Shown here: positions 1 to 64,000 of the stretch, piece after piece
Position numbering within the stretch: the stretch's first letter is position 1
Layout: every line of letters starts with the position of its first letter
NCBI GenBank assembly: GCA_902798205.1
Contig: CADBVV010000004.1
Location: 21,572-85,571, forward strand
Origin: an uncultured Pseudomonadota bacterium
GTDB lineage: Bacteria; Pseudomonadota; Alphaproteobacteria; Rs-D84
Direction: 5' to 3'
Length of the DNA stretch: 64,000 nucleotides
Made by a program: the position numbers and the translations under genes
Notes under the pieces: generated by a model
What the model was told of the DNA's origin: nothing
The model's database searches: none
The model's input: only the letters and a program-made list of their open reading frames with translations

Positions 1-285
1 ATATAAATTTGATATCAATGCACTGACACCCAAAATTAACAATATGTTCGCGATATTAGAACCCAAGATATTACCAACACCGACACCTGTTGCGCCATTT
101 ATCACCGAAGAAATAGAAACCGCGGCTTCCGGGGCACTGGTTCCACAGGCAACGATTGTTAAACCTATGACTATTTCTGGAATATTAAATTTTCTGGCGA
201 CGGCAGAAGCCCCATCAACCAAAACATCGGCCCCTTTGGACAATAAAACAAAACCCAAAATTAAAAGTATAATACTTATAAACAT
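1..285 (-). CDS. CaCA-family Na+/Ca2+ antiporter (YrbG-like), N-terminal part; gene continues beyond left window edge
   Basis: Reverse-strand translation from the ATG at 285 gives MFISIILLILGFVLLSKGADVLVDGASAVARKFNIPEIVIGLTIVACGTSAPEAAVS..., which matches the alpha-1 repeat (GTSxPE) of CaCA exchangers. Absent from the ORF track because it runs off the window edge. Confidence 0.6.
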   Translation of the reverse strand, partial: MFISIILLILGFVLLSKGADVLVDGASAVARKFNIPEIVIGLTIVACGTSAPEAAVSISSVINGATGVGVGNILGSNIANILLILGVSALISNLY

Positions 286-463
286 ATTCTCTCCACATCA
301 GATTATACAAAAAACACTTTTATTTTATCAAGTTTTTTAAATATTTTACCAAATAATAGGTTTGTGTTCTTATTATGGTTGTATTTGTTGATTTTATTCT
401 CTTATAATGATAACATACCCACTGAATTGGAAAACCAAAATGGAATCAATAGGAGCACACACC

Positions 464-715
464 ATGAACCATTATCAAATCTGGCACGCCATAGAATTAT
501 TCGCCCGCGAACATGGATTATCTTGTTCCGGATTAGCAAAGCGCAGCGGATTAGATCCAACAACTTTTAATAAAAGCAAAAGATTTTCCAAATACGAACA
601 ACCACGTTGGCCATCGACCGCCAGCATATCAAAAATATTGGCCGCGACAGGTGCTGCGCCAAAAGATTTTTTTAAATTTATTACAAATGACGAATATAAA
701 AACAAACAACAATAA
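464..715 (+). CDS. small HTH-type (Cro/CI-like) DNA-binding protein
   Basis: ATG at 464 preceded by AGGAG. Product MNHYQIWHAIELFAREHGLSCSGLAKRSGLDPTTFNKSKR... has an HTH-like segment. A terminator follows. Confidence 0.4.
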   Translation: MNHYQIWHAIELFAREHGLSCSGLAKRSGLDPTTFNKSKRFSKYEQPRWPSTASISKILAATGAAPKDFFKFITNDEYKNKQQ

Positions 716-745
716 AAAAAACCGCCCAAACGGGCGGCTTTTATT
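714..745. terminator. bidirectional intrinsic terminator (CCGCCC-AAAC-GGGCGG stem-loop flanked by A and T runs) between convergent genes
   Basis: Perfect 6-bp GC stem at 722-737 with a T-run on both strands. Confidence 0.6.
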
Positions 746-2141
746 ATCTTTGACGACCAGGAGCACAATAAACGTTTTCTAATCCAGTTGTAATATCACC
801 AGTATTTTCGTCTGGACGATTTGTTCCTCCAAACGCGAACCCAAAGAACAACCCGTTGACTGTATTAGTAGAAACAAAGTTTCTGTCTGTACGATAACCT
901 TGGACAACGACTTCCGAAGGTTCGTATGGCGTATCACCATAAAAATCTGTTGCTACACTGATACGAACACCAATATTTTCGTTATTTCTATCGTTTTCTT
1001 CAAATTCTACACCACGCGATCCTTTGAAAGGTTCTTCGAAGTTTTGGCTATGAACAACGGCCAAACCATTTTCTTGTATACCAGCAGAAACGTCAAAATC
1101 CGTAATTTGTGGGTTTTGTACTTGCCATGTTGAATTAACAGCATTCAAAGAATCAACCAATGTTATTGCTACATGCCCATTGGTTTTGATAACAGTAACA
1201 CGATACCAGTTATTAAAAGGCATAACGATAGTTTCGTTTTGTGCAGCATCTACAGTCATACGTGCGGCGCCTGGATTTGTATAAACAATCTTTCTGTTAA
1301 TACCGTCTGTTTCTTCTATTTGCGCTACAGCCAAACCTTTATATGTTTCTGTTGTTGGTTTGTTTGCTTTTTTAGATTCAATCCCACCTGCATATACTCG
1401 TGAAAAATGGTAATAAGGTTCTGTCCAACCTTCAATAACACCACTTGCAACAGGCACTTCCCAATCATAAACACCTATGTCAGAATATTGTAATCTTGCT
1501 TTATAACCTTGAGATTCCATAGCAATATCAGATATTGTTGTGGATTCGTTCCATATATTCCATGTTCCTTGACCGTTTCTAATTAAATTACAAACATAAG
1601 CGTCACATCCATGGTTTTGAGCAATCTCTGCCAACTGATCCGGTGTCATATTTTGATATTGACTTTCTGGCACATAACCCATAGACCACAATTCATAACC
1701 ATATTGTGGATCATTGATTTCAAAATAATATGTTGTTTCACCAAAATCAAAGTGCGCCGTATTGTTTACAGAAAAAGCATCCTTGCGGGCATATCTTTTT
1801 GGCAAAGCATAACCCCAACGTCTTTCAACATCATGATCTGTCAAATAAGAAACCCTGCCATCAGCGTAATTTGCTTCCAATGATATATGACCATTATAAT
1901 CACGAGGTTTATAAAATTTAACACCTTCAACATTTGGCATATGCGTCATAAAAGAATCAACTGGCATATCTTGATTTGCTGACATTACACTTGGAATAAC
2001 GTATGAATTATTTATGCTTTGTGGTTCTTCTGGTGCGTTTTTATCCATTTTACAAGATGGCGTCAACCCCATAAGCCCAGCTAACACAAATGTTTTTGCC
2101 TTATTAGATTTTAAGACATTTAAAAATTTCTTTGTTTTCAT
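744..2141 (-). CDS. hypothetical secreted protein or lipoprotein (465 aa)
   Basis: Long ORF with an ATG start and an AAGGG Shine-Dalgarno. N-terminal signal peptide with an LTPSC lipobox-like motif. No recognisable catalytic motifs. Confidence 0.5.
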   Translation of the reverse strand: MKTKKFLNVLKSNKAKTFVLAGLMGLTPSCKMDKNAPEEPQSINNSYVIPSVMSANQDMPVDSFMTHMPNVEGVKFYKPRDYNGHISLEANYADGRVSYLTDHDVERRWGYALPKRYARKDAFSVNNTAHFDFGETTYYFEINDPQYGYELWSMGYVPESQYQNMTPDQLAEIAQNHGCDAYVCNLIRNGQGTWNIWNESTTISDIAMESQGYKARLQYSDIGVYDWEVPVASGVIEGWTEPYYHFSRVYAGGIESKKANKPTTETYKGLAVAQIEETDGINRKIVYTNPGAARMTVDAAQNETIVMPFNNWYRVTVIKTNGHVAITLVDSLNAVNSTWQVQNPQITDFDVSAGIQENGLAVVHSQNFEEPFKGSRGVEFEENDRNNENIGVRISVATDFYGDTPYEPSEVVVQGYRTDRNFVSTNTVNGLFFGFAFGGTNRPDENTGDITTGLENVYCAPGRQR

Positions 2142-2291
2142 TACAAAACCCTTTGATTAATTATGGTTATTTAACGGTAACCATAGCAAAGTATTTACAT
2201 ATTTCAAGAACAAAATTGACAAAAAACACTTTTGGACTGTGTTTGTATTTAACATTTACAACTTAAAATAAAACCGCCCAAATTGGAGGTT

Positions 2292-2858
2292 TTATTTTAA
2301 GTTGGTCAACAAACCTTTTTTCATCAATGCACGACGCAAACTGGTATAATGTTCAACATATGGGCGCAAATAATGATTATAAAGTGTTGAATTATTACTT
2401 ATCATTGTAACAGGTACCGATTTTTCCATACAACCACGTATAACATTTGGGGAATCATCAAAATGAATATCTGGTTTTATATCTTTTAATATATCAGATT
2501 TCAGGCCTTCTTGATCATAAACCTGGACAAAACTGCAATTGATACCGGCTTGTCTTAATTGGCGAAAAGTTTTTTCAGGTTGTTTTAATCTGCGTTCTGT
2601 CACAAATAAAACTTCTGTTTCTGGTTGTGCCATCAAAGCATTCAAAATATGTGGTATTCCCTTGTCCAGAACAGGCATTGTGTACAACATATCACTGGAC
2701 CACAAATCTATCAAATTATCACAAAGTTTCTTATCGTATATTTCATCAATATTCCAAGAAGTCTGTTTGACATAAGGGACACCTGCCCGTCTGAAAGCTT
2801 CCATGGTTAACGGTTTCATATTGAAAATTACATCATCTAAATCAAAAGTTAAAAGCAT
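2292..2858 (-). CDS. HAD-superfamily hydrolase, 5'(3')-nucleotidase-like
   Basis: N-terminal FDLDDV (DxDxV HAD motif I). 188 aa. Immediately downstream of folA on the same strand. Confidence 0.5.
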   Translation of the reverse strand: MLLTFDLDDVIFNMKPLTMEAFRRAGVPYVKQTSWNIDEIYDKKLCDNLIDLWSSDMLYTMPVLDKGIPHILNALMAQPETEVLFVTERRLKQPEKTFRQLRQAGINCSFVQVYDQEGLKSDILKDIKPDIHFDDSPNVIRGCMEKSVPVTMISNNSTLYNHYLRPYVEHYTSLRRALMKKGLLTNLK

Positions 2859-2887
2859 TACACATCCATTTATTATACAATCACAAA

Positions 2888-3448
2888 TTATCTTTGCCGA
2901 ACATATTTATAAAAGAACGCTTTGACATTCGGGTTTTCTTTTGGCAAAAGATTTTCATCAAACGGTACCGCGTATTTAGTCCATTTTAAATTATCAAAAT
3001 TGTATGGAAAATATGTATTAGTTTTTTTGTTCGATGCAATCTGTTTTTTTAATGTTTCGTCAAACAAATATATTTGTGTCACATACATAACATCTATCAA
3101 ATCTTTTTCCAGCGAATAATTATAAAGAACCGCACCACCACACACAAAAACCCGGTCCACATTGCCGCACTGCTTTATACCTTCTTCCAGTGAAGGGGCA
3201 TGCAAAACATCACCATTTTTTTCAATTTTATATGAACGTGAACACACGATATTCAAACGCCCTGGCAATGGTTTTATTGACAAGTTTTCATAAGCGGTTT
3301 TCCCAAATATACATGGTGCCCCCATTGTCATAGTTTTAAAGAAAAACAGGTCCTGTTTACTGTGCCAAGGCATAGTGCCACCACACCCGATAAGATTATC
3401 CGGTCCAATTGCAACAATTCCACAAACAATCGGCTTTTTATTTTTCAC
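2888..3448 (-). CDS. folA: dihydrofolate reductase
   Basis: IVAIGxDNLIGcGGTMPW, PLPGRLNIV and VCGGAVLY motifs are typical of DHFR. The ORF-track start at 3448 is a GTG, so the start is uncertain. Confidence 0.7.
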   Translation of the reverse strand: MKNKKPIVCGIVAIGPDNLIGCGGTMPWHSKQDLFFFKTMTMGAPCIFGKTAYENLSIKPLPGRLNIVCSRSYKIEKNGDVLHAPSLEEGIKQCGNVDRVFVCGGAVLYNYSLEKDLIDVMYVTQIYLFDETLKKQIASNKKTNTYFPYNFDNLKWTKYAVPFDENLLPKENPNVKAFFYKYVRQR

Positions 3449-3714
3449 AAGCGAATATGTACCACAGAGAAATCTTTTTTCAAGCGTTTTGTCGCACAGG
3501 AATTTAAAAAACTTGATTTTGTTTTTTGGTGTGCTAATCTTTGTTTCCCTTGCCCCCTAAAAAAGAGGTATAAATATGGCAAAAAAACAAAAAAACGATA
3601 TGTTACAAATTGAAAATTGGGCCGCGTTGCCAATTATAGTCAATGGAACAAAAGCTCTTAAATTTTTTCAAACTAATTTGGCATACATAGCCCATACAAC
3701 CCAAAGATATTAAA

Positions 3715-4308
3715 ATGATTAAAGTCGCTGCTGCCGTTATAAAATACGAAGACAAAGTATTATTGATGCGTCGTGCACCGGGCCAAAAACATGCCGGCAC
3801 ATGGGAATTCCCAGGCGGCAAAGTCGAAAATGGCGAACGCACATCTGCCGCCCTTGCACGCGAATTAGACGAAGAATTGTACATAAAAGCCAAAATTGGC
3901 AAATTGATAACATCTGTATCCGATGGCGAATACGAAATATTTGCATATGATGTTAAATATTTTGACGGGCTTATAAAATTACATGTCCACGATGATATGC
4001 AATGGGTAACATTAACAGACGCTTTAAAATACAATTTATTACCAGCAGACCGCAAAATCGTTTTGCACATGACAAAAACCAAAGAACAATCCAAACCCAA
4101 ATTGTCTTTGCAATCTGTAATTAATCAAATTATTGAACAACCTGTGTTTGATGAAAAAATAAAATTATACGTTGTTGCAATAAAAAACATTTTCTTTGGC
4201 ACTACACGTTATTTTAATAACCAACACAGCGCAATGCAATTTTATATGGATACGGTACGCGATATTGTAAAAACAGTGCAAAACACCCAAATGATACGCC
4301 AGAAATAA
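3715..4308 (+). CDS. Nudix hydrolase (MutT-like) with C-terminal extension
   Basis: Nudix box GGKVENGERTSAALARELDEEL. ATG start. Confidence 0.7.
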   Translation: MIKVAAAVIKYEDKVLLMRRAPGQKHAGTWEFPGGKVENGERTSAALARELDEELYIKAKIGKLITSVSDGEYEIFAYDVKYFDGLIKLHVHDDMQWVTLTDALKYNLLPADRKIVLHMTKTKEQSKPKLSLQSVINQIIEQPVFDEKIKLYVVAIKNIFFGTTRYFNNQHSAMQFYMDTVRDIVKTVQNTQMIRQK

Positions 4309-4331
4309 ACATTGAATATATTTAAAAACCT

Positions 4332-4368
4332 AGGGATTTAAACAATTTGTTTAGATCCCTGTTTTTTT
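4332..4368 (+). terminator. intrinsic terminator after the Nudix gene
   Basis: AGGGAT...ATCCCT hairpin followed by GTTTTTTT. Confidence 0.5.
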
Positions 4369-4476
4369 ACATAATTGCATTGTGGATTTGGATATTGAAA
4401 AATGAACATTTTGTTTTCCAATTCAAACACCAAGTAAGAAAATATCCAAATTCACATTTTTTATACAAAAAATAAA

Positions 4477-4503
4477 ATCACCTTTCGGTGATTTAATTTT
4501 TTT
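4477..4503 (-). terminator. intrinsic terminator immediately downstream of the tRNA-Lys 3' fragment
   Basis: ATCACC-TTTC-GGTGAT hairpin followed by a T-run in the minus direction. This is the typical native terminator position after a tRNA gene. Confidence 0.5.
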
Positions 4504-4552
4504 GGTGGAGGCACAGGGACTCGAACCCTGGACCCAATGATTAAAAGTCATT
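4503..4552 (-). pseudogene. tRNA-Lys(UUU) 3' half (anticodon arm to CCA), 5' half missing; att-site relic
   Basis: Minus strand reads AATGA-CTTTTAA-TCATT (anticodon UUU), GGGTC, CAGGG-TTCGAGT-CCCTG, TGCCTCC-A-CCA. No D-arm or 5' acceptor strand lies upstream. Confidence 0.6.
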
Positions 4553-5173
4553 TGAATTTTGACTGTTTCTTAACTTTTTACGCGAAGTATAACCCGTGGC
4601 ATAGAACCAATCATCTATCATTGACAAAGTGGTTTCAATATAACGCGCAATTTCACGTGGCGAATTGTGGTATTTGCATTCATTTAAAATCTGATTTAAT
4701 TCTTGGGCGATAAAAGACAATATTTGCGTATGCTGTGGGTCCAACACTTCGATTTTATCAGATTTATAAAGCAAATCTTCCAATAAATGCAATTGTTTGC
4801 GAATTGCACGCAGGTATTTCGCATCCAGATTTAATTTTTTGTAATTCAAGTTAATATCTTGCATCGGGACTTCTATTCTGGTCAAACCGATTATATTTTT
4901 CATTTGGGTTAAAATTTTGAACAAATAACCATCCAATGTATTAATAAGGCTGGTATGTTGATGACGATGCACACGACGTGTTATCAAGAAATTAGAATAA
5001 TCATAAAACAAAAACACCAGCGGAATCGCCAAAAGCGATGCTGCAACATTGTCCATTAAATCTATCCAACCCGGATCATGCAGATAATCTTGGGAAACAT
5101 CAAAAACAATTACACCGCCCGCAATGGATAAAACATAAGGTATAGATTTCAAAAAAACATTCATTAAAACCAT
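4541..5173 (-). CDS. hypothetical membrane-anchored protein (210 aa); 3' end overlaps tRNA-Lys relic
   Basis: ATG start. Hydrophobic N-terminus. The last codons are encoded by the tRNA-derived sequence. Confidence 0.4.
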   Translation of the reverse strand: MVLMNVFLKSIPYVLSIAGGVIVFDVSQDYLHDPGWIDLMDNVAASLLAIPLVFLFYDYSNFLITRRVHRHQHTSLINTLDGYLFKILTQMKNIIGLTRIEVPMQDINLNYKKLNLDAKYLRAIRKQLHLLEDLLYKSDKIEVLDPQHTQILSFIAQELNQILNECKYHNSPREIARYIETTLSMIDDWFYATGYTSRKKLRNSQNSNDF

Positions 5174-5310
5174 AAGGCAAATTATACGATTTTTTATAAA
5201 ATTTGATACAGGAACAAAACCCCAACAAAAACCATAAGCACACTTGAAAACACCCCGTAAAAATGCTATAATTATAGTGTTGGGTGTGGTGTATACCCAA
5301 GGGGTGTTTT

Positions 5311-7446
5311 ATGGCAAAGACGTTAGACGACAAATTATTTGATTTTTTAGCCCAGCTGCATTTTAATTTAATGCCGCCGGAAGTCCGTGCGCGCTTTAAC
5401 GACTATTCCAAAAACAATGATTTTCAAGGTCACATGCGTCATTGGAAAGATAATTATGTAAATGGCATGTTACCAGACTTATTAAACCCTGCCCCTGCCG
5501 GTTCTGGTGTGGTAAACGAACACCAATTAACCCCAGACGAATGGGAAAAATTATATTTTGCTTTCCAAAAAACATTCCAGAATATGGATATTGCAAAAAA
5601 TCCTGAAATTGGATTTGCCAGCGAATATAACAAAGCCACAAAAGACTTTATTGCCAAATGGTTTGGAAACGATAAATTATTTGCAAAAGATAAAGCCATA
5701 GGGGATGTTGAAAAAAAATTAACTGGACCCACCGTTCCCCCTGGTAATAGTTTAGCAGAATTCTTGCGAGCCAACCGCAGATCTTTGGAAATTATCTTCA
5801 AAACTAACAACGTTATTTCTGCTGATTTTTCTTATGACTCTTTGGTCAAGGGATTGGAAAAGAAAGAATACAATACAGATTCAAAATTCAGAAACAATCT
5901 TGAAACTGTGATTAGTTATATCAATGGATATGGACCAGCTGCTGGTGGCGGGGTTGGTGTTGCTGGATATTGGCCTGCAGGTCTTGGAATGGTACCGGCT
6001 ATAGATTTTGGCGCTCTTCCAACTGATTATAAAGATTGGTTTGAAGCATCAATTGATTATAACCCACCACGTGCAACAAACCGTATTCAAGATTTCCAAG
6101 TTGAATATTCAAATATTTTCAGTGAATTATTACATTCTAAAAATTCCAAAATTCTTGAAAAATTTATGGCACAAGCGGACTCTACTATAAGCAAACCGCT
6201 TAAAGCCGCCATAGAACAAACAGATTACGCGAATAAAGATTCAAAAGATTTTGTACCTGAAAAATATCCAGATGAAAAAAATTGGGTTCAAGAATTACAA
6301 GATTTGAAAGACGATACATACGAAGATTATTTTCGTAAATTCACAAACCCAAGTCGTGGGACACGTATATTTTTCAGTCCTTGGGCTCAAAATATAATAA
6401 AAGCTTTTGACAAAGAAAAAATCAAACCAACCGATGGTATAGAAGGCATATTATCTAAAAAAGATGCCATATTAAAAAGATTGCAAACTTCTGCAACGGC
6501 AACCACCCATTTTAAATGGTTCACTGACAAAATGGAACAGTTGAAAAACGATATGCCAAAGGCATTCGAAGGTGCTTTGCGTAATGGTTCACAAATGCGC
6601 GCTTTGGTTTCTGCTTTGATACAACAAGCGGTCAAAGAAGGCAAAATCGAAGAAGCCAAGACGGCTATGGAAGTATTATCTGTCGCAAAATATGGTTTAT
6701 TATGCAGCAGAACATTTGATAAATTAAGAGAAGCCACAAAAGACTTAAAAATCCTGTCTGATGAAAAGTTATCGTGGAACAAAGGTCCTGTTAAAGATGT
6801 AACTACCATAATAGACAAAACCGCACGCGCGGCATTGATTGGTGCTGCTGGGGCTTTCACAATAGCACGCAATGCGTTTCAACTTAGCCGAACAAAAATC
6901 GGTGCAGATCTGTCAAAGAATAAAATATTGAACGAAGGTCACAAAAGTTGGAATGAAGAAGATACATTAAAAGCAGCACGCGACAAACAAACAAAAGCAG
7001 TTGAAACACTGGCAAACTTGGCCACAGGTCATGGTCCCGGGAAATCTGGCACAACAATAAATGATGCCGCAACTTTGGCAGCCGCAGAAGCGGCATTGGG
7101 CGCGATGGCACCAGGAACCGATCCACATAAAAAACTTAAAAAAGATATAGAAGCGTATAAACAAGCCGTCATAGATCAACATGATGCGCCACTCAAAATT
7201 CGCGAAATCGAGGCCCGTCAAAGAATCCGTACACTTCCTACAAACGCCAAAGACGACCCGTACAGACAACTGATCGCTTATTGGGATATGTTGGAAACAT
7301 TTTCAATGTCACACTCTTTCACATTGGGCAGCATGTCCGCGAAACGCAAAGCGTTGTTGAATGGTTGGGATGACAAAAAAAGTTTGGCACAAGAAAATGC
7401 AAAGGCATATCTGGATAATTATGCCAACATCAGAACCGCTGCTTGA
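5311..7446 (+). CDS. hypothetical large protein (711 aa), no recognisable domains
   Basis: ATG at 5311 with a GGGG Shine-Dalgarno-like sequence; the ORF-track start at 5284 is a GTG. Long uninterrupted ORF with a Gly-rich segment. Confidence 0.5.
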   Translation: MAKTLDDKLFDFLAQLHFNLMPPEVRARFNDYSKNNDFQGHMRHWKDNYVNGMLPDLLNPAPAGSGVVNEHQLTPDEWEKLYFAFQKTFQNMDIAKNPEIGFASEYNKATKDFIAKWFGNDKLFAKDKAIGDVEKKLTGPTVPPGNSLAEFLRANRRSLEIIFKTNNVISADFSYDSLVKGLEKKEYNTDSKFRNNLETVISYINGYGPAAGGGVGVAGYWPAGLGMVPAIDFGALPTDYKDWFEASIDYNPPRATNRIQDFQVEYSNIFSELLHSKNSKILEKFMAQADSTISKPLKAAIEQTDYANKDSKDFVPEKYPDEKNWVQELQDLKDDTYEDYFRKFTNPSRGTRIFFSPWAQNIIKAFDKEKIKPTDGIEGILSKKDAILKRLQTSATATTHFKWFTDKMEQLKNDMPKAFEGALRNGSQMRALVSALIQQAVKEGKIEEAKTAMEVLSVAKYGLLCSRTFDKLREATKDLKILSDEKLSWNKGPVKDVTTIIDKTARAALIGAAGAFTIARNAFQLSRTKIGADLSKNKILNEGHKSWNEEDTLKAARDKQTKAVETLANLATGHGPGKSGTTINDAATLAAAEAALGAMAPGTDPHKKLKKDIEAYKQAVIDQHDAPLKIREIEARQRIRTLPTNAKDDPYRQLIAYWDMLETFSMSHSFTLGSMSAKRKALLNGWDDKKSLAQENAKAYLDNYANIRTAA

Positions 7447-7544
7447 TTTTTATATTAATTTGTGATATAATATAACGCAAGTTGGGACGCCTTTTTGGGT
7501 GTCTTTTTTTATTTTCCAAACATTTTTAACTAAAAGGATTTAAT

Positions 7545-8126
7545 ATGACACGAATTCTGCAGATTCGTCGCGGTACGTCCGCACAAAATGATAATTTTAC
7601 CGGTATGACTGGTGAAATAACTATGGATACAACAAACAAAACTATTCGCATACACGATGGTGAAACATTGGGCGGTTTTGCCCTGGCCCGCGCAGATGCG
7701 ATAAATGAAAACAATGAAATAGAAGTTTTTGATATAAATTCTGTTCCTGATACTTTCTGGCAAAATTTGTTTTCGACATACCAAACCAACGGTATTCATT
7801 CACAATCTTCTGTGTTGATGAGTGTTTTGAATAATGCGACTTTCTGTGATGATTCTTTCCCGGAATTGACCGCTTTGCCATTATATGCACGCGCATTTTT
7901 GGTATGTCAATCTGACGACGCAGGATACACCACTGGCGATGAAACAAGTGCATTTGGAATTGGTGATTATTCTTGTCCGCCAATTTATTGCTATATTGCC
8001 AATGATGTTTTACATGCCCGTTTATTTTGTGGTTCGCAAACATTTTGGATTCCACACAAAACAACAGGCGTAAAAACAAATCTGACAACAAACAATTGGA
8101 AAGTAAAAATCACAGTTTATTATTGA
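7545..8126 (+). CDS. phage tail-fibre-like protein (N-terminal RRGT...GE...DT..IHDGETLGG domain)
   Basis: N-terminus LQIRRGTSAQNDNFTGMTGEITMDTTNKTIRIHDGETLGG matches the conserved tail-fibre / host-specificity N-domain seen in phages and gene transfer agents (GTAs). Confidence 0.45.
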   Translation: MTRILQIRRGTSAQNDNFTGMTGEITMDTTNKTIRIHDGETLGGFALARADAINENNEIEVFDINSVPDTFWQNLFSTYQTNGIHSQSSVLMSVLNNATFCDDSFPELTALPLYARAFLVCQSDDAGYTTGDETSAFGIGDYSCPPIYCYIANDVLHARLFCGSQTFWIPHKTTGVKTNLTTNNWKVKITVYY

Positions 8127-8218
8127 AACAATTAAAATCATTTGCTATTGTTATCGGCGTAAAACAAGATAATCACCCTTCGCCAAGGCTATGGGTGACC
8201 AGCAAAAAGGATAACATA

Positions 8219-9466
8219 ATGTACATACTTGCTTTGAATTGTGGTTCATCTTCCCTGAAATACCAGGTGTTTGATGCAGATACTAAAACAGCCATTGTTG
8301 GCGGAAATGTTGAAAAAATCGGTTTGGCTGATTCTTTTGTGACACAAAAATATCCAGACGGTCACAAAGATAAAAAAGTGACCGAAATGAAAGACCACAA
8401 AGAAGCATTAAGTGTTGTTATGCAAATGTTACGCGAAGCTTCTATTGATATGAACGAAATTGGTGGTGTTGGCCATCGTGTTGTTATGGGTGGTGATAAA
8501 TTTGCTTCTTCTGTCGAAGTCACAGATGAAGTTATTAAAACTTTGCGTGAATTGACACCATTGGCACCATTGCATAACCCAAGTGGTATTTTGGGCATTG
8601 TCACAGCACAACAATTGTTGCCAAACGCAAAACAGGTTGCTGTATTTGATACTGCGTTCCACCAAACAATGAAACCTGCATCTTACCGTTATCCTGTGCC
8701 AAAAGAATGGTACACAGAATTGGGTGTTCGCAGATACGGTTTCCATGGAACATCACATTTGTATGTTTCTAAACGCGCTGCGGCTATGTTGGGCAAACCT
8801 GCATCTGAATGCAATTTAATCACTGCGCACATTGGTTCTGGTGCATCTATCACAGCAATCAAAAACGGTGTTAGTGTAGATACATCTATGGGTATGACAC
8901 CAACCGCAGGATTGATGATGGGAACACGTTGTGGCGATATCGATCCATCTATTCCATCTTATGTTGCAGCACGTAAAGGTTTGTCTATTGAAACAGTTCA
9001 AAACGAATTGAATAAAAAATCTGGTTTGATGGGCGTAACAACATGCTACAGCGATGGTCGCGATGTCAAAGAAAACCAAGAATGCAATGATGATTGCAAA
9101 CTGGCATTGGAAATGCAGGCACAAACTGTGAAAAAATTCATCGGTGCATATATTGCAGAATTGGGACATGTTGATGCATTGGTTTTGACCGCTGGCGTTT
9201 GCGAAAACGATGAATACATGCGTGAAAAATTCTGCGAAGGATTGGAAGAATTGGGCATAAAAATGGACAAAGAAGCCAACAAAAACATCAGCCGCGATGT
9301 TCCAGAAGCAGTTTTAAGCACACCTGATTCCCGTATCAAAATCTTTAAGATTGCAACAAACGAAGAATTGGTCATCGTCGAAGATACATTGGCAATAATG
9401 AACGGCACATACAACGCCGACCATTTGAAAATGGCATATTCATTTGCACAACAAAAAGAAAGATAA
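8219..9466 (+). CDS. ackA: acetate kinase
   Basis: MYILALNCGSSSLKYQVF N-terminus and further acetate/propionate kinase motifs. ATG at 8219 with an AAAGG Shine-Dalgarno. The ORF-track N-terminal extension from 8027 is considered spurious. Confidence 0.85.
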   Translation: MYILALNCGSSSLKYQVFDADTKTAIVGGNVEKIGLADSFVTQKYPDGHKDKKVTEMKDHKEALSVVMQMLREASIDMNEIGGVGHRVVMGGDKFASSVEVTDEVIKTLRELTPLAPLHNPSGILGIVTAQQLLPNAKQVAVFDTAFHQTMKPASYRYPVPKEWYTELGVRRYGFHGTSHLYVSKRAAAMLGKPASECNLITAHIGSGASITAIKNGVSVDTSMGMTPTAGLMMGTRCGDIDPSIPSYVAARKGLSIETVQNELNKKSGLMGVTTCYSDGRDVKENQECNDDCKLALEMQAQTVKKFIGAYIAELGHVDALVLTAGVCENDEYMREKFCEGLEELGIKMDKEANKNISRDVPEAVLSTPDSRIKIFKIATNEELVIVEDTLAIMNGTYNADHLKMAYSFAQQKER

Positions 9467-9487
9467 TTGATTGCTTATAAAAATAAA

Positions 9488-9516
9488 ATCGGTGGGGGTT
9501 CCCACCGGTTTTTTTA
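9488..9516 (+). terminator. intrinsic terminator after ackA
   Basis: CGGTGGG-GGTT-CCCACCG hairpin followed by TTTTTTT. Confidence 0.7.
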
Positions 9517-9552
9517 TTGAATTAACCTGTTATATTTTGCTAAATTTAGAAT

Positions 9553-11619
9553 ATGGACAAAGAAATCTTTGATTTTTTTAATACAGATTTACAATTCATA
9601 CATGGTGTAGGACCGGTGTTGGCTGCAAAATTCAATGAAGTTTTGGGTGGCCGTCGCGTTCTGGATTTCTTGCTTCATATACCATCTTATGTTCGTCCAC
9701 GCGAAATTCTGGATTCTGTTGTAAATGCACAAAATGGCGATACAATCACAATTTCATTACAAATAAAATCTCACAAACGCGGCGGTATTTTTCATGGCCG
9801 TCGCACCCCAACACAAATTGTATGTGCCGATAAATTTGCGGCACCCGTTACTATTCAATTTTTCAATACTAAATTTCTTGATTATTGGACCGAAAAATTG
9901 CCAATTGGTTCATGGCGAATTATAAGTGGTAAATTGGATTTTAATTCACGTGGTGGCGCAATAATCAATCATCCTGATTTTATCGAAGTCCCAGAAAACG
10001 CCTATAAAATTCCAAAACATCAGGCAATATATCCGTCTGGCGAAGGGTTGACCCAGAAAAACTTTTCTGCTGTTCGTGACCAGATTTTTAATATCATGCA
10101 CGAACGGATTGCCGCGTATAAATTAAGTGAAAGAATGCTGGAATTTTTGGATGCGTTGGAACATGTGCATTATCCAGAAACTAACGACGACCTGGCTCCA
10201 AACGGAACTTATATTGCTAAATTGGCATACGGTGAATTGTTTGCACATCAAAGTGCGATTGCTATAAATCGTCGCGCAAGATTGGCACATAAAAATACAA
10301 GACCAGTACGTGTATCAAATAAAAACTTTATCGATAAATTTTATGAAATATTGCCGTTTGAACTGACCAATGCACAACAACGAACAATCGACGAAATATT
10401 TGCAGACTTTAAACGCGATGTTCCAATGATGCGTCTGGTTCAGGGCGATGTTGGTTCGGGAAAAACTATGGTTGCAATGGCGGCTGCGGTAAAGATGGCG
10501 GAAAGTGGCGCACAATCTGTATTATTGGCACCAACAGACACATTGGCCCAGCAACATTTTGCAAAAATAAAACCAATGTGTGATAAATTGGGTTTGGTGT
10601 GCGATGTTTTAACAGGCCGCGACAAAGGTGCACCCAGACGCGAAAAATTAATATCCTTAAAATCTGGTCGCACAAAAATAGCAATCGGAACACATGCACT
10701 TTTCAGCGAAGATGTTGAATACAAAGATTTGGGATTGGTTATAATTGATGAACAACATCGCTTTGGTGTTGATCAACGCACCGCCATGCGTGCCAAGGGA
10801 AACAATCCAGATATGTTGGCATTGTCTGCGACCCCTATTCCGCGCACATTATCTATGACTGTTTATGGCGATATGGATATTTCAATTATCAATGAAAAAC
10901 CTGCGGGTCGTATTCCGATTAAAACATCTAAAATACCAATTGCACGTGTAAATGCATTGATTGAACGCATTGCGCCCCAGGTTGCAAATGGTGCAAAAAT
11001 ATTCTGGGTTTGCCCATTGGTCGAAGAATCTGAAATTTCAGATATGACCGCGGCACAATCACGTTACGAAGAATTAAAGAAATATTTCCCGGGCACCGGT
11101 CTTTGCCACGGTCAAATGGATAAAAAGCAACGCGACAAAGTTATGGAAGAATTCGTAGATACAAATTCCCAAATGCGCGTTTTGGTTTCAACCACTGTTA
11201 TAGAAGTCGGCATTGATGTGCCATCGGCAACCATTATGGTTATTGAAAACGCAGAAAGATTTGGTTTGGCCGCCCTGCACCAATTGCGTGGGCGTGTTGG
11301 CCGCGGTTCTAAACAATCGTATTGCATTTTATTATATGGCAACAATGTATCACCAGACGGCATAAAAAGATTAGATGTATTATGTGAAACCGAAGACGGC
11401 TTTGTAATCGCAGAACAAGATTTAATGATGCGTGGTGTTGGCGAATTATTGGGCACACGTCAAAGTGGTTGGATACAATATCATTTTGTAAACTATCGCG
11501 AACACAGGGATTTATTCAAATTGGCACAAACTGCGGCCATGAATAATAATAGCGAAGACGAAGATTGGGCGAAAACATTACGCATGATATTTAATTGTTC
11601 AACTGTTGCAGGGGCATAA
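9553..11619 (+). CDS. recG: ATP-dependent DNA helicase RecG
   Basis: Wedge domain. Helicase motifs GSGKT, DEQHRFG and QLRGRVGRG. 688 aa. Confidence 0.9.
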   Translation: MDKEIFDFFNTDLQFIHGVGPVLAAKFNEVLGGRRVLDFLLHIPSYVRPREILDSVVNAQNGDTITISLQIKSHKRGGIFHGRRTPTQIVCADKFAAPVTIQFFNTKFLDYWTEKLPIGSWRIISGKLDFNSRGGAIINHPDFIEVPENAYKIPKHQAIYPSGEGLTQKNFSAVRDQIFNIMHERIAAYKLSERMLEFLDALEHVHYPETNDDLAPNGTYIAKLAYGELFAHQSAIAINRRARLAHKNTRPVRVSNKNFIDKFYEILPFELTNAQQRTIDEIFADFKRDVPMMRLVQGDVGSGKTMVAMAAAVKMAESGAQSVLLAPTDTLAQQHFAKIKPMCDKLGLVCDVLTGRDKGAPRREKLISLKSGRTKIAIGTHALFSEDVEYKDLGLVIIDEQHRFGVDQRTAMRAKGNNPDMLALSATPIPRTLSMTVYGDMDISIINEKPAGRIPIKTSKIPIARVNALIERIAPQVANGAKIFWVCPLVEESEISDMTAAQSRYEELKKYFPGTGLCHGQMDKKQRDKVMEEFVDTNSQMRVLVSTTVIEVGIDVPSATIMVIENAERFGLAALHQLRGRVGRGSKQSYCILLYGNNVSPDGIKRLDVLCETEDGFVIAEQDLMMRGVGELLGTRQSGWIQYHFVNYREHRDLFKLAQTAAMNNNSEDEDWAKTLRMIFNCSTVAGA

Positions 11620-11620
11620 A

Positions 11621-12916
11621 ATGAAACGAATATTGATGATTTTATTTTCTGTTTTGTTTGTGTTCAATGCAAATGCCGCGACACTGATTAACGATACAGA
11701 AATCGAAAAACAAATTACAGAAATTATAAAACCTGTGGCAATTGCTGCAAATATTCCGGAAAACAGGTTAAAAATCTATATCGTTCGCGATGATGATTTT
11801 AACGCGTTTGTTCGTGGTGGCGAAGACGTGTTTGTTTATACAGGCCTGCTTAAACAAATCAAAAACCCAAATGCATTACGCGCGGTTATCGCACACGAAT
11901 TGGGACACACAATTGGCGGGCACATGGTTCAAATATCTGCGCGTATGCACGATGAAATGGTTCGAACAATGATAATTCAGGCATTGGGTGTTGGTTTAAT
12001 GGTGGCCGGCGGTAACCCAACCGCAGGCATTGGTGTTATGGCGGGTGCAACCGGCATTGCACAACAATCGATGTTGTCTTTTTCACGTGACGAAGAACGC
12101 ATGGCAGACGATATGGCCGTTGATTTAATGGTAAAGGCGGAACAAAATCCAAATGGACTGGTTGAAGTTTTCGAACAGATGCGTGAAATGCATGGTGCAA
12201 TTGAATCAAAAATTAACCCAAATCGTGTTAACCACCCATTAACAAATGAACGTATAAATAATGCGCAAACAAAAATATCCAAACTGAAAAAAATACCAAC
12301 AAAATCAAAAGCGCAAATTGCAAATGAAAATGAAAACTATGAAATCTTGCGCGCGAAATTAATTGGCTATTTGGACAAAGATAAAAATGTAATAACAAAA
12401 TATCCATATTCGAACAAAAGCGATGCAGCAATTTATGCGCGTGCGATTGCAAATATGCGTGGCGGTGATTTAAAGACCGCAAAAACAGGCACACAAACAT
12501 TAATTAAACGTCATCCAAACAACCCCTATTTTTACGAATTGTTGGGCGATATTGAATACCAATTCGGCGCATATGATGACAGTGTTATTGCATACGAAAA
12601 ATCTTTGGAATTATCAAAAAATGCACCACAAATTGAAACCGCACTTGCATTGGTGTTAAGTGAACGAAACAAACCGGGCGACCAAGAACGCGCCATTGAA
12701 TTATCAAAACACGTTATATTAACCGACCCCGCACCATTGGCATATTGGATATTGGCACGCGTGACAACTGGCGGTGAATCAGATTGGGCAATGGCCGAAT
12801 TTTACAACATGAACGGTGACAAAAAGAACGCGCAAAAATATGCAAAAATGGCGCAACAAAAATCAAAAAAGAATTCCCCAGAATATATTAAATCTGGCGA
12901 CATATTGAAAAAGTAA
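11621..12916 (+). CDS. periplasmic M48 metallopeptidase with TPR domain (BepA/YfgC-like)
   Basis: Signal peptide, HELGH zinc motif and C-terminal TPR-like helices. ATG at 11621, directly after the recG stop. Confidence 0.7.
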   Translation: MKRILMILFSVLFVFNANAATLINDTEIEKQITEIIKPVAIAANIPENRLKIYIVRDDDFNAFVRGGEDVFVYTGLLKQIKNPNALRAVIAHELGHTIGGHMVQISARMHDEMVRTMIIQALGVGLMVAGGNPTAGIGVMAGATGIAQQSMLSFSRDEERMADDMAVDLMVKAEQNPNGLVEVFEQMREMHGAIESKINPNRVNHPLTNERINNAQTKISKLKKIPTKSKAQIANENENYEILRAKLIGYLDKDKNVITKYPYSNKSDAAIYARAIANMRGGDLKTAKTGTQTLIKRHPNNPYFYELLGDIEYQFGAYDDSVIAYEKSLELSKNAPQIETALALVLSERNKPGDQERAIELSKHVILTDPAPLAYWILARVTTGGESDWAMAEFYNMNGDKKNAQKYAKMAQQKSKKNSPEYIKSGDILKK

Positions 12917-12926
12917 AAGGCATACA

Positions 12927-13487
12927 ATGAACATAATTTTTTGTGCTGGTGTTATGCCACCAGAAATGGATTGGAAAACGCGCGAATATTATCCGGGCAA
13001 CTTTGAACATTGGTTGCAATTTCGCATTGAAAAAGATAATGATATAATCACACAAATTCCAAAATTTCCACATGCACATGCGTTACTTATGAAATATGAC
13101 GAATGGGAAAAGATTATGGGTTACCAAGATATAAACGACGACACAATTTTGATTGGGCATTCTGCGGGCGGTGGCTTTGTATTAAAATACCTGGCGACAC
13201 ATCCAGAATTAAAAATAAGGCAAGCCATTTTGGTTGCACCATGGATTGATACAGGAAACGAACAACCAAACGGATTTTATAAAGGCCTTGATTTGAATAA
13301 CGACATTATCAAACAAACCCGCAATGGTGTTGATATTATGATTTCTGATGATGATATGCCGGAAATAATGTCCAGTTTTACCAAAATAGAACAAAATATA
13401 TCCGATATCCGCATTCATAAATTTACAGGACGCGGACATTTTTGCACCCCCGAATTACCAGAAATTTTGGACATTATAAAATATTAA
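12927..13487 (+). CDS. alpha/beta-fold serine hydrolase (YdeN/RBBP9-like)
   Basis: GHSAGG nucleophile elbow. 186 aa. Confidence 0.55.
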   Translation: MNIIFCAGVMPPEMDWKTREYYPGNFEHWLQFRIEKDNDIITQIPKFPHAHALLMKYDEWEKIMGYQDINDDTILIGHSAGGGFVLKYLATHPELKIRQAILVAPWIDTGNEQPNGFYKGLDLNNDIIKQTRNGVDIMISDDDMPEIMSSFTKIEQNISDIRIHKFTGRGHFCTPELPEILDIIKY

Positions 13488-14071
13488 TTTCCAACATCTT
13501 TTGCGGTGGCATCATGAACAGTATATTCTTTGCCATTATGCAAGACATGGAAAGATTTTGTTGTATTCGCATTCATTGTTTTTTTACCGTCTGATACCGG
13601 GGTCATTTTTGCATAGTATATTTTATTATCAAATTTGAAAGCCAACGCCGGTGTTGTTGTTTTTTCGGCGGTAATGTACATAATATCTTCACCAACATGG
13701 AATTTTTTGCCACATTCGCCGGCACTGATTGTCCCACGCGGTGATACCAATCCATCCGGACAATGTTCCATAACTGCATTTTCACCACCAACACAATAAT
13801 GATTTTCATCACATATCACACATTCGGTGGTGTTTTCCGAAAAATAATATCCCGCATCACAAAACGATGGTATATCTCTGTATCTGGCTTTTGCATAAAC
13901 GGTACCGGAATACACACCCAAAATTTCAAAAACCGCTGCATTTTTATATATATGATTTTCCAACATCAATTTATCGGACGGAAATTCATTTGAAACAACA
14001 ACACCCACATCGGCAAAGGCATTTGTCGATATAAAAACAAGTAGTAAAAATAAAGTGTTCCTTGCCTTCAC
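13484..14071 (-). CDS. secreted cysteine-rich repeat protein (paralogue family)
   Basis: Proposed GTG start gives MKARNTLFLLLVFISTNAFA, a clean signal peptide with AAGGGA upstream. The ORF-track start is a TTG at 14092. Contains a C-x2-C...CVGG / HCPDG cysteine pattern shared with 14275..15492 and 63532..64000. Confidence 0.5.
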   Translation of the reverse strand: MKARNTLFLLLVFISTNAFADVGVVVSNEFPSDKLMLENHIYKNAAVFEILGVYSGTVYAKARYRDIPSFCDAGYYFSENTTECVICDENHYCVGGENAVMEHCPDGLVSPRGTISAGECGKKFHVGEDIMYITAEKTTTPALAFKFDNKIYYAKMTPVSDGKKTMNANTTKSFHVLHNGKEYTVHDATAKDVGN

Positions 14072-14274
14072 TTTAAATTCGTCCCTTGACAATCTTTTCG
14101 TATTTTTTCTATACTGAATTTGAAGTTATTAATTATCTCGGTTCGAATTTATTTCCTTATCATCCTTTCTTTTATATAAACACTTGGCTATTACGAATTT
14201 TGGTTCGCAATAACAAAGCATTCGCATTTTGTATATGCGTGGGTGTTGCCCCACACATATACTTTTTTAATGCG

Positions 14275-15492
14275 TTATTCAGTGACAGGATTTTGTGGTG
14301 CTGTCGTACTGAATTCCCAACCATCAAATACCTTACCAGGTACGTGTATTGCTGATTGTGGGGTTCTGATATTGCCACCGTATGTGACAGTGCCCGCATT
14401 ATTAGCGTTGACCGCAGTAGATGTTGCGCCATCCCAACTAATATTGATTGTATTCGCTTCACAGGTTGATGGACTTGGTTCAATTGAACCGACCAACGCA
14501 GCACGGAGCGCGAGAGTGTCTGCATTGTCGGTATTCGGGTAATAAAAGATGTTTTCACAGGTGTTGGCACAGTATGTCGCGCAATCAAAACTGCTGGAGC
14601 TTTCGTTGATGAACACCCACACCCCAGACGATGCAATAGCAGAACCACCATTTGGTGTATAACTATCCAAATTGCAATAGCAATATCGTGCACCTTCTTG
14701 TTGCCATTCATCCGTTAAGCTATCAAATGTTGTTATATCTGGATATGTACCATTTGACATTGTTCCTTTGCTTCCATTTTGTGTAGAACATATACCATAT
14801 CCGTGTACCATACCATTGTTACCGTAATCTACTACAAATTCCCCGTTTTGTGTGAGTGTGTATGTAGATGTGTTAAAAGCTGGAGCGTTTGGGTTATTAG
14901 CTTTAAAACCAGCGCCTATTTGTTCACTTGTACTGATTAATGTCATAAGATCTGGTGTCCCTGATTTTACATGCCAACCGTTAACACAATCTGTCGGTTC
15001 ACATTGGTTGTTGTCGCCATAATAATAACCACCGTTTACTGTGCCGGTTGAATGTGCTACGTCATTATTTGTACATGTACGGTAACAATCTGTGTTTGCT
15101 GCGGCACCAGTTCCTGAATTACCATACCCGGTCGGGCATTGTGTCAAACCTTGTGCTGAAGAACTATAATTTACACCATTATCATCACCGGCACAAAAAT
15201 ATCCATTTTGATCACAATCTATCGGTGTTTCACTGTTTGCCGGTAAATATTTTCCGGCCGCCAATGCGTACGTTACATTGTGATATTTCGCATTTGCATA
15301 TACCGTGGCATTGTTTTGATATACGCCCGCCATATTTGTTGATGTTGCAGCACCGGTATATGTGGTGTCTTCCTGCATATATTGATTTTGACTTGCGTCT
15401 GGGAATGTTGATGATGTATTAGTTGGTTCAGCCATCGCCGGACAGGCAAAGCCCAACGCGACAAAACTGGTTAATATTAATTTTTTGTTCAT
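14275..15492 (-). CDS. secreted cysteine-rich protein with C-terminal Listeria-Bacteroides repeat
   Basis: ATG with an AAAGGA Shine-Dalgarno. Signal peptide. Cys-rich CxxGYFC...CPTGY region. C-terminal TVTYGGN...P..PGKVFDGWEF matches the flg_new / Lis-Bac repeat. Confidence 0.55.
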   Translation of the reverse strand: MNKKLILTSFVALGFACPAMAEPTNTSSTFPDASQNQYMQEDTTYTGAATSTNMAGVYQNNATVYANAKYHNVTYALAAGKYLPANSETPIDCDQNGYFCAGDDNGVNYSSSAQGLTQCPTGYGNSGTGAAANTDCYRTCTNNDVAHSTGTVNGGYYYGDNNQCEPTDCVNGWHVKSGTPDLMTLISTSEQIGAGFKANNPNAPAFNTSTYTLTQNGEFVVDYGNNGMVHGYGICSTQNGSKGTMSNGTYPDITTFDSLTDEWQQEGARYCYCNLDSYTPNGGSAIASSGVWVFINESSSSFDCATYCANTCENIFYYPNTDNADTLALRAALVGSIEPSPSTCEANTINISWDGATSTAVNANNAGTVTYGGNIRTPQSAIHVPGKVFDGWEFSTTAPQNPVTE

Positions 15493-15618
15493 GTTTTTTC
15501 CTTTCCTTTAGTTATTGTTAAATAAAAAAATCGACCAATTACGCCATATACGTAATTAGTCGATTCTTCATCCCATGCGCGAACATCCGTTCGCATAAAA
15601 ATTATTGCACAGCAAAAC

Positions 15619-15649
<31 letters not shown>

Positions 15650-15812
15650 AGAAAACTGCGGCTTTCAGCACTTTCACGATTTTTCCTTTTTCTCTTTTCT
15701 GTTATTTTATCAAAATCTGAAAATTAATAAAAGCAAAAAAATCATAAAAAAACTTGCAATGTGTTGGGAATATTTCCATAATTCCATTGTGTAAAACACA
15801 AAAGGAGACAAA

Positions 15813-15953
15813 ATGAAAAAATTAATCTTGGCATTGTTTGCTGTATTAACATTGGCAGCCTGCACAGGTTCATATAAATCTGGTAATTGTGAATATGATT
15901 TCTTGCTTCACAAAGATATTTCTATTTCTAAATGGATTGGCAGTTGCAATTAA
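15813..15953 (+). CDS. small lipoprotein (46 aa)
   Basis: AAGGAG Shine-Dalgarno 7 nt upstream of the ATG. Product MKKLILALFAVLTLAAC has a lipobox. A terminator follows. Not in the ORF track because it is shorter than 60 aa. Confidence 0.45.
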   Translation: MKKLILALFAVLTLAACTGSYKSGNCEYDFLLHKDISISKWIGSCN

Positions 15954-15973
15954 TAATTGCAATACCATAAAAA

Positions 15974-16000
15974 CACCGCCCGTTTGGGCGGTATTTTTAT
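15974..16000. terminator. bidirectional intrinsic terminator (CCGCCC-GTTT-GGGCGG)
   Basis: GC stem plus T-run, between convergent genes. Confidence 0.6.
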
Positions 16001-16437
16001 TTAACGTATTGTTTTAAGAAATGAACTATTTTATTTTCTGTTTCTTTTCCCAAAGTTGGTTTTTCTTCTTTTTTCTTTGGGGTGTCATCAAGCAACTCTC
16101 CTTTTACATTTTTTGAAAATGGGTTTAACTTTCTTTTTATAAATTCTTTTCTGACATCATTATACAAAGATTCCACTTCTGAATCTAAAAATTCACCCCA
16201 CAAAGATTTATCACCTATTGTTATATCATAAGGATGAGAGCTTTCCTTGTTACCTTTTCTTATTCTCCATATACGTTTGCCTTGCTCGGAAACAAACGAA
16301 TAAGATATTACTTCACGAGTCGTCGAATACTCCCTTCTATCACGAACAGTTTTCTTTTCTATTGTGTATTCTGGGTCCTTTATCATTTTACGCAACATAT
16401 CCAATGTCGCGGTTCTGAACTTTTTACTGGCAGACAT
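15997..16437 (-). CDS. hypothetical protein (146 aa)
   Basis: ATG at 16437 with an AAAGGAG Shine-Dalgarno, product MSASKKFRTATLDML... The upstream part of the ORF-track call overlaps the rne terminator. Confidence 0.45.
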   Translation of the reverse strand: MSASKKFRTATLDMLRKMIKDPEYTIEKKTVRDRREYSTTREVISYSFVSEQGKRIWRIRKGNKESSHPYDITIGDKSLWGEFLDSEVESLYNDVRKEFIKRKLNPFSKNVKGELLDDTPKKKEEKPTLGKETENKIVHFLKQYVK

Positions 16438-16484
16438 ATAAAACTCCTTTTTCATATGTATGATATTATACCATAAAATCATAA

Positions 16485-16520
16485 TAAAAAAAATAAAAAA
16501 ACCGCCCAAACGGGCGGTTT
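16485..16520 (-). terminator. intrinsic terminator downstream of rne
   Basis: CCGCCC-AAAC-GGGCGG stem followed by a long T-run on the minus strand. Confidence 0.6.
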
Positions 16521-16528
16521 TAATTTAT

Positions 16529-18328
16529 TTATCCAACCAATTTTTTCCAAAGTGATTGTTTCTTTGGTTGTTTTTTGACTGGTTTACGATGACGTGGCGC
16601 AGTGGTTGTCACACGTTTCGCATCCGCATGTTGTGCGTTTTTCTTTTTCGCATCAGTAGATGGTTCGTGTGCATCCAAAACATCGTCTGTTTTTACACTG
16701 TCCGCCATAACACGTTGAATTGAATATTGGTCAATATTCATCAAACTGTCATCGCCAACAATAACGATTTCTGTTTCAAATTCTTTTTCCATCGCCGCCA
16801 ATTCTGCGCGTTTTTGGTTAAGCAGGTAAATTGCGACATCGCTCGGCACTGTCATAATGATTTTTTGTGCGGCCTTAGCCAACAATTTTTCCTGTAAATG
16901 ACGGAACAAGATAATTGATGCAGTTTGAATAGATGGAACAACGCCCGCACCCATACAGTGTGGACATACAACGTACGAAGATTCAATGAAAGATGAACGC
17001 AATCTTTGACGTGATAACATCAACACACCAAATGCGTTAATCTTTGCAACCTGGGTACGTGCGCGGTCGTGTTTCATAACTTCGCGCATTTTTTGTTCCA
17101 ATTTGCGATTATTTTTTTCTTCTTCCATATCGATAAAGTCAATCGCAACAATACCCGCCAAATCACGCAAGCGCAATTGCAATGCGATTTCTTCGGCTGC
17201 TTCCAAATTAGTATTTAATGCGGTTTGTTCGATATCTTTTTCTTTTATCGCACGTGAAGAATTAACGTCAATTGTCACCATTGCTTCGGTTTGATTGATA
17301 ACAATCGAACCACCAGATGGCAATACTACGTATGGGCCATGTAATCCTTCCAATTGTTTTTCAACACCGGCCTTGGTCATTAATGGAACCGCAGTATCTT
17401 TGTATTGAACCAATTGTTTACGTGGGGCCTTGCCATACATTTGTTGGAAATAAGCCTTGGCTTCATCGAATGCTTCTTGGCCCTGGACATACATAACATC
17501 GTCTTTGTCAGAAATAAAATCACGAACAACACGACGAAGCAATGAATCTTCGGTGTGAATTGTGACAGGTGCCACAGATTCCAATGTTGTTTTGCGAATA
17601 TCGTTCCAAAGAGATGTCAAATATTCGTAATCTTTTGTGATGTCTTCTGCAGACGCATCTTGGGCCGCAGTTCTTAAAACAACCGTCATGCCCTTTGGTA
17701 TTTTCAAAGCATGCAAAATTTCACGCAAACGTGCACGTTCTGCCTTGTCAGAAATCTTTTTAGATATACCATAGCTGTTGCGTTTTCTGGAATTAGGCAT
17801 CAAAACTGCAAAACGACCCGCCAATGACAAATATGTTGTCATTGATGCGCCCTTTTGTCCGCGTTCTTCTTTTACGCCCTGGACCAACAAAATTTGCTTT
17901 GGTTTGATAACGTCTTGAATTTTAAATTCGTGTGCACGTTTTAATAATTCTTTGTTATCTTCACCGGCACTGTGATCATCGTATTCGGCGACTTCGTCTT
18001 CTTCATCGTTTGGATCGTCATCGTCATCAACGATATTCGCGTGTGCCAATTCTAATAATTTTTTCTTTTGTTCTGGGGTTACCTGATAATAGTCTGGGTG
18101 AATTTCAGAAAATGGCAAGAAACCATTTTTACCAGTACCATAGTCAACAAAAGCCGCCTGAAGTGAAGGTTCAACACGAATAACCTTGGCCAGATAAATA
18201 TTACCCTTTATCTGAGGTTTAGTCGTTGTTTCCACGTCAAAATCAGACACACGATTTGTTGCAGAATCGACAACCACCACCCGTGTTTCTTCTGGATGAA
18301 CGCCATCCACATATATCTTTTTTGACAT
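16529..18328 (-). CDS. rne: ribonuclease E/G family endoribonuclease (short RNase E)
   Basis: S1 domain and catalytic RNase E/G core (NIYLAKVIRVEPSLQAAFVDYG...). Acidic insert and basic C-terminal tail. 599 aa. Confidence 0.85.
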   Translation of the reverse strand: MSKKIYVDGVHPEETRVVVVDSATNRVSDFDVETTTKPQIKGNIYLAKVIRVEPSLQAAFVDYGTGKNGFLPFSEIHPDYYQVTPEQKKKLLELAHANIVDDDDDPNDEEDEVAEYDDHSAGEDNKELLKRAHEFKIQDVIKPKQILLVQGVKEERGQKGASMTTYLSLAGRFAVLMPNSRKRNSYGISKKISDKAERARLREILHALKIPKGMTVVLRTAAQDASAEDITKDYEYLTSLWNDIRKTTLESVAPVTIHTEDSLLRRVVRDFISDKDDVMYVQGQEAFDEAKAYFQQMYGKAPRKQLVQYKDTAVPLMTKAGVEKQLEGLHGPYVVLPSGGSIVINQTEAMVTIDVNSSRAIKEKDIEQTALNTNLEAAEEIALQLRLRDLAGIVAIDFIDMEEEKNNRKLEQKMREVMKHDRARTQVAKINAFGVLMLSRQRLRSSFIESSYVVCPHCMGAGVVPSIQTASIILFRHLQEKLLAKAAQKIIMTVPSDVAIYLLNQKRAELAAMEKEFETEIVIVGDDSLMNIDQYSIQRVMADSVKTDDVLDAHEPSTDAKKKNAQHADAKRVTTTAPRHRKPVKKQPKKQSLWKKLVG

Positions 18329-18533
18329 TTAATAATCCTTTTGTGTTGGGTATGTATAAAACAGACGCAAATCGTTCCCATGGGGCAATCCAGCCCATGC
18401 CAAGGATGCACGCAACGATAATCAAAAGCGCGACTCGAATTACAGTAAAAAGTGACAAAAACAGCACCACTTTACCCCATTTTATACAACAAAATAAATG
18501 ATAACAAACATGCGTTCCAAAGGCAAGGTGTTT

Positions 18534-19553
18534 TTATTTTTGAATATTTGGTTTTTTGTGTGGTAATTGAATATGCGGCATTTTTTCTTTAGCTTCTGCC
18601 AGCCATTTTTTCATGCGCGCACGCAACCAACGTTCGTATATAAAGAACAAACCACCGACGCCGATTAATGGCAATACATAATAAATTATTCTGTATGCCA
18701 ACAAGGCGCCAAAAATGCTGGCCTTGTCAACTGTTTCCGGCAAAGCCACCATAAATATAGATTCAAAAACACCGATACCACCTGGGACCTGGCTGAAAAC
18801 GCCAGCCACATTTGCTATCACATACAATCCGATAAATACACCAAACGGCATATCTATGAACGGACTGATACAGAAATAAAGAACCAATCCCGCACAAATA
18901 GCGTCTGCAATTCCCAAAATTGTTTGAACAATCGCTTCGCCAATTGTTGGAATATGTATTTTTATTTCACCAATTCTTATGCTTTTCCCGCTTAACATGG
19001 TTGCAATTGTGTAATATGCCAATATCACAGACAAACACACAATGAACAAACCATTTACACCAAATGAAGCGCCTGCGGAATTCGCAAACATATCACTTGG
19101 CACAAGAAAATAACCGATAACCGCGATTGCGGCATATCCAAGAAAGAAAGTAAATCCAGAAAACATTAACATTTTTACAATATCAGAACCCGGCACGCGC
19201 CAACGCGTATATAAACGATACCTTATCGCGCCACCACTGACCACTGCATGTCCGGCATTATTAGATATCGCAAAACCCAACATCCCGGCCAACATCCATT
19301 TCCACCAGGATACTTTGCGTCCAACATAATCTAATGCCAAATAATCATAAAGCGATAATGCAATATATCCGAACAAACATGCAATACATGCCAAAACCAA
19401 ATTAACAAATGGTATATTCCAAAGCGCGCGCGCAATATCCATTAACGAATAATTACGCAACTGCCAATAAAGCATGCCCGCAGCCAGTACAAAAAAGAAA
19501 ATTCCGGCATAACTGATTAATCTTTTAAAAAAACGTTTTGTTTTTGCTGACAT
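18534..19553 (-). CDS. integral membrane protein, UPF0104 / lysyl-phosphatidylglycerol-synthase TM-domain family
   Basis: 339 aa, about 8 predicted TM segments. Resembles the flippase-like membrane domain family. Confidence 0.5.
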   Translation of the reverse strand: MSAKTKRFFKRLISYAGIFFFVLAAGMLYWQLRNYSLMDIARALWNIPFVNLVLACIACLFGYIALSLYDYLALDYVGRKVSWWKWMLAGMLGFAISNNAGHAVVSGGAIRYRLYTRWRVPGSDIVKMLMFSGFTFFLGYAAIAVIGYFLVPSDMFANSAGASFGVNGLFIVCLSVILAYYTIATMLSGKSIRIGEIKIHIPTIGEAIVQTILGIADAICAGLVLYFCISPFIDMPFGVFIGLYVIANVAGVFSQVPGGIGVFESIFMVALPETVDKASIFGALLAYRIIYYVLPLIGVGGLFFIYERWLRARMKKWLAEAKEKMPHIQLPHKKPNIQK

Positions 19554-19608
19554 AAACTATCTCTTGCGAAAAAAAGCATAGCACCCATATAAATAAAAAG
19601 CAAATTGT

Positions 19609-21393
19609 TTATTTTTCCTGTAAAAATCCGCCAGATTGCATTTGCCACAGGCGATAATATTCACCACGTTTACGTAACAATTGGTTATGTGTTCCCTGTT
19701 CAACAACAACACCTTCGTGTAACACGACAATTCTGTCCATATTGCGTAATGTCGATAAACGGTGCGCAATCGCAATCGTTGTATGCCCACGGGACAATTT
19801 ATCAAAAGATTTTTGTATTGATAATTCTGTTTCACTGTCCAGCGCAGATGTCGCTTCGTCCAGAACCAATATTGGCGCATTTTTAAGGAACGCACGCGCA
19901 ATCGCGATACGTTGACGTTGTCCACCTGATAATTTAATACCACGATCCCCGACCATTGAATCATAGCCCTTTTCTGTGCCCATGATAAATTTATCTGCAG
20001 ATGCCTTTTTGGAAGCCGTTCTTATTTCTTTAAGTGATGCACCAAATTTACCATATCCAATATTTTCTTTGATTGTTCGGTTAAACATCGTTGGATCTTG
20101 CGGGATAAATGATATATTTTCACGCAATGAATTTTGTGTGACATCTTTTATATTTTGACCATCTATGAATATTTCACCCTTTTGTGGTTCATAAAAACGC
20201 ATCAACAAATTTACCAATGTGGTTTTACCTGCCCCAGATTGTCCAACGATACCAACGCGTTCACCCGGCTTAATTTCCAAACACAAATCTTTTAACACAT
20301 ATTTATTTCTGTATTTGAAATATACATTTTTAAATTGAATAACACCTTTTTTGATACGCAAAGGTTTTGCATTTTCCGCATCAATAATATCCAACGGCAC
20401 AACCAATTCTTTATACGCCTTTTTAGCAGAAGCGGTTTTATCTATGATTTCAGGAAAACGATTAACCAAACCACCTATTGTTCCCATAACATTTAAATAT
20501 ACCGATATTGTGTAGACTATTTCTGATATTGCCATTTCACCGCGTTGATACAACATGCACGAAAAAAGTATTGTTGCACCAAACATTAAATCCCATAAAA
20601 TTCCAGGAATTCCCCAAAATAAACGTATTGTATAACGAGAATACATACTTTTTTGAATTTTATCTGCACGTGGTTCTTTTAATGTCTGTTGTTCCTTGTT
20701 CGCCCCAGAAAACAGTTTCACAATTGCATAATTTGAAAAACTATCTACTATTTTGCCATTTAATTTGCTGGTTGCAGCCGATAAATCTTCGCTGGCTTTT
20801 TTCACTTTCTTTCTTAAAATCCACGCATATAAAATTCTGAAAAATACTGCAAAGATAAAAAGATATGCAACATATCTGTTCACAGCAAACAATAATGTTC
20901 CATTAATTAAAATTACTAATACCCTGCATATAATTTCAAAAACATCGTAAAAAGCCATTGCACCATTTTCTATATATCCAATTTGGGTATTTATTGAACC
21001 AGACATTTTGCTTGCCCAAAACGACATAGATTGTTGATGTGTGTACCCAGTTAGTATTTCAGAGATTTTATTTCGTATTTCTGGTTGTGCATGTGAAGAC
21101 ACTGTTGATTGTATTAATTCACATACTGTCAAAGACATATTTATTATTGTAATCAGCAAAATCGTTGGCAATGCATATTTTATCAATCCCATACCTTCTG
21201 GAATAGGGTTTTCAAACAATGCCACAACCCAACGCTGAAAATTAGGAAAAATAACATTATTGCCAAGTGCCATAAACAAAAACACAATCATCCACAGCAA
21301 AAGCAATGATTTTTGACCATTAATCCCATATTTCCAATAAAAACCTAATAAAGATTTTGGTAATTCTGTTATATTTTCTATCATTTTTGACAT
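19609..21393 (-). CDS. ABC transporter, fused permease/ATPase (MsbA-like exporter)
   Basis: Six-TM domain followed by Walker A GQSGAGKT, the signature LSGGQRQRIAIARA and Walker B ILVLDEATSALD. ATG at 21393 after GGGGGGA. Confidence 0.8.
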   Translation of the reverse strand: MSKMIENITELPKSLLGFYWKYGINGQKSLLLLWMIVFLFMALGNNVIFPNFQRWVVALFENPIPEGMGLIKYALPTILLITIINMSLTVCELIQSTVSSHAQPEIRNKISEILTGYTHQQSMSFWASKMSGSINTQIGYIENGAMAFYDVFEIICRVLVILINGTLLFAVNRYVAYLFIFAVFFRILYAWILRKKVKKASEDLSAATSKLNGKIVDSFSNYAIVKLFSGANKEQQTLKEPRADKIQKSMYSRYTIRLFWGIPGILWDLMFGATILFSCMLYQRGEMAISEIVYTISVYLNVMGTIGGLVNRFPEIIDKTASAKKAYKELVVPLDIIDAENAKPLRIKKGVIQFKNVYFKYRNKYVLKDLCLEIKPGERVGIVGQSGAGKTTLVNLLMRFYEPQKGEIFIDGQNIKDVTQNSLRENISFIPQDPTMFNRTIKENIGYGKFGASLKEIRTASKKASADKFIMGTEKGYDSMVGDRGIKLSGGQRQRIAIARAFLKNAPILVLDEATSALDSETELSIQKSFDKLSRGHTTIAIAHRLSTLRNMDRIVVLHEGVVVEQGTHNQLLRKRGEYYRLWQMQSGGFLQEK

Positions 21394-21456
21394 AAAAAAT
21401 CCCCCCATACCATATATTGACAGTTTTGCACAAAGCATAGGAAAAAATCAATATAA

Positions 21457-23214
21457 TTATTTCACTATTTCATGGAAAATTGTGGCAGGTAATGTGCCAC
21501 CTGTAATCTTTGATGACATTGGTTTGTTATCGTCACGTCCAACCCAAACACCCATTACATAATTTGGCGTTGCACCAACAAACCATGCGTCCCTGTTATC
21601 GTTGCTGGTCCCGGTTTTTCCACCAAAGACATCTTTGGTATATGCACGTTTACCGGTTCCCTTGGTAACAACTTCATATAATAATTCTTTCATATATTCG
21701 ACAGTTTGTGGTTGCAATATCGTTATTTCTTCCGATGGATTGCGCGAATAAATTACATGTCCACCCACATCTGTTATCTTTGTAATAGAATACGGATGCA
21801 CAGATTTACCATCATTCCAAATAACCGAATATATTGTGGTTAAATCCAACAACGACATTTCTGAAGCCCCCAAAACAGTTGAATATTCTCGTTTCAAATT
21901 GTTTCCAACACCAAGGCGCGCCGCCATTTGCAAAACAGAATCTATACCATATTCCTTGGTCAATTTTAATGGTACCGAATTAACACTTTTCGCAAATGCC
22001 GTTGCTAATGTTATTCCACCATAATATCTTTCATCATAATTCTTTGGGTTATAATCACCAATTGCAAACGGGGAATCATTAACATAAGATTCCGGTGTCA
22101 TACCATTTTCCAATGCAACCAAATATACAACTGGTTTAAATGCAGATCCGGGCTGGCGTAATGCCAAAGCACGATTAAATTGGCTTTCCACATAATCGTC
22201 CCCACCCAACATTGAAACGATTGCACCATCACGTGCAACTGCAACAATTGCACCCTGATATTCGCCAATATTTGACGATAAAGACGTGGCAACTTGTTTC
22301 TGTAATTTAGTATCTAATGTAGTGTACACATACAAATCTTGATTTATTTCGCCCAGTCTTGATTCAATTTCATCACGAACAAAATCAGTCCAATAACGAT
22401 ATATATTTTTATCTTGTTGTTTTACAGATTGTTTTAATTCCGCAGACGCCGCGCGTGCCGCATCCAACGATATATAATTTTGTTTAACCATTTCGGTTAA
22501 CACTACTTTTGCACGTTTAATATTTCGTTCAGGATTTTTTATCGGGCTGTATGCACTGGGGGCCTTTAACATTGCGGCAATTTGCGCAGATTCCGCAAGG
22601 CTCATTTCGCGCGCGCCATGTCCAAAAAGCATATTTGATGCCGCATCTATGCCACGCATTCCGCCAACCAATGATATTCTGTTCATATACAAATCAAGAA
22701 TTTGATTTTTGCTGAATCTGTTTTCCAACCACAACGATAAAATTAATTCTTGGATTTTACGTGAAACTTTCTTTTCGCGGGACAAGAATATATTCTTTGC
22801 AGTTTGTTGTGTTATTGTCGAACCGCCTGCTGCAAAATGTCCATGAAACATGTTCAAAATCATCGCACGCAATGTTCCACGATATGATATTGCGCCATGT
22901 TCAAAAAATCTTTTGTCTTCTATTGCAACGATTGCCTGCCATACATGTGGTGGCAAATTATCAACAGATACCGCCGCACCCATTATGCGACCATCTGCAC
23001 GTATTTCACGTCCGTTTCTGTCTAAAAATACTATTGCAGGTTCGCGTGTTTCATGTAACACAGAATCAAGGGACGGCATTTGCAAAAACACAAACAAAAC
23101 ATACAAACCCGTGATTGCAACACAAATCAACCCCAAGTTCACAAAGAACGCCATCACACGCGATTTAAACGAACGCGTTTGTTCTTGTTTTTTGTTACGC
23201 AAATTTTTTTGCAT
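21457..23214 (-). CDS. class A penicillin-binding protein (transglycosylase + transpeptidase)
   Basis: GT51 motifs EDKRFFEHGAI, GGSTITQQ and RKIQE. Transpeptidase motifs SAFKP, SVN and KTGT. 585 aa, short for a PBP1A. Confidence 0.8.
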   Translation of the reverse strand: MQKNLRNKKQEQTRSFKSRVMAFFVNLGLICVAITGLYVLFVFLQMPSLDSVLHETREPAIVFLDRNGREIRADGRIMGAAVSVDNLPPHVWQAIVAIEDKRFFEHGAISYRGTLRAMILNMFHGHFAAGGSTITQQTAKNIFLSREKKVSRKIQELILSLWLENRFSKNQILDLYMNRISLVGGMRGIDAASNMLFGHGAREMSLAESAQIAAMLKAPSAYSPIKNPERNIKRAKVVLTEMVKQNYISLDAARAASAELKQSVKQQDKNIYRYWTDFVRDEIESRLGEINQDLYVYTTLDTKLQKQVATSLSSNIGEYQGAIVAVARDGAIVSMLGGDDYVESQFNRALALRQPGSAFKPVVYLVALENGMTPESYVNDSPFAIGDYNPKNYDERYYGGITLATAFAKSVNSVPLKLTKEYGIDSVLQMAARLGVGNNLKREYSTVLGASEMSLLDLTTIYSVIWNDGKSVHPYSITKITDVGGHVIYSRNPSEEITILQPQTVEYMKELLYEVVTKGTGKRAYTKDVFGGKTGTSNDNRDAWFVGATPNYVMGVWVGRDDNKPMSSKITGGTLPATIFHEIVK

Positions 23215-23222
23215 TATCCCCC

Positions 23223-25241
<2,019 letters not shown>

Positions 25242-25249
25242 TCATAAAT

Positions 25250-25280
25250 AAAAAAACCGCCAATTTGGCGGTAAATTTTT
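25250..25280 (-). terminator. intrinsic terminator (CCGCC-AATTT-GGCGG)
   Basis: GC stem flanked by A and T runs, between ligA and the SIMPL gene. Confidence 0.5.
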
Positions 25281-26025
25281 ATTTCAAAAAGAACGTTATT
25301 GTTGAAACCACACGAACACGTTTATTAATAGCCTGTCTTTCGTTATCAGACCACGCATCAACTTGATCGCGTGCAGAGATACTGAAAGTTCCCTGATTTG
25401 CGGTTTTAATTTTACCCAATGTTGCACCGGCATCTTTTGCAAATTGTTCACCCGCAGCGGTTGCGTTTTTGGTTGCCAATTCAATCATCTTTATTTTTAT
25501 ATCATTAAGTCCATTAAACACATAAATTGGCCCCGCATAATCTTCGGTTACGGTTACACCTTGACGCACTAAATCACCCATTTTACGCGATACAGAATCA
25601 ACCAAATTCACAGATTTAGAACGAACCATAACACCTGTTTCAATAACATATCTGTCTGTCTTTTCTTGATCCATACGTTGTGCATCACTGTATCCTGCAA
25701 ATTTATCACGCACGGTTATACGTAAATTTTGTAATTCGTTTTCTTCGAAACCATTATCTGTCAGGAATTTACGTGTTTTCACAATATCATTATCAATATC
25801 AGATTGAACACGTGTTAAATCACCACCAACACGATTAAATTTAATGTTCCAAACGGCAGTATCTGCGACAACATCCATTTCCGCCAATCCCTTTACAGTG
25901 ACGGTACGCGATGCGACAGATTGATACACCCCGTTTCCAATAAAAAAGCCACCCAGCGCAACACCAAACGCCATGATTGCAACCCAAATTGTTGGTAAAT
26001 TTTTTAACTTTTCAGATATTTTCAT
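25279..26025 (-). CDS. SIMPL-domain periplasmic protein (DUF541, BP26/YggE-like)
   Basis: N-terminal TM or signal segment and SIMPL-like composition. ATG with a GGGGGAAAG Shine-Dalgarno. Confidence 0.55.
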   Translation of the reverse strand: MKISEKLKNLPTIWVAIMAFGVALGGFFIGNGVYQSVASRTVTVKGLAEMDVVADTAVWNIKFNRVGGDLTRVQSDIDNDIVKTRKFLTDNGFEENELQNLRITVRDKFAGYSDAQRMDQEKTDRYVIETGVMVRSKSVNLVDSVSRKMGDLVRQGVTVTEDYAGPIYVFNGLNDIKIKMIELATKNATAAGEQFAKDAGATLGKIKTANQGTFSISARDQVDAWSDNERQAINKRVRVVSTITFFLK

Positions 26026-26155
26026 TTCTTTCCCCCTGCGTAATTAAATAACGATACGATTATAGTGTTATAAATAAAATATTGCAAGTTTAAAAAATTA
26101 TTTTCTTGTAAAAAATTATGAAAATTTTTATTGTCCACACAGAAAGGAGTCAAAA

Positions 26156-27178
26156 ATGAAATGGTCAATCATATTAGCAATTATCGTAATTTTCGGAATT
26201 TTGGGATATTTTCTTATACCATGCAACAAATGGGATAATGTGTTTCCAAAGAACCCAAATGTTATCACACAAAAGGTACATTTTCACAATCGTTATGGTA
26301 TAAAACTTACTGGCGATTTATATATGCCTAAAAATAAATCCGCCGAAAAAATGCCGGCCATCGCAATATCTGGTCCATTTGGTGCGGTCAAAGAACAATC
26401 ATCTGGATTGTATGCCCAAGAAATGGCCGCACGTGGATTTATAACTTTGGCTTTTGATCCATCGTTTACTGGCGAAAGTGGTGGAGATGTTCGTTATGTC
26501 GCATCCCCAGATATAAACACCGAAGATTTTTCTGCGGCTGTTGATTATTTGAGCAACCGCAAAGATGTTGATGCAGAAAAAATCGGTATTATTGGTATTT
26601 GTGGGTGGGGTGGCATGGCAATTAATGCAGCGGCCATGGATACACGTATAAAAGCAACTGTTGCATCAACAATGTATGATATGACACGTGTTACGGCTAA
26701 TGGTTATTTTGATGCAGACGATAATGCAGATGCACGTTTTGCAACCAAAAAGTCATTAAACGAACAACGCACAATTGATTATAAAAACGGCAAATACGAT
26801 TTGGCCGGCGGTGTTGTTGACCCATTACCAGAAGATGCACCACAATTTGTAAAAGATTATTATGCATATTACAAAACACCACGTGGTTATCATAAACGTT
26901 CATTAAATTCTAATGGTGGATGGAACAAGACAAGTTCTTTGTCTTTTATCAATATGCCTATTTTACAACGCGCAGATGAAATACGCACACCTGTATTATT
27001 AGTGCATGGCGAAAACGCACACAGCCGTTATTTCAGCGAAGGCGCCTTTGCTAAATTAACTGGCGACAACAAAGAATTGATGATAATTCCTGGTGCAAAC
27101 CATGTTGATTTATATGACAACATGGAAAAAATACCATTTAATAAATTAGAACAATTCTTTAAAACAAATTTGAAATAA
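26156..27178 (+). CDS. alpha/beta hydrolase, dienelactone-hydrolase-like (GxCxG nucleophile elbow)
   Basis: AAAGGAG Shine-Dalgarno and N-terminal TM segment. The GICGWGG motif suggests a Cys nucleophile as in dienelactone hydrolases. Confidence 0.5.
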   Translation: MKWSIILAIIVIFGILGYFLIPCNKWDNVFPKNPNVITQKVHFHNRYGIKLTGDLYMPKNKSAEKMPAIAISGPFGAVKEQSSGLYAQEMAARGFITLAFDPSFTGESGGDVRYVASPDINTEDFSAAVDYLSNRKDVDAEKIGIIGICGWGGMAINAAAMDTRIKATVASTMYDMTRVTANGYFDADDNADARFATKKSLNEQRTIDYKNGKYDLAGGVVDPLPEDAPQFVKDYYAYYKTPRGYHKRSLNSNGGWNKTSSLSFINMPILQRADEIRTPVLLVHGENAHSRYFSEGAFAKLTGDNKELMIIPGANHVDLYDNMEKIPFNKLEQFFKTNLK

Positions 27179-27190
27179 AAAGGACAAACG

Positions 27191-27703
27191 ATGAAAATAT
27201 TGGTATTAAACGGCAGTCCAACCCCAAATGGTAACACAATCGCATTGGTAAACGCTTTCAAAGAAGGTGCCGAATCCAAGGGACACGATGTCAATGTTGT
27301 AAATGTTGCCCACAAAAATATCAAGGGATGTATGGCATGTAATTTCTGCAAACGTAACAACGGTCAATGCGTTCAAAAAGATGATATGCAAGAAATTTAC
27401 CCATTGATTCAAGACGCAGATATGATTGTATTCGCATCACCAATTTACTATTTCATTATGTCTGGACAATTGGAATCTGTTATCCATCGTTTCTATGCAA
27501 TAAATGCGCCAGAAAAAGCAAAATACAGTGCGTTGTTATTGTCGTCTTATTCACCAAATGTTTATACCGGCGCAATCGCACAATACAAAGATATGATTGC
27601 GTATATGGGTATGTCTGACAAAGGTATTGTAACGGCAGATAATTCAACAAATAAAACACCTGCAAAACTGGCGGAAGCACGTGCATTGGGCGAAAGTTTA
27701 TAA
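27191..27703 (+). CDS. NAD(P)H-dependent FMN reductase / flavodoxin-like oxidoreductase
   Basis: MKILVLNGSPTPNGNT N-terminus, typical of the FMN_red family. Confidence 0.6.
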   Translation: MKILVLNGSPTPNGNTIALVNAFKEGAESKGHDVNVVNVAHKNIKGCMACNFCKRNNGQCVQKDDMQEIYPLIQDADMIVFASPIYYFIMSGQLESVIHRFYAINAPEKAKYSALLLSSYSPNVYTGAIAQYKDMIAYMGMSDKGIVTADNSTNKTPAKLAEARALGESL

Positions 27704-27718
27704 TTACAGGGGGACAAC

Positions 27719-28252
27719 ATGAAAAAAATTTTGTTTATTTTATCATTATTTTTGCCATTTATGGCACATGCGGATAACAACAAAATCTTGGTTGCATATT
27801 TCAGTGCAACCGGAACAACTGCAGAAGTCGCACAAAAATTGGCAACCGCTATAAATGCTGATTTATTCGAAATTGTACCAGAACAACCGTATACATCTGA
27901 TGATTTGAATTGGCAAAACAATCAAAGTCGTACATCGATTGAAATGGGCGACAAAAATTCACGTCCCGCAATCGCATCAAAAATCGAAGACATATCGCAA
28001 TACAATATTGTCTTTGTTGGATCACCAATCTGGTGGGGACGCGAACCATCCATAATGGATACATTTATCGAAAGTTATGATTTTGCCGGCAAAACAGTGA
28101 TACCATTTGCCACATCAGGCAGCAGTGGTATCGGTGATTACGGTGCAAATTTACAAGCATTGGCACCAGATGCAAAAGTTCTGACAGGAAAAAGATTTCC
28201 GGCCGATGTTTCAGGTGAAGAATTAAAAACCTGGGCCGACGAACAAATGTAA
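27719..28252 (+). CDS. flavodoxin-family protein with N-terminal signal peptide
   Basis: Signal peptide MKKILFILSLFLPFMAHA followed by KILVAYFSATGTTAEVA, a flavodoxin-like FMN-binding start. Confidence 0.5.
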   Translation: MKKILFILSLFLPFMAHADNNKILVAYFSATGTTAEVAQKLATAINADLFEIVPEQPYTSDDLNWQNNQSRTSIEMGDKNSRPAIASKIEDISQYNIVFVGSPIWWGREPSIMDTFIESYDFAGKTVIPFATSGSSGIGDYGANLQALAPDAKVLTGKRFPADVSGEELKTWADEQM

Positions 28253-28291
28253 AAAACACCGCCACTTTGGGCGGTATTTTAATTTATGGGG
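28253..28291. repeat. 39-bp direct repeat copy A (terminator hairpin CACCGCC-ACTTT-GGGCGGT plus TATTTTAATTTATGGGG)
   Basis: Exact 39-mer repeated at 28517..28555. Confidence 0.85.
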
Positions 28292-28379
28292 CGGGAGAAC
28301 CTTCCTCAATACACAATCTCCTATTCACGAAGTTTGTATGCTCGATTTTTAAACCTTGCTAACGCTGCGGTAAAAATCG

Positions 28380-28505
28380 GCATCGGGTGACCAGATTGCT
28401 TCGCTGTCGCTACGTTCCCTTGGCTCGTTCGCTTTGCGAACCGGCATACTTCCGTTTGCCTCTCGCCTGCGGGTCGAACTGGCTTCTGCCGGTTCTAAAA
28501 TCTGG
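28380..28505 (-). pseudogene. tRNA-His-derived 3' fragment (anticodon-stem 3' side to acceptor 3' strand) interrupted by a 77-nt GC-rich insert in the T-loop; putative attL region
   Basis: Minus strand reads GCCAGTTCGA, then 77 nt, then AATCTGGTCACCCG. The intact tRNA-His at 40835..40912 reads GCCAGTTCGAATCTGGTCACCCGCC. 28384..28397 is an exact 14-bp repeat of the tRNA-His 3' end. Confidence 0.45.
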
Positions 28506-28516
28506 TCACACCTAAT

Positions 28517-28555
28517 AAATTAAAACACCGCCACTTTGGGCGGTATTTTAATTTA
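28517..28555. repeat. 39-bp direct repeat copy B
   Basis: Identical to 28253..28291. The two copies bracket the GC-rich tRNA-His-like fragment. Confidence 0.85.
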
Positions 28556-28656
28556 TGGGGCCCCGATTTTGACACAACACCACCAGATATTGTGCAGGAA
28601 ACCTTGGGGTTATCACATTTATTAACTGAAATTATGGACGAAATAGAAAAAACATA

Positions 28657-28685
28657 TTTACAACCTGACTTTGATACATTATAAT
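28657..28685 (+). promoter_or_regulatory. sigma70-like promoter (TTTACA-N17-TATAAT) upstream of hipB
   Basis: Near-consensus -35 and -10 hexamers with a 17-nt spacer, about 28 nt upstream of the hipB ATG. Confidence 0.4.
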
Positions 28686-28713
28686 ATAATATATTATCTA
28701 AAATGGATTAAAA

Positions 28714-28998
28714 ATGACAGAATTAGACAACATATTATCTATTAAACAAGGTATCGCTAAAAGATTGCATACAGCACGCAGAAACACCAAAATTTCACAG
28801 ATTGTTTTGGCACAGCGTTCTGGCGTTTCGCTTGGATCTATCAAACGTTTTGAAAGAACGGGTGAGATATCTTTGTCATCTTTACTAAAACTTGCGATGG
28901 TTTTGGGTTATGAATCTGATTTTAATACCCTGTTCACACGCAAGAATTATCAATCCATATTCGATGTAGTAAAAGACGGGGGCAACAATGCAAAATAA
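28714..28998 (+). CDS. hipB: HTH XRE-family antitoxin (HipB-like)
   Basis: HTH_XRE signature QIVLAQRSGVSLGSIKRFERTG. Overlaps the start of hipA by 11 nt. Confidence 0.7.
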   Translation: MTELDNILSIKQGIAKRLHTARRNTKISQIVLAQRSGVSLGSIKRFERTGEISLSSLLKLAMVLGYESDFNTLFTRKNYQSIFDVVKDGGNNAK

Positions 28999-30109
28999 AA
29001 TGTTAATCGTAAAATATCATGGTTCTATTGTTGGTCGTTTGGCATTAACACCTGATAATCTTATGGCTTTTGAATACGATGCCGGCTGGTTGGAAAACGG
29101 GTTCAGTATATCACCTTTCAAACTACCACTGGAAAAGAAAGTTTTTATTGCTAATCGCGACCCGTTTGATGGTGTATTTGGGGTATTTAACGATTGCTTG
29201 CCTGATAACTGGGGGAAATTATTGGTAAATCGTGAACTACAAAGACGTGGCATAGCACCAAACAGTATATCTGTCCTGGACAGATTAGCCATAGTTGGGA
29301 AAAATGGTCCTGGGGCCTTGGAATTTGAACCAAGTGAAGATTTTGCCCAAGAATACAAAGATTCTGATTTGGATACCATCGCCAACGAAATCAACAAAAT
29401 CATTGACGATGCAACTGTTATTACCGAAGATTCTGTTACCGAAGAATTATTCAGAATTGGTGGTTCGTCTGGTGGCACACGTCCAAAGATATTCCGTAAA
29501 TTCGAAGATGGCGATTGGATTATAAAGTTTCGTGCTGCCGTTGATCCTGCGGACATTGGCAAAAAGGAATTTGATATTATGGAATTGGCACAAAAAGCAG
29601 GTCTGGAAGCACCAGAACACAAATTATTCAATAACAAGTATTTTGGTGTAAAACGTTTTGACAGAAAACCAAATGGCGAAAAAGTGTTTATGATTTCTGC
29701 ATCGGGTTTATTAGATGCAGACCACAACCAACCTGTATTAGATTATACTGATTTGTTATCATTAACCGCAAAACTTACCCGTAATATGGTTGAAGTCGAA
29801 AAGATGTTCCGCCTTATGGTGTTTAACGTTTGGATAAACAACACAGACGACCATGCAAAGAACTTTGCATTTTTATATGATGGCAAAGATTGGAAATTAT
29901 CCCCTGCTTTCGACCTTACCCAGACAGTTGGGACATGGGAACACGCAACATCTGTAAATCACAAAGGCACAAATATAACCGGTGCAGACACACTGGCTGT
30001 GGCACATAAAATCGGTCTGACCGACAAACAAGCCGGCGATATTATGCTGGAAGTCAAAGATGCTATAGATCAATGGGATGAACAACATGGAACTAAAACC
30101 AAAAGATAG
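28988..30109 (+). CDS. hipA: HipA-family serine/threonine kinase toxin
   Basis: HipA N-terminal domain (LIVKYHGSIVGRL...), catalytic loop DDHAKNFAF and NVWINNTDDH. Confidence 0.8.
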   Translation: MQNKMLIVKYHGSIVGRLALTPDNLMAFEYDAGWLENGFSISPFKLPLEKKVFIANRDPFDGVFGVFNDCLPDNWGKLLVNRELQRRGIAPNSISVLDRLAIVGKNGPGALEFEPSEDFAQEYKDSDLDTIANEINKIIDDATVITEDSVTEELFRIGGSSGGTRPKIFRKFEDGDWIIKFRAAVDPADIGKKEFDIMELAQKAGLEAPEHKLFNNKYFGVKRFDRKPNGEKVFMISASGLLDADHNQPVLDYTDLLSLTAKLTRNMVEVEKMFRLMVFNVWINNTDDHAKNFAFLYDGKDWKLSPAFDLTQTVGTWEHATSVNHKGTNITGADTLAVAHKIGLTDKQAGDIMLEVKDAIDQWDEQHGTKTKR

Positions 30110-30719
30110 AGAAAAACTTAACCATCTTGTCTCTGAACTATTTAAAATGGCTTTAAGTGCCTATGTTGATTGCTTTATTTACCTGGAATCCCACCTCCGC
30201 AAAAACAATAGTTTTATTTTTATTTATAGTAGAAGTGCTATCCAAGAACGATTGATTATCGCAGTCAAAAAACTTATAGAACCTGCCAAATCTGATAAGC
30301 TCACAATGTTTTCTATAGGCAAAATTATCGAAAAACCAGATTTTTGTGATAGTTTACAAGACAAAAAAGGCATAAAATATATTTACACAGATAGATTAAA
30401 AGAAATTTTCAATTCGGTTCATGCTAAAAGATTAAAAGACATGAGAGATGCCTTCTGTCATAATTTTTGCGACGAAAAGAATGGGATACGTGGATATTGC
30501 AAAGATTTTATGATTGTTCTACAAGAATGTTTGAATATACTATCTGACGTTAAAGAACAAATACTGGATCAACCAGAAACAAGATTTCAACAAGTAAAAG
30601 ATTTAGCATTAAAAATATCCAAAGATTATTGGAATTGTGTGATATCTGGTGCAAAAAAATCTAAAATAACAGATAAAGATTTAAAAATGCTATCCTCTTT
30701 TATTGGCAACATGCTATAA
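30078..30719 (+). CDS. hypothetical alpha-helical protein with HEPN-like Rx4HN motif; third gene of the hipBA operon
   Basis: Overlaps the hipA 3' end by 32 nt. Contains RDAFCHNF (Rx4H followed by N). 213 aa. No other recognised domain. Confidence 0.35.
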   Translation: MNNMELKPKDREKLNHLVSELFKMALSAYVDCFIYLESHLRKNNSFIFIYSRSAIQERLIIAVKKLIEPAKSDKLTMFSIGKIIEKPDFCDSLQDKKGIKYIYTDRLKEIFNSVHAKRLKDMRDAFCHNFCDEKNGIRGYCKDFMIVLQECLNILSDVKEQILDQPETRFQQVKDLALKISKDYWNCVISGAKKSKITDKDLKMLSSFIGNML

Positions 30720-30720
30720 C

Positions 30721-31305
30721 CTAGATCTTTGCTAATTCGACAGCATTCATTAATTGTTGCGGATTATGGTTATAATATCTCTGAGTGGTCTGAATATTTC
30801 TGTGATTCACAAGTGTTTTTACTAAAAATGGATTTGTTCCGTTGTTAATCAATTTGGTTATAAACATGTGCCTGCCAAGATGCGAAGCCCCATGAATACC
30901 AAATTTGTTATAAATATCGTGAAATATTCTGCTGATTGATACCCTGTTAAAAGGTTTATTCATTTTCTGTGATGTAAACAAATAAGTATCAGGTTGCAAT
31001 TTATCACCATATTTCTTTTTCAAATATTCATGGTATACTTCAAATTCTTTCTTAAACTGTTTGTTAACATAATATTGAGCCGCGAATTTTCCCTTGTTTT
31101 TATCTTTACCCAAATCAATAACATTCTTAACAGACCCATCTGGGTTATATATGTCTTTTAATTGCAAATAAGCAAAATTAATACTTCTCATCCCATTGAT
31201 AGAACAAAAGAACATCATACGAAGCATGTCACCATGATTCAACCCTTTTATATAAGTCAAAATATCTTTGATCTGGCTGTCAGATATAAAATCGCCATTT
31301 ACCAT
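30721..31305 (-). CDS. tyrosine recombinase, catalytic domain only (194 aa; truncated or minimal integrase)
   Basis: Conserved Arg (INGMRS), HLGRH box and C-terminal TTQRYY with the nucleophile Tyr. The N-terminal core-binding domain is absent. Confidence 0.6.
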   Translation of the reverse strand: MVNGDFISDSQIKDILTYIKGLNHGDMLRMMFFCSINGMRSINFAYLQLKDIYNPDGSVKNVIDLGKDKNKGKFAAQYYVNKQFKKEFEVYHEYLKKKYGDKLQPDTYLFTSQKMNKPFNRVSISRIFHDIYNKFGIHGASHLGRHMFITKLINNGTNPFLVKTLVNHRNIQTTQRYYNHNPQQLMNAVELAKI

Positions 31306-31482
31306 AAAAACCCTTTTATAATGTTAAACTTTATGTATTATTTAAGTATATATTAACATTTTTATATTGTCAACAGATTCGATTTGCACAAAAAAGCCTA
31401 ATTTCAGCCTATTCCGTCAATAATGTTAAAGAATGATGCTTTTTTAACATTTTATTGCGTACTAAGCACAGAGTAATATATA

Positions 31483-32955
31483 TTAATACTCCAAATTCTC
31501 GTCAAAAACTTCTATTTCTTCTTGTCTGATAGGAAGAGCTAAATGTTTAATCAGACGAATATTAACAAGTTTGCAGGCCAACAACTCAGATCTAACATGT
31601 GGTTTCAACCATGAATTATTCCATAGATTTATATTATCATCAGATATTAATTTACATAATGTTGGTACATAATCCAAATTTTCTCCGCACGCTAAACTTA
31701 ATCGTTGTATCCATATATACACAAAATCTGTATATGCTTTTTTATCAAACTTATTTTTTATACATCTTATAAAGCCAAATCTATCAGATACCGACATACG
31801 TTTTAAAATTTTACTTATAATCGCAAAAGCTTGCGGAATAACTTTTGGATTATTAAAAGCTATATCAAGCATTATATTTAACAACAACTCAAGATCATCA
31901 TTCTTATTAAATCTAATTTTCTTATTTATTTTACCTATACATGTTTGTAAAACGCCAGAATTTTCGAATCTTTTAGCAAATTCGTATAACACAAGAAATA
32001 AATTCTGCTTATCTTGTCTATATTCTGGCCATATATAAAATTTTTCATTTCTTATTGATCCTGTTATAACATCCGATGTTAAACACGTTTTTTCTGAATT
32101 TAATTTTAACCCAAGATTTCTACAAATATCATTTATAAGCTTAATAATTAGTTCTGTATCTTTTATACTGTTTGTAAAAATTCTATAATCATCTCTGTAA
32201 CGTAAAATTTTGTAATCTGAAATATTATTTGCTTCGATTTTATTTGTAAGCAAAACATCTATATACCCAAATACAGTTTCTGCTATAAAATCCATAAGCA
32301 CAGACCCCTGAGGTATACCATTTGTTTGTCCATAGGATAAATTACTAAGCTTAGAATCTAAAACATTACCAAAATTCTCTTTTTTACCCCTATGCTGTTT
32401 TGCAAAATCCACCCCATAAAAAGCCCACGGTATCACATGTGTATATATAGACGAATAACAATCAGATATATCTGTACAAGCCATATATGCAAAAAACATT
32501 GATAATTTAGCAGACTCTTTTTCAAACTTACTTATCCAATTATTAATCTGACTTCCTTTTTGCTTTCTCTTATGTTCCGGAAGAACTGGTATACTAGAAA
32601 CACAAATATTTGGATTTTTTCTGAATTCTCTAAATTTATTTTGTAAAAACAACCAATTTTCTTCAGAACAAATACAATTCACTAAATCAACATACAATAT
32701 AGGGTTAACAGCCGTCAATTTACGCCAAGAATAATTGTTATTTTTATTTATAACTATATCATAATTTACATTTTCTATCTGACTAGGATTTTGGTTCTGT
32801 ATGTCTTTTAACTCCTTATCTTTTAACAAACCATCTGCCACATTCAAAATTTCTTGGAAAGAAAAATACTGTGGCAAATCCCCAGTGAAATAATTTTCAC
32901 TTTTCAAGAAGAATTTTTTTGCATCCTTTGCTGTTAAATCTAACACTGTTGCCAT
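31483..32955 (-). CDS. standalone reverse transcriptase, retron/Abi-like (defence-associated RT candidate)
   Basis: RT motifs: motif 1 TDISDCYSSI; motif 4 NGIPQGSVLMDFIAE; motif 5 ILRYRDDYRIF, a YxDD variant; motif 6/7 GLKLNSEKT. About 150-aa N-terminal and C-terminal extensions. No maturase or endonuclease domain. Confidence 0.75.
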   Translation of the reverse strand: MATVLDLTAKDAKKFFLKSENYFTGDLPQYFSFQEILNVADGLLKDKELKDIQNQNPSQIENVNYDIVINKNNNYSWRKLTAVNPILYVDLVNCICSEENWLFLQNKFREFRKNPNICVSSIPVLPEHKRKQKGSQINNWISKFEKESAKLSMFFAYMACTDISDCYSSIYTHVIPWAFYGVDFAKQHRGKKENFGNVLDSKLSNLSYGQTNGIPQGSVLMDFIAETVFGYIDVLLTNKIEANNISDYKILRYRDDYRIFTNSIKDTELIIKLINDICRNLGLKLNSEKTCLTSDVITGSIRNEKFYIWPEYRQDKQNLFLVLYEFAKRFENSGVLQTCIGKINKKIRFNKNDDLELLLNIMLDIAFNNPKVIPQAFAIISKILKRMSVSDRFGFIRCIKNKFDKKAYTDFVYIWIQRLSLACGENLDYVPTLCKLISDDNINLWNNSWLKPHVRSELLACKLVNIRLIKHLALPIRQEEIEVFDENLEY

Positions 32956-33165
32956 ATGATTTGTCCTAAACTGTAATAACTTTGATTAAGTATAGGTTAA
33001 AAATCCGAATTATCAAGCTCATCTTTCGATTTTTATATGTTATTTATGTTCCAAATATGTTTCATAATTCGAATACTTTATGGTATTCGTTGTTCAAATT
33101 TAAACTTTATATTTGAAAACCTTTAACAAACACTATATCATAAAGAAACAAAAGGTTTGTTTTAT

Positions 33166-35319
33166 ATGATGTTAAAAGAAATAGACAAGGCATTATTAAA
33201 AGCGGTATTAAAAAACGATTCAAACGAAGTGAAAAAGCTCATAAAAGCTGGTGCAAATATTACTTCAAGATTTGATGACGACGATACTTACTTGCATTGT
33301 GTAAAGAACAAAGAAATAGCAGAATTATTAATTAAAGCTGGGGCAGATGTAAACGCAAAAAACAAATCCGGCTTAACACCTTTGTATCGTGCGGAAAATT
33401 TAGAAATAGCAAAACTATTAATCAAACATGGTGCTGACATAAAAATAACCTTACCTAACGGTTATACTGTCCTACATGCAGCAATTTTTCTTAAAAAATT
33501 GGATCTTGCAAAACTTTTCATTGAATATGGTGTAGATGTTGATTCAAAAAGCGAAGAAGGGATAACCCCTTTACATTTGTCACCTACCCCTGAAGCAGCG
33601 GAATTATTAATAGAAAATAATGCAAACATGTATATAGGAGAAAACGTATTCAACACACCTCTTCATTATGCTATAAAAAACAATAACTACGATGTTGCAG
33701 AATTCTTAATAGATGCTGGTATTTGCAACAATAAACACCGAGAATTGTGCTATGATATTTTTCAAAAGACAATAGAATATAATAATATAAAAACATTAAA
33801 ATACTTGATAGAATATGGCATTACATCTGCAGAAACAAAATATACTGTGCCACTATTAAAGATTGCTCTACACTACAAAAATTATGAAATTTGCAATTTA
33901 TTAATTAATAATAATGCGTGTGTTAATTTCTGTGACAAAGAAGGACAAACACCTCTACACACAGCGATTATAATAAGAAACACCGAACTTGCAGAAAATT
34001 TGATAAAACACCATGCAAAAATCAACGCAAGTGACAAAACAGAAAAAACTCCTTTACATTATGCAGCCATAAATGATGACATAGAACTAATTTCACTTTT
34101 GATAAAATACGGAGCCAATATTAATGTCAAAGACAAAGACGGAAACACACCTCTACACTTTGTTAGAGACACAAAATCTGCACTGTGCTTAATTGAACAA
34201 GATGCAGATGTCAACGCAAAGAACAACGAAGGCATAACTCCTTTACATTGGGCAGATAGTGTTGAATTAGCAGATTTGTTAATTAAATATGGAGCAGATG
34301 TTAATGCCACAAACAACAATGGCGTTACACCTTTATACTGGGTAAAAGACTATGATTTAGCAAGGTTATTAATAAATAACGGTGCAGACGTTAATGCATC
34401 CAATAAAGACGGAGCAACCCCATTACATATACAGGACAACCCAAAAATAGCCGAACTATTAATAGAGAAAGGTGCAAATGTTACTGCAAAAATAAAAAAT
34501 GGTGATACTCCACTACATTGGATTGAAAACCCAGAAACAGCAGAGCTATTGATTAAACACGGGGCAGATGTTAAAGCTACAAATAATAATAATGTTACCC
34601 CTTTGCATTGGGCTGAAAACGCACAAATAGCAGAATTATTAGTAAAACACGGTGCCAACATTAATGCAAAAACATCTTTATCTAATTTTACTCCTCTGGA
34701 TTTAGCTATTAAAAACAGTCATTTTGATGTTGTAGATTTTTTAATAGAATGTAAAGCAACTATAAAAAGCCCTAAAAAACTACTTCTTTGGGCTTTAGAT
34801 AATAACAGAACAAACCTAGCACAAAAACTTCTTAAAAACAAATCTATTAAGAATACAAACTCAACTGGCGATACATTATTGCATACAGTACAAACTATTG
34901 ATGGGGTACATTTGTTAATATCAAACGGTATAGATATTAATACAAAAAACAAAAATGGTGCGACCCCATTACATTTAGCGAAAAAACTAGAAATAATAAA
35001 CACATTGATAGAAAACGGTGCAAAAATAGAATCAACCGACAATGAAGGTAAAACACCTTTGTTTTATTATATAATATTCTGTAAAAATGCGGAACGTGCT
35101 AGCTGTTTATTAAAATATGGAGCAAATGTTAATGCAAGAGACAGTGATGGTATGACACCCTTACATTTTGTGCGTTCTATAACGACAGCACAAATATTAA
35201 TTGATTATGGGGCCGACATTAATGCCATAGACAGTCACGGGAAAACGCCTTTATTTTATGCAAAGAAACGTAATAATTCTGCATTAGTTAGATATCTTAA
35301 ATCTATTGGGGCAAAATAA
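33166..35319 (+). CDS. ankyrin-repeat protein (about 20 ANK repeats, 717 aa)
   Basis: Repeated TPLH.A.......LLI..GADVNAKN consensus throughout. ATG at 33166 after AAAGG; the ORF-track start at 33157 is a TTG. Confidence 0.85.
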   Translation: MMLKEIDKALLKAVLKNDSNEVKKLIKAGANITSRFDDDDTYLHCVKNKEIAELLIKAGADVNAKNKSGLTPLYRAENLEIAKLLIKHGADIKITLPNGYTVLHAAIFLKKLDLAKLFIEYGVDVDSKSEEGITPLHLSPTPEAAELLIENNANMYIGENVFNTPLHYAIKNNNYDVAEFLIDAGICNNKHRELCYDIFQKTIEYNNIKTLKYLIEYGITSAETKYTVPLLKIALHYKNYEICNLLINNNACVNFCDKEGQTPLHTAIIIRNTELAENLIKHHAKINASDKTEKTPLHYAAINDDIELISLLIKYGANINVKDKDGNTPLHFVRDTKSALCLIEQDADVNAKNNEGITPLHWADSVELADLLIKYGADVNATNNNGVTPLYWVKDYDLARLLINNGADVNASNKDGATPLHIQDNPKIAELLIEKGANVTAKIKNGDTPLHWIENPETAELLIKHGADVKATNNNNVTPLHWAENAQIAELLVKHGANINAKTSLSNFTPLDLAIKNSHFDVVDFLIECKATIKSPKKLLLWALDNNRTNLAQKLLKNKSIKNTNSTGDTLLHTVQTIDGVHLLISNGIDINTKNKNGATPLHLAKKLEIINTLIENGAKIESTDNEGKTPLFYYIIFCKNAERASCLLKYGANVNARDSDGMTPLHFVRSITTAQILIDYGADINAIDSHGKTPLFYAKKRNNSALVRYLKSIGAK

Positions 35320-35432
35320 CATCTGCTTTTCTATAAAAAAGCATGGGCTAAAAAACACAAAACAAACATATAGACACACACTAAAAAACGTTTAATTATT
35401 CAAACATTACGTAGAATCAAAAAGGTTGTGAT

Positions 35433-36179
35433 ATGAATGATCTGACTATCGTAGATTTACTAACTTCTGTTATTCCAAGAACTGCTACAAGCGGAACTCT
35501 TTTAAAGGCATATTGGAAAAAACAATTAGACGAAAAAATGGAAATAGCATTGTCCGAAATTCGTCAAGGAGCACTTGATAAAATAAATATGGAAGATAGA
35601 ATTTCTATAGCATATAGAATTTGTAGATCTATATCTGAGGGCATTGCCAATCATAATTTTAAGTTGATTTGTCGATTGTTACAAGGCTTAAGCAATAATA
35701 ACAAATTGTCAGCAAAAACATTTAATCGTTTTTCCTCTATTTTAGAAACACTAACAGAAGAAGAACTAAAAGTCATCGCATATGATATATGGATGTATAA
35801 AAACCCTAAACCAAAAATTTCAACAGAAACCAGAACAAAAACAGAAAAAGGTCCAACATTTATAATATTGAAAGAATCAGAAGAATATAAAGATTGGAAA
35901 ACAAAAGCATTGGAATTTATAAATTCATTAAATATCAAAATAAACACAAATGATATTTTTGATCGTCTCGTATCTGGAGGAAAATACATTATAAAAGGCG
36001 AAAATCCATTTTCTACAATTCATTATTCACTATTGAGAACGGGTTTGTATTCTTTAGATATATTAACAAAACAAAAAAACGAAGTGGGCGATGGCAAAGG
36101 ATGTCCCATATTTGAACTTTCTCCATTGATGATGGAACTAATGGATTATATTGATATTTATTTAGACAACAACTTTTAA
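35433..36179 (+). CDS. hypothetical protein (248 aa)
   Basis: ATG with an AAAGG Shine-Dalgarno. No recognisable motifs. Confidence 0.4.
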   Translation: MNDLTIVDLLTSVIPRTATSGTLLKAYWKKQLDEKMEIALSEIRQGALDKINMEDRISIAYRICRSISEGIANHNFKLICRLLQGLSNNNKLSAKTFNRFSSILETLTEEELKVIAYDIWMYKNPKPKISTETRTKTEKGPTFIILKESEEYKDWKTKALEFINSLNIKINTNDIFDRLVSGGKYIIKGENPFSTIHYSLLRTGLYSLDILTKQKNEVGDGKGCPIFELSPLMMELMDYIDIYLDNNF

Positions 36180-36444
36180 AACACAAATCTAAGTAACTCT
36201 CATATATTTCCTTATTTATTCTATATTTTTACTTTTTTCTAAAATATGACAAATGGTGGTATGTTGTACCACCTTTTCTAATAATATGATTCAATTTTAG
36301 TGTTCAGGTTTGGGCAACCCATAGGTTACTTATACCAAAATATCTGTATAAAATCCCATATATAAAAAGCGATTTTATTAAGTTATAGAAATCACATTTT
36401 GTTATAAAAATGTGTTCTTATTATACAGGTAACAAAGGACATAT

Positions 36445-36675
36445 ATGATTGCTAATAATTTGTTTTATCCAGATACATTACTTACGATTTCTGAAGTCTC
36501 TAAAATTAGTGGTTTCAGCAAATCCACATTGTATAAAGATATAAGCAAATCTAAACACAACCACATAGAACCTATGTTGCCATTCTGCAAACTGGGTGGT
36601 CGAATATTTTATCGTTCCAGAGATATCCACTCTGTGATTGATAAAGCATTCGATAGGTCATTAAACTTCTTTTAA
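36445..36675 (+). CDS. AlpA-like phage transcriptional regulator / excisionase (HTH_17)
   Basis: LLTISEVSKISGFSKSTLYKDI...GGRIFYRSRDIHSVI matches the AlpA/Xis family pattern. Confidence 0.6.
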   Translation: MIANNLFYPDTLLTISEVSKISGFSKSTLYKDISKSKHNHIEPMLPFCKLGGRIFYRSRDIHSVIDKAFDRSLNFF

Positions 36676-36773
36676 CAACTTGTTATATCTCCTATTGTTT
36701 GTTGTTAAATGTCCTATATACCTCTTTACTATACCTCACTAAGCTCTAAATTCCACCCAGCTTGCAGTATTGT

Positions 36774-37583
36774 TTATTTGCCCTTACGTTTTCTTTTTCT
36801 GCTTTCCATATAACAATTAATATACTTTTCAAGCACAGTACCACGAAGCCCAAATTCTTCTTGTAATAACTTACGTAACTGCTGTATTTGTTCGTATATT
36901 CTAGAAGCCTTAAAACCGAGAGCTATTCTTTTAAAATCAAGTATCAACCCACGTTTGATATCACTTCTTTTAAAGAATCTTACCCTTAATAAAGCTTCTT
37001 GTTCTTCTGGTAATGGGAATTTCACATTTAATGCTATGTTTGAAGGTATTAAATATGCAGTACTTCCAAGCTTGTCAGATTTTGTGTATATGTACTTTTG
37101 GTTATCTCGGTTATGGTTTTTCCATTCTTTGATACAGTACCTTATACACCCATCCTGATTGTAAATCTTTCTGACATCGATACAATCTTTTCTTAAGCCT
37201 TTTTGTCCTGCCACATACCGAAAAGCTCTTCGTAAAGCCCTCTTTGTAACAAACTTATTCTTAAGGGTCAGAATATGGTAGTGGGTTAAAGCACCTGTCC
37301 TGCCAAACTCCTTAAACCCAAAGAACTGTAAAGCATGTCTACTCTGCTTGTAGTGTTTCCCAAACAGATACAATTCCACATGGTGCATAAATGAACCAAA
37401 CAGCTTATCATAGTTGATTTTGCCGTATATCCCTTCTGCACCAGTGCCTAACAAGCTTGGGGTAAAGGTTACAAAGTACCCCAACCTGTACTTATTCAGC
37501 CAATCCAGAACACCTTTCTGAATGGCAGAAAGTTTTTCATCTTTTAGCTGAAAAATATTTTTTTCTTTTTTTAACTTTTTCAT
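36774..37583 (-). CDS. HUH-superfamily rolling-circle replication initiator (Rep)
   Basis: Motif I YFVTFTP, motif II THYHIL (HUH), motif III RYCIKEWK (YxxK). Basic C-terminus. Confidence 0.55.
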   Translation of the reverse strand: MKKLKKEKNIFQLKDEKLSAIQKGVLDWLNKYRLGYFVTFTPSLLGTGAEGIYGKINYDKLFGSFMHHVELYLFGKHYKQSRHALQFFGFKEFGRTGALTHYHILTLKNKFVTKRALRRAFRYVAGQKGLRKDCIDVRKIYNQDGCIRYCIKEWKNHNRDNQKYIYTKSDKLGSTAYLIPSNIALNVKFPLPEEQEALLRVRFFKRSDIKRGLILDFKRIALGFKASRIYEQIQQLRKLLQEEFGLRGTVLEKYINCYMESRKRKRKGK

Positions 37584-37882
37584 GATTTAATCCTTTATGT
37601 AAAAAAAAGCAAAAAAGCCCTTATTGCGAGAGCAGGAAAATTTTCTGTTCGCATTGTTTAAAGAGATATCGTGTTGGATTCTTGTAATAGTAAACAATTA
37701 TTGAGTCCCCACTAATAGCTCTTGTCTATTAAGTAGAACTCAAAATTTTCCACGGTTTTGTATTTTTAGGATTAATAAAATTTTTTTATTTTTTTGGGTC
37801 AGAAATCTTTTTCCACGAGTTCTTAAAAGTTAAGAAGTGTGAGGGTCACGCTTCTATAACCTTTAAGAAAAGAAGTTTAAAG

Positions 37883-39316
37883 ATGTCTAAAATTGTAAGT
37901 AAAATAAATGCGTTAGGTATAGCAAGAGTGTCAACAAAAAGCCAATGTGATTCATTGGAATCACAAAAAAAAAGAATTTGTACATACTGTGATTCCCATA
38001 CGGAATTAGATTTAAAAAGAATAGAAAATTTAAAAGAATCCGCATATTGTTTAAAACCAGGTTTATTAGATGAAATACTTGGGGCCACTGTAAAAAATCA
38101 AGCCATTATATTGGACAAAGTGGATCGTTTAACCCGTAACCACAAAGACATACCTTTTTTTGAAAAATTAATAGATGAACGGAACATATCTTTTCATTTC
38201 ATACAAGAAAACATTGTTTGGGATCAAAATACAACAAGAGACCTGGTAACAAAAATTGTTGCATATATAAATAAGGCTGAAGAAGAATCCGACAGTACAT
38301 CCAAACGAACAAAAAATTGTAACATTATTATGCGAGAACACGGGAAGATAAGCACCCCTGCCCCTTTTGGTTATATTAATTATGCCGAAGGTGAAGAAAA
38401 AGGTTGGAAACCGCATAAAGTAAATTCAAAATACGTAAAAGAGCTGTTTGAAATGTATGCTACTGGCAATTACTCAATCAGAACCATCACAGAAATATTG
38501 AACAAGAAATATGGCAAATCTTTAAAAAAACCATTATCACATCAACATGCTGCAAGTTTGTTACACAACAAATTCTTTATTGGTATTGCCTGTCATGATG
38601 GTGTCGAATATAAACACATATATAAAACATTTATAACCAAAGAGATTTTTGATAAATGTCAGGTTATATTCAAACAGAATGAAAAATCAAAGAAAGATCC
38701 AAAAGTACTTATTTCACCACTTTATGGTATGGTACGAGACAAAAACACAGGTGCCTTATTCACTCCATACAGAAATAAATGTAAAAAACGTAATTATCTG
38801 AAGACAAAAGATTCAAACCTTGGCAATTTATCTGAACAAACCGTTATTAAAGGTATCAAAGAAGCATTAAAGAATTTAAACAAAGATAAAGATGTTGTCG
38901 ATATTTTATCAAATCAACTGAATATCGATGTCAAAGAAAACTTAGACTCTTTGACCCAAAAAGCTAAGAATGAAGCAGAAACAATAAACAAATTAGAAAA
39001 TAGATTAGTATCTATATTAACTGAAAATTTGAGTATGAGCGAAGAATATATGAACAAATCTATTCAAAATATTCATAAAAAAATAGAAACCCATAAATCT
39101 ATATTGAATAACTATACAGTAAACATCGAAAAGATTAAAAAAGATGTTATTGATGTAAAAGGTGATTTGTTCGAATTTTTCGGGACACTTAGCACACCAA
39201 ATCAAACCAAGATGTTGAAAATATTATTTTCTGAAATTCAGTATAACAATAACTGTTTTATATATAAATTCCAGAAACATATTAAACACAACTCTGTCAA
39301 TTATCAATTCAGATAA
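37883..39316 (+). CDS. large serine recombinase
   Basis: N-terminal resolvase catalytic domain (GIARVSTKSQ with the Ser nucleophile), recombinase domain and C-terminal coiled-coil. 477 aa. Confidence 0.8.
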   Translation: MSKIVSKINALGIARVSTKSQCDSLESQKKRICTYCDSHTELDLKRIENLKESAYCLKPGLLDEILGATVKNQAIILDKVDRLTRNHKDIPFFEKLIDERNISFHFIQENIVWDQNTTRDLVTKIVAYINKAEEESDSTSKRTKNCNIIMREHGKISTPAPFGYINYAEGEEKGWKPHKVNSKYVKELFEMYATGNYSIRTITEILNKKYGKSLKKPLSHQHAASLLHNKFFIGIACHDGVEYKHIYKTFITKEIFDKCQVIFKQNEKSKKDPKVLISPLYGMVRDKNTGALFTPYRNKCKKRNYLKTKDSNLGNLSEQTVIKGIKEALKNLNKDKDVVDILSNQLNIDVKENLDSLTQKAKNEAETINKLENRLVSILTENLSMSEEYMNKSIQNIHKKIETHKSILNNYTVNIEKIKKDVIDVKGDLFEFFGTLSTPNQTKMLKILFSEIQYNNNCFIYKFQKHIKHNSVNYQFR

Positions 39317-39385
39317 GTATATTTTGTAATATGGGTTGCTTTTGGATTGCAAACATTCCAAACTCTATACAGAAAGGGGTTTGGA

Positions 39386-40846
39386 ATGAAAGCGATTCTC
39401 TTAGCCAGAGTTAGCAGCAAAGAACAAGAAGAAGGCCATAGTTTAGTTGCTCAACTTGACCGTTTGCATGCTTATTGTGAACGTAAAAATTTAGATATTA
39501 TCCAAGAATTTACTCTGGTTGAAAGTTCTACCAGAGGCGAAAGACCAGAGTTCCAAAAAATGATCGCTTATATTAAAAAGCAACATGAAAAAGTAGCCCT
39601 GGTATGTGATAAGGTTGACCGTTTACAGAGATCCTTTAGAGAGGTTCCTGTCCTTGAACAATTACATAAATCCGAAAAATTAGTCCTGCATTTTGTAAGT
39701 GAAAACCAAATACTTGATTCTGGGGCCAACAATTCGCAAATTATGGCCTATCAAATATTTGTTATGATGGCTGAAAATTACACCAACTGTATCAGCGATA
39801 ACGTAAAACGTTCTTTTGAGAAAAAGATTAAAGAAGGCAGTATTTTAACCTTTGCACCCATAGGGTATTTAAACGTCACCATAGATGGTGTAAATACCGT
39901 TATAATAGATCCTATCCGTGGTCCAAAAGTTCGCATGTTATTTGAAAAATATGCCACCGGAACAGTATCCATACACCAGCTTGCCCGATATGCTGTTGAA
40001 ATCGGTCTGTTATCAAAGAAGAACACACAAATATCCCCACAACAAATTCACTTTATCATAGCCAACCCATTCTACTATGGCATGATGAGAATCAAAGGCA
40101 AACTGTACCAGCATTCATACAAAACACTTATAACTAAAGACATGTTTGACCTATGTGCAAATATAAGGACAGGACGAAACACAAATGTTTGCAAAAGAAA
40201 GAATCCTGATATGTTATTGGCTGGTTTAGTCAGGTGTCCACTTTGTGGCAAAGCATATTCCCCATATTTAGCCAAAAATAAATATATTTTCCTGCACCAG
40301 CCACGTGATAAAAACTGTGTACACCATCACTTGTCTGCAAAACCTATCCTGAAACAAATAAACGATGTTTTACAAGCATTACACTTTAAACCAGAACACA
40401 AAGAAAGCATTCTTGCTAACCTAGAAAAGAAGAAAACAGAAGCAATCATCAAACGAGACGAATACATAGCCAGACTTTATGAAGATCGAACTAAATTAAT
40501 AGCCAAGAAAAGTAGATTAACCGACCTGTATTTAGATCGTGGTATAGATAGAGAAGAATACGATAAAATCACCAATCAAATAAGTAATGAACAACAAGAT
40601 TTACAACTGAAAATTGATGGTTTAGACGACAGAATTTCCGCTTTTTATGACAATCTTATCAAATGTGTAAAAATCGCAGATATCAGCCATTTTTTGTTAA
40701 AAAGTTCGAACTTTCACAAAAAACAGCTTATTTTAAAATTGATAAGTTCGAACTTTTTTATAGACGATAAAAATCCAGTAATTTCAATAAGATACCCCTT
40801 TGAAAACATGCTTCAAAGGGGTTATCGTCAAGACTGGGGCGGGTGA
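39386..40846 (+). CDS. large serine recombinase (second, tandem); 3' end overlaps tRNA-His 3' end
   Basis: AILLARVSSKEQ catalytic motif. Zinc ribbon RCPLCGK...C.HHH. The stop codon lies within the tRNA-His acceptor-stem sequence. Confidence 0.8.
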   Translation: MKAILLARVSSKEQEEGHSLVAQLDRLHAYCERKNLDIIQEFTLVESSTRGERPEFQKMIAYIKKQHEKVALVCDKVDRLQRSFREVPVLEQLHKSEKLVLHFVSENQILDSGANNSQIMAYQIFVMMAENYTNCISDNVKRSFEKKIKEGSILTFAPIGYLNVTIDGVNTVIIDPIRGPKVRMLFEKYATGTVSIHQLARYAVEIGLLSKKNTQISPQQIHFIIANPFYYGMMRIKGKLYQHSYKTLITKDMFDLCANIRTGRNTNVCKRKNPDMLLAGLVRCPLCGKAYSPYLAKNKYIFLHQPRDKNCVHHHLSAKPILKQINDVLQALHFKPEHKESILANLEKKKTEAIIKRDEYIARLYEDRTKLIAKKSRLTDLYLDRGIDREEYDKITNQISNEQQDLQLKIDGLDDRISAFYDNLIKCVKIADISHFLLKSSNFHKKQLILKLISSNFFIDDKNPVISIRYPFENMLQRGYRQDWGG

Positions 40847-40912
40847 CCAGATTCGAACTGGCGACATTCGGTACCACAAACCGACGCTCTAACCAACTGA
40901 GCTACACCCGCC
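40835..40912 (-). tRNA. tRNA-His (anticodon GUG) with G-1 and encoded CCA
   Basis: GGCGGGTG-TA-GCTCAGTTGGTTAGAGC-G-TCGGT-TTGTGGT-ACCGA-ATGTC-GCCAG-TTCGAAT-CTGGT-CACCCGC-C-CCA. The cloverleaf folds, with an extra 5' G pairing with the discriminator C73. Confidence 0.9.
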
Positions 40913-40932
40913 ATAACTTTTGGGTAAAAACT

Positions 40933-41008
40933 TGGTGGAGCTGATCAGACTCGAACTGACGACCCCTTGCATGCCATGCAAGTGCTCTACCAACTGAGCT
41001 ACAACCCC
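40933..41008 (-). tRNA. tRNA-Ala (anticodon GGC) with G3:U70 identity pair
   Basis: GGGGTTG-TA-GCTCAGTTGGTAGAGC-A-CTTGC-ATGGCAT-GCAAG-GGGTC-GTCAG-TTCGAGT-CTGAT-CAGCTCC-A-CCA. Confidence 0.9.
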
Positions 41009-41095
41009 ATGCGGAAACTTATTCTATATTTCTTCTTGCAAAAAGTCAAATCATTTTGCTAACCTTTCTTTATCGAATATACCAAGGAGTAAAAT

Positions 41096-41656
41096 ATGGA
41101 TTATTCAGCACTGAAAACCGAAGTCGAACAAAAAACAGCTCAAACATTGGAAGTCTTACAAAATGAATTCGCCGGATTGCGCACTGGTCGTGCATCTGTG
41201 CATTTATTAGACGGCATAAAAGTACCTGTATATGGTGCAGAAATGCCATTAAATCAGGTTGCAACTGTATCAACACCAGACACACAAACATTATCTGTGA
41301 CGGTTTGGGATATCGCCAATGCACCGGCTGTTGAAAAAGCGATTCGTGATTCAGGTTTGGGATTGAACCCAATGACTGCTGGTGGTGTTATCCGCTTGAA
41401 TTTGCCACCATTAACCGAAGAACGTCGTCGTGAATTGACCAAAGTTGCCGGAAAATACGCCGAAGAAGCAAAAATTTCTATGCGTAACATTCGCCAAGAT
41501 GCAATGGGCAAAATCAAACGCGCTGTGACTGACAAAGAAATTTCCGAAGACGATCAACGCAAATACGAAGAAGATATTCAAAAAGTTTTTGATGGACGCA
41601 GCAACGAAGTTGATGCAATGGCAAAACAAAAAGAAGCCGACATTATGTCTGTTTAA
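41096..41656 (+). CDS. frr: ribosome recycling factor
   Basis: 186 aa with the typical RRF sequence (ISVTVWD..., RLNLPPLTEERRREL). AAGGAG Shine-Dalgarno. Confidence 0.9.
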   Translation: MDYSALKTEVEQKTAQTLEVLQNEFAGLRTGRASVHLLDGIKVPVYGAEMPLNQVATVSTPDTQTLSVTVWDIANAPAVEKAIRDSGLGLNPMTAGGVIRLNLPPLTEERRRELTKVAGKYAEEAKISMRNIRQDAMGKIKRAVTDKEISEDDQRKYEEDIQKVFDGRSNEVDAMAKQKEADIMSV

Positions 41657-41674
41657 TTACAAAAGGGATATGTA

Positions 41675-42430
41675 ATGTTTAATCTTTTCAAGAAAAAAGC
41701 CATTAAATCAGAAACATCAAAAAAGATACCGCAACATATCGCGTTCATTTGCGATGGCAATCGCAGATGGGCAGAAAACCGCGGTTTACCACCATTGATG
41801 GGACATCGCGCAGGCATTTCTAATTTTGAAAACCTGGTTGATTGGTTTGTTGCACATGGTGTTTCAACAATTACTTTTTATATCTTTTCAACTGAAAATT
41901 GGAATCGCAGCAAAGAAGAAGTCGATTTCCTTATGGATTTATTTTACACAGAATTAAATAAAAACATGAAACATGCGATTGAAAAAAATCTTCGTTATCG
42001 TGTTGTCGGTTCGCGTGAAAAATTACCAAAAAAGCTCGCAAAACTTTGTGATAAATTGGAAGAAGTATCAAAAGAAAACACAGGTGGAACTGTCGTATTC
42101 GCGCTTAATTACGGTGGCCAAGATGAAATTATTCGCGCTGTAAATGCTGCGATTGAAAATGGCGAACCTGTGGACAAAGATACTTTTGAAACATTTATGG
42201 ATACTGGCGATTTATTGCCTGTCGATTTGATGGTTCGCACCAGTAACGAAAACAGAATTTCTAATTTCTTGCTTTGGAAATTGGCATATGCGGAATTGTT
42301 ATTTATCCCAGAACATTGGCCTGATTTGGTAAAATCTGAAAAATTGTGGCAACATGTTTTGGATGAATATCAAAAACGTGATCGTCGTTTTGGTGGCGGA
42401 AAAAAGAAAAATTATTCGGGGAAGAAATAA
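41675..42430 (+). CDS. uppS: undecaprenyl pyrophosphate synthase
   Basis: HIAFICDGNRRWA motif and conserved cis-prenyltransferase regions. Confidence 0.9.
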   Translation: MFNLFKKKAIKSETSKKIPQHIAFICDGNRRWAENRGLPPLMGHRAGISNFENLVDWFVAHGVSTITFYIFSTENWNRSKEEVDFLMDLFYTELNKNMKHAIEKNLRYRVVGSREKLPKKLAKLCDKLEEVSKENTGGTVVFALNYGGQDEIIRAVNAAIENGEPVDKDTFETFMDTGDLLPVDLMVRTSNENRISNFLLWKLAYAELLFIPEHWPDLVKSEKLWQHVLDEYQKRDRRFGGGKKKNYSGKK

Positions 42431-42431
42431 A

Positions 42432-43103
42432 ATGAAATTATCTGAATTATCTAATACTTCATTAAGAATATTATCATCAATCGCAATGTTTGTTATATTG
42501 GGATTGGTGGTTGCATTGGAACATTATTTACCACAAATACATGCTGTGCGTTGGTTGGGTGTTTTAATTGTGATTGGTGCAATGTATGAAACTTTGAAAT
42601 GTTTTAAAAACACAGAACACGAAACATTTAACAAACACGCACCCTATTTCATTGCATTTTTTGCGTGGTTAATTTTGACATTGGTTTCTGTATATTTCGT
42701 TGGCGCACGCGCATGGATTATGTTGTGGTTGTTAATGATTATTGTTGGTGCTGATGTTGGCGGATGGTTATTCGGAAAACTTTTTGGTGGCGACAAAATG
42801 TGGGAAAGATTATCAGAACATAAAACTTGGTCTGGTCAAATCGGTGGCATTTTATGTGGGACTTTGATGTCTGTTATATTCTTTCTTTATTTCAAACCAT
42901 TTGGTAACGATGCAATGTTTGCGGTATTATTGGGTATCACAATTTCATTACTTTCACAATATGGTGATTTAACCGCCAGTTATATCAAAAGATGTTTGGG
43001 CATCAAAGATTTTGGTAATTTGTTGCCTGGTCATGGTGGTATATTGGACAGATTTGACGGATGGATTTACGTATTGCCATTTATATGGTTCTTTATAAGA
43101 TAG
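42432..43103 (+). CDS. cdsA: phosphatidate cytidylyltransferase
   Basis: ATG at 42432 directly after the uppS stop. Multi-TM protein with the C-terminal CdsA signature LLPGHGGILDRFDG. Confidence 0.8.
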   Translation: MKLSELSNTSLRILSSIAMFVILGLVVALEHYLPQIHAVRWLGVLIVIGAMYETLKCFKNTEHETFNKHAPYFIAFFAWLILTLVSVYFVGARAWIMLWLLMIIVGADVGGWLFGKLFGGDKMWERLSEHKTWSGQIGGILCGTLMSVIFFLYFKPFGNDAMFAVLLGITISLLSQYGDLTASYIKRCLGIKDFGNLLPGHGGILDRFDGWIYVLPFIWFFIR

Positions 43104-43117
43104 GGAGAAAATAAACT

Positions 43118-44176
43118 ATGCACACTATTTTAACAATTGTTGCATTATTAATCGTTTTGGGCGTTGTTGTTTTTGTTCACGAAGCCGGTCATTTTATGGC
43201 TGCGCGTTGGGCGGGTGTGCGCGTTGATGCTTTTTCTATTGGGTTTGGACCTGCAATTATCAAATGGCATGATAAACAAAATACTGTTTGGAAATTATGT
43301 TGTTTGCCATTGGGTGGTTATGTTTCCATCTATGGCCAAGAAGATATGTTTAACCGTAAAAAATATGCCGCATTACCAAAGGCCAAAAAAGTCGGACATT
43401 ATTTGTCAGTTCCTGCATGGAAACAATTCATAATTATCGCCGCCGGTGTGTTTATGAATTTCATGTTGGCATGGGGAATATATTCTGCTGATTTTATGTT
43501 CAGACCACGTAACATTCAATTGCCTGTTATTGGCCAGGTTGTACGTGACAGTGTCGCATTCAAAGCCGGCGTTAAACCAGGCGATGTTATCATGAAAATT
43601 GACGGTGCAAATGTTGAAAATTGGGGCGAATTGATTATTGCCAAAGAATTGGCCGACAAACATGATGCAAACCTGTTGATTGCCCGCAAAGACAAATTAA
43701 TCAAAGTGACTTTGGCACCGGCAGAACGTTGGGGCCTTATCGCAGACGGCAGCAAAACGATGTTCCGCAAGAAGGGTTTCTTTGGTTCTATATATTCAGG
43801 ATTGCGTGAAACATATCATCAATCAAAAACATTGCTGGTTGTGTTAAAACAAATAATAACAGGTGAACGTTCTTCGAAACAATTGGGTTCTTTCATAACA
43901 ATCGCTCAGGTTTCTGGACACGCATTGGAAGCAGGATTTTTCATATTCCTTTCCATCATCGCGTTGATTTCTGTGAATTTGGGTGTTATCAATTTATTAC
44001 CCCTGCCCGTGCTGGACGGCGGATATTTATTAATATTAATTATTGAAGCAATTACACGCAAAAAATTGGGTGGCAAAGCAATGGAAATAACTATTGTTAT
44101 TGGTTGGATTTTAATCCTGTTGTTGTTTGCTTTCACAATGTGGAACGATATCGCACGTGTATTTGGATTAAATTAA
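43118..44176 (+). CDS. rseP: RIP site-2 zinc metalloprotease RseP
   Basis: HEAGHF (HExxH) motif in TM1, PDZ domain and C-terminal LDGG. AGGGAG Shine-Dalgarno. Confidence 0.85.
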   Translation: MHTILTIVALLIVLGVVVFVHEAGHFMAARWAGVRVDAFSIGFGPAIIKWHDKQNTVWKLCCLPLGGYVSIYGQEDMFNRKKYAALPKAKKVGHYLSVPAWKQFIIIAAGVFMNFMLAWGIYSADFMFRPRNIQLPVIGQVVRDSVAFKAGVKPGDVIMKIDGANVENWGELIIAKELADKHDANLLIARKDKLIKVTLAPAERWGLIADGSKTMFRKKGFFGSIYSGLRETYHQSKTLLVVLKQIITGERSSKQLGSFITIAQVSGHALEAGFFIFLSIIALISVNLGVINLLPLPVLDGGYLLILIIEAITRKKLGGKAMEITIVIGWILILLLFAFTMWNDIARVFGLN

Positions 44177-44188
44177 AAGGGAAACAAA

Positions 44189-44431
44189 ATGGCAAAAAAT
44201 ATTCATCAGATGCATTTTAGTGCGATAATACCTGTGTATGGACTTTATCAGGCTAGACACACAGCCAAATCATTTGATTCTACTGTTGTTGCGTTACTTG
44301 GTCATAAAAACATTTGTATGTTAATCAATAAAGACTCGAGCCTGATAGAAGCGCGACAAGAATATGAAGATAAATTGAAATTCTTTGTGGACATCGAATT
44401 AAAAAAACAAGAATACAGAAGAAACAGATAG
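44189..44431 (+). CDS. hypothetical small protein (80 aa)
   Basis: ATG with an AAAGGG Shine-Dalgarno. No motif. Sits between rseP and bamA. Confidence 0.3.
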   Translation: MAKNIHQMHFSAIIPVYGLYQARHTAKSFDSTVVALLGHKNICMLINKDSSLIEARQEYEDKLKFFVDIELKKQEYRRNR

Positions 44432-44441
44432 GGTAATAATT

Positions 44442-44669
44442 ATGGCAACACAAGTTTATACACCAAAACCATTAATGAATTTAAGAGAAGCAATCGAACA
44501 TGCTATTGTTTTAGCACGTGCTTCAAATTCAAAAATCATTATTTCAATGAATGACGTTCGTTTTTCTGTTGACCCGGACACACAAATACAAACCGCTATT
44601 GATACTTATCTCGAAGTTCAAAAGAAAATGTTCGAAACAACAAAACAATTAAAACAAAAAACAAAATGA
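44442..44669 (+). CDS. hypothetical small protein (75 aa)
   Basis: ATG start. Its stop overlaps the bamA start (ATGA). Confidence 0.3.
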   Translation: MATQVYTPKPLMNLREAIEHAIVLARASNSKIIISMNDVRFSVDPDTQIQTAIDTYLEVQKKMFETTKQLKQKTK

Positions 44670-46951
44670 AAAGCAAAACATTAACATTTTTATCATTATC
44701 AATTTTGTGTATTGGAATGGCAAACGCAACAGTTGTTTCACGCATTGATATAAATGGAAATCAACGTATGGATGCAGAATCAGTGCGTATTTTGGCAAAT
44801 GTAAAAGCCGGGAAAGATATCAATTCTGAAACAATTAACAATATTGCAAAAGATTTGCAATCCAGTGGTTATTTTGAAAAAGTGGATGTAAAACTGGATG
44901 GCAGTGTTTTGAAAATAAAGGTCGTTGAATCACCTGTTATAAATATGGTGACTGTCGAAGGAAACGATGAAATAGATACAGATGATTTAAAGAAAGAAAT
45001 CAAAACAAAAGAACGTGCATCTTATGATAAATCTTTGATTGGGGGCGATGTTCAACGTCTTTTGACTCTTTATCAACGCAAGGGTTTCTTTGGAACAAAA
45101 ATCAATCCAAAGAAAATTGATTTGGACAATAATCGTGTAAATGTTGTGTTTGAAATAAAAGAAGGTCACCCAACATATATCAAAGACATTGATTTTGAAA
45201 ACAACAAAAAATTCCGTTCTGGGACATTACGCAAAGAATTGTTATCACGTGAACATGCGTGGTGGCGTTTTATGACACAATTTGATGTTTATGACGAAGA
45301 CCGTATTCAATACGACCAACAATTATTACATCAATTTTATATGCGCAACGGATTCCTTGATTTTCGTATAACTGATGTTAAGGGGGAATTCACACAAGAT
45401 CGCGAATATTATTCTGTAAAATATACTGTTGATGAAGGCGCCCAATACAGAATTGCCAATATTACAATTGATAATCCTTTTGCCGATGTTCCAGACAAAG
45501 AATTATACAAAGAATTAACTATATCCAAGAAAGACATTTATAATATCGATGAAATTGACGCAACAGTAAATGCGTTACGTGGCAAAGTTGCAGATCATGG
45601 ATATGCTTTCATAAGCATTGATCCGATACCAACCAAACACGATGACACACGCACTGTTGATTTGAATTTCAAAATACAAAAGACAAATCGTATTTATATA
45701 AACAATATTAATCTGTTGGGCAATGTTCGTACTTTTGACAGTGTGATTGAACATCATTTACCTATGCGCGAAGGCGATCCTTTTTCATTACAAACCATCG
45801 AAACAGGCCGTCAAAATTTAATGCACACACGTTATTTCAAAGATGTTCAAATGATTCCGACACGCCTGGCCGATGCAAACATGATGAATTTGGATGTAAA
45901 GGTTGAAGAACAACCAACCGGTGAATTATCTGGTGGTTTGGGTTGGTCAACAATTAATGGTTTTATGGTTGATGCCGGTATCACAGAAAACAACTTTATG
46001 GGACGTGGGCAAATCGTTCAATTAAAAGGTTCTATTGCACAATATCAACGTCAGGCATTATTCAGTTTTACTGAACCCTTCCTTTTCAATCGCGAATTAT
46101 CCGGTGGTGTTGATGTTTCATACACACAATACAAATATTCTAAATTGGGTGGTTATGGATACGATCGTGATTCATTTACTGTTTCAGGACGTTTGGGTTG
46201 GCGTTTAACAGATCATTGGACACAAACAATGCGTTTGTCTGCAGCATTTGATCAAAACTATGATTTAAACCAAGGCGGATGGCAGAAAGCAAATCTTTAC
46301 ACGCTTGGAACAAATTTACGTTATTATAATTTGAATACAAATTTCCAACAAAATACCCATACTGGTATTGTAAGCAATCTTGGTGTTGCATATACAGGTT
46401 TCGGCAGCACCGACACATTTATGCGATACAGCGCGGATATCACCGCCCTTGTAAAATTCTTTGACGACAGATGGCAATTCCGCACAGGTTGGGAATTTGG
46501 ATATTTACAATCGTTGGAAAGTGATGATTATATACCACGTGTTTATCGTTATTTCTTGGGCGGCGAATCTTTGCGTGGTTTTGAAGTTGCGGGTGTCGGT
46601 TCACGCAATTGGTATTATCGCACTTATTCGTTGGGCGGTTTGTGGAAAGCAAATGGTTCAACACAAATAAATTTCCCAATATTTATACCAGATGAATATC
46701 AGGTAAAAGGATTTATATTTGCTGATTATGGTATTTTGGGCCGCCCACCAAAGAAGGAATCTGCGTATACTAACGTGTTTGGTATAACAAAAGACAACAT
46801 AATTGATCAAGATTGGCGTACATCTGTTGGTTTTGGTATTTATTGGAACACACCAATGGGACCAATGAACTTTTCTTGGGGTTGGCCACTGAAAGTAAAC
46901 AAATATGATGAAGAGCGTCGTTTCTTGTTGTCATTTGCAACACAATTCTAA
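44666..46951 (+). CDS. bamA: outer membrane protein assembly factor BamA (Omp85)
   Basis: Signal peptide, five POTRA-like repeats and a C-terminal beta-barrel ending ...LSFATQF. 761 aa. Conserved position after rseP. Confidence 0.85.
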   Translation: MKSKTLTFLSLSILCIGMANATVVSRIDINGNQRMDAESVRILANVKAGKDINSETINNIAKDLQSSGYFEKVDVKLDGSVLKIKVVESPVINMVTVEGNDEIDTDDLKKEIKTKERASYDKSLIGGDVQRLLTLYQRKGFFGTKINPKKIDLDNNRVNVVFEIKEGHPTYIKDIDFENNKKFRSGTLRKELLSREHAWWRFMTQFDVYDEDRIQYDQQLLHQFYMRNGFLDFRITDVKGEFTQDREYYSVKYTVDEGAQYRIANITIDNPFADVPDKELYKELTISKKDIYNIDEIDATVNALRGKVADHGYAFISIDPIPTKHDDTRTVDLNFKIQKTNRIYINNINLLGNVRTFDSVIEHHLPMREGDPFSLQTIETGRQNLMHTRYFKDVQMIPTRLADANMMNLDVKVEEQPTGELSGGLGWSTINGFMVDAGITENNFMGRGQIVQLKGSIAQYQRQALFSFTEPFLFNRELSGGVDVSYTQYKYSKLGGYGYDRDSFTVSGRLGWRLTDHWTQTMRLSAAFDQNYDLNQGGWQKANLYTLGTNLRYYNLNTNFQQNTHTGIVSNLGVAYTGFGSTDTFMRYSADITALVKFFDDRWQFRTGWEFGYLQSLESDDYIPRVYRYFLGGESLRGFEVAGVGSRNWYYRTYSLGGLWKANGSTQINFPIFIPDEYQVKGFIFADYGILGRPPKKESAYTNVFGITKDNIIDQDWRTSVGFGIYWNTPMGPMNFSWGWPLKVNKYDEERRFLLSFATQF

Positions 46952-47015
46952 GATTGTTTTGTCTTGACGTGGGGGATTAATTTTTCTTATACTTTTAGAA
47001 AAGAAAGGAGAAAGC

Positions 47016-47171
47016 ATGAAAAAATTTTTGGCAATATTAGCATTGATAGTCGTTGGTTTTTCCATGGCTGGTTGCGGTCAAATTTATGATGCAGAACCAG
47101 TAAGCATTGGCTATGACAATAATGAATTGAAATTAAGTCCTTGTGCCTGCATATTAGTATATCGTGCTTAA
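47016..47171 (+). CDS. small lipoprotein (51 aa)
   Basis: AAAGGAG Shine-Dalgarno and ATG. Product MKKFLAILALIVVGFSMAGC is lipobox-like. Not in the ORF track because it is shorter than 60 aa. Confidence 0.4.
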   Translation: MKKFLAILALIVVGFSMAGCGQIYDAEPVSIGYDNNELKLSPCACILVYRA

Positions 47172-47195
47172 TTATTTTATTTATGGGGGGATTAA

Positions 47196-47891
47196 TTGGA
47201 TTATCCAAATGATTTTAACATAAAATCATTTCCTGCGGGTAAAACAATAGCATTTTCCCGCAGTGTTTCTATTTGGATATCTATCGTTTTCTTTTTGATT
47301 GTTGCAATGTGCGGCTTTTTGTTGTTGGGCATACATTTCAAAAGCAATTATCCTTTTTTAATATCAATTGATCCATATACTGACGAATGGAGTGTTATTA
47401 CATATCCCGGGAAAAACGAAAAAGAATCAATTAACCAATATCAAATTGTCCAAGAAAAATTGGTTCGCGATTTTATAACAGATTGGTTTACTATTTCTGG
47501 TGACATGGCGACGAACGAAAAACGTTGGGCACAATGTGAAATCGAAAATTGTTCAAATGATGATCAATTCAATCCAGACAATATAAAATGCGCAATATAT
47601 TGTAAATCTGATATATCTGTGTTTGAAGAATTTACTGAAAATGTATTGCCAGATTATCGTGCATACGCAAATGCATCTGGAAGATGGACCGTTGCACGTA
47701 TGCTTATTACACCAAATATTGTGAATCAAAAATCTGGCACATGGCAGGTTATAACCACTGTTCAACCAGATATGAATATCGCGTTTGATGTATTAACATT
47801 TATAACAATCGAACAAGATCAAGAAAAATATCCAGCCACACTGGGATATTACATAAAAACATTTAATTCATACAGAATAACAAATGAATAA
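47196..47891 (+). CDS. hypothetical N-terminally membrane-anchored periplasmic protein (231 aa)
   Basis: Single N-terminal TM segment followed by a soluble domain. Overlaps the next gene by 8 nt. Confidence 0.45.
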   Translation: MDYPNDFNIKSFPAGKTIAFSRSVSIWISIVFFLIVAMCGFLLLGIHFKSNYPFLISIDPYTDEWSVITYPGKNEKESINQYQIVQEKLVRDFITDWFTISGDMATNEKRWAQCEIENCSNDDQFNPDNIKCAIYCKSDISVFEEFTENVLPDYRAYANASGRWTVARMLITPNIVNQKSGTWQVITTVQPDMNIAFDVLTFITIEQDQEKYPATLGYYIKTFNSYRITNE

Positions 47892-48549
47892 GATACGGTC
47901 ATTTTTAACAGGTTTGGTTTTGTTGATAATAATGTTTATTATCATCGTTTTGGTTGCATTGGTTTATCGCGCCAATGAAAGAATGTCGATTAAATCTTAT
48001 ATTTTCCAAACAAACAATTTTGCAAATCAACGCGTTGGTGAATTACAAGATATAAACGATATTTCACCAGAAGATTTACGTAATAAATTGATTAAAAAAT
48101 ATGTATCTGAATATTTCAAAGTTATTCCGGGACAAATAGATGCCAAAAACACTGTTTTGTATGGTCTTTCAACACCAAAGGCCTATAAACAATGGTTAAA
48201 TGGCGAAGCAAAAACAATAACAGAAATGTCTTCGAAAAATATGTTCCGTATGGTCTATGTCCCAGATGATGGTATCACAACATTGAATAAACCTGTTGAA
48301 TATGATTATAAAGATGATACATATACACAATTATATTATGCGGTTCGTTATTATACAAAAACGTGGGACGCCCCAAACAAAATGGGAAATGCCCCAACCA
48401 CAGACCAAGGGACACTTTATATAGAAGCCATCTTTAAACGCGGCATTCGTGAAGATATCGATATTCAAAAAAGTTTGGAACAAGGAATGGGTCCTGTACA
48501 ACTTTTTGATTTTTGGGTTACAAACATAGGAAACAAGGAAATAAACTGA
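47884..48549 (+). CDS. hypothetical N-terminally membrane-anchored periplasmic protein (221 aa)
   Basis: Single N-terminal TM segment. Stop/start overlap (TGATG) with the next gene. Confidence 0.45.
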   Translation: MNKIRSFLTGLVLLIIMFIIIVLVALVYRANERMSIKSYIFQTNNFANQRVGELQDINDISPEDLRNKLIKKYVSEYFKVIPGQIDAKNTVLYGLSTPKAYKQWLNGEAKTITEMSSKNMFRMVYVPDDGITTLNKPVEYDYKDDTYTQLYYAVRYYTKTWDAPNKMGNAPTTDQGTLYIEAIFKRGIREDIDIQKSLEQGMGPVQLFDFWVTNIGNKEIN

Positions 48550-49334
48550 TGAAAAAAATCTTGTGTTTAATATCTTTATTTGGATTGGTATTCGCAACAA
48601 ATTCATCTTTTGCTGATGATTTTGACGATTTATCTTTTGACAGTTTTGCCATCGTCAATGACACCGACAGTGATATGAATATAGAACAAGTATCTTTGAA
48701 TTCTGGTGCCGGGGTTGTTAATGTAAAACAATTTGATATTGCTGGTGTAATGTTGGGTATGAATTATGAAGAAATAAGCAATTTATTCTTAGACGGGAAT
48801 GGTCTTTATGCACCACGTCAAAAAAACAGTGTTATTTACACAATCAACAAAGAATGGAAATACAATCTGGATTACGAATGCCGTCAAAATAATGTATTTG
48901 TACCGGATCAATTGGAAAAATGTATAAATTCATTGGCACAAAATCGTGGTTTGTTATACATATCTGAAATACATTTGGAACGTACATTTACCGGCGAAAC
49001 AGTTGATATTTATTTAACCAGCAATGCAACAGATAATGTTGTATGGAAAGTCGTATATAAAAACGATGCCGATGCAATGGATGGCGAAAGTGAAAAATTT
49101 GAAAACCAACGTGAAAAAAAGATTCTGGCTTTCTGGCAAGGTGTCATTGATAAATATGGCACACCAAATTCAGGCGAAGATAAATGGATATCTTCTGAAA
49201 ATTCGTATGACCCAATGATGCAGGCTTTATACGGTCAATTAATTCTTGTGGATAATGGATTAAACGCAATTGATTCTTCTGAAAACATTCAAAAGGCGCG
49301 TGAAAACTTCCAGGCAAAACCATATGCTTTTTAA
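48549..49334 (+). CDS. hypothetical secreted protein (261 aa)
   Basis: ATG at 48549. Signal peptide MKKILCLISLFGLVFATNSSFA. Confidence 0.45.
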   Translation: MKKILCLISLFGLVFATNSSFADDFDDLSFDSFAIVNDTDSDMNIEQVSLNSGAGVVNVKQFDIAGVMLGMNYEEISNLFLDGNGLYAPRQKNSVIYTINKEWKYNLDYECRQNNVFVPDQLEKCINSLAQNRGLLYISEIHLERTFTGETVDIYLTSNATDNVVWKVVYKNDADAMDGESEKFENQREKKILAFWQGVIDKYGTPNSGEDKWISSENSYDPMMQALYGQLILVDNGLNAIDSSENIQKARENFQAKPYAF

Positions 49335-49677
49335 TAAAACATCTTATACAACTGGATTATATTCTGAATTTCTGGCGCGTATGTATTTACGTCTTCACGG
49401 ATATCGCATATTGAAAAGCAGATATATAACCGGAAAAAACACCAATCGTGCAGAAATAGATATTATTGCCAAACATAAAAACACCGTTGTATTTGTTGAA
49501 GTAAAAGCGCGACAAAATATTCCTGCGGCGTGGGACGCCATAACGCCGACACAATCAGCGCGTCTTCGTCGTGCCGCAGAAACATATTTAATTAACAAAC
49601 ATTGGATGGGCGATGCCCGTTTTGATGTAATAGTTGTTTGTGGTCATAAAATATATTGGGCAAAAAATGCGATTTAG
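49324..49677 (+). CDS. YraN/UPF0102-family endonuclease-like protein
   Basis: EIDIIAKHKNTVVFVEVKAR and RFDVIVV match the YraN pattern. ATG at 49324. Confidence 0.5.
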   Translation: MLFNKTSYTTGLYSEFLARMYLRLHGYRILKSRYITGKNTNRAEIDIIAKHKNTVVFVEVKARQNIPAAWDAITPTQSARLRRAAETYLINKHWMGDARFDVIVVCGHKIYWAKNAI

Positions 49678-49934
49678 TTTTTTATAACCGCACTTTTAAT
49701 CAATGTCACATCTTCTTTGATACCATCGATTTTTAATTGTAATTGACCGATACCAGATTCTAATATTGTTGTTCTGTTTTCCAATGATGTTATTCGTTGA
49801 TCTTGGCGTTCTATTTCTGCCAAAGAAGAATCTTGTCGTGCAACCCAATAAATTAATCCTGCAATAAAAACTATCAAAAACCAACTGTCACGCAAAGCAT
49901 CCAAAAACGTAAATATATTTTGTTGTTTTGTCAT
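49674..49934 (-). CDS. small membrane protein with coiled-coil (phage-associated, function unknown)
   Basis: One TM segment (WFLIVFIAGLIYWV) followed by a heptad-like region. At the edge of the T7-like module. Confidence 0.35.
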   Translation of the reverse strand: MTKQQNIFTFLDALRDSWFLIVFIAGLIYWVARQDSSLAEIERQDQRITSLENRTTILESGIGQLQLKIDGIKEDVTLIKSAVIKN

Positions 49935-49964
49935 TATACTATTAATAATTTACCACAATGTTTA

Positions 49965-50165
49965 TTATGTTGGATTATTACCTCTTTTTATAAAATTTTC
50001 TATTTGATGCACTAATGCGACCTGGGCCGCCCACCAGCGCAAATCATTGTCGGATACATTTTGTCCCAACACACGTTCTGTTGTTATATTCCGCAAATGA
50101 TTTAACACTTGTTTCCCAGACGGTGTATTAAAAATTCGTGCATAATGTTTTTCTATATCGTTCAT
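49965..50165 (-). CDS. hypothetical phage-associated small protein (66 aa)
   Basis: ATG start, immediately downstream of the portal gene. Confidence 0.3.
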   Translation of the reverse strand: MNDIEKHYARIFNTPSGKQVLNHLRNITTERVLGQNVSDNDLRWWAAQVALVHQIENFIKRGNNPT

Positions 50166-50176
50166 TATGTTCCCTT

Positions 50177-51400
50177 TTATATTGCCATTTCTTCACGTGC
50201 CATTTGCGCAATCGGTGCAATGTATTTTAATTCTGCGTCACTGTGCAAAGATATTTTATCTATCAATCCACGACGTGATAATATTTGCAATCCCCTTTCG
50301 CACAAAGGTCTTATAAATTCGTGCAATAAACGACCATACGTTGCGCCCAATATGCGAACCATATCAGAATTACGCGCTAATATTTCTGTTGCTGTCATTT
50401 CTTTGTCAGAAAGCAACCCAAGTCTGTCCGCCAAAAGCGAATGACGTATTCTGTCACGTAAATCACGCAGAACAATTTGGGACACATCAAAATCAGAACC
50501 ACTTTGTAATGGTGTTAAACCAGATGACCCCACTGCCTTTGGTATAATTGCGCCAGGGGTTAAATTGATATTGGATAAATTTATAACACCGTCATCATCG
50601 GCCTGCCATATACCACTGACCGCGATTGTTGCGTTTTTCAAAACCAATTCGACAACTTTGTTTGCTGTTTTAATATCTGGCAAAGCACGCAATACAGGTC
50701 CCCGACCATACAATTCGCCACTGACCAAAGACCAACGGAATATAATATATGGATTTGTTTCAAATGTTCCACGCGCAACAATATTATTTTCAATGTCACC
50801 ACCAACATCAACCCATGCCGTAAAATCTTTACCAATCAAAGCCTGAACCAATCTTATCGGTGTTTGTGGATTATTTTTTATTGTATCACGCATATTTACC
50901 GGAAATACAAAATCAGGATATTTTTCAATTAAATCACATGCCGGCAACGAAGTTGTATGAAATACCATACCTGGCAATATCGCAATATCTTTCATTGGTA
51001 TCGCAGTGAACGAAAATGCAGAATCTGCACCTATTGGATTTTCTGCCATAAACAAACATGCCGTTCCAAGAACAACCAAATCAATATAACATTGATGCAC
51101 AGTTGTATAAAAATTAGAATCGTTTAAATGTGCACGCAACATTGATGTCGCGAAATCTGCATCTGGCGATAAATCACTTTCACGAACCAGATTTATCCAC
51201 AAAGATTCTGGTGGTGTCAACAAAGAATACATAGATGCCGCCAAATTATCAACAGCATCTGCGGCAGTCGCATCAAACAAAGTTGCAGATTCTGTATCGT
51301 CTGTTGGTATGGTATAACGCATCGCGTCTTTCCAACGTGGCAACCATATTTCCCTTTCGTCTAATGCGCGTTTATATAATTGCATAAGATTTTTTTGCAT
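50177..51400 (-). CDS. T7-like portal (head-to-tail connector, gp8 homologue)
   Basis: PYIIFRWSLVSGELYGRGPVLRALPDIK... aligns with T7 gp8 PYIPIRMVRLDGESYGRSYIEEYLGDLRSLE... Downstream blocks are also conserved. 407 aa, shorter than T7 gp8. Confidence 0.6.
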   Translation of the reverse strand: MQKNLMQLYKRALDEREIWLPRWKDAMRYTIPTDDTESATLFDATAADAVDNLAASMYSLLTPPESLWINLVRESDLSPDADFATSMLRAHLNDSNFYTTVHQCYIDLVVLGTACLFMAENPIGADSAFSFTAIPMKDIAILPGMVFHTTSLPACDLIEKYPDFVFPVNMRDTIKNNPQTPIRLVQALIGKDFTAWVDVGGDIENNIVARGTFETNPYIIFRWSLVSGELYGRGPVLRALPDIKTANKVVELVLKNATIAVSGIWQADDDGVINLSNINLTPGAIIPKAVGSSGLTPLQSGSDFDVSQIVLRDLRDRIRHSLLADRLGLLSDKEMTATEILARNSDMVRILGATYGRLLHEFIRPLCERGLQILSRRGLIDKISLHSDAELKYIAPIAQMAREEMAI

Positions 51401-51421
51401 TTTAATATTCCTTTTGTTTGG

Positions 51422-52264
51422 TTATATTTTAAATTCTGTATTTGCACGAATTTGTTTTAATATTCTGGCATCCGATCGGAAAGGACCGGGAACCATAGAC
51501 ACCGCCCCAGCAACAGCATCCAGCCCATCATCGTGTTCTTTTGAGCCCATCGGTGAAAAGGCCAACATTTCTGATAACAACATTGTTTGTTTTATCTTTT
51601 CATGCATATAAAGATGCCCCGTTGACAATAACGGTTCCAATGTATTTAAAATTCGTGTTTCTTTTTTTGTATGATTTGAAATTTGTGTGATATTTATTTG
51701 AATCTTGCGATTAAGTGCAACATTACGCATAATTTCTGGCAGCGCATTTCCAATACCATTTATTTCTATGCCTATTCTTGTTAAATGGTGTTGTTGCATA
51801 AAATTCAACACACAATCACATTGATTACTTAAAGGGTGCATATCATCATCATCAACCCGCATATACAAAATATCATGCACAAAAACATTTCTGTTTTTAT
51901 CATCACGATAAATAAGTGCACAAACACTGCCATCGCAATTTTGTTGTCCTGTTGATGGGTCCCAATAAAATGCACATCCTGTGATAATATTATCCCCGAT
52001 TCGATTGTTATAAATATCGTCTTCATAAAAATGAACCGCGCCTGGATCCAGGTGAATTCGTTCTTCTGAAACATATTCCAACATCATCTGCGCTGAAAAA
52101 TGTCGTGGACCAACGATATCTTCCATTTCGTGTATTTTTTCCAGCGGAAACATTTCTGGCCAGGCCGGATTTCCGGCGCTGTCCAGTATTGGTATTTTCA
52201 ATTGTTTATACCCATGTAAAAAAGGTATTGAATTCTGAAAATTTTCGTTTAATCTAATGGACAT
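51422..52264 (-). CDS. terminase large subunit, C-terminal (nuclease) part (T7 gp19 residues after the ATPase domain)
   Basis: [20 protein letters not shown] matches T7 [36 protein letters not shown] matches [26 protein letters not shown] matches ILVIDPSGRG. The first ATG (MSIRL) is at 52264; the ORF-track start at 52339 is a TTG. Confidence 0.6.
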   Translation of the reverse strand: [280 protein letters not shown]

Positions 52265-53810
52265 GGACTTTACTCCGAAAACTTTACCTACTAATTTAGA
52301 AGCCGAACAAGCTGTATTGGCCGCGGTATTGATGAACAACCGCGCTTTGGAATCTGTATCGGACTTTTTGTTACCAGAACACTTTTCGCATCCGGCACAC
52401 CAAGAAATTTATCGTCTTGCAATGCGTCAATTTGCTGTCGGGGTACCATTTGATATAATCACTGCCAAAACATACCTTGAACAACAGGGAACATTGGAAA
52501 GTGTTGGTGGTGTTGAATATTTATCTAAATTGGCATCTGCAGGATCTACCGTTGTTAATGTTGAACATTATGGACGTATTGTTTTTGATAATGCACGCCG
52601 TCGTGATTTAATCCACCTGGGACAAAGCATTATCGATGATGCATATACCGAAGATTTGGATAAAACGGTAAACGCCCAAATAGAATCTGCAGAACAACAA
52701 TTATTCAATCTGGCCTCAACCGGACAAAGCGAACATAACGTTGTATCGTTGGCCGATGCTTTGCAAAGCGCTTTACAAGAAGCCGCCATTGCATACAAAG
52801 CAGATGGTAAATTATCAGGTCTTACAACCGGACTGGATGATTTAGATAAATCAATCAGTGGTTTACATCATTCCGATTTAATTATTATTGCTGGTCGTCC
52901 AGGTATGGGTAAAACAACATTGGCAATGAATATTGCTTTCAATGCTGCAAACGCTATTTTAAACGGACGCGCAAATAATCAATACAAAGGCGCAGTTGCT
53001 TTCTTCAGTCTTGAAATGTCGTATTCACAATTGGCGGCACGCGTATTGTCTTCCCAATCAAAAATACCGGCATCACATATGCGCGATGGTAATTTGACAG
53101 ACGAAGATTTTACAAAAATGTCACAATACAGTGATGCATTATCAAAGGTTCCTGTGGTTATTGATGACACAGCAAATATGTCTGTGGCGGCAATAAAAAC
53201 ACGCGCACGTCGTATTGCACGTCAATTTAATGGTTTGGCATTGATTGTTATCGACTATTTACAGTTGATGACTTCACCTGGTGGAAAACACAGCGACAAC
53301 CGTGTCCAAGAATTATCTGAAATCACACGTGGATTAAAGATATTGGCCAAAGAAATGGATGTTCCTGTTATTGCATTGTCCCAATTATCACGAAGCGTTG
53401 AACAACGTGATGATAAAAGACCTGTGTTATCAGATTTGCGTGAATCTGGATCTATCGAACAAGATGCGGATATTGTTATGTTCACATACCGTGAAGAATA
53501 TTATCTTGAAGGACGTTCCCCGGATAAAAAATTATCTGGCACCGCATCTGAACAATCTATGCAAAATTGGCAAAAACGGTTGGACAATGTTCGTAACAAA
53601 GCAGATATTATTATCGCCAAGAACCGTCATGGTAAACCAGAAACTGTTCATTTAAGTTTCACCGGTGAATATTACCTGTTTGATAACCTTAATCAATATG
53701 GCGTTCAACCTTTCCCTGATACCAACATTGAACAACAATATACCGCCCCTGTTGACAATAACATACAAACAGTTGCCGATATTAATGATATTCCTGATGA
53801 TATGATTTAA
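52257..53810 (+). CDS. dnaB: replicative DNA helicase DnaB
   Basis: N-terminal LEAEQAVLAAVL, Walker A GRPGMGKTT, LIVIDYLQLM and SQLSRSVEQRDDKRPVLSDLRESGSIEQDAD motifs. 517 aa. Confidence 0.85.
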   Translation: MDMDFTPKTLPTNLEAEQAVLAAVLMNNRALESVSDFLLPEHFSHPAHQEIYRLAMRQFAVGVPFDIITAKTYLEQQGTLESVGGVEYLSKLASAGSTVVNVEHYGRIVFDNARRRDLIHLGQSIIDDAYTEDLDKTVNAQIESAEQQLFNLASTGQSEHNVVSLADALQSALQEAAIAYKADGKLSGLTTGLDDLDKSISGLHHSDLIIIAGRPGMGKTTLAMNIAFNAANAILNGRANNQYKGAVAFFSLEMSYSQLAARVLSSQSKIPASHMRDGNLTDEDFTKMSQYSDALSKVPVVIDDTANMSVAAIKTRARRIARQFNGLALIVIDYLQLMTSPGGKHSDNRVQELSEITRGLKILAKEMDVPVIALSQLSRSVEQRDDKRPVLSDLRESGSIEQDADIVMFTYREEYYLEGRSPDKKLSGTASEQSMQNWQKRLDNVRNKADIIIAKNRHGKPETVHLSFTGEYYLFDNLNQYGVQPFPDTNIEQQYTAPVDNNIQTVADINDIPDDMI

Positions 53811-53876
53811 TTTTTACTTGCCAAGTCTGTAAAAATTGACTAATATTTTGTCAACATGATATCAAGGAGTCAGATT

Positions 53877-54884
53877 ATGGCACAAGAAGAAATCATTTTT
53901 CCAAATAATATTCGCAATATTCGTGCAAGCAAGGGCCTGAAAATGACCGAATTGGCACGTCGTGCTAATTTATCACTTTCTGCTGTATCCAAAATTGAAA
54001 AAGGCGTTCGTCGTCTTAATCAAAAACAGTTATTAAATGTATGCACAATATTGGGTTGCAAATTGTCAGATATATTTATTCATGAATCTGATTCTGTTGC
54101 ACAAAATTGGCAAAATGAAATCAAACGCCGTTTAACTGACAACGAAGACAGCGGTTTAAAGATTTTCGGTTCTGGCCTTCGCAAGATTCGCCAACGCAGC
54201 GAAAAAACTATTGCCCAGGCTGCCAAGGCTGCAAAAATGACATTGTCCGTTTATCATAAAATCGAAGTCGGGCAACGCGAAGTTTATGAAAACGAAATTG
54301 AAACTTTGGCGCATGCTTTTGGATATACTGCGTCTGAAATGTTTGATGAAATCGCGAAACTTTACAAGGCTGGCGAATTAACAAAACAAATTAACAAAGT
54401 AAAAGAACGTGTTAAATCTGTTTTGGAACCGGTTAACCCAATGTCTGGTTTGGACGTTCATGGTGGTCTTTATGGTGCACAACTTTACGATAATGCACGT
54501 AAAAAATTGGTTCCTGTATTTGGGAAACCATCCGGAAAAAACATCCAATTGAAAAAATCTGACGAAACAATGATTGTTGCACCTGCTGCATTAGAAGGTC
54601 GCAACGGAATCTATGCTGTTATACCTAATTCCAAAAGATCTGGTGGATTTATACCAGAATCTTCATATGTTTTCGTAGATGCAACAGCTAAACCAAATGT
54701 TGGTGATTTGGCCGTATGCATAAACGAAGATTTCGCAAAATTATCATCCGATGATGTCGTTAACGCACAAATTGTTGTCGTACGTCAAGACAGTCATGGA
54801 AAAACCTTTGGCCATGTTTCTAACCCAGATGAAAAAGTCACAGGAAAAACATTGCACAAGGTTGTTATGATAGTTATGCAATAA
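53877..54884 (+). CDS. CI-like repressor: two HTH_XRE domains plus C-terminal S24 (LexA-like) peptidase-like domain
   Basis: Tandem HTH segments (LKMTELARRANLSLSAVSKIEKG; RSEKTIAQAAKAAKMTLSVYHKIEVG). C-terminal beta-rich domain. ATG at 53877 after AAGGAG. Confidence 0.5.
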   Translation: MAQEEIIFPNNIRNIRASKGLKMTELARRANLSLSAVSKIEKGVRRLNQKQLLNVCTILGCKLSDIFIHESDSVAQNWQNEIKRRLTDNEDSGLKIFGSGLRKIRQRSEKTIAQAAKAAKMTLSVYHKIEVGQREVYENEIETLAHAFGYTASEMFDEIAKLYKAGELTKQINKVKERVKSVLEPVNPMSGLDVHGGLYGAQLYDNARKKLVPVFGKPSGKNIQLKKSDETMIVAPAALEGRNGIYAVIPNSKRSGGFIPESSYVFVDATAKPNVGDLAVCINEDFAKLSSDDVVNAQIVVVRQDSHGKTFGHVSNPDEKVTGKTLHKVVMIVMQ

Positions 54885-54914
54885 TATGCATAAATCAGGG
54901 ACAGGAGAGATAAC

Positions 54915-55559
54915 ATGCAACAACAAGCTCATACAATCGCACAGCGTTTATTGAACCTTTACCGCCAGGCACACGTTATCGAAGGTGGCTGGACGGCTGT
55001 TAACAAGGTTTTCATTGCAGAATCAAACGATGCCCAGGTTATATCCGAATTGGAAAATATGCCGACTGGTAAAAAGCTTGTTGCACACATAAACAATCTT
55101 CGCAGTGGCAAAACACCTATGGATTCAATTGATAAAGATTTATTGCCATATGGTGGTTTAATGTCTTCTGATTCAAAATCAAATGCTTCTTTGACAGAAA
55201 ACGAAATCAATCAATTAAAATTGTTATTGGATGAATTCCAACCAACAACAGATAATCTTAATACAATCAAACAATTACCTTTTGTTCAAAAATTCGGCAA
55301 CGATTGGATTGACAGCATTGAATCTGCAATTGCATTTGATAAAGATATGATTTCCAAATGGAAAACTGTTGCACAAACAGACAAGGCTTATCGTATCTGG
55401 GACACTGCCAAGGAATTAGTATCTGAAACATTAACAGAACGCAATCGCGCACAAATCCAAGCAGACATGCCTGAATTCGAAACATATCTTCCTATGTTTG
55501 GCGATACAGGTAATGAAATGTTATCGAAACTTCGCACATTTATGTCATCGCTTGCATAA
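54915..55559 (+). CDS. hypothetical protein (214 aa)
   Basis: ATG with a GGAGAG Shine-Dalgarno. Its stop is 1 nt from the stop of the convergent terminase-N ORF. Confidence 0.4.
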   Translation: MQQQAHTIAQRLLNLYRQAHVIEGGWTAVNKVFIAESNDAQVISELENMPTGKKLVAHINNLRSGKTPMDSIDKDLLPYGGLMSSDSKSNASLTENEINQLKLLLDEFQPTTDNLNTIKQLPFVQKFGNDWIDSIESAIAFDKDMISKWKTVAQTDKAYRIWDTAKELVSETLTERNRAQIQADMPEFETYLPMFGDTGNEMLSKLRTFMSSLA

Positions 55560-55560
55560 A

Positions 55561-56202
55561 TTATTCCGTTTTATATATCGTGTTTTGTGTATGTGGGGTT
55601 CCAATGAATATCATTGTCCCCTTTGGCGATAATATAAAATCTAATTCACGCAATCTTTCACGCAGATTTATTCGTTTTTGTGCTGTATTGCAAGTGTTTG
55701 GCACTTCGACGTCATCACAAATTATCAAGTCTGCACGCATACCAGTTATGTTACCGGAAATTCCCTGACAAATAACAGATGGTTCACGAATCCCTATTGG
55801 TCTGTTAATTGTTATTTTATGTGTTCCCCACTCTTTTTTTACATCTGGGACAATACCTTCACACCACGGATGGTTTTCCAGTATGTTTTTTATATGTGCA
55901 ACCATACGCGATGCCAACCCTGATTCCGCAGATAATATTAGAATTCTGCTTTCTGGTTTATGATACAAAACACACGCAGCGAACACACCGACAACTGTTG
56001 ATTTACCAGAATGCCGAAAAGCGTTTAACAATCCACGATGCGGTTCATCATTAAACACACCAACCAGAAAACTTATTATCTGTTTATGATGTTCTGGTGT
56101 TTTAAGCCCTAAAATTTTATTCCATGCATCCAGAAAATTAAATGCTTCCGTAATCGTCATTGTTTTCATCATCGGCATCTTCATCAACCGAACCATAATC
56201 AT
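55561..56202 (-). CDS. terminase large subunit, N-terminal ATPase part (T7 gp19 homologue), ending right after the ATPase domain
   Basis: LLNAFRHSGKST (Walker A) matches T7 ILQAFRGIGKSF. RADLIICDDVEVP (Walker B) matches RADIIIADDVEIP. IFIGTPHTQNTIYK matches IYLGTPQTEMTLYK. Confidence 0.65.
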   Translation of the reverse strand: MIMVRLMKMPMMKTMTITEAFNFLDAWNKILGLKTPEHHKQIISFLVGVFNDEPHRGLLNAFRHSGKSTVVGVFAACVLYHKPESRILILSAESGLASRMVAHIKNILENHPWCEGIVPDVKKEWGTHKITINRPIGIREPSVICQGISGNITGMRADLIICDDVEVPNTCNTAQKRINLRERLRELDFILSPKGTMIFIGTPHTQNTIYKTE

Positions 56203-56674
56203 TTATCAAACTGTCCAGCACCGATACCAGGTTATAATACAACCCCAACACCGCACCACCAGACAATTTATCTTCTATGGTTTGAATAACATAATCTATT
56301 TTATTCAAAAGATTATCGTGAACATTTGACCACTGTGCCAAATCAAGATTTATGGTTTGGATATCCTGTAATGCAGCCAACAAAAAATTGAAATCAGAAT
56401 TCAAATCTTCTGGATCTATTTTTGATGTTGGTTGATAATCGATAACGCGCGCTAATTCTACCTGACGAAAAATATCTATGTTTTTATTAATCGCTGGCGC
56501 ATTTGCAAACACAACCACACCACCGGTAAAATTATCATTTGGATTAACATCGTATTGCGTATTATTCAATATTTCATTATCAATACTTACCTTGATATCA
56601 GATTCTTGGAAAAACGGAAAAGAAAATACAAATTCTGTATTTTCACCGTCCCCAATATAAGATATTTTATACAT
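56138..56674 (-). CDS. T7-like tail-fibre N-terminal domain protein (gp17 N-domain-like, 178 aa)
   Basis: MYKISYIGDGENTEFVFSFPFFQESDIKVSI matches the conserved tail-fibre N-terminal adaptor motif (T7 YQLDGSNRDFNIPFEYLARKFVVV). No receptor-binding part follows. Confidence 0.5.
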   Translation of the reverse strand: MYKISYIGDGENTEFVFSFPFFQESDIKVSIDNEILNNTQYDVNPNDNFTGGVVVFANAPAINKNIDIFRQVELARVIDYQPTSKIDPEDLNSDFNFLLAALQDIQTINLDLAQWSNVHDNLLNKIDYVIQTIEDKLSGGAVLGLYYNLVSVLDSLINDYGSVDEDADDENNDDYGSI

Positions 56675-56683
56675 TGATTCCCC

Positions 56684-57031
56684 CTATCCTGCTATTTTAT
56701 CGATATTGGCTAACCATGTTTTTAATATATTAGGTTTTTGAACTTTTAATTTTTTAATCTTATCGATGTTTTCTTGGTATTTTTCATCATACGGTTTTGC
56801 TGTTTCGGAACGCAGACGTTTAAGCACTGCATTTTCTGATAACCCAACACCAGTATTTCCAGACGCACCATATTTTGCACGTTGGGCAGACAAAACTTTC
56901 TTTATCAAATTTGTTTTTGTGGCTTCATCTTCTGCCATTTGTGCCAATATTTTTTGTCTTTGATTTTCTGCCGATTTTTTAGATTCTTGATAATCTAAAA
57001 CTTTTGTAACATCTGATACTAATTGTCCCAT
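56684..57031 (-). CDS. hypothetical virion-associated protein (115 aa)
   Basis: Position between the gp12-like and fibre genes. Coiled-coil-like. Confidence 0.3.
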   Translation of the reverse strand: MGQLVSDVTKVLDYQESKKSAENQRQKILAQMAEDEATKTNLIKKVLSAQRAKYGASGNTGVGLSENAVLKRLRSETAKPYDEKYQENIDKIKKLKVQKPNILKTWLANIDKIAG

Positions 57032-57046
57032 ATTTAAATCTCCTTA

Positions 57047-58759
57047 TTAAATTGAATACCATCCATCAACTGTGACAGACAATATGGTGGCGTTTAATTG
57101 TTCATCGCTGGACAACGTCCACAAAGGTTCTATTGTGTTAATTTGACATCCCAATAAATTAAGCGACAAATCACCGCTGTATCCCGGATTATCTGGTTCA
57201 TAAATATAATTAGGAATTTCAACACGATAATTATTTATGAATAAAGTCTTTGTGTTTATTACACGAACAGACATCTTGCGCGCCCGAACTTTCTTTGGAT
57301 TATGATTATTAACAATCATTGGCAACGCAGATATTTTATATGAAAAATTATATGCCTGACAATCATCCAAACAATCATCATCAAATTTTTCAAGATAAAA
57401 ATTATTCTGACGTTTAACCACGACATATGTTTTATTGTCAAAAACAGATACATATTTAAAACATCCGTCTGTAATGTATTTTCCCCACGCATTGATTTCT
57501 GTATTTGGGTGTTTATTCAAAACAGCCATATATCCATCATCCATCACAATAAATAATTGGTGTGTTGATTGATTAAACGCCAGGCTTACCGGCGTATTCA
57601 TTAAATGTTTAGACAACAAACACAAATCATTTGCATTATAATGTTGACTTAAATCATCTAAATCTAATTCACGCACATCTTTGCCTGATTGCGATATAAA
57701 GACGGTTGCGCCTTCTATCTGTTGTGGTGGCAAATAGACATCTGTTCGACTGCCAACCGATGTGTGTTGTTTAACATTTACATTTGATGGTGTTAATGGC
57801 GCGTTTAAAATCGCCCATTCACCAACAGAAGTTAATATTTGTAAATTTTCACTGCTGACTATCGTTGCTATCTGATGATGTTGCGAAGATAACAGTGTTA
57901 AAAATATTGCTTCGTCATCTAAACCCGTGCCGGCATCAAAGTTGGTATAATCGCCAACCTTTGACATCCATAAATTATTTGGCGCAGATTTTGTTCCGCC
58001 AAAAACCAATCTGTTTTGATGAAACGATACAGACATTGGCCAACCGCGCTTATTACTGAATGCCGCAACATACCAATCATAAAGTGCAGTCCCAGGAAAT
58101 GAAAAACTGCTGTTTGTATAAACTGTTACAGAACGCGCATTTTGAACAGATTGCACAATCCATTGAATATCATTAACCAACAATCTTTCGTTAACCCAAT
58201 CGTTTGACCAAAAATCTTTGTTGGTGGTAAAAACCGCGTGATTATTATCAATATCACTGTTAGATATAGTAATAGACACACCATCCATATCATCAAAACG
58301 CATAAATGGAATATTTACACTCATGTTTTGATTTACATGAAAATTGAATTGTTTTATATGAAAGCCGTCTGAATCTTTTGTAAATATCTGTGGTTTTAAA
58401 TCAGGATGCACAAAAAATATAGTATTAAATCTTTGTGCGTATTGTATTTGTTTTAAATTGATACCGTTCCATGAATTTGTAACAGATGTTATTTTTACAT
58501 CATTTTCATAAACATCTATGGTTTGGCCGTATATCACCAATAAATATTTTTCTGTTTCGCTGATTTTGAACGGCACCAATATCGCATCATTTGGTATTTG
58601 TGATATTTGTTTCAAACCAGATCTGCGCTTTAATCCACCAGATTGCAAAACATCCATATTTTCTAATACAGACAACCCATTAATACTGTTTGCGGCATAA
58701 AATTCTGGGGCAACTTCCCCAAAAGAAAACATATTTTGTGTTTTAAGAAAATTTCCCAT
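57047..58759 (-). CDS. T7-like tail tubular protein B (gp12 homologue, shortened)
   Basis: INGLSVLENMDVLQSGGLKRRSGL...EKYLLVIYGQTIDVYEN matches T7 gp12 VNGWSSETEGLQKRPPL...EQYYAVFTGSGIRVFDL. FHQNRLVFGGTKSAPNNLWMSKVGDYTNF matches FFRNRLGFLSGENIILSRTAKYFNF. Confidence 0.55.
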   Translation of the reverse strand: MGNFLKTQNMFSFGEVAPEFYAANSINGLSVLENMDVLQSGGLKRRSGLKQISQIPNDAILVPFKISETEKYLLVIYGQTIDVYENDVKITSVTNSWNGINLKQIQYAQRFNTIFFVHPDLKPQIFTKDSDGFHIKQFNFHVNQNMSVNIPFMRFDDMDGVSITISNSDIDNNHAVFTTNKDFWSNDWVNERLLVNDIQWIVQSVQNARSVTVYTNSSFSFPGTALYDWYVAAFSNKRGWPMSVSFHQNRLVFGGTKSAPNNLWMSKVGDYTNFDAGTGLDDEAIFLTLLSSQHHQIATIVSSENLQILTSVGEWAILNAPLTPSNVNVKQHTSVGSRTDVYLPPQQIEGATVFISQSGKDVRELDLDDLSQHYNANDLCLLSKHLMNTPVSLAFNQSTHQLFIVMDDGYMAVLNKHPNTEINAWGKYITDGCFKYVSVFDNKTYVVVKRQNNFYLEKFDDDCLDDCQAYNFSYKISALPMIVNNHNPKKVRARKMSVRVINTKTLFINNYRVEIPNYIYEPDNPGYSGDLSLNLLGCQINTIEPLWTLSSDEQLNATILSVTVDGWYSI

Positions 58760-58777
58760 ATAAAAACTCCTTGTATA

Positions 58778-59296
58778 TTAAAATCTGGAATCTATTAACG
58801 AAAAACTGCCGATATCAGATTGTTTTGTTGTCGTGCTGTCTATGAATTTTGCAGATTGATATTCTGATTCATACAAAGCCGTCATCATTTTAAATACATT
58901 GGCATCACCGATAAGCGGGATACAGAATTCCATTGCCAATTTCGTGGCCAATAATGTAGCAAAATATCCTGGGAACATTTCTGGTTCGGTTTTCACAACG
59001 GCCAATATTGTTATTGTATTACCTGCCGCTTTTATTTTATTGCCATTGATTTGACCATTACATTTTAAAATTCTTAATACTTCACTTGGAATTAAAAAAT
59101 CGTTGTCTTGGGTTTTATTCAAAACCAATGTTTTTGTGGCAAAACGCCATGGAAACAGCGACAACAAAGTGTCTACAGTTGGTTCAAACAAAGTTCTGGC
59201 CAATTGTGCACTGGCGCTGTCTTCACGCCAAGATTGAATTGGTTTTTCGCCCAATTTTAATAATGCCATTGAACATAAATCTATTTTTGTAAACAT
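58778..59296 (-). CDS. T7-like tail tubular protein A (gp11 homologue)
   Basis: MALLKLGEKPIQSWREDSASAQLARTLF...LSLFPWRFA matches T7 gp11 ILASIGEPPVSTLEGD..AANARRIL...QSRGWTFN. ATG at 59296 after AGGTG; the ORF-track start at 59302 is a GTG. Confidence 0.5.
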   Translation of the reverse strand: MFTKIDLCSMALLKLGEKPIQSWREDSASAQLARTLFEPTVDTLLSLFPWRFATKTLVLNKTQDNDFLIPSEVLRILKCNGQINGNKIKAAGNTITILAVVKTEPEMFPGYFATLLATKLAMEFCIPLIGDANVFKMMTALYESEYQSAKFIDSTTTKQSDIGSFSLIDSRF

Positions 59297-59366
59297 ATTC
59301 ACACCTATTTATTAAATAAAAAAATGGGGGACAAATATCCCCCAACAATATTCAACGAAAAAATTA

Positions 59367-59597
59367 TTAAGATAACGCACCAACAGTTACAACGCCTTCT
59401 GCAACTGTAATAACCTTTATCGCAGAACCATTTGAACCATTGATTAAAATGATATCGCCAGTGTTCATAAGATTTTTCAAACTGGAAAAATATCCAGATG
59501 CGGTTATTGTTGCCAATGTTACATTTTCTTTATAATGCCACAAAGTAAAACCGTTTGCGTATGCAATCACGGACAAGTTTTTATTTTGAAAAGCCAT
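59367..59597 (-). CDS. hypothetical small virion or decoration protein (76 aa)
   Basis: ATG with an AAAGGA Shine-Dalgarno. Beta-rich composition. Sits between the capsid and gp11-like genes. Confidence 0.3.
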   Translation of the reverse strand: MAFQNKNLSVIAYANGFTLWHYKENVTLATITASGYFSSLKNLMNTGDIILINGSNGSAIKVITVAEGVVTVGALS

Positions 59598-59619
59598 CTT
59601 TTTTCCTTTTGGTTATAAA

Positions 59620-60444
59620 TTATTGTGCGTCATCATCACATTTGATACGAACGATACCTTCGTTATCAATCAATACAGCACCTTGGGACATACTGTTGCT
59701 GATAAAGTGTGCAGCACGTTCACCATGCCATGTGATATCTGTTTTAACTTCTTGACCACATGCATGACCGATACTGGATGAATGATAAATAAAGCAATCA
59801 CGATCATCGTCAGTTAATGGCAAAGAATTACACAAAATCCAATTTACACCCAACCATTTACGTGATTCGCAACCATCAACCAAAGGTGTGGCACCACCAA
59901 CATAATCAGCAGAAACAAATTCATCCAACGCCAACAATTCGTTCCATTGATGTACACCAACAACAGCAAATCTGCGACCGTCATCTGGAACATCATTAGA
60001 ATTCAATTTTTCCAATGCGGCCATAATTAATGCTTTTGTTAAACCGGTTGAATAATCACCAACATATTGTGTTGCAGAATTCATTGCATTGATAATTAAT
60101 TCATCTGTTTTGCGACCCAATGCATATGCACCAGCAGAAGCAACAACGCGACGTTCATCAACATTTGTTTTTAATTCATCCAATGCATCAACCCAATCGC
60201 CCGCATAGTAATCTTGCAATGTACATTCAACAGGTGTGTGATTCAAATTCATCACAGGAACAATACCATGACGTGATTTTGTGCTGGCAATACCTTTGCC
60301 AACTTTTTGGAAAGTAGTAGAAGTCCCTACAACCCCAGATTTGCTGCGAATTGTAGAGCGTAATTTTGTGCCCATTTGCTGATAAGCCAAATGAACATCT
60401 GCTTCAAATTGTTTTACAAACACTTGATCTACAGACATAGACAT
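59620..60444 (-). CDS. T7-like major capsid protein (gp10 homologue, 274 aa)
   Basis: VFVKQFEADVHLAYQQMGTKLRSTIRSKSGVVGTSTTFQKVGKG matches the T7 gp10 pattern LFLKVFGGEVLTAFARTSVTTSRHMVRSISSGKSAQFPVLGR. AAAGGA Shine-Dalgarno. Confidence 0.55.
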   Translation of the reverse strand: MSMSVDQVFVKQFEADVHLAYQQMGTKLRSTIRSKSGVVGTSTTFQKVGKGIASTKSRHGIVPVMNLNHTPVECTLQDYYAGDWVDALDELKTNVDERRVVASAGAYALGRKTDELIINAMNSATQYVGDYSTGLTKALIMAALEKLNSNDVPDDGRRFAVVGVHQWNELLALDEFVSADYVGGATPLVDGCESRKWLGVNWILCNSLPLTDDDRDCFIYHSSSIGHACGQEVKTDITWHGERAAHFISNSMSQGAVLIDNEGIVRIKCDDDAQ

Positions 60445-60618
60445 AAGAAAATCCTTTTTGTTTAAATTAAAAGGCGCAATATGCGCAACTTGAAAATTTT
60501 TGATTTGTGGTTATGCGAAAACAATCGCGCCATAAATACAAAACACAAAAAAGGGTCCAAAAATGGATTATCCAATAAAAAATTCAGTTAGACATATGAT
60601 ATCTAACTGAAAAATTTA

Positions 60619-60652
60619 TCAAAAAAATCCCCAAAACCAGCGGTCTTGGGGA
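60619..60652 (-). terminator. intrinsic terminator downstream of the H1-like gene
   Basis: CCCCAA...TTGGGG stem followed by a T-run on the minus strand. Confidence 0.5.
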
Positions 60653-60689
60653 TAATATAAAAAATCACGCAAAATATTTGCGCAAAATC

Positions 60690-61010
60690 TTATTTTTTCT
60701 TAACTACTTTTTTAGCAGCTGGTTTTTTTGCAGGTGCTTTTTTAGCAACTACTTTTTTTGCAGCTGGTTTTTTAGCAGCAACTTTTTTTGCAGGTGCTTT
60801 TTTAGCAACTACTTTTTTAGCAGCAACTTTTTTTGCAGGTGCTTTTTTTGCAACTACTTTTTTTGCAACTGGTTTTTTAGCAGCAACTTTTTTTGCTACA
60901 GGTTTTTTTGCAGCTGGTTTTTTAGCAGCAACTTTTTTTGCAGGTGCTTTTTTTGCAGCTGGTTTTGCAGCTGGTTTTGCACATGCACATTTTTTCTTTA
61001 ATCCGAACAT
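60690..61010 (-). CDS. Lys/Ala-rich histone H1-like DNA-binding protein ([10 protein letters not shown] repeats)
   Basis: ATG at 61010 with an AAGGAGAG Shine-Dalgarno. Product [31 protein letters not shown]... The plus-strand ORF 60678..61001 is its antisense shadow. Confidence 0.7.
60703..60990. repeat. imperfect tandem repeats (15- and 30-bp units) encoding the AKKxA repeats
   Basis: Visible periodicity of ...gcagctggttttttagcagcaactttttttgcaggtgcttttttagcaactac... units. Confidence 0.8.
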
Positions 61011-61106
61011 GTTTCTCTCCTTATAAAGTTTTGGACAGAACAAAATTATTTTGTTCTTAATTATATTTTATATGAATCAAAACAAATAGTAAAGAATAAA
61101 AATTAT

Positions 61107-61763
61107 TTATGAATATAATTTTTTAAATCCATTTTCAATTTTACGAACATATTCTGGATCTTGATCACGCCAATATTTTGGATCGCGCATCATATTACGC
61201 AACATATCATCAGATAAATTTTCTGTTGCATTTTTATCGGTTAAAACAGTTGGTTCAAAAGATTGCATCATCTTGTACACGCCTTGTATTCCCTGGGGTG
61301 TAGAGCACAACTCTTCGAATGCAGATGCGGGCAAATATTTTTCACCGAATGATTTTATTTCACGCATTGCATCATTCATTTTTTCATCACCACCAAAAAA
61401 ATTTTTTAATTCATTAATTGCATTTGTTTGATTTTGTAATTCAAATAAATTTTTTAATGTTGGTTGTAAAAATTCTTCAGCGATTGAATAAATTTGTTCA
61501 ACTTGTTTTGATGTTAAACCAATTTCATGAAATTTATTGCGAACCGATTCGTCATCAAACAAATCATTTGTTGGATATTCAGATGCATTTTCTGGAACAC
61601 CAATTGCATGATTAAATTTTTGTTTTGCATTTTCATCACTGTCATCATTTGGCACAGATATCATATTGCTCATTTTCTTTTCTAATTCACAATATGATTT
61701 TATTAATGCAGATGTATTTAATTCGCCTTTGTCATCAAGAAATTTTTCCGGAACGTTTTCCAT
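61107..61763 (-). CDS. acidic protein, possible capsid scaffolding protein (positional analogy to T7 gp9)
   Basis: Asp/Glu-rich helical protein upstream of the capsid gene. AAAGGA Shine-Dalgarno. No sequence motif. Confidence 0.3.
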   Translation of the reverse strand: MENVPEKFLDDKGELNTSALIKSYCELEKKMSNMISVPNDDSDENAKQKFNHAIGVPENASEYPTNDLFDDESVRNKFHEIGLTSKQVEQIYSIAEEFLQPTLKNLFELQNQTNAINELKNFFGGDEKMNDAMREIKSFGEKYLPASAFEELCSTPQGIQGVYKMMQSFEPTVLTDKNATENLSDDMLRNMMRDPKYWRDQDPEYVRKIENGFKKLYS

Positions 61764-61953
61764 TTGTTTTTCCTTTGGTTGAAGATTCTTGTTTAAGAAA
61801 ATAAATTCCCGATAAAGTAAATATTGTTTGCATCATTGTAAAAATATCTTCATCGCCTATTAAATAAGCCCCAACGGCAGATATAATACCGACACTTGAC
61901 ACAACATAAGTTTTTTTATCTTGTAAATATCCGCCTTTGATTATTTTATTCAT
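61735..61953 (-). CDS. holin-like protein (two TMDs plus basic C-terminal tail)
   Basis: ATG at 61953 with an AAAGGA Shine-Dalgarno. TM segments TYVVSSVGIISAVGAYLIG and IFTMMQTIFTLSGIYFL. Tail KGKTNGKRSGKIS. Immediately downstream of the lysin. Confidence 0.35.
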   Translation of the reverse strand: MNKIIKGGYLQDKKTYVVSSVGIISAVGAYLIGDEDIFTMMQTIFTLSGIYFLKQESSTKGKTNGKRSGKIS

Positions 61954-61967
61954 CGCATATCCTTTAT

Positions 61968-62378
61968 TTATAAATAAAACAAAATATCTTCGCATTCTGA
62001 TATATATCCACGTGCCATTGCCCATTGTGGAATAACATTTGCATGATGAAATTTTGTTGCACCGAATACAGTATCTTGTAAATTACCACGCATCATTGTT
62101 TGAACGACACGCAAACACATTTGGAATTTTCTGTCATTTGCAGCAACATTTAAATTTTTATTACGTGATGATTTTGAATTTAAACATTCAAATAAATCAT
62201 CATCTTTTGCAATAGATTCAAAAGATTTATCATATTTAATATGAATATTGTTAATCATCGAAGCCATTGCTTCCACTATTTGCAAAGACAAAGCATCTGT
62301 TTCTGCAAATATTATACGTGCCAATTTATATGATACGATTTGTGTATCATCGTTATTTGTTATTAAATTTAACTGCAT
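61968..62378 (-). CDS. SleB/CwlJ-family cell-wall hydrolase (endolysin)
   Basis: ARIIFAE...QIVEAMASMINNI...FECLN...DTVFGATKFHHANVIPQWA matches Hydrolase_2 conserved blocks. First ATG at 62378; the ORF-track start at 62432 is a TTG. Confidence 0.5.
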   Translation of the reverse strand: MQLNLITNNDDTQIVSYKLARIIFAETDALSLQIVEAMASMINNIHIKYDKSFESIAKDDDLFECLNSKSSRNKNLNVAANDRKFQMCLRVVQTMMRGNLQDTVFGATKFHHANVIPQWAMARGYISECEDILFYL

Positions 62379-62785
62379 GTTCAAGACCTGTTTTTTTGTT
62401 AAAAAAAAGCCCGCACAAAAAAGTGCAGGCAAAAATAAAGAATAAAAAAAGCCGCAATATTGCGGGCAAAATTTCTATTCTTGATGTGTTATATAATATC
62501 ACAAATTGACATAAAAGTCAAGGGCATATTACGACACTTTTAAATTTATTACTTTATTTTTCTATATAAATGTGCCAAAATCACATTGTCAGCAAGAGTT
62601 TTGCTGATGGGACTAGAAACCCATATAGCTTCGTCTGGAATGACGTTAAAATCTCCAACCTAATGTGGTTGGAGGGTCGCGAATATATAGAATAAGCGCG
62701 CAATTTAAGCTAAATTGTTTCTAGCCTCCAACCGCCCGATTTTTCTCTGGCGGTTCTTTTTGGTTTACGTCGGGGGAAAGATCAA

Positions 62786-63532
62786 ATGAAACGTTTTTTA
62801 ATATTATTATCAATATTGTTTTGCACAACAGTATTTGCACATACCATTGAATGGTATGTTGATGGCACACTGCTTTCAACGACAACATGCGAATCTGGGG
62901 ATGACATAACACCACCAACCGCCCCAACCAAATTCGGATACACCTTTAAAGGATGGGGAAATTATGCACCGATTGAATATCTTGAAAGCACAGGAACACA
63001 ATGGGTTGATACTGGTATTGCAATAACAAATGCAACATTATATACAGAAATCATGCCAATGCGAACATTCATAAAAAATTCGATTATTGGATATAATTAT
63101 AATAATGGTGCACACAGATTATCATTGAGCGGAAATTCATCCGGGAATATAACACTTGGATATGGTGATAGCAACAGCAGTTATCAATATATTAATTTTC
63201 TAAAACTAGATGAAAAAACCGCTATAAAAATACAGTATCTGAAAGATATTGTGTATCTGTCTGCGAACGATGTAATTCTATTTACGGCATATGGCACCAG
63301 AAGCGATCCTATCAATATTTTTGTAAATGGTGTCAATGCATTATCAAATACAAGTGGTCTTAACGGACGTTTTTTTTCTGCAAAGATATGGAACAATGAT
63401 ACAGGTGTCCTTGTTCGTGATTTCATTCCTGTCCTTGATAACAACGGCACACCATGTATGTATGACAAAGTGGAAGGTAAATTCTATTACAACGCCGGAA
63501 CAGGTCAATTTATCGCAGGTCCTGTATTATAA
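62786..63532 (+). CDS. secreted protein with N-terminal Listeria-Bacteroides repeat
   Basis: Signal peptide MKRFLILLSILFCTTVFA followed by IEWYVDGTLL...PPTAPTKFGYTFKGWG (flg_new-type repeat). Confidence 0.5.
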   Translation: MKRFLILLSILFCTTVFAHTIEWYVDGTLLSTTTCESGDDITPPTAPTKFGYTFKGWGNYAPIEYLESTGTQWVDTGIAITNATLYTEIMPMRTFIKNSIIGYNYNNGAHRLSLSGNSSGNITLGYGDSNSSYQYINFLKLDEKTAIKIQYLKDIVYLSANDVILFTAYGTRSDPINIFVNGVNALSNTSGLNGRFFSAKIWNNDTGVLVRDFIPVLDNNGTPCMYDKVEGKFYYNAGTGQFIAGPVL

Positions 63533-64000
63533 TGAAACACAAATGGTTATTATTTTTAATAATGCCAATATCTGCATTTGCAGACATGGTTTGTAATACA
63601 AATATTGTCAGATACAATGCATTTTATGAAAGAAATAAATATACATGTGCGCATGGGCAATATCTGCCCGCAAATACATTGGGGTGTGTTTCTTGTCCAA
63701 CGGGTTTTACATGTAATGGCGGAACATTTGAATTTAATCCAGATTATTTTCAGGGAATTGATTTTAATGTTCAAAACATATCAAACACACAAATAAACAA
63801 TATATGTTCGGCAAATTTCCCGGTAAAAATAGTTGGGCTATACGAACCAAACATTCACACATGCACACCGGGGTATTATTTGCCGGCAAATGTTGATGAA
63901 TGTGTGCCATGCACACAAAACAATAAATGTGTTGGTGGAACATACACTTTTAATGAAACTGTTACCCAGGGTATAACACAATGTGAATCTGGAACCTTTG
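63532..64000 (+). CDS. secreted cysteine-rich repeat protein (paralogue family), 3' end beyond window
   Basis: ATG overlapping the previous stop (TAATG). Signal peptide MKHKWLLFLIMPISAFA. Repeated C..CPxG..CxGG units (CVSCPTGFTCNGG, CVPCTQNNKCVGG). Confidence 0.5.
   Translation, partial: MKHKWLLFLIMPISAFADMVCNTNIVRYNAFYERNKYTCAHGQYLPANTLGCVSCPTGFTCNGGTFEFNPDYFQGIDFNVQNISNTQINNICSANFPVKIVGLYEPNIHTCTPGYYLPANVDECVPCTQNNKCVGGTYTFNETVTQGITQCESGTF

What the first reader, a model, noticed from the sequence alone, without database searches (positions are those of the whole stretch)
49674..62432. Reduced T7-like podophage module lacking RNAP, DNAP and internal core proteins, possibly a domesticated particle
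Recognisable homologues of T7 gp8, gp10, gp11, gp12, the gp17 N-domain, gp19, holin and lysin are present in a circularly permuted T7 order, densely packed on one strand. There is no phage RNA polymerase, DNA polymerase, gp13-16 ejectosome or receptor-binding fibre domain. The lysin is SleB-type, as in alphaproteobacterial phages and gene transfer agents. Such a minimal head-plus-stub-tail set could be a decaying prophage, or a co-opted particle such as a GTA-like or tailocin-like system built from a podovirus, which is rarely described.
Basis: partly seen in the sequence, partly recalled or inferred. Interest (0 to 1): 0.65.

Follow-up and report, generated by a model that had tools for sequence, protein, structure and literature searches.

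The report
Domesticated T7-like particle genes, split terminase
A stripped-down set of T7-like phage head, tail and lysis genes has been kept intact at the same chromosomal spot in hundreds of tiny-genome gut bacteria (Candidatus Enterousia), with the DNA-packaging enzyme gene cut in two by the cell's own replication helicase gene, which points to a new, phage-derived particle system that the bacteria use themselves.

Summary
The T7-like module is real (49674-62432) but it is not all on one strand. The large-terminase gene is cleanly bisected, and three opposite-strand genes sit in the gap: the cellular replicative helicase dnaB, a double-HTH regulator and an unknown 214-aa protein. The host is Ca. 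Enterousia (Alphaproteobacteria, order Rs-D84; genomes under 1 Mb).

A capsid relative occurs in 507 species-representative genomes. In the 80 best loci gene order is identical and the locus is fixed downstream of lipB, with yraN at the other end where that flank is visible. ORFs are intact (2 true stops in about 1,500 gene copies). Every gene has dN/dS of 0.06-0.21 at near-saturated dS, and the module co-diverges with host genes. The head genes evolve more slowly than dnaB.

There is no integrase, polymerase or large core protein, and no identifiable small terminase. The fibre is a 178-aa stub, deleted in about a third of species. More distant relatives share the same terminase breakpoint with different inserts, one with ftsZ between terC and portal. 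Acetobacteraceae carry an unsplit ~13-kb sister cluster.

Simple decay and an intact prophage are excluded. The best reading is an anciently domesticated, GTA-like podovirus-derived particle system with a two-chain terminase. Particle production and DNA transfer are inferred, not shown. I found no prior description.

The parts
61968..62378 (-). Endolysin, SleB/Hydrolase_2-type. The ORF as listed runs to 62432; the likely true start is Met19 at 62378.
   Evidence: PF07486 E=1.8e-4, below cutoff. phrog_938 endolysin 4.8e-8. Stops in orthologues fall at query positions 7-18, so the real start is downstream. dN/dS 0.21.
61735..61953 (-). Holin-like small membrane protein (72 aa from MNKIIKGG; two hydrophobic segments and a basic C-terminus)
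   Evidence: Sequence. No family hit. Conserved in 68 loci, dN/dS 0.18. Function inferred from position and composition.
61107..61763 (-). Scaffolding protein (T7 gp9-like)
   Evidence: PF05396 E=3.7e-9. Conserved in 69 loci, dN/dS 0.18.
60690..61010 (-). Lysine-rich (34-40% K) AKKP-pentapeptide-repeat, histone-H1/Hc2-like protein with a variable repeat number
   Evidence: PF07382 6.6e-15 and NF038052 5.6e-15, both below cutoff. A 15-nt tandem repeat of 17 copies. A K-rich ORF of 60-156 aa at this position in 69 of 69 loci.
60445..60689 (-). Conserved structured leader of the capsid gene: GC-rich terminators (60685-60665, 60653-60627), a conserved hairpin plus U-run (60611-60583), a small GGAU/AUCC hairpin (60574-60564) and a three-helix element (~60544-60498)
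   Evidence: hairpin plus T-run in 75 of 75 loci; 96% paired; 12 compensatory pairs; 0 of 500 shuffles reach this. The two longer motifs (the hairpin stem and the GGCGC...GCATAACCA block) each occur only once in the window; TGGATAATCCA also occurs exactly at 47197-47207, no more often than chance.
59620..60444 (-). Major capsid protein (274 aa)
   Evidence: PF19821 2.5e-73 and phrog_3437 2.6e-73. 82-98% identical across the 80 loci; dN/dS 0.059.
59367..59597 (-). 76-aa conserved head-operon protein (phrog_18004), also found after the capsid gene in related phages
   Evidence: dN/dS 0.10.
59325..59344 (-). Terminator-like hairpin after capsid-o76
   Evidence: A hairpin plus T-run at this position in 67 of 79 loci.
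58778..59302 (-). Tubular tail protein A (T7 gp11-like)
   Evidence: phrog_394 7e-33. dN/dS 0.16.
57047..58759 (-). Tubular tail protein B / nozzle (T7 gp12-like, 570 aa)
   Evidence: phrog_376 3e-80. dN/dS 0.19.
56684..57031 (-). 115-aa relic internal virion protein, the only gene left in the gp13-16 slot
   Evidence: Homologous to the Acetobacteraceae 146-aa post-gp12 gene (HHalign probability 87%, E=4e-6). 5 of 19 family members hit phrog_418 'internal virion protein'. dN/dS 0.17.
56138..56674 (-). Tail-fibre stub: gp17 N-terminal (tail-attachment) domain only, 178 aa, no receptor-binding domain
   Evidence: phrog_1640 6e-13; PF03906 5.5e-4. Cleanly deleted in 28 of 75 loci. dN/dS 0.16 where present.
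55561..56160 (-). TerN: N-terminal piece of the large terminase (Walker A GKST, Walker B IICDDVEV, GTPH motif), ending at a stop codon
   Evidence: phrog_38 positions 275-459, 3e-43. Aligns to residues 33-212 of the terminase large subunit in PDB 8dgc. Motifs invariant against unsplit relatives. dN/dS 0.087.
54915..55559 (+). o214: conserved all-helical protein of unknown function, the last gene of the insert. Its stop codon is 1 nt from the terN stop.
   Evidence: No Pfam, PHROG, NCBIfam or PADLOC hit. AF2 pLDDT 80 with no fold match. 1,174 homologues, the 120 best listed all 71-100% identical. dN/dS 0.17.
53856..54884 (+). Double XRE-type HTH regulator with an uncharacterised C-terminal domain (342 aa)
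   Evidence: PF01381 2.4e-17, two HTH stretches. Conserved in 73 loci, dN/dS 0.11.
52257..53810 (+). dnaB, the cellular replicative DNA helicase
   Evidence: NF006606 617.6 bits (cutoff 540); TIGR00665 507 (cutoff 385); below the phage_DnaB cutoff (413 < 498). dN/dS 0.093.
51422..52264 (-). TerC: C-terminal piece of the large terminase (rest of the ATPase plus the RNase-H-like nuclease), with its own ATG and Shine-Dalgarno embedded in the first codons of dnaB
   Evidence: phrog_38 positions 481-713, 4.6e-38; PF22530. ATG conserved in 73 of 73 loci with GGAG/GGGG 8 nt upstream. Nuclease motifs invariant. dN/dS 0.17.
50177..51400 (-). Portal protein (T7 gp8-like, 407 aa)
   Evidence: PF12236 2e-79. 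dN/dS 0.063.
49965..50165 (-). Bbp19-like small phage protein
   Evidence: PF25181 2.7e-6. Follows the portal gene in related phage contigs as well.
49674..49934 (-). 86-aa protein with an N-terminal TM segment and a coiled coil (spanin-like by inference)
   Evidence: Sequence. Conserved in 68 loci, dN/dS 0.10. No family hit.

Best explanation
This is an anciently domesticated, vertically inherited set of T7-like podovirus virion and lysis genes, fixed in the chromosome of Ca. Enterousia (order Rs-D84). Most likely it still builds DNA-filled, short-tailed particles for the cell's own use, making it a gene-transfer-agent-like 'viriform' of podovirus origin.

SHOWN: the cluster encodes scaffold, capsid, portal, tail tube A and B, one small internal-virion-protein relic, a fibre stub, a T7-type large terminase, a holin-like protein and a lysin, plus a lysine-rich histone-like protein. 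It lacks integrase, polymerases, large core proteins, an identifiable small terminase and a receptor-binding domain. It sits at the same locus in every genome examined. All genes are intact and under purifying selection as strong as, or stronger than, that on host genes. The terminase gene is cut after the GTPH motif, in a variable loop. Both pieces keep every catalytic motif, and TerC has its own conserved start codon and ribosome-binding site.

INFERRED: TerN and TerC assemble into a two-chain terminase. Without a small terminase to confer specificity, it would package whatever DNA is available into scaffold-built capsids on the portal. The gp11/gp12 tube closes the head, and holin plus lysin release the particles by lysing a sub-population. 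With no gp15/gp16-type channel and little or no fibre, any delivered DNA would reach at most the recipient's periplasm and would depend on host uptake functions. The insulated, structured capsid leader and the post-capsid terminator set high capsid stoichiometry. terC-portal lies downstream of an antisense dnaB-HTH-o214 block with no terminator in between. Late transcription may therefore run antisense through dnaB and the regulator, coupling particle production to shut-off of replication. That last step is speculative.
For: Gene identities. Host identity and tiny genomes: (PMC12306168). 507 species-representative genomes carry a capsid relative, and the best 80 loci have identical gene order including the split. 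ORF integrity: only 2 true internal stops. dN/dS 0.059-0.21 at dS around 0.6-1.3, against host dnaB 0.093 and yraN 0.16. Fixed locus: o81-o139-lipB immediately upstream of the lysin in 64-66 of 68 loci, and yraN downstream where visible. Co-divergence with host flank: Spearman 0.55-0.60, against 0.50 for dnaB; mean aa divergence is head 0.20, dnaB 0.24, host flank 0.33. No integrase or replication genes within +/-10 kb or in the window. GC is like the host's. Terminase: the fused halves align colinearly as one piece with unsplit T7-like TerL, the break maps to about residue 212 of the terminase large subunit in PDB 8dgc, all motifs are invariant against unsplit relatives, and the terC ATG plus SD are conserved in 73 of 73 loci. 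Antiquity: the same breakpoint occurs in L169 (TerC 36% identical, different insert, ftsZ and murJ between terC and portal) and in L099/L170. Sister unsplit ~13-kb cluster in Acetobacteraceae, with capsid 78-96% identical across genera and the same neighbour gene. The chromosomal clusters form one capsid clade apart from phage-sized contigs (77% bootstrap; Enterousia 100%). Conserved terminators and a structured capsid leader. Precedent for podovirus-like GTA-like elements in gut bacteria: FpGTA (PMC12946183).
Against: There is no direct evidence that particles are made, that DNA is packaged, or that DNA is transferred; everything functional is inferred from conservation. No two-chain large terminase has been shown to work: I found no paper using the phrases 'split terminase', 'interrupted terminase' or similar, which is a narrow phrase search. 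No small terminase is identifiable, and T7 packaging normally needs gp18. The fibre is a stub or absent and no receptor-binding protein is in the cluster, so adsorption to recipients is unexplained. The large ejection proteins are missing. Whole genomes could not be scanned, so missing parts (TerS, fibres) might be encoded elsewhere, or might not exist. All sequences are from MAGs or metagenomes. Some relatives show erosion: no portal follows terC in L099 or L170, and Siccirubricoccus lacks portal and terL gene calls.
Confidence: 0.6

Rival explanations
1. Domesticated, but not for gene transfer. The particle or some of its parts would serve another host function: programmed lysis with release of DNA or nutrients as a public good, a decoy or interference device against related infecting podophages, or an export vehicle. 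In this reading DNA delivery to recipient cells plays no role.
For: The same conservation evidence applies as for the main explanation. The fibre stub is dispensable, being deleted in 28 of 75 loci, and no receptor-binding domain or large ejection proteins are present. This is awkward for a delivery device. The host is a metabolically dependent organism with a genome under 1 Mb.
Against: Terminase, portal, scaffold and tail tube are all under strong constraint. That makes sense only if DNA is packaged and retained in a closed head. There is no match to known defence systems. L169 carries an M15 peptidoglycan peptidase between gp11 and gp12, which suggests action on a target cell wall.
Confidence: 0.25
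2. A still-mobile element: a minimal temperate podophage or phage satellite of about 12.7 kb. It would spread horizontally, borrow replication (its 'own' dnaB) and missing virion parts from the host or a helper phage, and merely look fixed.
For: Related sequences are listed in IMG/VR as viral contigs. An HTH regulator lies inside the element. The cluster length (~12-13 kb) is similar in two lineages. The fecal 'Bacteriophage sp.' contig L082 is the sister of the Enterousia capsids.
Against: There are no integrase, excisionase, att repeats or replication initiator. The flanks are the same in nearly all genomes. Divergence tracks the host genes. dnaB meets the curated cellular-equivalog cutoffs and fails the phage-type one. 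In L169 host essentials (ftsZ, murJ) lie between terC and portal, which is incompatible with a packaged unit. The IMG/VR entries are fragments of the same chromosomal arrangement.
Confidence: 0.07
3. A defective prophage in slow decay. It would be retained only because the essential dnaB gene and its promoter are embedded in it, so the DNA cannot be deleted.
For: terL is interrupted, the fibre is truncated or lost, and the core genes and small terminase are missing. dnaB overlaps terC head-to-head, so its promoter must lie inside terC. Some distant relatives do show erosion.
Against: Linkage to dnaB cannot keep about 17 separate ORFs open and at dN/dS of 0.06-0.21 across about 80 species at saturated dS. 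Genes 6-10 kb from dnaB (capsid, scaffold, lysin) are as constrained as those next to it. The capsid evolves more slowly than dnaB itself. These genomes are under 1 Mb and about 90% coding, so junk is not tolerated. The catalytic motifs of both terminase pieces are invariant.
Confidence: 0.03
4. The split terminase is rejoined. In particle-producing cells the 3.3-kb dnaB cassette would be excised by site-specific recombination, as with the sigK 'skin' element. That would restore an intact terL and at the same time remove the helicase gene from the doomed cell.
For: The insert is bounded exactly by the two terminase pieces with no loss of residues. The idea would explain why an essential replication gene sits there. 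o214 is of unknown function.
Against: No direct or inverted repeats sit at the junctions. No recombinase is in or near the insert, and the o214 model has no significant match to any solved structure, recombinases included. terN ends in a conserved stop, and terC has a conserved ATG plus SD in 73 of 73 loci. L169 has the same breakpoint with a same-strand insert of different content.
Confidence: 0.05

Closest known systems
RcGTA-type gene transfer agents (Rhodogtaviriformidae) of Alphaproteobacteria
   Same: A chromosomal cluster of about 13-15 kb holding only head, tail, packaging and lysis-related genes. No integrase or replication genes. Vertically inherited with the host, with slow-evolving capsid genes and alphaproteobacterial hosts. 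The RcGTA small terminase lacks DNA-binding specificity, and here no small terminase is identifiable (PMC9662315; my own knowledge for TerS).
   Different: RcGTA derives from an HK97-type siphovirus with a long tail, whereas this cluster is T7-like with a gp11/gp12 stub tail. There is no detectable sequence relationship. RcGTA's TerL is one polypeptide. RcGTA function (random 4-kb DNA, transfer, CtrA/GafA control) is proven experimentally; nothing here is.
[quoted passage not shown]
   Same: A gut bacterium. A compact operon (10.5 kb) with TerS-like protein, TerL, portal, scaffold and major capsid, plus lysis genes. Near-ubiquitous in the genus, with short-tailed-phage ancestry.
   Different: The host is a Firmicute. 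FpGTA has two separate loci, including a baseplate, fibre and RBP set. Particles (~40 nm, 8.4-8.9 kb DNA) are shown experimentally. Its terminase is not split, and it is not reported as T7-type. The cluster here is alphaproteobacterial, T7-type, and has host essential genes embedded in it.
T7-like pelagiphages and marine podophages (e.g. Pelagibacter phage EXVC031P, 34 kb; Vibrio podophages ~32 kb)
   Same: Homologous capsid (44% and ~33% identity), portal, o76, gp11, gp12 and fibre N-domain. The local order capsid-o76-gp11-gp12 is the same, and Bbp19-like genes sit near the portal.
   Different: These phages are 22-34 kb. The pelagiphage has three large genes (159, 783 and 1,247 aa) between gp12 and the fibre, a full-length fibre and an early/replication module. 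None of those is present here.
Unsplit ~13-kb T7-like cluster of Acetobacteraceae (Roseomonas, Teichococcus, Muricoccus, Humitalea and others), found here
   Same: The same reduced gene set: portal, scaffold, capsid, gp11, gp12, small internal-virion-protein relic, fibre, T7-type TerL and SleB-type lysin. It is chromosomal with the same neighbour gene across genera, and the capsid is 78-96% conserved across genera. The capsids are 58% identical to those of Enterousia and fall in the same clade.
   Different: Canonical T7 order (8-9-10-11-12-17-19). TerL is a single 472-480-aa protein preceded by a gene of about 100 aa in the TerS position. The fibre is full-length (760 aa) with a pectate-lyase-like domain. 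A divergent S24-type repressor is present. There is no dnaB insert and no lysine-rich gene.
Capsid-forming PICIs and other phage satellites
   Same: A small (10-15 kb) chromosomal element that encodes its own capsid, portal and terminase but not a full phage (my own knowledge).
   Different: Satellites carry an integrase and replication genes, sit at variable sites, are patchily distributed and depend on helper-phage tails. This cluster has none of the mobility genes, has its own tail tube, is fixed at one locus and co-diverges with the host.

Membership tests
Gene transfer agent / viriform (criteria as in PMC9662315) | A Caudoviricetes-derived structural gene cluster resident in the cellular chromosome | tested here: met
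   Profile hits for portal, capsid, scaffold, tail tube and TerL. The cluster is flanked by host genes on contigs up to 958 kb.
Gene transfer agent / viriform (criteria as in PMC9662315) | Evolves in concert with the host: vertical inheritance, purifying selection, short capsid branches | tested here: met
   Fixed locus, co-divergence, dN/dS 0.06-0.21, and head genes that evolve more slowly than host genes.
Gene transfer agent / viriform (criteria as in PMC9662315) | Cannot propagate itself: no replication, integration or excision functions of its own | tested here: met
   None in the 64-kb window or in the +/-10 kb flanks of relatives. The only replication gene is the cellular dnaB. Whole genomes could not be scanned.
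Gene transfer agent / viriform (criteria as in PMC9662315) | Particles package mostly random host DNA, less than would be needed to carry all the GTA genes | not testable with these tools
   This needs VLP DNA sequencing or particle purification.
Gene transfer agent / viriform (criteria as in PMC9662315) | Particles deliver DNA to recipient cells | not testable with these tools
   This needs culture or transfer assays. The absence of a receptor-binding domain and of large ejection proteins leaves the matter open.
Autographivirales / T7-like phage (as a virus) | Single-subunit phage RNA polymerase | tested here: not met
   No such gene in the window or flanks.
Autographivirales / T7-like phage (as a virus) | T7-type virion module: gp8 portal, gp9 scaffold, gp10 capsid, gp11/gp12 tail tube, gp17 N-domain, gp19 TerL | tested here: met
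Autographivirales / T7-like phage (as a virus) | Internal core / ejectosome proteins gp14-gp15-gp16 | tested here: not met
   Only a 115-aa relic whose family hits phrog_418 'internal virion protein'. There are no large core genes, whereas the related pelagiphage has three large genes (159, 783 and 1,247 aa) between gp12 and the fibre.
Intact or inducible prophage | Integrase with att sites, a lysogeny switch, a replication module and a complete virion gene set | tested here: not met
   No integrase or att repeats. No replication module. terL is split and the fibre truncated.
Tailocin (phage-tail-like bacteriocin) | A tail-only particle: no capsid, portal or terminase genes | tested here: not met
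   Capsid, portal, scaffold and terminase are present and are among the most constrained genes in the cluster: capsid, portal and TerN have the lowest dN/dS.
Phage satellite (PICI / cf-PICI) | Integrase, a replication/primase module, helper dependence, and variable, patchy integration | tested here: not met
   No mobility or replication genes. A single conserved locus.

The most novel reading that the evidence does not exclude
This is a further, independent lineage of gene transfer agents, the first derived from a T7-like podovirus. It would have arisen early in Alphaproteobacteria and now be shared by the reduced-genome gut order Rs-D84 and by Acetobacteraceae. In Rs-D84 it would work with a naturally split, two-chain large terminase whose gene harbours the cell's replicative helicase. 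Late transcription of the particle genes would then run antisense through dnaB and its regulator, tying the commitment to particle production and lysis to the shut-down of chromosome replication.
Probability: 0.3. Interest if true: 0.9.

Novelty: new variant of a known kind. Interest (0 to 1): 0.8.

Why it matters
If these particles are made, this would be, as far as I could find, the first GTA-like system of T7-like ancestry. Together with its Acetobacteraceae sister cluster it would extend domesticated phage particles to alphaproteobacterial groups for which I found none described in the literature searched here.

It sits in bacteria with genomes under 1 Mb that have discarded most biosynthesis yet keep about 1.4% of their DNA for this cluster. 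That argues for a strong benefit, such as gene exchange or repair in small, isolated symbiont populations.

The cleanly bisected terminase has stayed functional-looking across lineages whose TerC proteins are now only 36% identical. It is a natural experiment showing where a viral packaging motor tolerates being split into two chains.

Essential host genes (dnaB, and in a relative ftsZ and murJ) lie interleaved with virion genes. That is an unusually deep integration of viral and cellular genomes and suggests regulatory coupling that can be tested with strand-specific RNA-seq.

The hypothesis is directly testable with existing rumen and faecal VLP metagenomes.

Tried and rejected
1. att sites, target-site duplications or inverted repeats at the module ends or around the 3.3-kb insert: none found. 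The only real repeat is the 15-nt array inside the K-rich gene.

2. An intein or protein splicing to rejoin TerL: terN has no extra ~100-aa extension, and terC has only 10-35 novel residues. Rejected.

3. Programmed excision of the dnaB cassette: no repeats, no recombinase, and a conserved stop plus ATG/SD. Unlikely.

4. Homology between the window's HTH regulator and the Acetobacteraceae S24 repressor: no BLAST similarity. PDB sequence hits cover the HTH domains only.

6. The o115 family profile against PDB sequences: nothing. Only PHROG scans of individual members gave the internal-virion-protein link.

7. A small-terminase candidate: the Acetobacteraceae pre-terL gene has no HHalign match to any small Enterousia ORF.

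8. Known defence systems: no PADLOC hits beyond generic HTH.

9. Rfam: nothing at gathering score in the module, and only a weak sRNA-Xcc1-like hit outside it. Nothing in the L169 gap.

10. The sigma-70 promoter scan is not above chance (59 found against 62 expected), so promoter assignments are not claimed.

11. Of the conserved capsid-leader motifs, the hairpin stem and the GGCGC...GCATAACCA block do not recur elsewhere in the window, and TGGATAATCCA recurs only once (47197-47207), at chance level, so they are not a repeated operator.

12. Literature: no paper links Enterousia or Rs-D84 to phage-like particles. No paper contains 'split terminase' phrases. The PhiGT1 podovirus-history paper concerns other lineages.

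13. Technical: one bootstrap script timed out, and one structure string was mis-registered and then redone.

Full report
OBSERVATION. The reported region does contain a T7-like virion gene set, with scores far beyond chance. These are portal (PF12236, E=2e-79), major capsid (PF19821, 2.5e-73), scaffold (PF05396, 3.7e-9), tubular tail B (phrog_376, 3e-80), tubular tail A (phrog_394, 7e-33), a 178-aa protein that matches only the N-terminal tail-attachment domain of T7-type fibres (phrog_1640, 6e-13), a T7-type large terminase (phrog_38), a weak SleB/Hydrolase_2 lysin and a two-TM holin-like ORF. The description 'densely packed on one strand' is wrong. Coordinates 52257-55559 are on the plus strand and interrupt the terminase gene.

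Upstream of the module lie ordinary Gram-negative housekeeping genes (frr, uppS, cdsA, rseP, bamA). The rest of the window holds host genes plus an unrelated low-GC island, with no phage RNA polymerase, DNA polymerase or core proteins. GC content of the module matches the host's.

ANATOMY, on the minus strand from 62378 down to 49674:
- lysin, holin-like protein and scaffold
- a lysine-rich AKKP-repeat histone-H1-like protein
- a 245-nt structured leader
- capsid and a 76-aa protein
- a terminator
- gp11-like and gp12-like tail tube proteins
- a 115-aa protein and the fibre stub
- TerN
- on the plus strand: dnaB, a double-HTH regulator and o214
- TerC, portal, a Bbp19-like protein and an 86-aa TM/coiled-coil protein

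The 115-aa protein is homologous to the gene at the same position in the Acetobacteraceae sister cluster (HHalign probability 87%, E=4e-6). Five of 19 family members hit phrog_418 'internal virion protein'. The gp13-16 slot is therefore reduced to one small relic and is not completely empty.

THE SPLIT TERMINASE. TerN matches phrog_38 positions 275-459 and TerC matches positions 481-713. The concatenated halves align as a single colinear piece (residues 23-472) with unsplit terminases of T7-like phages. TerN aligns to residues 33-212 of the terminase large subunit in PDB 8dgc. Against unsplit relatives, TerN ends at GTPHTQNTIYKTE and TerC resumes at IPFLHGYKQLKIPIL, across a loop of variable length with no conserved residue lost. 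Walker A (GKST), Walker B (IICDDVEV), GTPH and the nuclease motifs WDP, DGSV, E-NGIG and DDGLDA are all invariant.

The terC Met26 ATG (52264-52262, minus strand) overlaps the dnaB ATG (52257) head-to-head and is preceded by GGAG at 8 nt. That ATG is present in 73 of 73 related loci with a GGAG/GGGG motif, although the stretch is also constrained as dnaB codons. The terN stop and the o214 stop are 1 nt apart. No repeats flank the insert.

THE INSERT. The helicase passes the curated cellular equivalog models (NF006606, 617.6 bits against a cutoff of 540; TIGR00665, 507 against 385) and fails the phage_DnaB model (413 < 498). By those criteria it is the cell's replicative helicase. The 342-aa protein has two XRE-type HTH domains. 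o214 has no family or fold match.

DISTRIBUTION AND SELECTION. The capsid has 4,407 homologues, and the top 120 are 82-98% identical. A scan of one genome per species found 507 genomes encoding a relative. The best 80 are Ca. Enterousia or uncultured alphaproteobacterial MAGs from ruminant, horse, rabbit and other guts, on contigs up to 688 kb. One 958-kb contig also carries the cluster. Enterousia belongs to order Rs-D84, with genomes of 0.75-1.0 Mb and about 90% coding density (PMC12306168). That paper does not mention phage, capsid or gene transfer.

All 80 loci show the same gene order and orientation, including the dnaB-HTH-o214 block between terN and terC. Among roughly 1,500 gene copies only two carry a genuine internal stop (portal in L020, HTH in L066). 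Other apparent stops fall in my over-extended ORF termini.

Nei-Gojobori dN/dS among the closer 35 loci:
- capsid 0.059, portal 0.063, terN 0.087
- o76 0.10, o86 0.10, HTH 0.11
- fibre stub 0.16, gp11 0.16
- terC 0.17, o115 0.17, o214 0.17
- scaffold 0.18, holin-like 0.18, gp12 0.19, lysin 0.21
- host genes for comparison: dnaB 0.093, yraN 0.16
These values hold at dS of about 0.6-1.3.

The o81-o139-lipB genes lie immediately upstream of the lysin in 64-66 of 68 loci, and yraN follows o86 wherever the flank is visible. Pairwise divergence of head, tail and terminase genes correlates with divergence of flanking host genes (Spearman 0.55-0.60) as well as dnaB does (0.50). The head genes diverge less (0.20) than dnaB (0.24) or the host flank (0.33). 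The fibre stub is cleanly deleted in 28 of 75 loci. The lysine-rich gene is present in 69 of 69 loci with a variable repeat number.

WIDER FAMILY. Searching TerC against 1.84 billion cluster representatives returned many stand-alone proteins of about 270-300 aa. They begin at the same junction but are only 31-54% identical, and they appear alongside unsplit forms of about 450-560 aa.

One such locus, L169 (GC 29%; capsid 73% and TerC 36% identical), has the same layout and the same breakpoint: terN ends ...GTPHTKYTIYRV and terC starts MFNDENQAFLKGF. Its insert is different (non-coding DNA plus a methyltransferase-like gene on the same strand). It has an M15 peptidase between gp11 and gp12. Its portal lies about 10 kb away, behind murJ and ftsZ. 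In L099/L170 the insert holds dnaB plus an 834-aa gene, and a pilin-like gene, not the portal, follows terC. The split is therefore old and has outlived turnover of the inserted DNA.

IMG/VR relatives fall into three tiers. The first is Enterousia-type fragments. The second is a high-GC group (capsid 53-61% identical) with canonical order portal-scaffold-capsid-gp11-gp12-fibre-unsplit terL in about 12-13 kb. The third is phage-sized contigs of 22-33 kb (<=51% identical).

The high-GC group belongs to Acetobacteraceae. There the capsid is 78-96% identical across many genera and lies in complete 3.7-6.5-Mb chromosomes. The ~13-kb cluster has the order S24 repressor | three small genes | portal | scaffold | capsid | gp11 | gp12 | 146-aa gene | 760-aa fibre | ~100-aa gene | terL | ~120-aa gene | lysin. 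It sits next to the same DUF952 gene in three genera. The Siccirubricoccus copy appears eroded, judging from gene calls only.

In a neighbour-joining capsid tree Enterousia is monophyletic (100%). Its sister is a 5-kb human-faecal 'Bacteriophage sp.' contig with canonical order (96%). All the chromosomal reduced clusters group apart from the phage contigs (77%). In the nearest complete phage, Pelagibacter phage EXVC031P (capsid 44% identical), three large genes (159, 783 and 1,247 aa) follow gp12, and there is a full-length fibre and an early module. These are the parts missing here.

REGULATORY FEATURES. Terminator-like hairpins follow the lysine-rich gene and follow o76. They are conserved in 75 of 75 and 67 of 79 loci respectively.

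The capsid leader contains an 11-bp hairpin of conserved sequence plus a U-run, a small GGAU/AUCC hairpin and a three-helix element. Overall 96% of cells pair, against 88% in shuffles. Twelve pairs show compensatory changes, with 0 of 500 shuffles reaching that number. The covariation score is 0.28, against <=0.083 for slid partners. One caveat is that the structure was derived from the same alignment.

No terminator separates terN from the antisense insert. The promoter scan is uninformative.

MECHANISM.
- Shown: the gene content, the integrity of the genes, the constraint on them, the fixed position, co-divergence with the host, a clean terminase break with retained motifs, and separate translation signals.
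- Inferred: a regulated sub-population expresses the cluster. Scaffold, capsid and portal form procapsids, with capsid over-expressed from its insulated unit. TerN and TerC associate as a two-chain motor and, lacking a specificity subunit, fill heads with cellular DNA, perhaps condensed or marked by the lysine-rich protein. gp11 and gp12 close the head. Holin-like protein, lysin and the spanin-like protein lyse the cell.
- Also inferred: with one small internal protein and little or no fibre, delivery would at best reach a recipient's periplasm and rely on host uptake.
- Speculative: transcription from terN may run antisense through o214-HTH-dnaB to reach terC-portal, linking particle production to replication shut-off.

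RIVALS. Simple decay is excluded by ORF integrity and dN/dS. A mobile phage or satellite is excluded by the fixed locus, host-congruent divergence, the absence of mobility genes, and ftsZ and murJ lying inside the L169 version. A non-transfer function for the particles remains plausible (0.25) because adsorption and ejection parts are missing. Programmed excision to heal terL is unlikely.

COMPARISON AND NOVELTY. The recognised GTA families RcGTA, BaGTA and BhGTA arose by independent exaptations and are unrelated to T7-like phages; long non-contractile tails are reported for the BaGTA-type particles of B. grahamii (PMC9662315), and the siphovirus-like RcGTA tail is my own knowledge. [quoted passage not shown]

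I found no description of this cluster, of the Acetobacteraceae sister cluster, or of a naturally split large terminase in the searchable literature. That library is incomplete, so absence there is not proof of novelty. I classify the finding as a new variant of a known kind (domesticated phage particle / GTA-like element), with unusual architecture.

LIMITS. All functional statements are inferences. Whole genomes could not be scanned. The data come from MAGs, although the same arrangement in 80 independent assemblies argues against assembly artefacts.

Noticed in passing
window 30700-41010: A separate low-GC (28-32%) island. It holds a reverse-transcriptase-domain protein (31483-32955, minus), a 720-aa protein with about 15 ankyrin repeats (33157-35319) and two large serine recombinases (37883-39316, 39347-40846). 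It ends at tRNA-His/tRNA-Ala (40835-41008). It looks like an integrative element unrelated to the T7-like module. The ankyrin protein hints at a eukaryote-associated lifestyle.
   Followed up: partly
window 28988-30109: A HipA-family toxin kinase gene (HipA_C plus Couple_hipA) in a genome under 1 Mb.
   Followed up: no
window 62667-63532: A 248-aa secreted protein with a Listeria-Bacteroides repeat (62786-63532, plus strand) lies upstream of the lysin, where other species have lipB about 100-150 nt away. Related copies (38-39% identical) occur only in this sub-lineage (L004, L005, L022). A weak sRNA-Xcc1-like match (34.9 bits, below the gathering score of 53) lies just upstream at 62667-62741.
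   Followed up: partly
window 60445-60689 (minus strand): The capsid 5' leader is a conserved structured RNA: a hairpin plus U-run at 60611-60583 and a three-helix element at about 60544-60498, with 12 compensatory base pairs across 17 species. There is no Rfam match. It may be a terminator/antiterminator or a processing site.
   Followed up: yes
window 60690-61010: A lysine-rich AKKP-repeat gene encoded by a 15-nt tandem array whose copy number varies between species (proteins of 60-156 aa). In the distant relative L169 the K-rich region is fused to a C-terminal multi-TM domain (297 aa).
   Followed up: partly
L169:8563-9977 and L169:10886-20876: In this GC-29% relative the terminase gap holds about 480 nt of non-coding DNA with two strong promoter-like sites (no Rfam hit) plus a methyltransferase-like gene. 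murJ, a CDP-alcohol phosphatidyltransferase and ftsZ lie between terC and the portal gene.
   Followed up: partly
L166:5570-19230, L168:5679-18576, L167: A ~13-kb unsplit sister cluster in Acetobacteraceae chromosomes, next to a DUF952 gene in three genera, with a divergent S24 repressor. The Siccirubricoccus deserti copy lacks portal and terL gene calls and has gp12 split, which suggests lineage-specific decay.
   Followed up: partly
L083:6479-6724 (outside the window; upstream of lipB in 64 of 68 loci): An 81-aa protein, 77-96% conserved (apart from one weak 49% hit in L061), with a weak, below-cutoff Cro/C1-type HTH match, on the same strand just upstream of o139-lipB-lysin. It is a possible small regulator of the cluster.
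   Followed up: no
L099:10850-11317 and L170:1091-1561: In one divergent Rs-D84 lineage a pilin-like (Bundlin-like) gene, not the portal gene, directly follows terC. A T2SSE/PilB-like ATPase is also conserved a few kb upstream of the cluster in Enterousia (L083:4461-5420). This may be relevant to DNA uptake, but that is speculative.
   Followed up: no
window 744-2141, 5284-7446, 14275-15492: Three large ORFs (465, 720 and 405 aa) with no Pfam match at E<=1e-5.
   Followed up: no

Follow-up and report, generated by a model that had tools for sequence, protein, structure and literature searches.

A T7-like large terminase encoded in two pieces around an opposite-strand dnaB operon in Rs-D84 Alphaproteobacteria

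Within a 64,000-nucleotide stretch of alphaproteobacterial DNA (the window), the two parts of a T7-like large terminase (TerL) are encoded by separate open reading frames, and the 3.3 kb between them is occupied by three genes on the opposite strand, raising the question as to whether the halves constitute a functional two-piece enzyme or the remains of a recently interrupted packaging gene. An earlier sequence-only reading had offered both options. The features at the split are:

55561..56202, minus strand: TerL-N, the ATPase core to motif III, with Walker A GKS, Walker B DDVE and GTPH; translation probably begins at 56166 or 56160
51422..52264, minus strand (alternative 5′ end 52339): TerL-C, the last ATPase strand(s), lid and RNaseH-like nuclease
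52228..52255, plus strand: dnaB promoter-like element TTGAAT-16-TAATCT, from alignment
52263..53810, plus strand: dnaB, replicative DNA helicase of the cellular alphaproteobacterial type (NCBIfam NF006606)
53818..53854, plus strand: hth promoter TTGCCA-17-TAATAT, overlapping a palindrome, TTGAC-N9-GTCAA
53877..54884, plus strand: regulator (hth) with two helix-turn-helix domains (HTH_3/HTH_31) and a C-terminal region without family assignment
54915..55559, plus strand: unk214, all-alpha and clade-restricted, the last gene of the dnaB operon

The identity of the two halves is well supported. TerL-N matches positions 4-190 of the 500 in the NCBIfam model termin_lrg_T7 (222.6 bits, cutoff 150) and positions 275-459 of phrog_38, and TerL-C covers positions 333-500 and 481-713 of the same two models and also matches Pfam Terminase-T7_RNaseH-like (36.7 bits, cutoff 27). 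In alignment, homology to T7 gp19 extends to ...GTPQTEMTLY in TerL-N and starts again at GYTTIIWP in TerL-C. These results bear out the proposal that the two ORFs are a split T7-like TerL and, together with alignment to P0123, that the second picks up at the next gp19 residues. P0123 is the closest unsplit relative (498 aa, 50% identity), and its sequence places the break in a variable loop of ~12 residues: it reads ...GTPHTYFTIY-ADSVRAEVDESA-PFLAGFERLEIP, whereas here TerL-N ends ...GTPHTQNTIYKTE* and TerL-C then continues, with no homologous sequence lost at the break in the alignment to P0123. The fused halves are collinear with 21 unsplit TerL proteins, the break again falling in an indel-rich loop. 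An AF2 model of the fusion (pLDDT 88, pTM 0.83) has the T7-like PhiV-1 TerL as its top fold match (E=1e-27) and places residue 213/214 in a loop that follows strand 191-200 (GTPH) and precedes strand 233-237. ATPase-only structures can be aligned over ~285 columns, which locates the cut within the ATPase domain. The terminase gene is thus cut in a variable surface loop within that domain, directly after motif III. HMM and fold searches both give T7-type TerL (T7 gp19, PhiV-1 TerL; NF033889; PDB 4BIJ, 8DGC) as the best match, with the same fold and the same order of Walker A, Walker B, motif III, lid and RNaseH-like nuclease, but T7 gp19 is a single 586-aa polypeptide, in contrast to the two genes separated by 3.3 kb in this window.

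The intervening genes form a dnaB operon of cellular type. DnaB exceeds the cutoff of NF006606, an alphaproteobacterial cellular equivalog (617.6 bits, cutoff 540), and scores below that of the phage_DnaB model (413.5 vs cutoff 498.65); its dN/dS is 0.04. The regulator has a conserved start (MAQEEI at 53877) and a dN/dS of 0.07-0.09; its promoter is conserved in a 77-locus alignment, and the palindrome, which occurs in exact form once within the window, is a putative auto-operator. The earlier description of dnaB, a double-HTH gene and an additional gene on the other strand stands except for the S24 domain, for which the C-terminal 166 aa of the regulator yield no Pfam match even at E≤1. Neither cassette junction has intergenic space. 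The convergent stops lie 1 nt apart (55559/55561), as had been reported, and mostly -4 to +6 nt apart across relatives. The head-to-head overlap at the other end is likewise real, but alignment of relatives places the conserved dnaB start at the ATG at 52263 rather than at 52257, so that the overlap is a 2-nt CATG holding both start codons; this CATG is common to the TerL-C and dnaB starts in 62/75 relatives. The dnaB promoter-like element lies inside TerL-C codons 1-15, where third-position identity is 0.78 vs a gene mean of 0.45; it satisfies a strict pattern in 39/75 relatives and stops 7 nt short of the ATG, and the dnaB mRNA is predicted to be leaderless. Third-position conservation is also mildly raised in dnaB codons 1-15 (0.61 vs mean 0.48), and there may be a weak internal promoter for TerL-C within dnaB.

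The closest relatives are found in gut and rumen Alphaproteobacteria, Ca. Enterousia and relatives of the order Rs-D84, with genomes of 0.75-1.0 Mb (PMC12306168). We compared the best 80 GTDB species genomes, counting each locus as far as its contig reaches, and to that extent all have the same split and the same cassette gene order; uninterrupted terL genes are seen in more distant relatives, the nearest of which form a compact clade of ~450-510 aa proteins with only ~50% identity. A TerL-N search returned 870 protein clusters, and the 120 listed among the matches are all 198-212 aa long and 81-91% identical. The ORFs are closed in 79/80 relatives for TerL-N and 74/75 for TerL-C, the Walker A/B and motif III residues of TerL-N are invariant (80/80), and so are the acidic nuclease residues of TerL-C (75/75). 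The intact frames and C-half acidic residues noticed in the window are therefore general, and frameshifted debris, which would have spoken for decay, is not what the relatives contain. Conservation is clearly lower in TerL-C than in TerL-N (49-85% vs 69-93% identity among relatives), with dN/dS values of 0.10-0.19 and 0.06-0.09 respectively; those of portal and capsid are 0.03-0.06 and 0.07. In all species examined, both TerL halves and the neighbouring capsid, portal, scaffold and tail genes evolve under strong purifying selection.

Both halves are part of a ~13-kb T7/BPP-1-like gene cluster for head, tail and lysis functions, whose other features, with those of a distal unit of the same late regulon, are:

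62493..62521, minus strand: late promoter TTGACT-17-TATTAT with an extended -10 (TGnTAnnAT), heading the cluster
62379..62492, minus strand: late leader of ~113 nt, with two tandem hairpin and U-tract terminators (62452-62465 and 62409-62430)
61968..62378, minus strand: cell-wall hydrolase, endolysin-like, the first late gene (Pfam Hydrolase_2, E=1.8e-4; phrog_938 endolysin)
61735..62025, minus strand: small membrane protein with hydrophobic segments, no family match in Pfam and phrog searches
61107..61763, minus strand: scaffolding protein (phrog_3742; the L001 ortholog has Pfam Phage_T7_Capsid)
60690..61043, minus strand: AKKPAAKK-repeat basic protein, HC2 histone-H1-like (Pfam HC2, E=6.6e-15)
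59620..60444, minus strand: major capsid protein (Pfam Phage_capsid_2, E=2.5e-73)
59367..59597, minus strand: orf76, a small structural-module ORF (phrog_18004), in 74 relatives
58778..59302, minus strand: tail tubular protein A-like, gp11-like (phrog_394 tail protein, E=7e-33; Pfam Tube in orthologs)
57047..58759, minus strand: tail tubular protein B-like, gp12-like (phrog_376 tail protein, E=3e-80)
56684..57031, minus strand: orf115, conserved in the cluster, no family match in Pfam and phrog searches
56138..56674, minus strand: tail-fibre N-terminal (tail-attachment) domain protein (Pfam Phage_T7_tail, E=5.5e-4; phrog_1640, E=6e-13)
50177..51400, minus strand: portal (head-to-tail connector; Pfam Head-tail_con, E=2e-79; 69-97% identity)
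49965..50165, minus strand: orf66, Bbp19-like small phage protein (Pfam Phage_Bbp19, 27.6 bits, cutoff 25)
49674..49934, minus strand: orf86, membrane-anchored coiled-coil protein with weak phrog matches only, the element's last gene
7443..8126, plus strand: distal unit, with promoter (7443-7471), leader terminator (7484-7510) and an Mtd_N tail-fibre-like gene (7545-8126)

The hydrolase start is the conserved ATG at 62378, and the small membrane protein that follows is putatively holin-like from its position and hydrophobic segments. The major capsid protein is 78-97% identical across 72 species; the HC2-like gene is present in some relatives only. The cluster's fibre gene encodes just the N-terminal attachment domain, and we recognised no small terminase, antiterminator protein or gp14-16-like DNA-ejection protein. 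The distal gene, ~54 kb away among housekeeping genes, encodes a 193-aa protein with Pfam Mtd_N. That domain, Phage_Bbp19 in orf66 and the T7-like portal and tail module recall Bordetella phage BPP-1, but no diversity-generating retroelement, integrase or early genes are seen here, and the Mtd-like protein is short.

Neither integrase nor phage replication genes are present in the cluster, which is flanked by housekeeping genes such as yraN, bamA and lipB. Because of these absences, the fixed site and vertical inheritance, the cluster is best read as a domesticated, GTA-like element that may form GTA-like particles. The prophage with a replication and lysogeny cassette originally envisaged is at odds with this site, with the lack of an integrase and of S24, and with a cellular DnaB. 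Like RcGTA, BaGTA and FpGTA, the element is a cluster with a fixed place in the chromosome; it carries phage genes for structure, packaging and lysis but none for replication or integration, passes vertically from generation to generation under purifying selection, and has a dispersed accessory locus under shared regulation. It differs from the HK97-like RcGTA in its T7/BPP-1-like ancestry, and from GTAs in its genome-reduced gut alphaproteobacterial host and in a two-piece terminase with a presumably essential gene nested between the pieces. FpGTA of Faecalibacterium was reported as the first podovirus-like GTA (PMC12946183); our search of the literature on GTAs and Enterousia found nothing on Enterousia.

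The late promoter pattern lies 5′ of the hydrolase gene in 61/61 relatives and is essentially confined to that position in 54/54 complete loci, with no copy before TerL-C and portal in a pattern scan of the same 54. Exactly two terminators are present in 49/62 leaders, the first stem shows compensatory changes (covariation), and the leader fold has an energy of -31.4 kcal/mol (z = -4.78). The leader architecture of the distal unit recurs in 10 relatives at 42-77% identity. Late control in lambdoid phages involves the PR′ promoter, the tR′ terminator and Q antitermination; T7-like phages normally rely instead on an RNA polymerase of their own. The arrangement here is like a lambdoid late operon in having a strong conserved promoter and intrinsic terminators within ~110 nt, before lysis and morphogenesis genes, and is unlike it in that the terminators are two in tandem and we identified neither a Q-like protein nor a put-like RNA.

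Recent insertion of the cassette into a prophage terL, disabling packaging and leaving the halves to decay, fits the topology of a single window, and an HTH regulator beside dnaB does look like a phage early region. This possibility is refuted by the comparative data, since the split and cassette are present in all of the best 80 species genomes, as far as the contigs extend, and in many independent metagenome assemblies, with intact ORFs, invariant catalytic residues and dN/dS of 0.06-0.19, and DnaB is of the cellular type. An assembly artefact, or a phage contig chimerically binned with a chromosomal dnaB fragment, might be suspected where the source organism is uncultured and the junctions unusually tight, but dozens of assemblies, produced independently by different groups with different software and including contigs as long as 532 kb, show the same junction geometry; misassembly at the junctions is in practice refuted, and the chance of any such artefact is negligible. 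It is also very improbable that the cluster is an active temperate podovirus, a true prophage with its other genes elsewhere. IMG/VR classes these regions as viral and some unsplit relatives sit inside 25-37 kb predicted proviruses, but the chromosomal position and flanks are constant across species, cluster divergence parallels that of host genes, a co-regulated fibre gene lies far off amid housekeeping genes, and att-like repeats are absent along with integrase and phage replication genes.

Two further explanations accept that the halves are functional. They could be separately exapted, or serve a DNA-free protein-delivery or tailocin-like device, rather than form a joint packaging motor: the cut falls within the ATPase fold, TerL-C evolves faster than TerL-N, TerS and ejection proteins were not found, and in another lineage (L009/L010) a split TerL occurs without capsid or portal genes nearby. 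We consider this unlikely, since the halves always accompany portal, scaffold and capsid genes that are themselves under stronger constraint, all ATPase motifs and nuclease acids are invariant, as a working terminase requires, and the lid and last core strand of TerL-C have no obvious use absent the TerL-N core. Alternatively, the halves might first be rejoined, by split-intein trans-splicing, RNA splicing, or a programmed rearrangement in producer cells that excises or inverts the cassette. The herpesvirus UL15 exons, the skin element and the nifD element are precedents for rejoining, as are the split-intein 'fractured genes' (PMC2677866). Yet TerL-N ends 3 residues past ...TIY and TerL-C begins 13 residues before homology resumes, leaving no room for intein halves; group I/II introns and other Rfam families were not found at E≤1, the cassette has no flanking direct or inverted repeats, the cluster has no recombinase gene, and dnaB would be lost on excision. 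Rejoining thus seems a slim prospect.

Other interrupted genes offer partial parallels. In herpesvirus UL15, an intron that carries UL16 and UL17 in antisense orientation separates two exons, which are spliced to give one mRNA and one protein. There, as here, opposite-strand genes interrupt a terminase ATPase gene in a lineage-wide arrangement, but the break point differs and no splicing signal was found in this TerL gene (Rfam, E≤1), so that two polypeptides are expected. The nrdA gene of Aeh1 is split by a homing endonuclease gene. It and the split-intein 'fractured genes' (PMC2677866) are likewise cases in which an essential enzyme, believed to remain functional, is specified by two ORFs around foreign DNA; the insert here differs in being the cellular dnaB operon, which runs on the opposite strand, with no homing endonuclease and no intein halves.

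On balance we somewhat favor the view that the TerL halves of this vertically inherited, domesticated T7/BPP-1-like podovirus cluster form a functional two-polypeptide terminase, the option of the sequence-only reading that conservation, invariant catalytic residues and low dN/dS support. TerL-N and TerL-C would join non-covalently into a packaging ATPase-nuclease, the former contributing Walker A/B and motif III and the latter the last core strand, lid and nuclease, and the particles would be GTA-like, packaging DNA without being a self-propagating virus. Antitermination would release late transcription, and a terminator-resistant polymerase would continue past TerL-N, antisense through unk214, hth and dnaB, to TerL-C, portal and the last two genes. 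TerL-C expression may need antiterminated read-through antisense to dnaB, as suggested by the absence of a second late promoter, and full packaging competence would then be tied to transcription that crosses the helicase operon head-on. The nested position of dnaB could have arisen by rearrangement or insertion at an existing or later gene boundary, followed by fixation. To our knowledge, no TerL split inside the RecA-like core has been shown to work. The order-wide conservation of this packaging enzyme as two proteins, with their genes on either side of the replication helicase gene, suggests a split motor that works and offers a new candidate for a gene-transfer particle.

Our analysis confirms a lineage-wide, selected large terminase (TerL) of T7 type that is encoded by two genes, with a cellular dnaB operon nested between its halves, within a domesticated T7/BPP-1-like cluster with a recognisable late regulon. 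The five genes concerned are as follows.

51422–52339, minus strand: TerL-C, with an in-frame ATG at 52264 (280 aa)
52257–53810, plus strand: dnaB, 517 aa
53856–54884, plus strand: hth, 342 aa, a regulator with two helix-turn-helix (HTH) domains
54915–55559, plus strand: unk214, 214 aa
55561–56202, minus strand: TerL-N, 213 aa

The ORF table and the family scans agree with the sequence-only reading that both terminase halves are real and flank an opposite-strand cassette. TerL-N matches the NCBIfam model termin_lrg_T7 (NF033889) at positions 4–190 (222.6 bits against a cutoff of 150) and phrog_38 at positions 275–459, and TerL-C matches positions 333–500 and 481–713 of these models, respectively, as well as Pfam Terminase-T7_RNaseH-like (PF22530; 36.7 bits against a cutoff of 27). 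Walker A (FRHSGKS), Walker B (CDDVE) and motif III (GTPH) are all present in TerL-N, and alignment with T7 gp19 places the cut directly after the motif III strand, at ...GTPHTQNTIYKTE*; the same break is seen when the concatenated halves are aligned with 21 unsplit relatives. Homology restarts 13 residues into the TerL-C ORF, and since the break site is a loop of 0–16 residues among the unsplit proteins, the conserved sequence is complete across the split. The annotated start of TerL-N overlaps the fibre-domain gene by 65 nt (56138–56202, minus strand). Because 17 relatives have a stop codon in this upstream extension, the real start is probably Met13 or Met15 (56166 or 56160), giving a protein of ∼199–201 aa.

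An AlphaFold2 model of the concatenated halves (pLDDT 88.4, pTM 0.83), whose top Foldseek match is the T7-like PhiV-1 terminase (E = 1e-27), puts residues 213/214 of the fusion in a lower-confidence loop between the motif III strand (191–200) and a strand at 233–237. Two helices come next (254–273), the nuclease strands begin only at about residue 300, and ATPase-only structures (P74-26 and the T4 gp17 N-domain) align over ∼285–300 columns. The strand positions and these alignments together put the cut inside the ATPase domain, away from the ATPase/nuclease hinge, which they exclude as the break point. TerL-N accordingly supplies the part of the core with Walker A, Walker B and motif III, and TerL-C the last core strand or strands, the lid and the nuclease.

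The division is not peculiar to this genome. A protein search with TerL-N returned 870 clusters, and the 120 matches listed are all 198–212 aa long, share 81–91% identity and derive from metagenome-assembled genomes of gut Alphaproteobacteria. A scan of one genome per GTDB species gave at least 569 relatives, the best 80 of which (69–93% identity) were analysed; all 80 come from Alphaproteobacteria of the rumen or gut, and many bear the name Candidatus Enterousia. The host group, the order Rs-D84, has genomes of ∼0.75–1.0 Mb (PMC12306168). Gene order is identical in every one of these loci with sufficient contig reach: hydrolase, small membrane ORF, scaffold, capsid, orf76, gp11-like (tail tubular protein A), gp12-like (tail tubular protein B), orf115, fibre N-domain, TerL-N, then unk214, hth and dnaB on the opposite strand, TerL-C, portal, a Bbp19-like ORF (orf66; 49965–50165, minus strand) and orf86. 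Here the first terminase ORF stops after ...TIYKTE, 3.3 kb from the second, and the two domains are on separate ORFs in all relatives.

Both pieces are under selection. Closed full-length ORFs are found for TerL-N in 79 of 80 relatives and for TerL-C in 74 of 75; the ATPase motifs of TerL-N are invariant in 80/80, as are the nuclease acidic residues D102, E167, D246 and D249 of TerL-C in 75/75. The dN/dS ratios (Nei-Gojobori, pairs with dS<1), which had been proposed as a check on the two halves, indicate purifying selection on both, at 0.06–0.09 for TerL-N and 0.10–0.19 for TerL-C; the values are 0.03–0.06 for portal, 0.07 for capsid, 0.04 for dnaB, 0.07–0.09 for hth and 0.11–0.14 for unk214. 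DnaB is no better conserved than the capsid and portal. The sequence-only reading had set a functional two-piece enzyme against a cassette that recently inserted and disabled packaging, and had allowed that relatives might show the halves as frameshifted debris. The conserved order, closed ORFs, invariant residues and low dN/dS across species exclude a recent disabling insertion and pseudogene debris, and the recurrence of the structure in many independent assemblies rules out an assembly artefact.

We have also considered whether the halves might be rejoined. The break is bordered by just 3 non-homologous residues in TerL-N and 13 in TerL-C, which leaves no space for intein halves, and Pfam shows no intein family; no Rfam group I or II intron family is found at E≤1 in 49000–64000; no repeats bracket the cassette, and the cluster contains no recombinase gene that might excise it. 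The arrangement thus differs from a split-intein 'fractured gene', in which intein N- and C-fragments lie at the break and a nucleophile occupies position +1 of the C-extein, and from an intron-split gene, which has intron RNA structure at its junctions. With none of these routes found, two polypeptides are to be expected, and these probably assemble with each other.

A second split TerL, at 45% identity, occurs on a 1.47-Mb contig of another lineage (L009, 10001–11480; L010, 10001–11441). The break lies in the same loop and leaves two ORFs on one strand, overlapping by ATGGGTGA; it carries a KFPEAPKFPEPPKFPEA repeat, the second piece opening in proline-rich repeat sequence. It adjoins defence-like genes (OLD-TOPRIM, M78/Beta_protein), and no capsid or portal gene lies within 10 kb. 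This split may be a recent frameshift and is probably independent of that in Enterousia, and it marks the loop as a place where a break is tolerated. We rejected the notion, drawn from this locus, that an adjacent split came first, as it stands apart from Enterousia in a rough NJ tree and is of no use for ordering the Enterousia events. A further candidate, the 192-aa match P0129, was dismissed as an in-frame stop in a single contig.

Both cassette junctions are tight across ∼75 species. The convergent stop codons of TerL-N and unk214 are mostly −4 to +6 nt apart, the divergent starts of dnaB and TerL-C overlap by 2–14 nt or lie ∼20 nt apart, and neither junction leaves room for a terminator. 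The head-to-head overlap described from the sequence (52257/52264) does exist, but the conserved dnaB start is the ATG at 52263, and the divergent starts share the palindrome CATG, which is common to both start codons in 62 of 75. Of all genes examined, none has a synonymous stretch as conserved as the 60 nt ahead of dnaB, where TerL-C residues 1–20 are encoded (third-position identity 0.78; mean for the gene, 0.45). These nucleotides hold a promoter-like TTGAAn-16-TAnnnT element ending 7 nt before the ATG, which suggests that the dnaB mRNA may be leaderless. Conversely, the TerL-C Shine-Dalgarno sequence GGAGT is encoded by dnaB codons 4–5, and the two genes thus have control sequences in common.

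The nested DnaB is of the cellular type. Over its full length it passes both the alphaproteobacterial replicative-helicase equivalog NF006606 (617.6 against 540) and TIGR00665 (507 against 385), but fails the phage_DnaB exception model (413.5 against 498.65). In annotated collections it comes closest to alphaproteobacterial replicons (49% identity), with named phage helicases at ∼42%; the best phage-database match (MT835812, 'Bacteriophage sp.', 48%) was discarded as a phage source, being unrelated DNA of 53% GC with no other shared gene. As the host genomes are smaller than 1 Mb, this is probably the only replicative helicase gene in the genome. The hth product had been described as a CI-like double-HTH/S24 repressor. 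The two HTH domains (Pfam HTH_3/HTH_31) are borne out, but no C-terminal Peptidase_S24 autocleavage domain, with its Ser-Lys dyad, was detected, either in residues 177–342, which have no Pfam match at E≤1, or in the whole-protein scan. A conserved promoter of its own, TTGCCA-17-TAATAT, precedes the gene and is overlapped by a perfect palindrome, TTGAC-N9-GTCAA (53818–53854, plus strand), that looks like an autoregulatory operator; the window contains no exact second copy, and none lies in front of TerL-C. The product of unk214 is all-alpha, restricted to this clade and without an assigned family.

The terminase belongs to a ∼13-kb cluster of lysis, scaffold, capsid, tail-tube, fibre-attachment, terminase and portal genes flanked by housekeeping genes such as yraN, bamA and lipB. 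We found no integrase, repressor/cro switch of its own, phage polymerase, primase or att-like repeats in the cluster, and family scans of the cluster and its 10-kb flanks revealed no replication, integration or excision genes of the element. The nearest unsplit TerL proteins (36–51% identity) lie in clusters, in hosts spanning 34–74% GC, whose genes follow the canonical T7 order (portal, scaffold, capsid, gp11, gp12, ..., TerL, hydrolase) or are circularly permuted from it. It follows that the Enterousia arrangement, which opens with the hydrolase and places portal behind TerL-C, is derived. A BPP-1-like ancestry alongside the T7-like one is indicated by two Pfam matches, Phage_Bbp19 in orf66 and Mtd_N in a distal gene. 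The unsplit relatives, including IMG/VR loci (L122–L172), make up an extensive family of compact structural clusters in T7 order; many lie in predicted proviruses of just 10–18 kb, and some may themselves be domesticated elements instead of phages.

Several further features of the cluster may be recorded here. Between the scaffold and capsid genes is a 117-aa protein (60690–61043, minus strand) with AKKPAAKK-type repeats and a match to Pfam HC2, histone-H1-like (E = 6.6e-15). By tblastn it was found in only two GTDB loci, with a 128-aa ORF at the same position in one relative (L002), and it might condense DNA. Three consecutive terminator-like hairpins precede the capsid gene (60583–60685, minus strand) and a strong one follows orf76 (59325–59344, minus strand), an arrangement that recalls the terminator behind the T7 capsid gene. 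Where most relatives have lipB, the element here abuts a gene for a secreted-looking protein of 248 aa that contains a Listeria-Bacteroides repeat (Flg_new; 62786–63532, plus strand), so the left flank has been rearranged in this genome and in one relative (L011). Just outside the element, the stretch 62667–62741 (plus strand) weakly matches the Rfam family sRNA-Xcc1 (34.9 bits, gathering score 53, E = 0.006).

The hydrolase gene is preceded by a promoter-like TTGACT-N14-TGnTAnnAT sequence (62493–62521, minus strand), present in 61/61 relatives examined. It is followed by a ∼113-nt leader with two hairpin and U-tract terminators, both of which occur in 49 of 62 leaders; compensatory changes among relatives support the first stem, and the leader folds at −31.4 kcal/mol (z = −4.78). 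A TTGAC-N6-GTCAA arrangement inside this promoter, seen in closer relatives only, is a weak hint that the HTH protein might touch it. The 20-nt promoter core AATTTGTGATATWATATAAC occurs twice in the 64-kb window, against 0.12 expected, the second copy (7457–7476) marking a distal unit.

7443–8126, plus strand: promoter core, leader terminator and a 193-aa protein with the BPP-1 Mtd N-terminal domain (gene 7545–8126)

This promoter-terminator leader is kept in 10 relatives (42–77% identity) with covarying stems, and the Mtd-like gene sits between a 720-aa ORF and ackA/recG. The 720-aa ORF (5284–7446, plus strand), directly upstream, is syntenic in relatives (711–718 aa in L174–L177) and has no Pfam or PHROG match; speculatively, it could be a further particle component such as an internal or ejection protein.

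The locus therefore combines a phage-derived structural and packaging cluster that is chromosomal, vertically inherited and under purifying selection with an accessory locus elsewhere under common control. These features mark it as a domesticated phage-derived particle cluster, a GTA-like element, and we infer that it forms particles with host DNA inside; in a GTA this DNA consists of random fragments shorter than the encoding locus. A role as a defence system was set aside, since the PADLOC matches on the locus were confined to generic HTH and P-loop families. GTA-like domesticated phage clusters and genes in pieces are both kinds already known. An element of Faecalibacterium was reported in 2026 as the first podovirus-like GTA (PMC12946183). 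Our literature search found no paper on a phage-like cluster or a split terminase in Enterousia/Rs-D84.

A strong promoter followed immediately by terminators is the layout of lambdoid late operons, which are released by antitermination, and the cluster resembles these in having a constitutive-looking promoter closely trailed by an intrinsic terminator ahead of the late genes. Scans of the cluster genes recognised no antiterminator of the Q, N, RfaH or put families. The late-promoter pattern is confined in 54/54 complete loci to the region in front of the hydrolase gene, with no second copy before TerL-C or the portal. In the simplest model, terminator-resistant late transcription would pass TerL-N and continue for 3.3 kb antisense through unk214, hth and dnaB, and this read-through would express TerL-C, portal, orf66 and orf86. 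The alternative is that a weak, unrecognised promoter inside dnaB drives TerL-C and the portal. It is conceivable, if rather unlikely, that the nesting acts as a commitment switch and that the motor is an obligate heterodimer with its ATPase fold spread across two chains. TerL-C and the portal would then be reached solely by antiterminated late transcription that meets the cell's one replicative-helicase operon head-on and crosses it in antisense. Cells would become packaging-competent only as dnaB and its co-transcribed regulator are shut down, and terminal particle production would be coupled to arrest of chromosome replication.

If the two pieces do cooperate, they constitute a natural experiment in which a viral packaging ATPase still functions although its RecA-like core is divided at a point between motif III and the lid, and would offer a ready-made heterodimer for separating ATP hydrolysis from the movements of the lid and nuclease. 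The interleaving of a presumably essential replication gene with a virus-derived one, with start-codon and promoter sequence in common, is an unusual architecture. It lends itself to tests of regulatory coupling, and it would make deletion of the element difficult. The cluster is a candidate new GTA, podovirus-derived and carried by gut and rumen bacteria with reduced genomes that belong to an uncultured order. That it takes up ∼1.4% of a genome smaller than 1 Mb under strong selection argues for an important function, which might for example be DNA exchange in a lineage otherwise losing genes.
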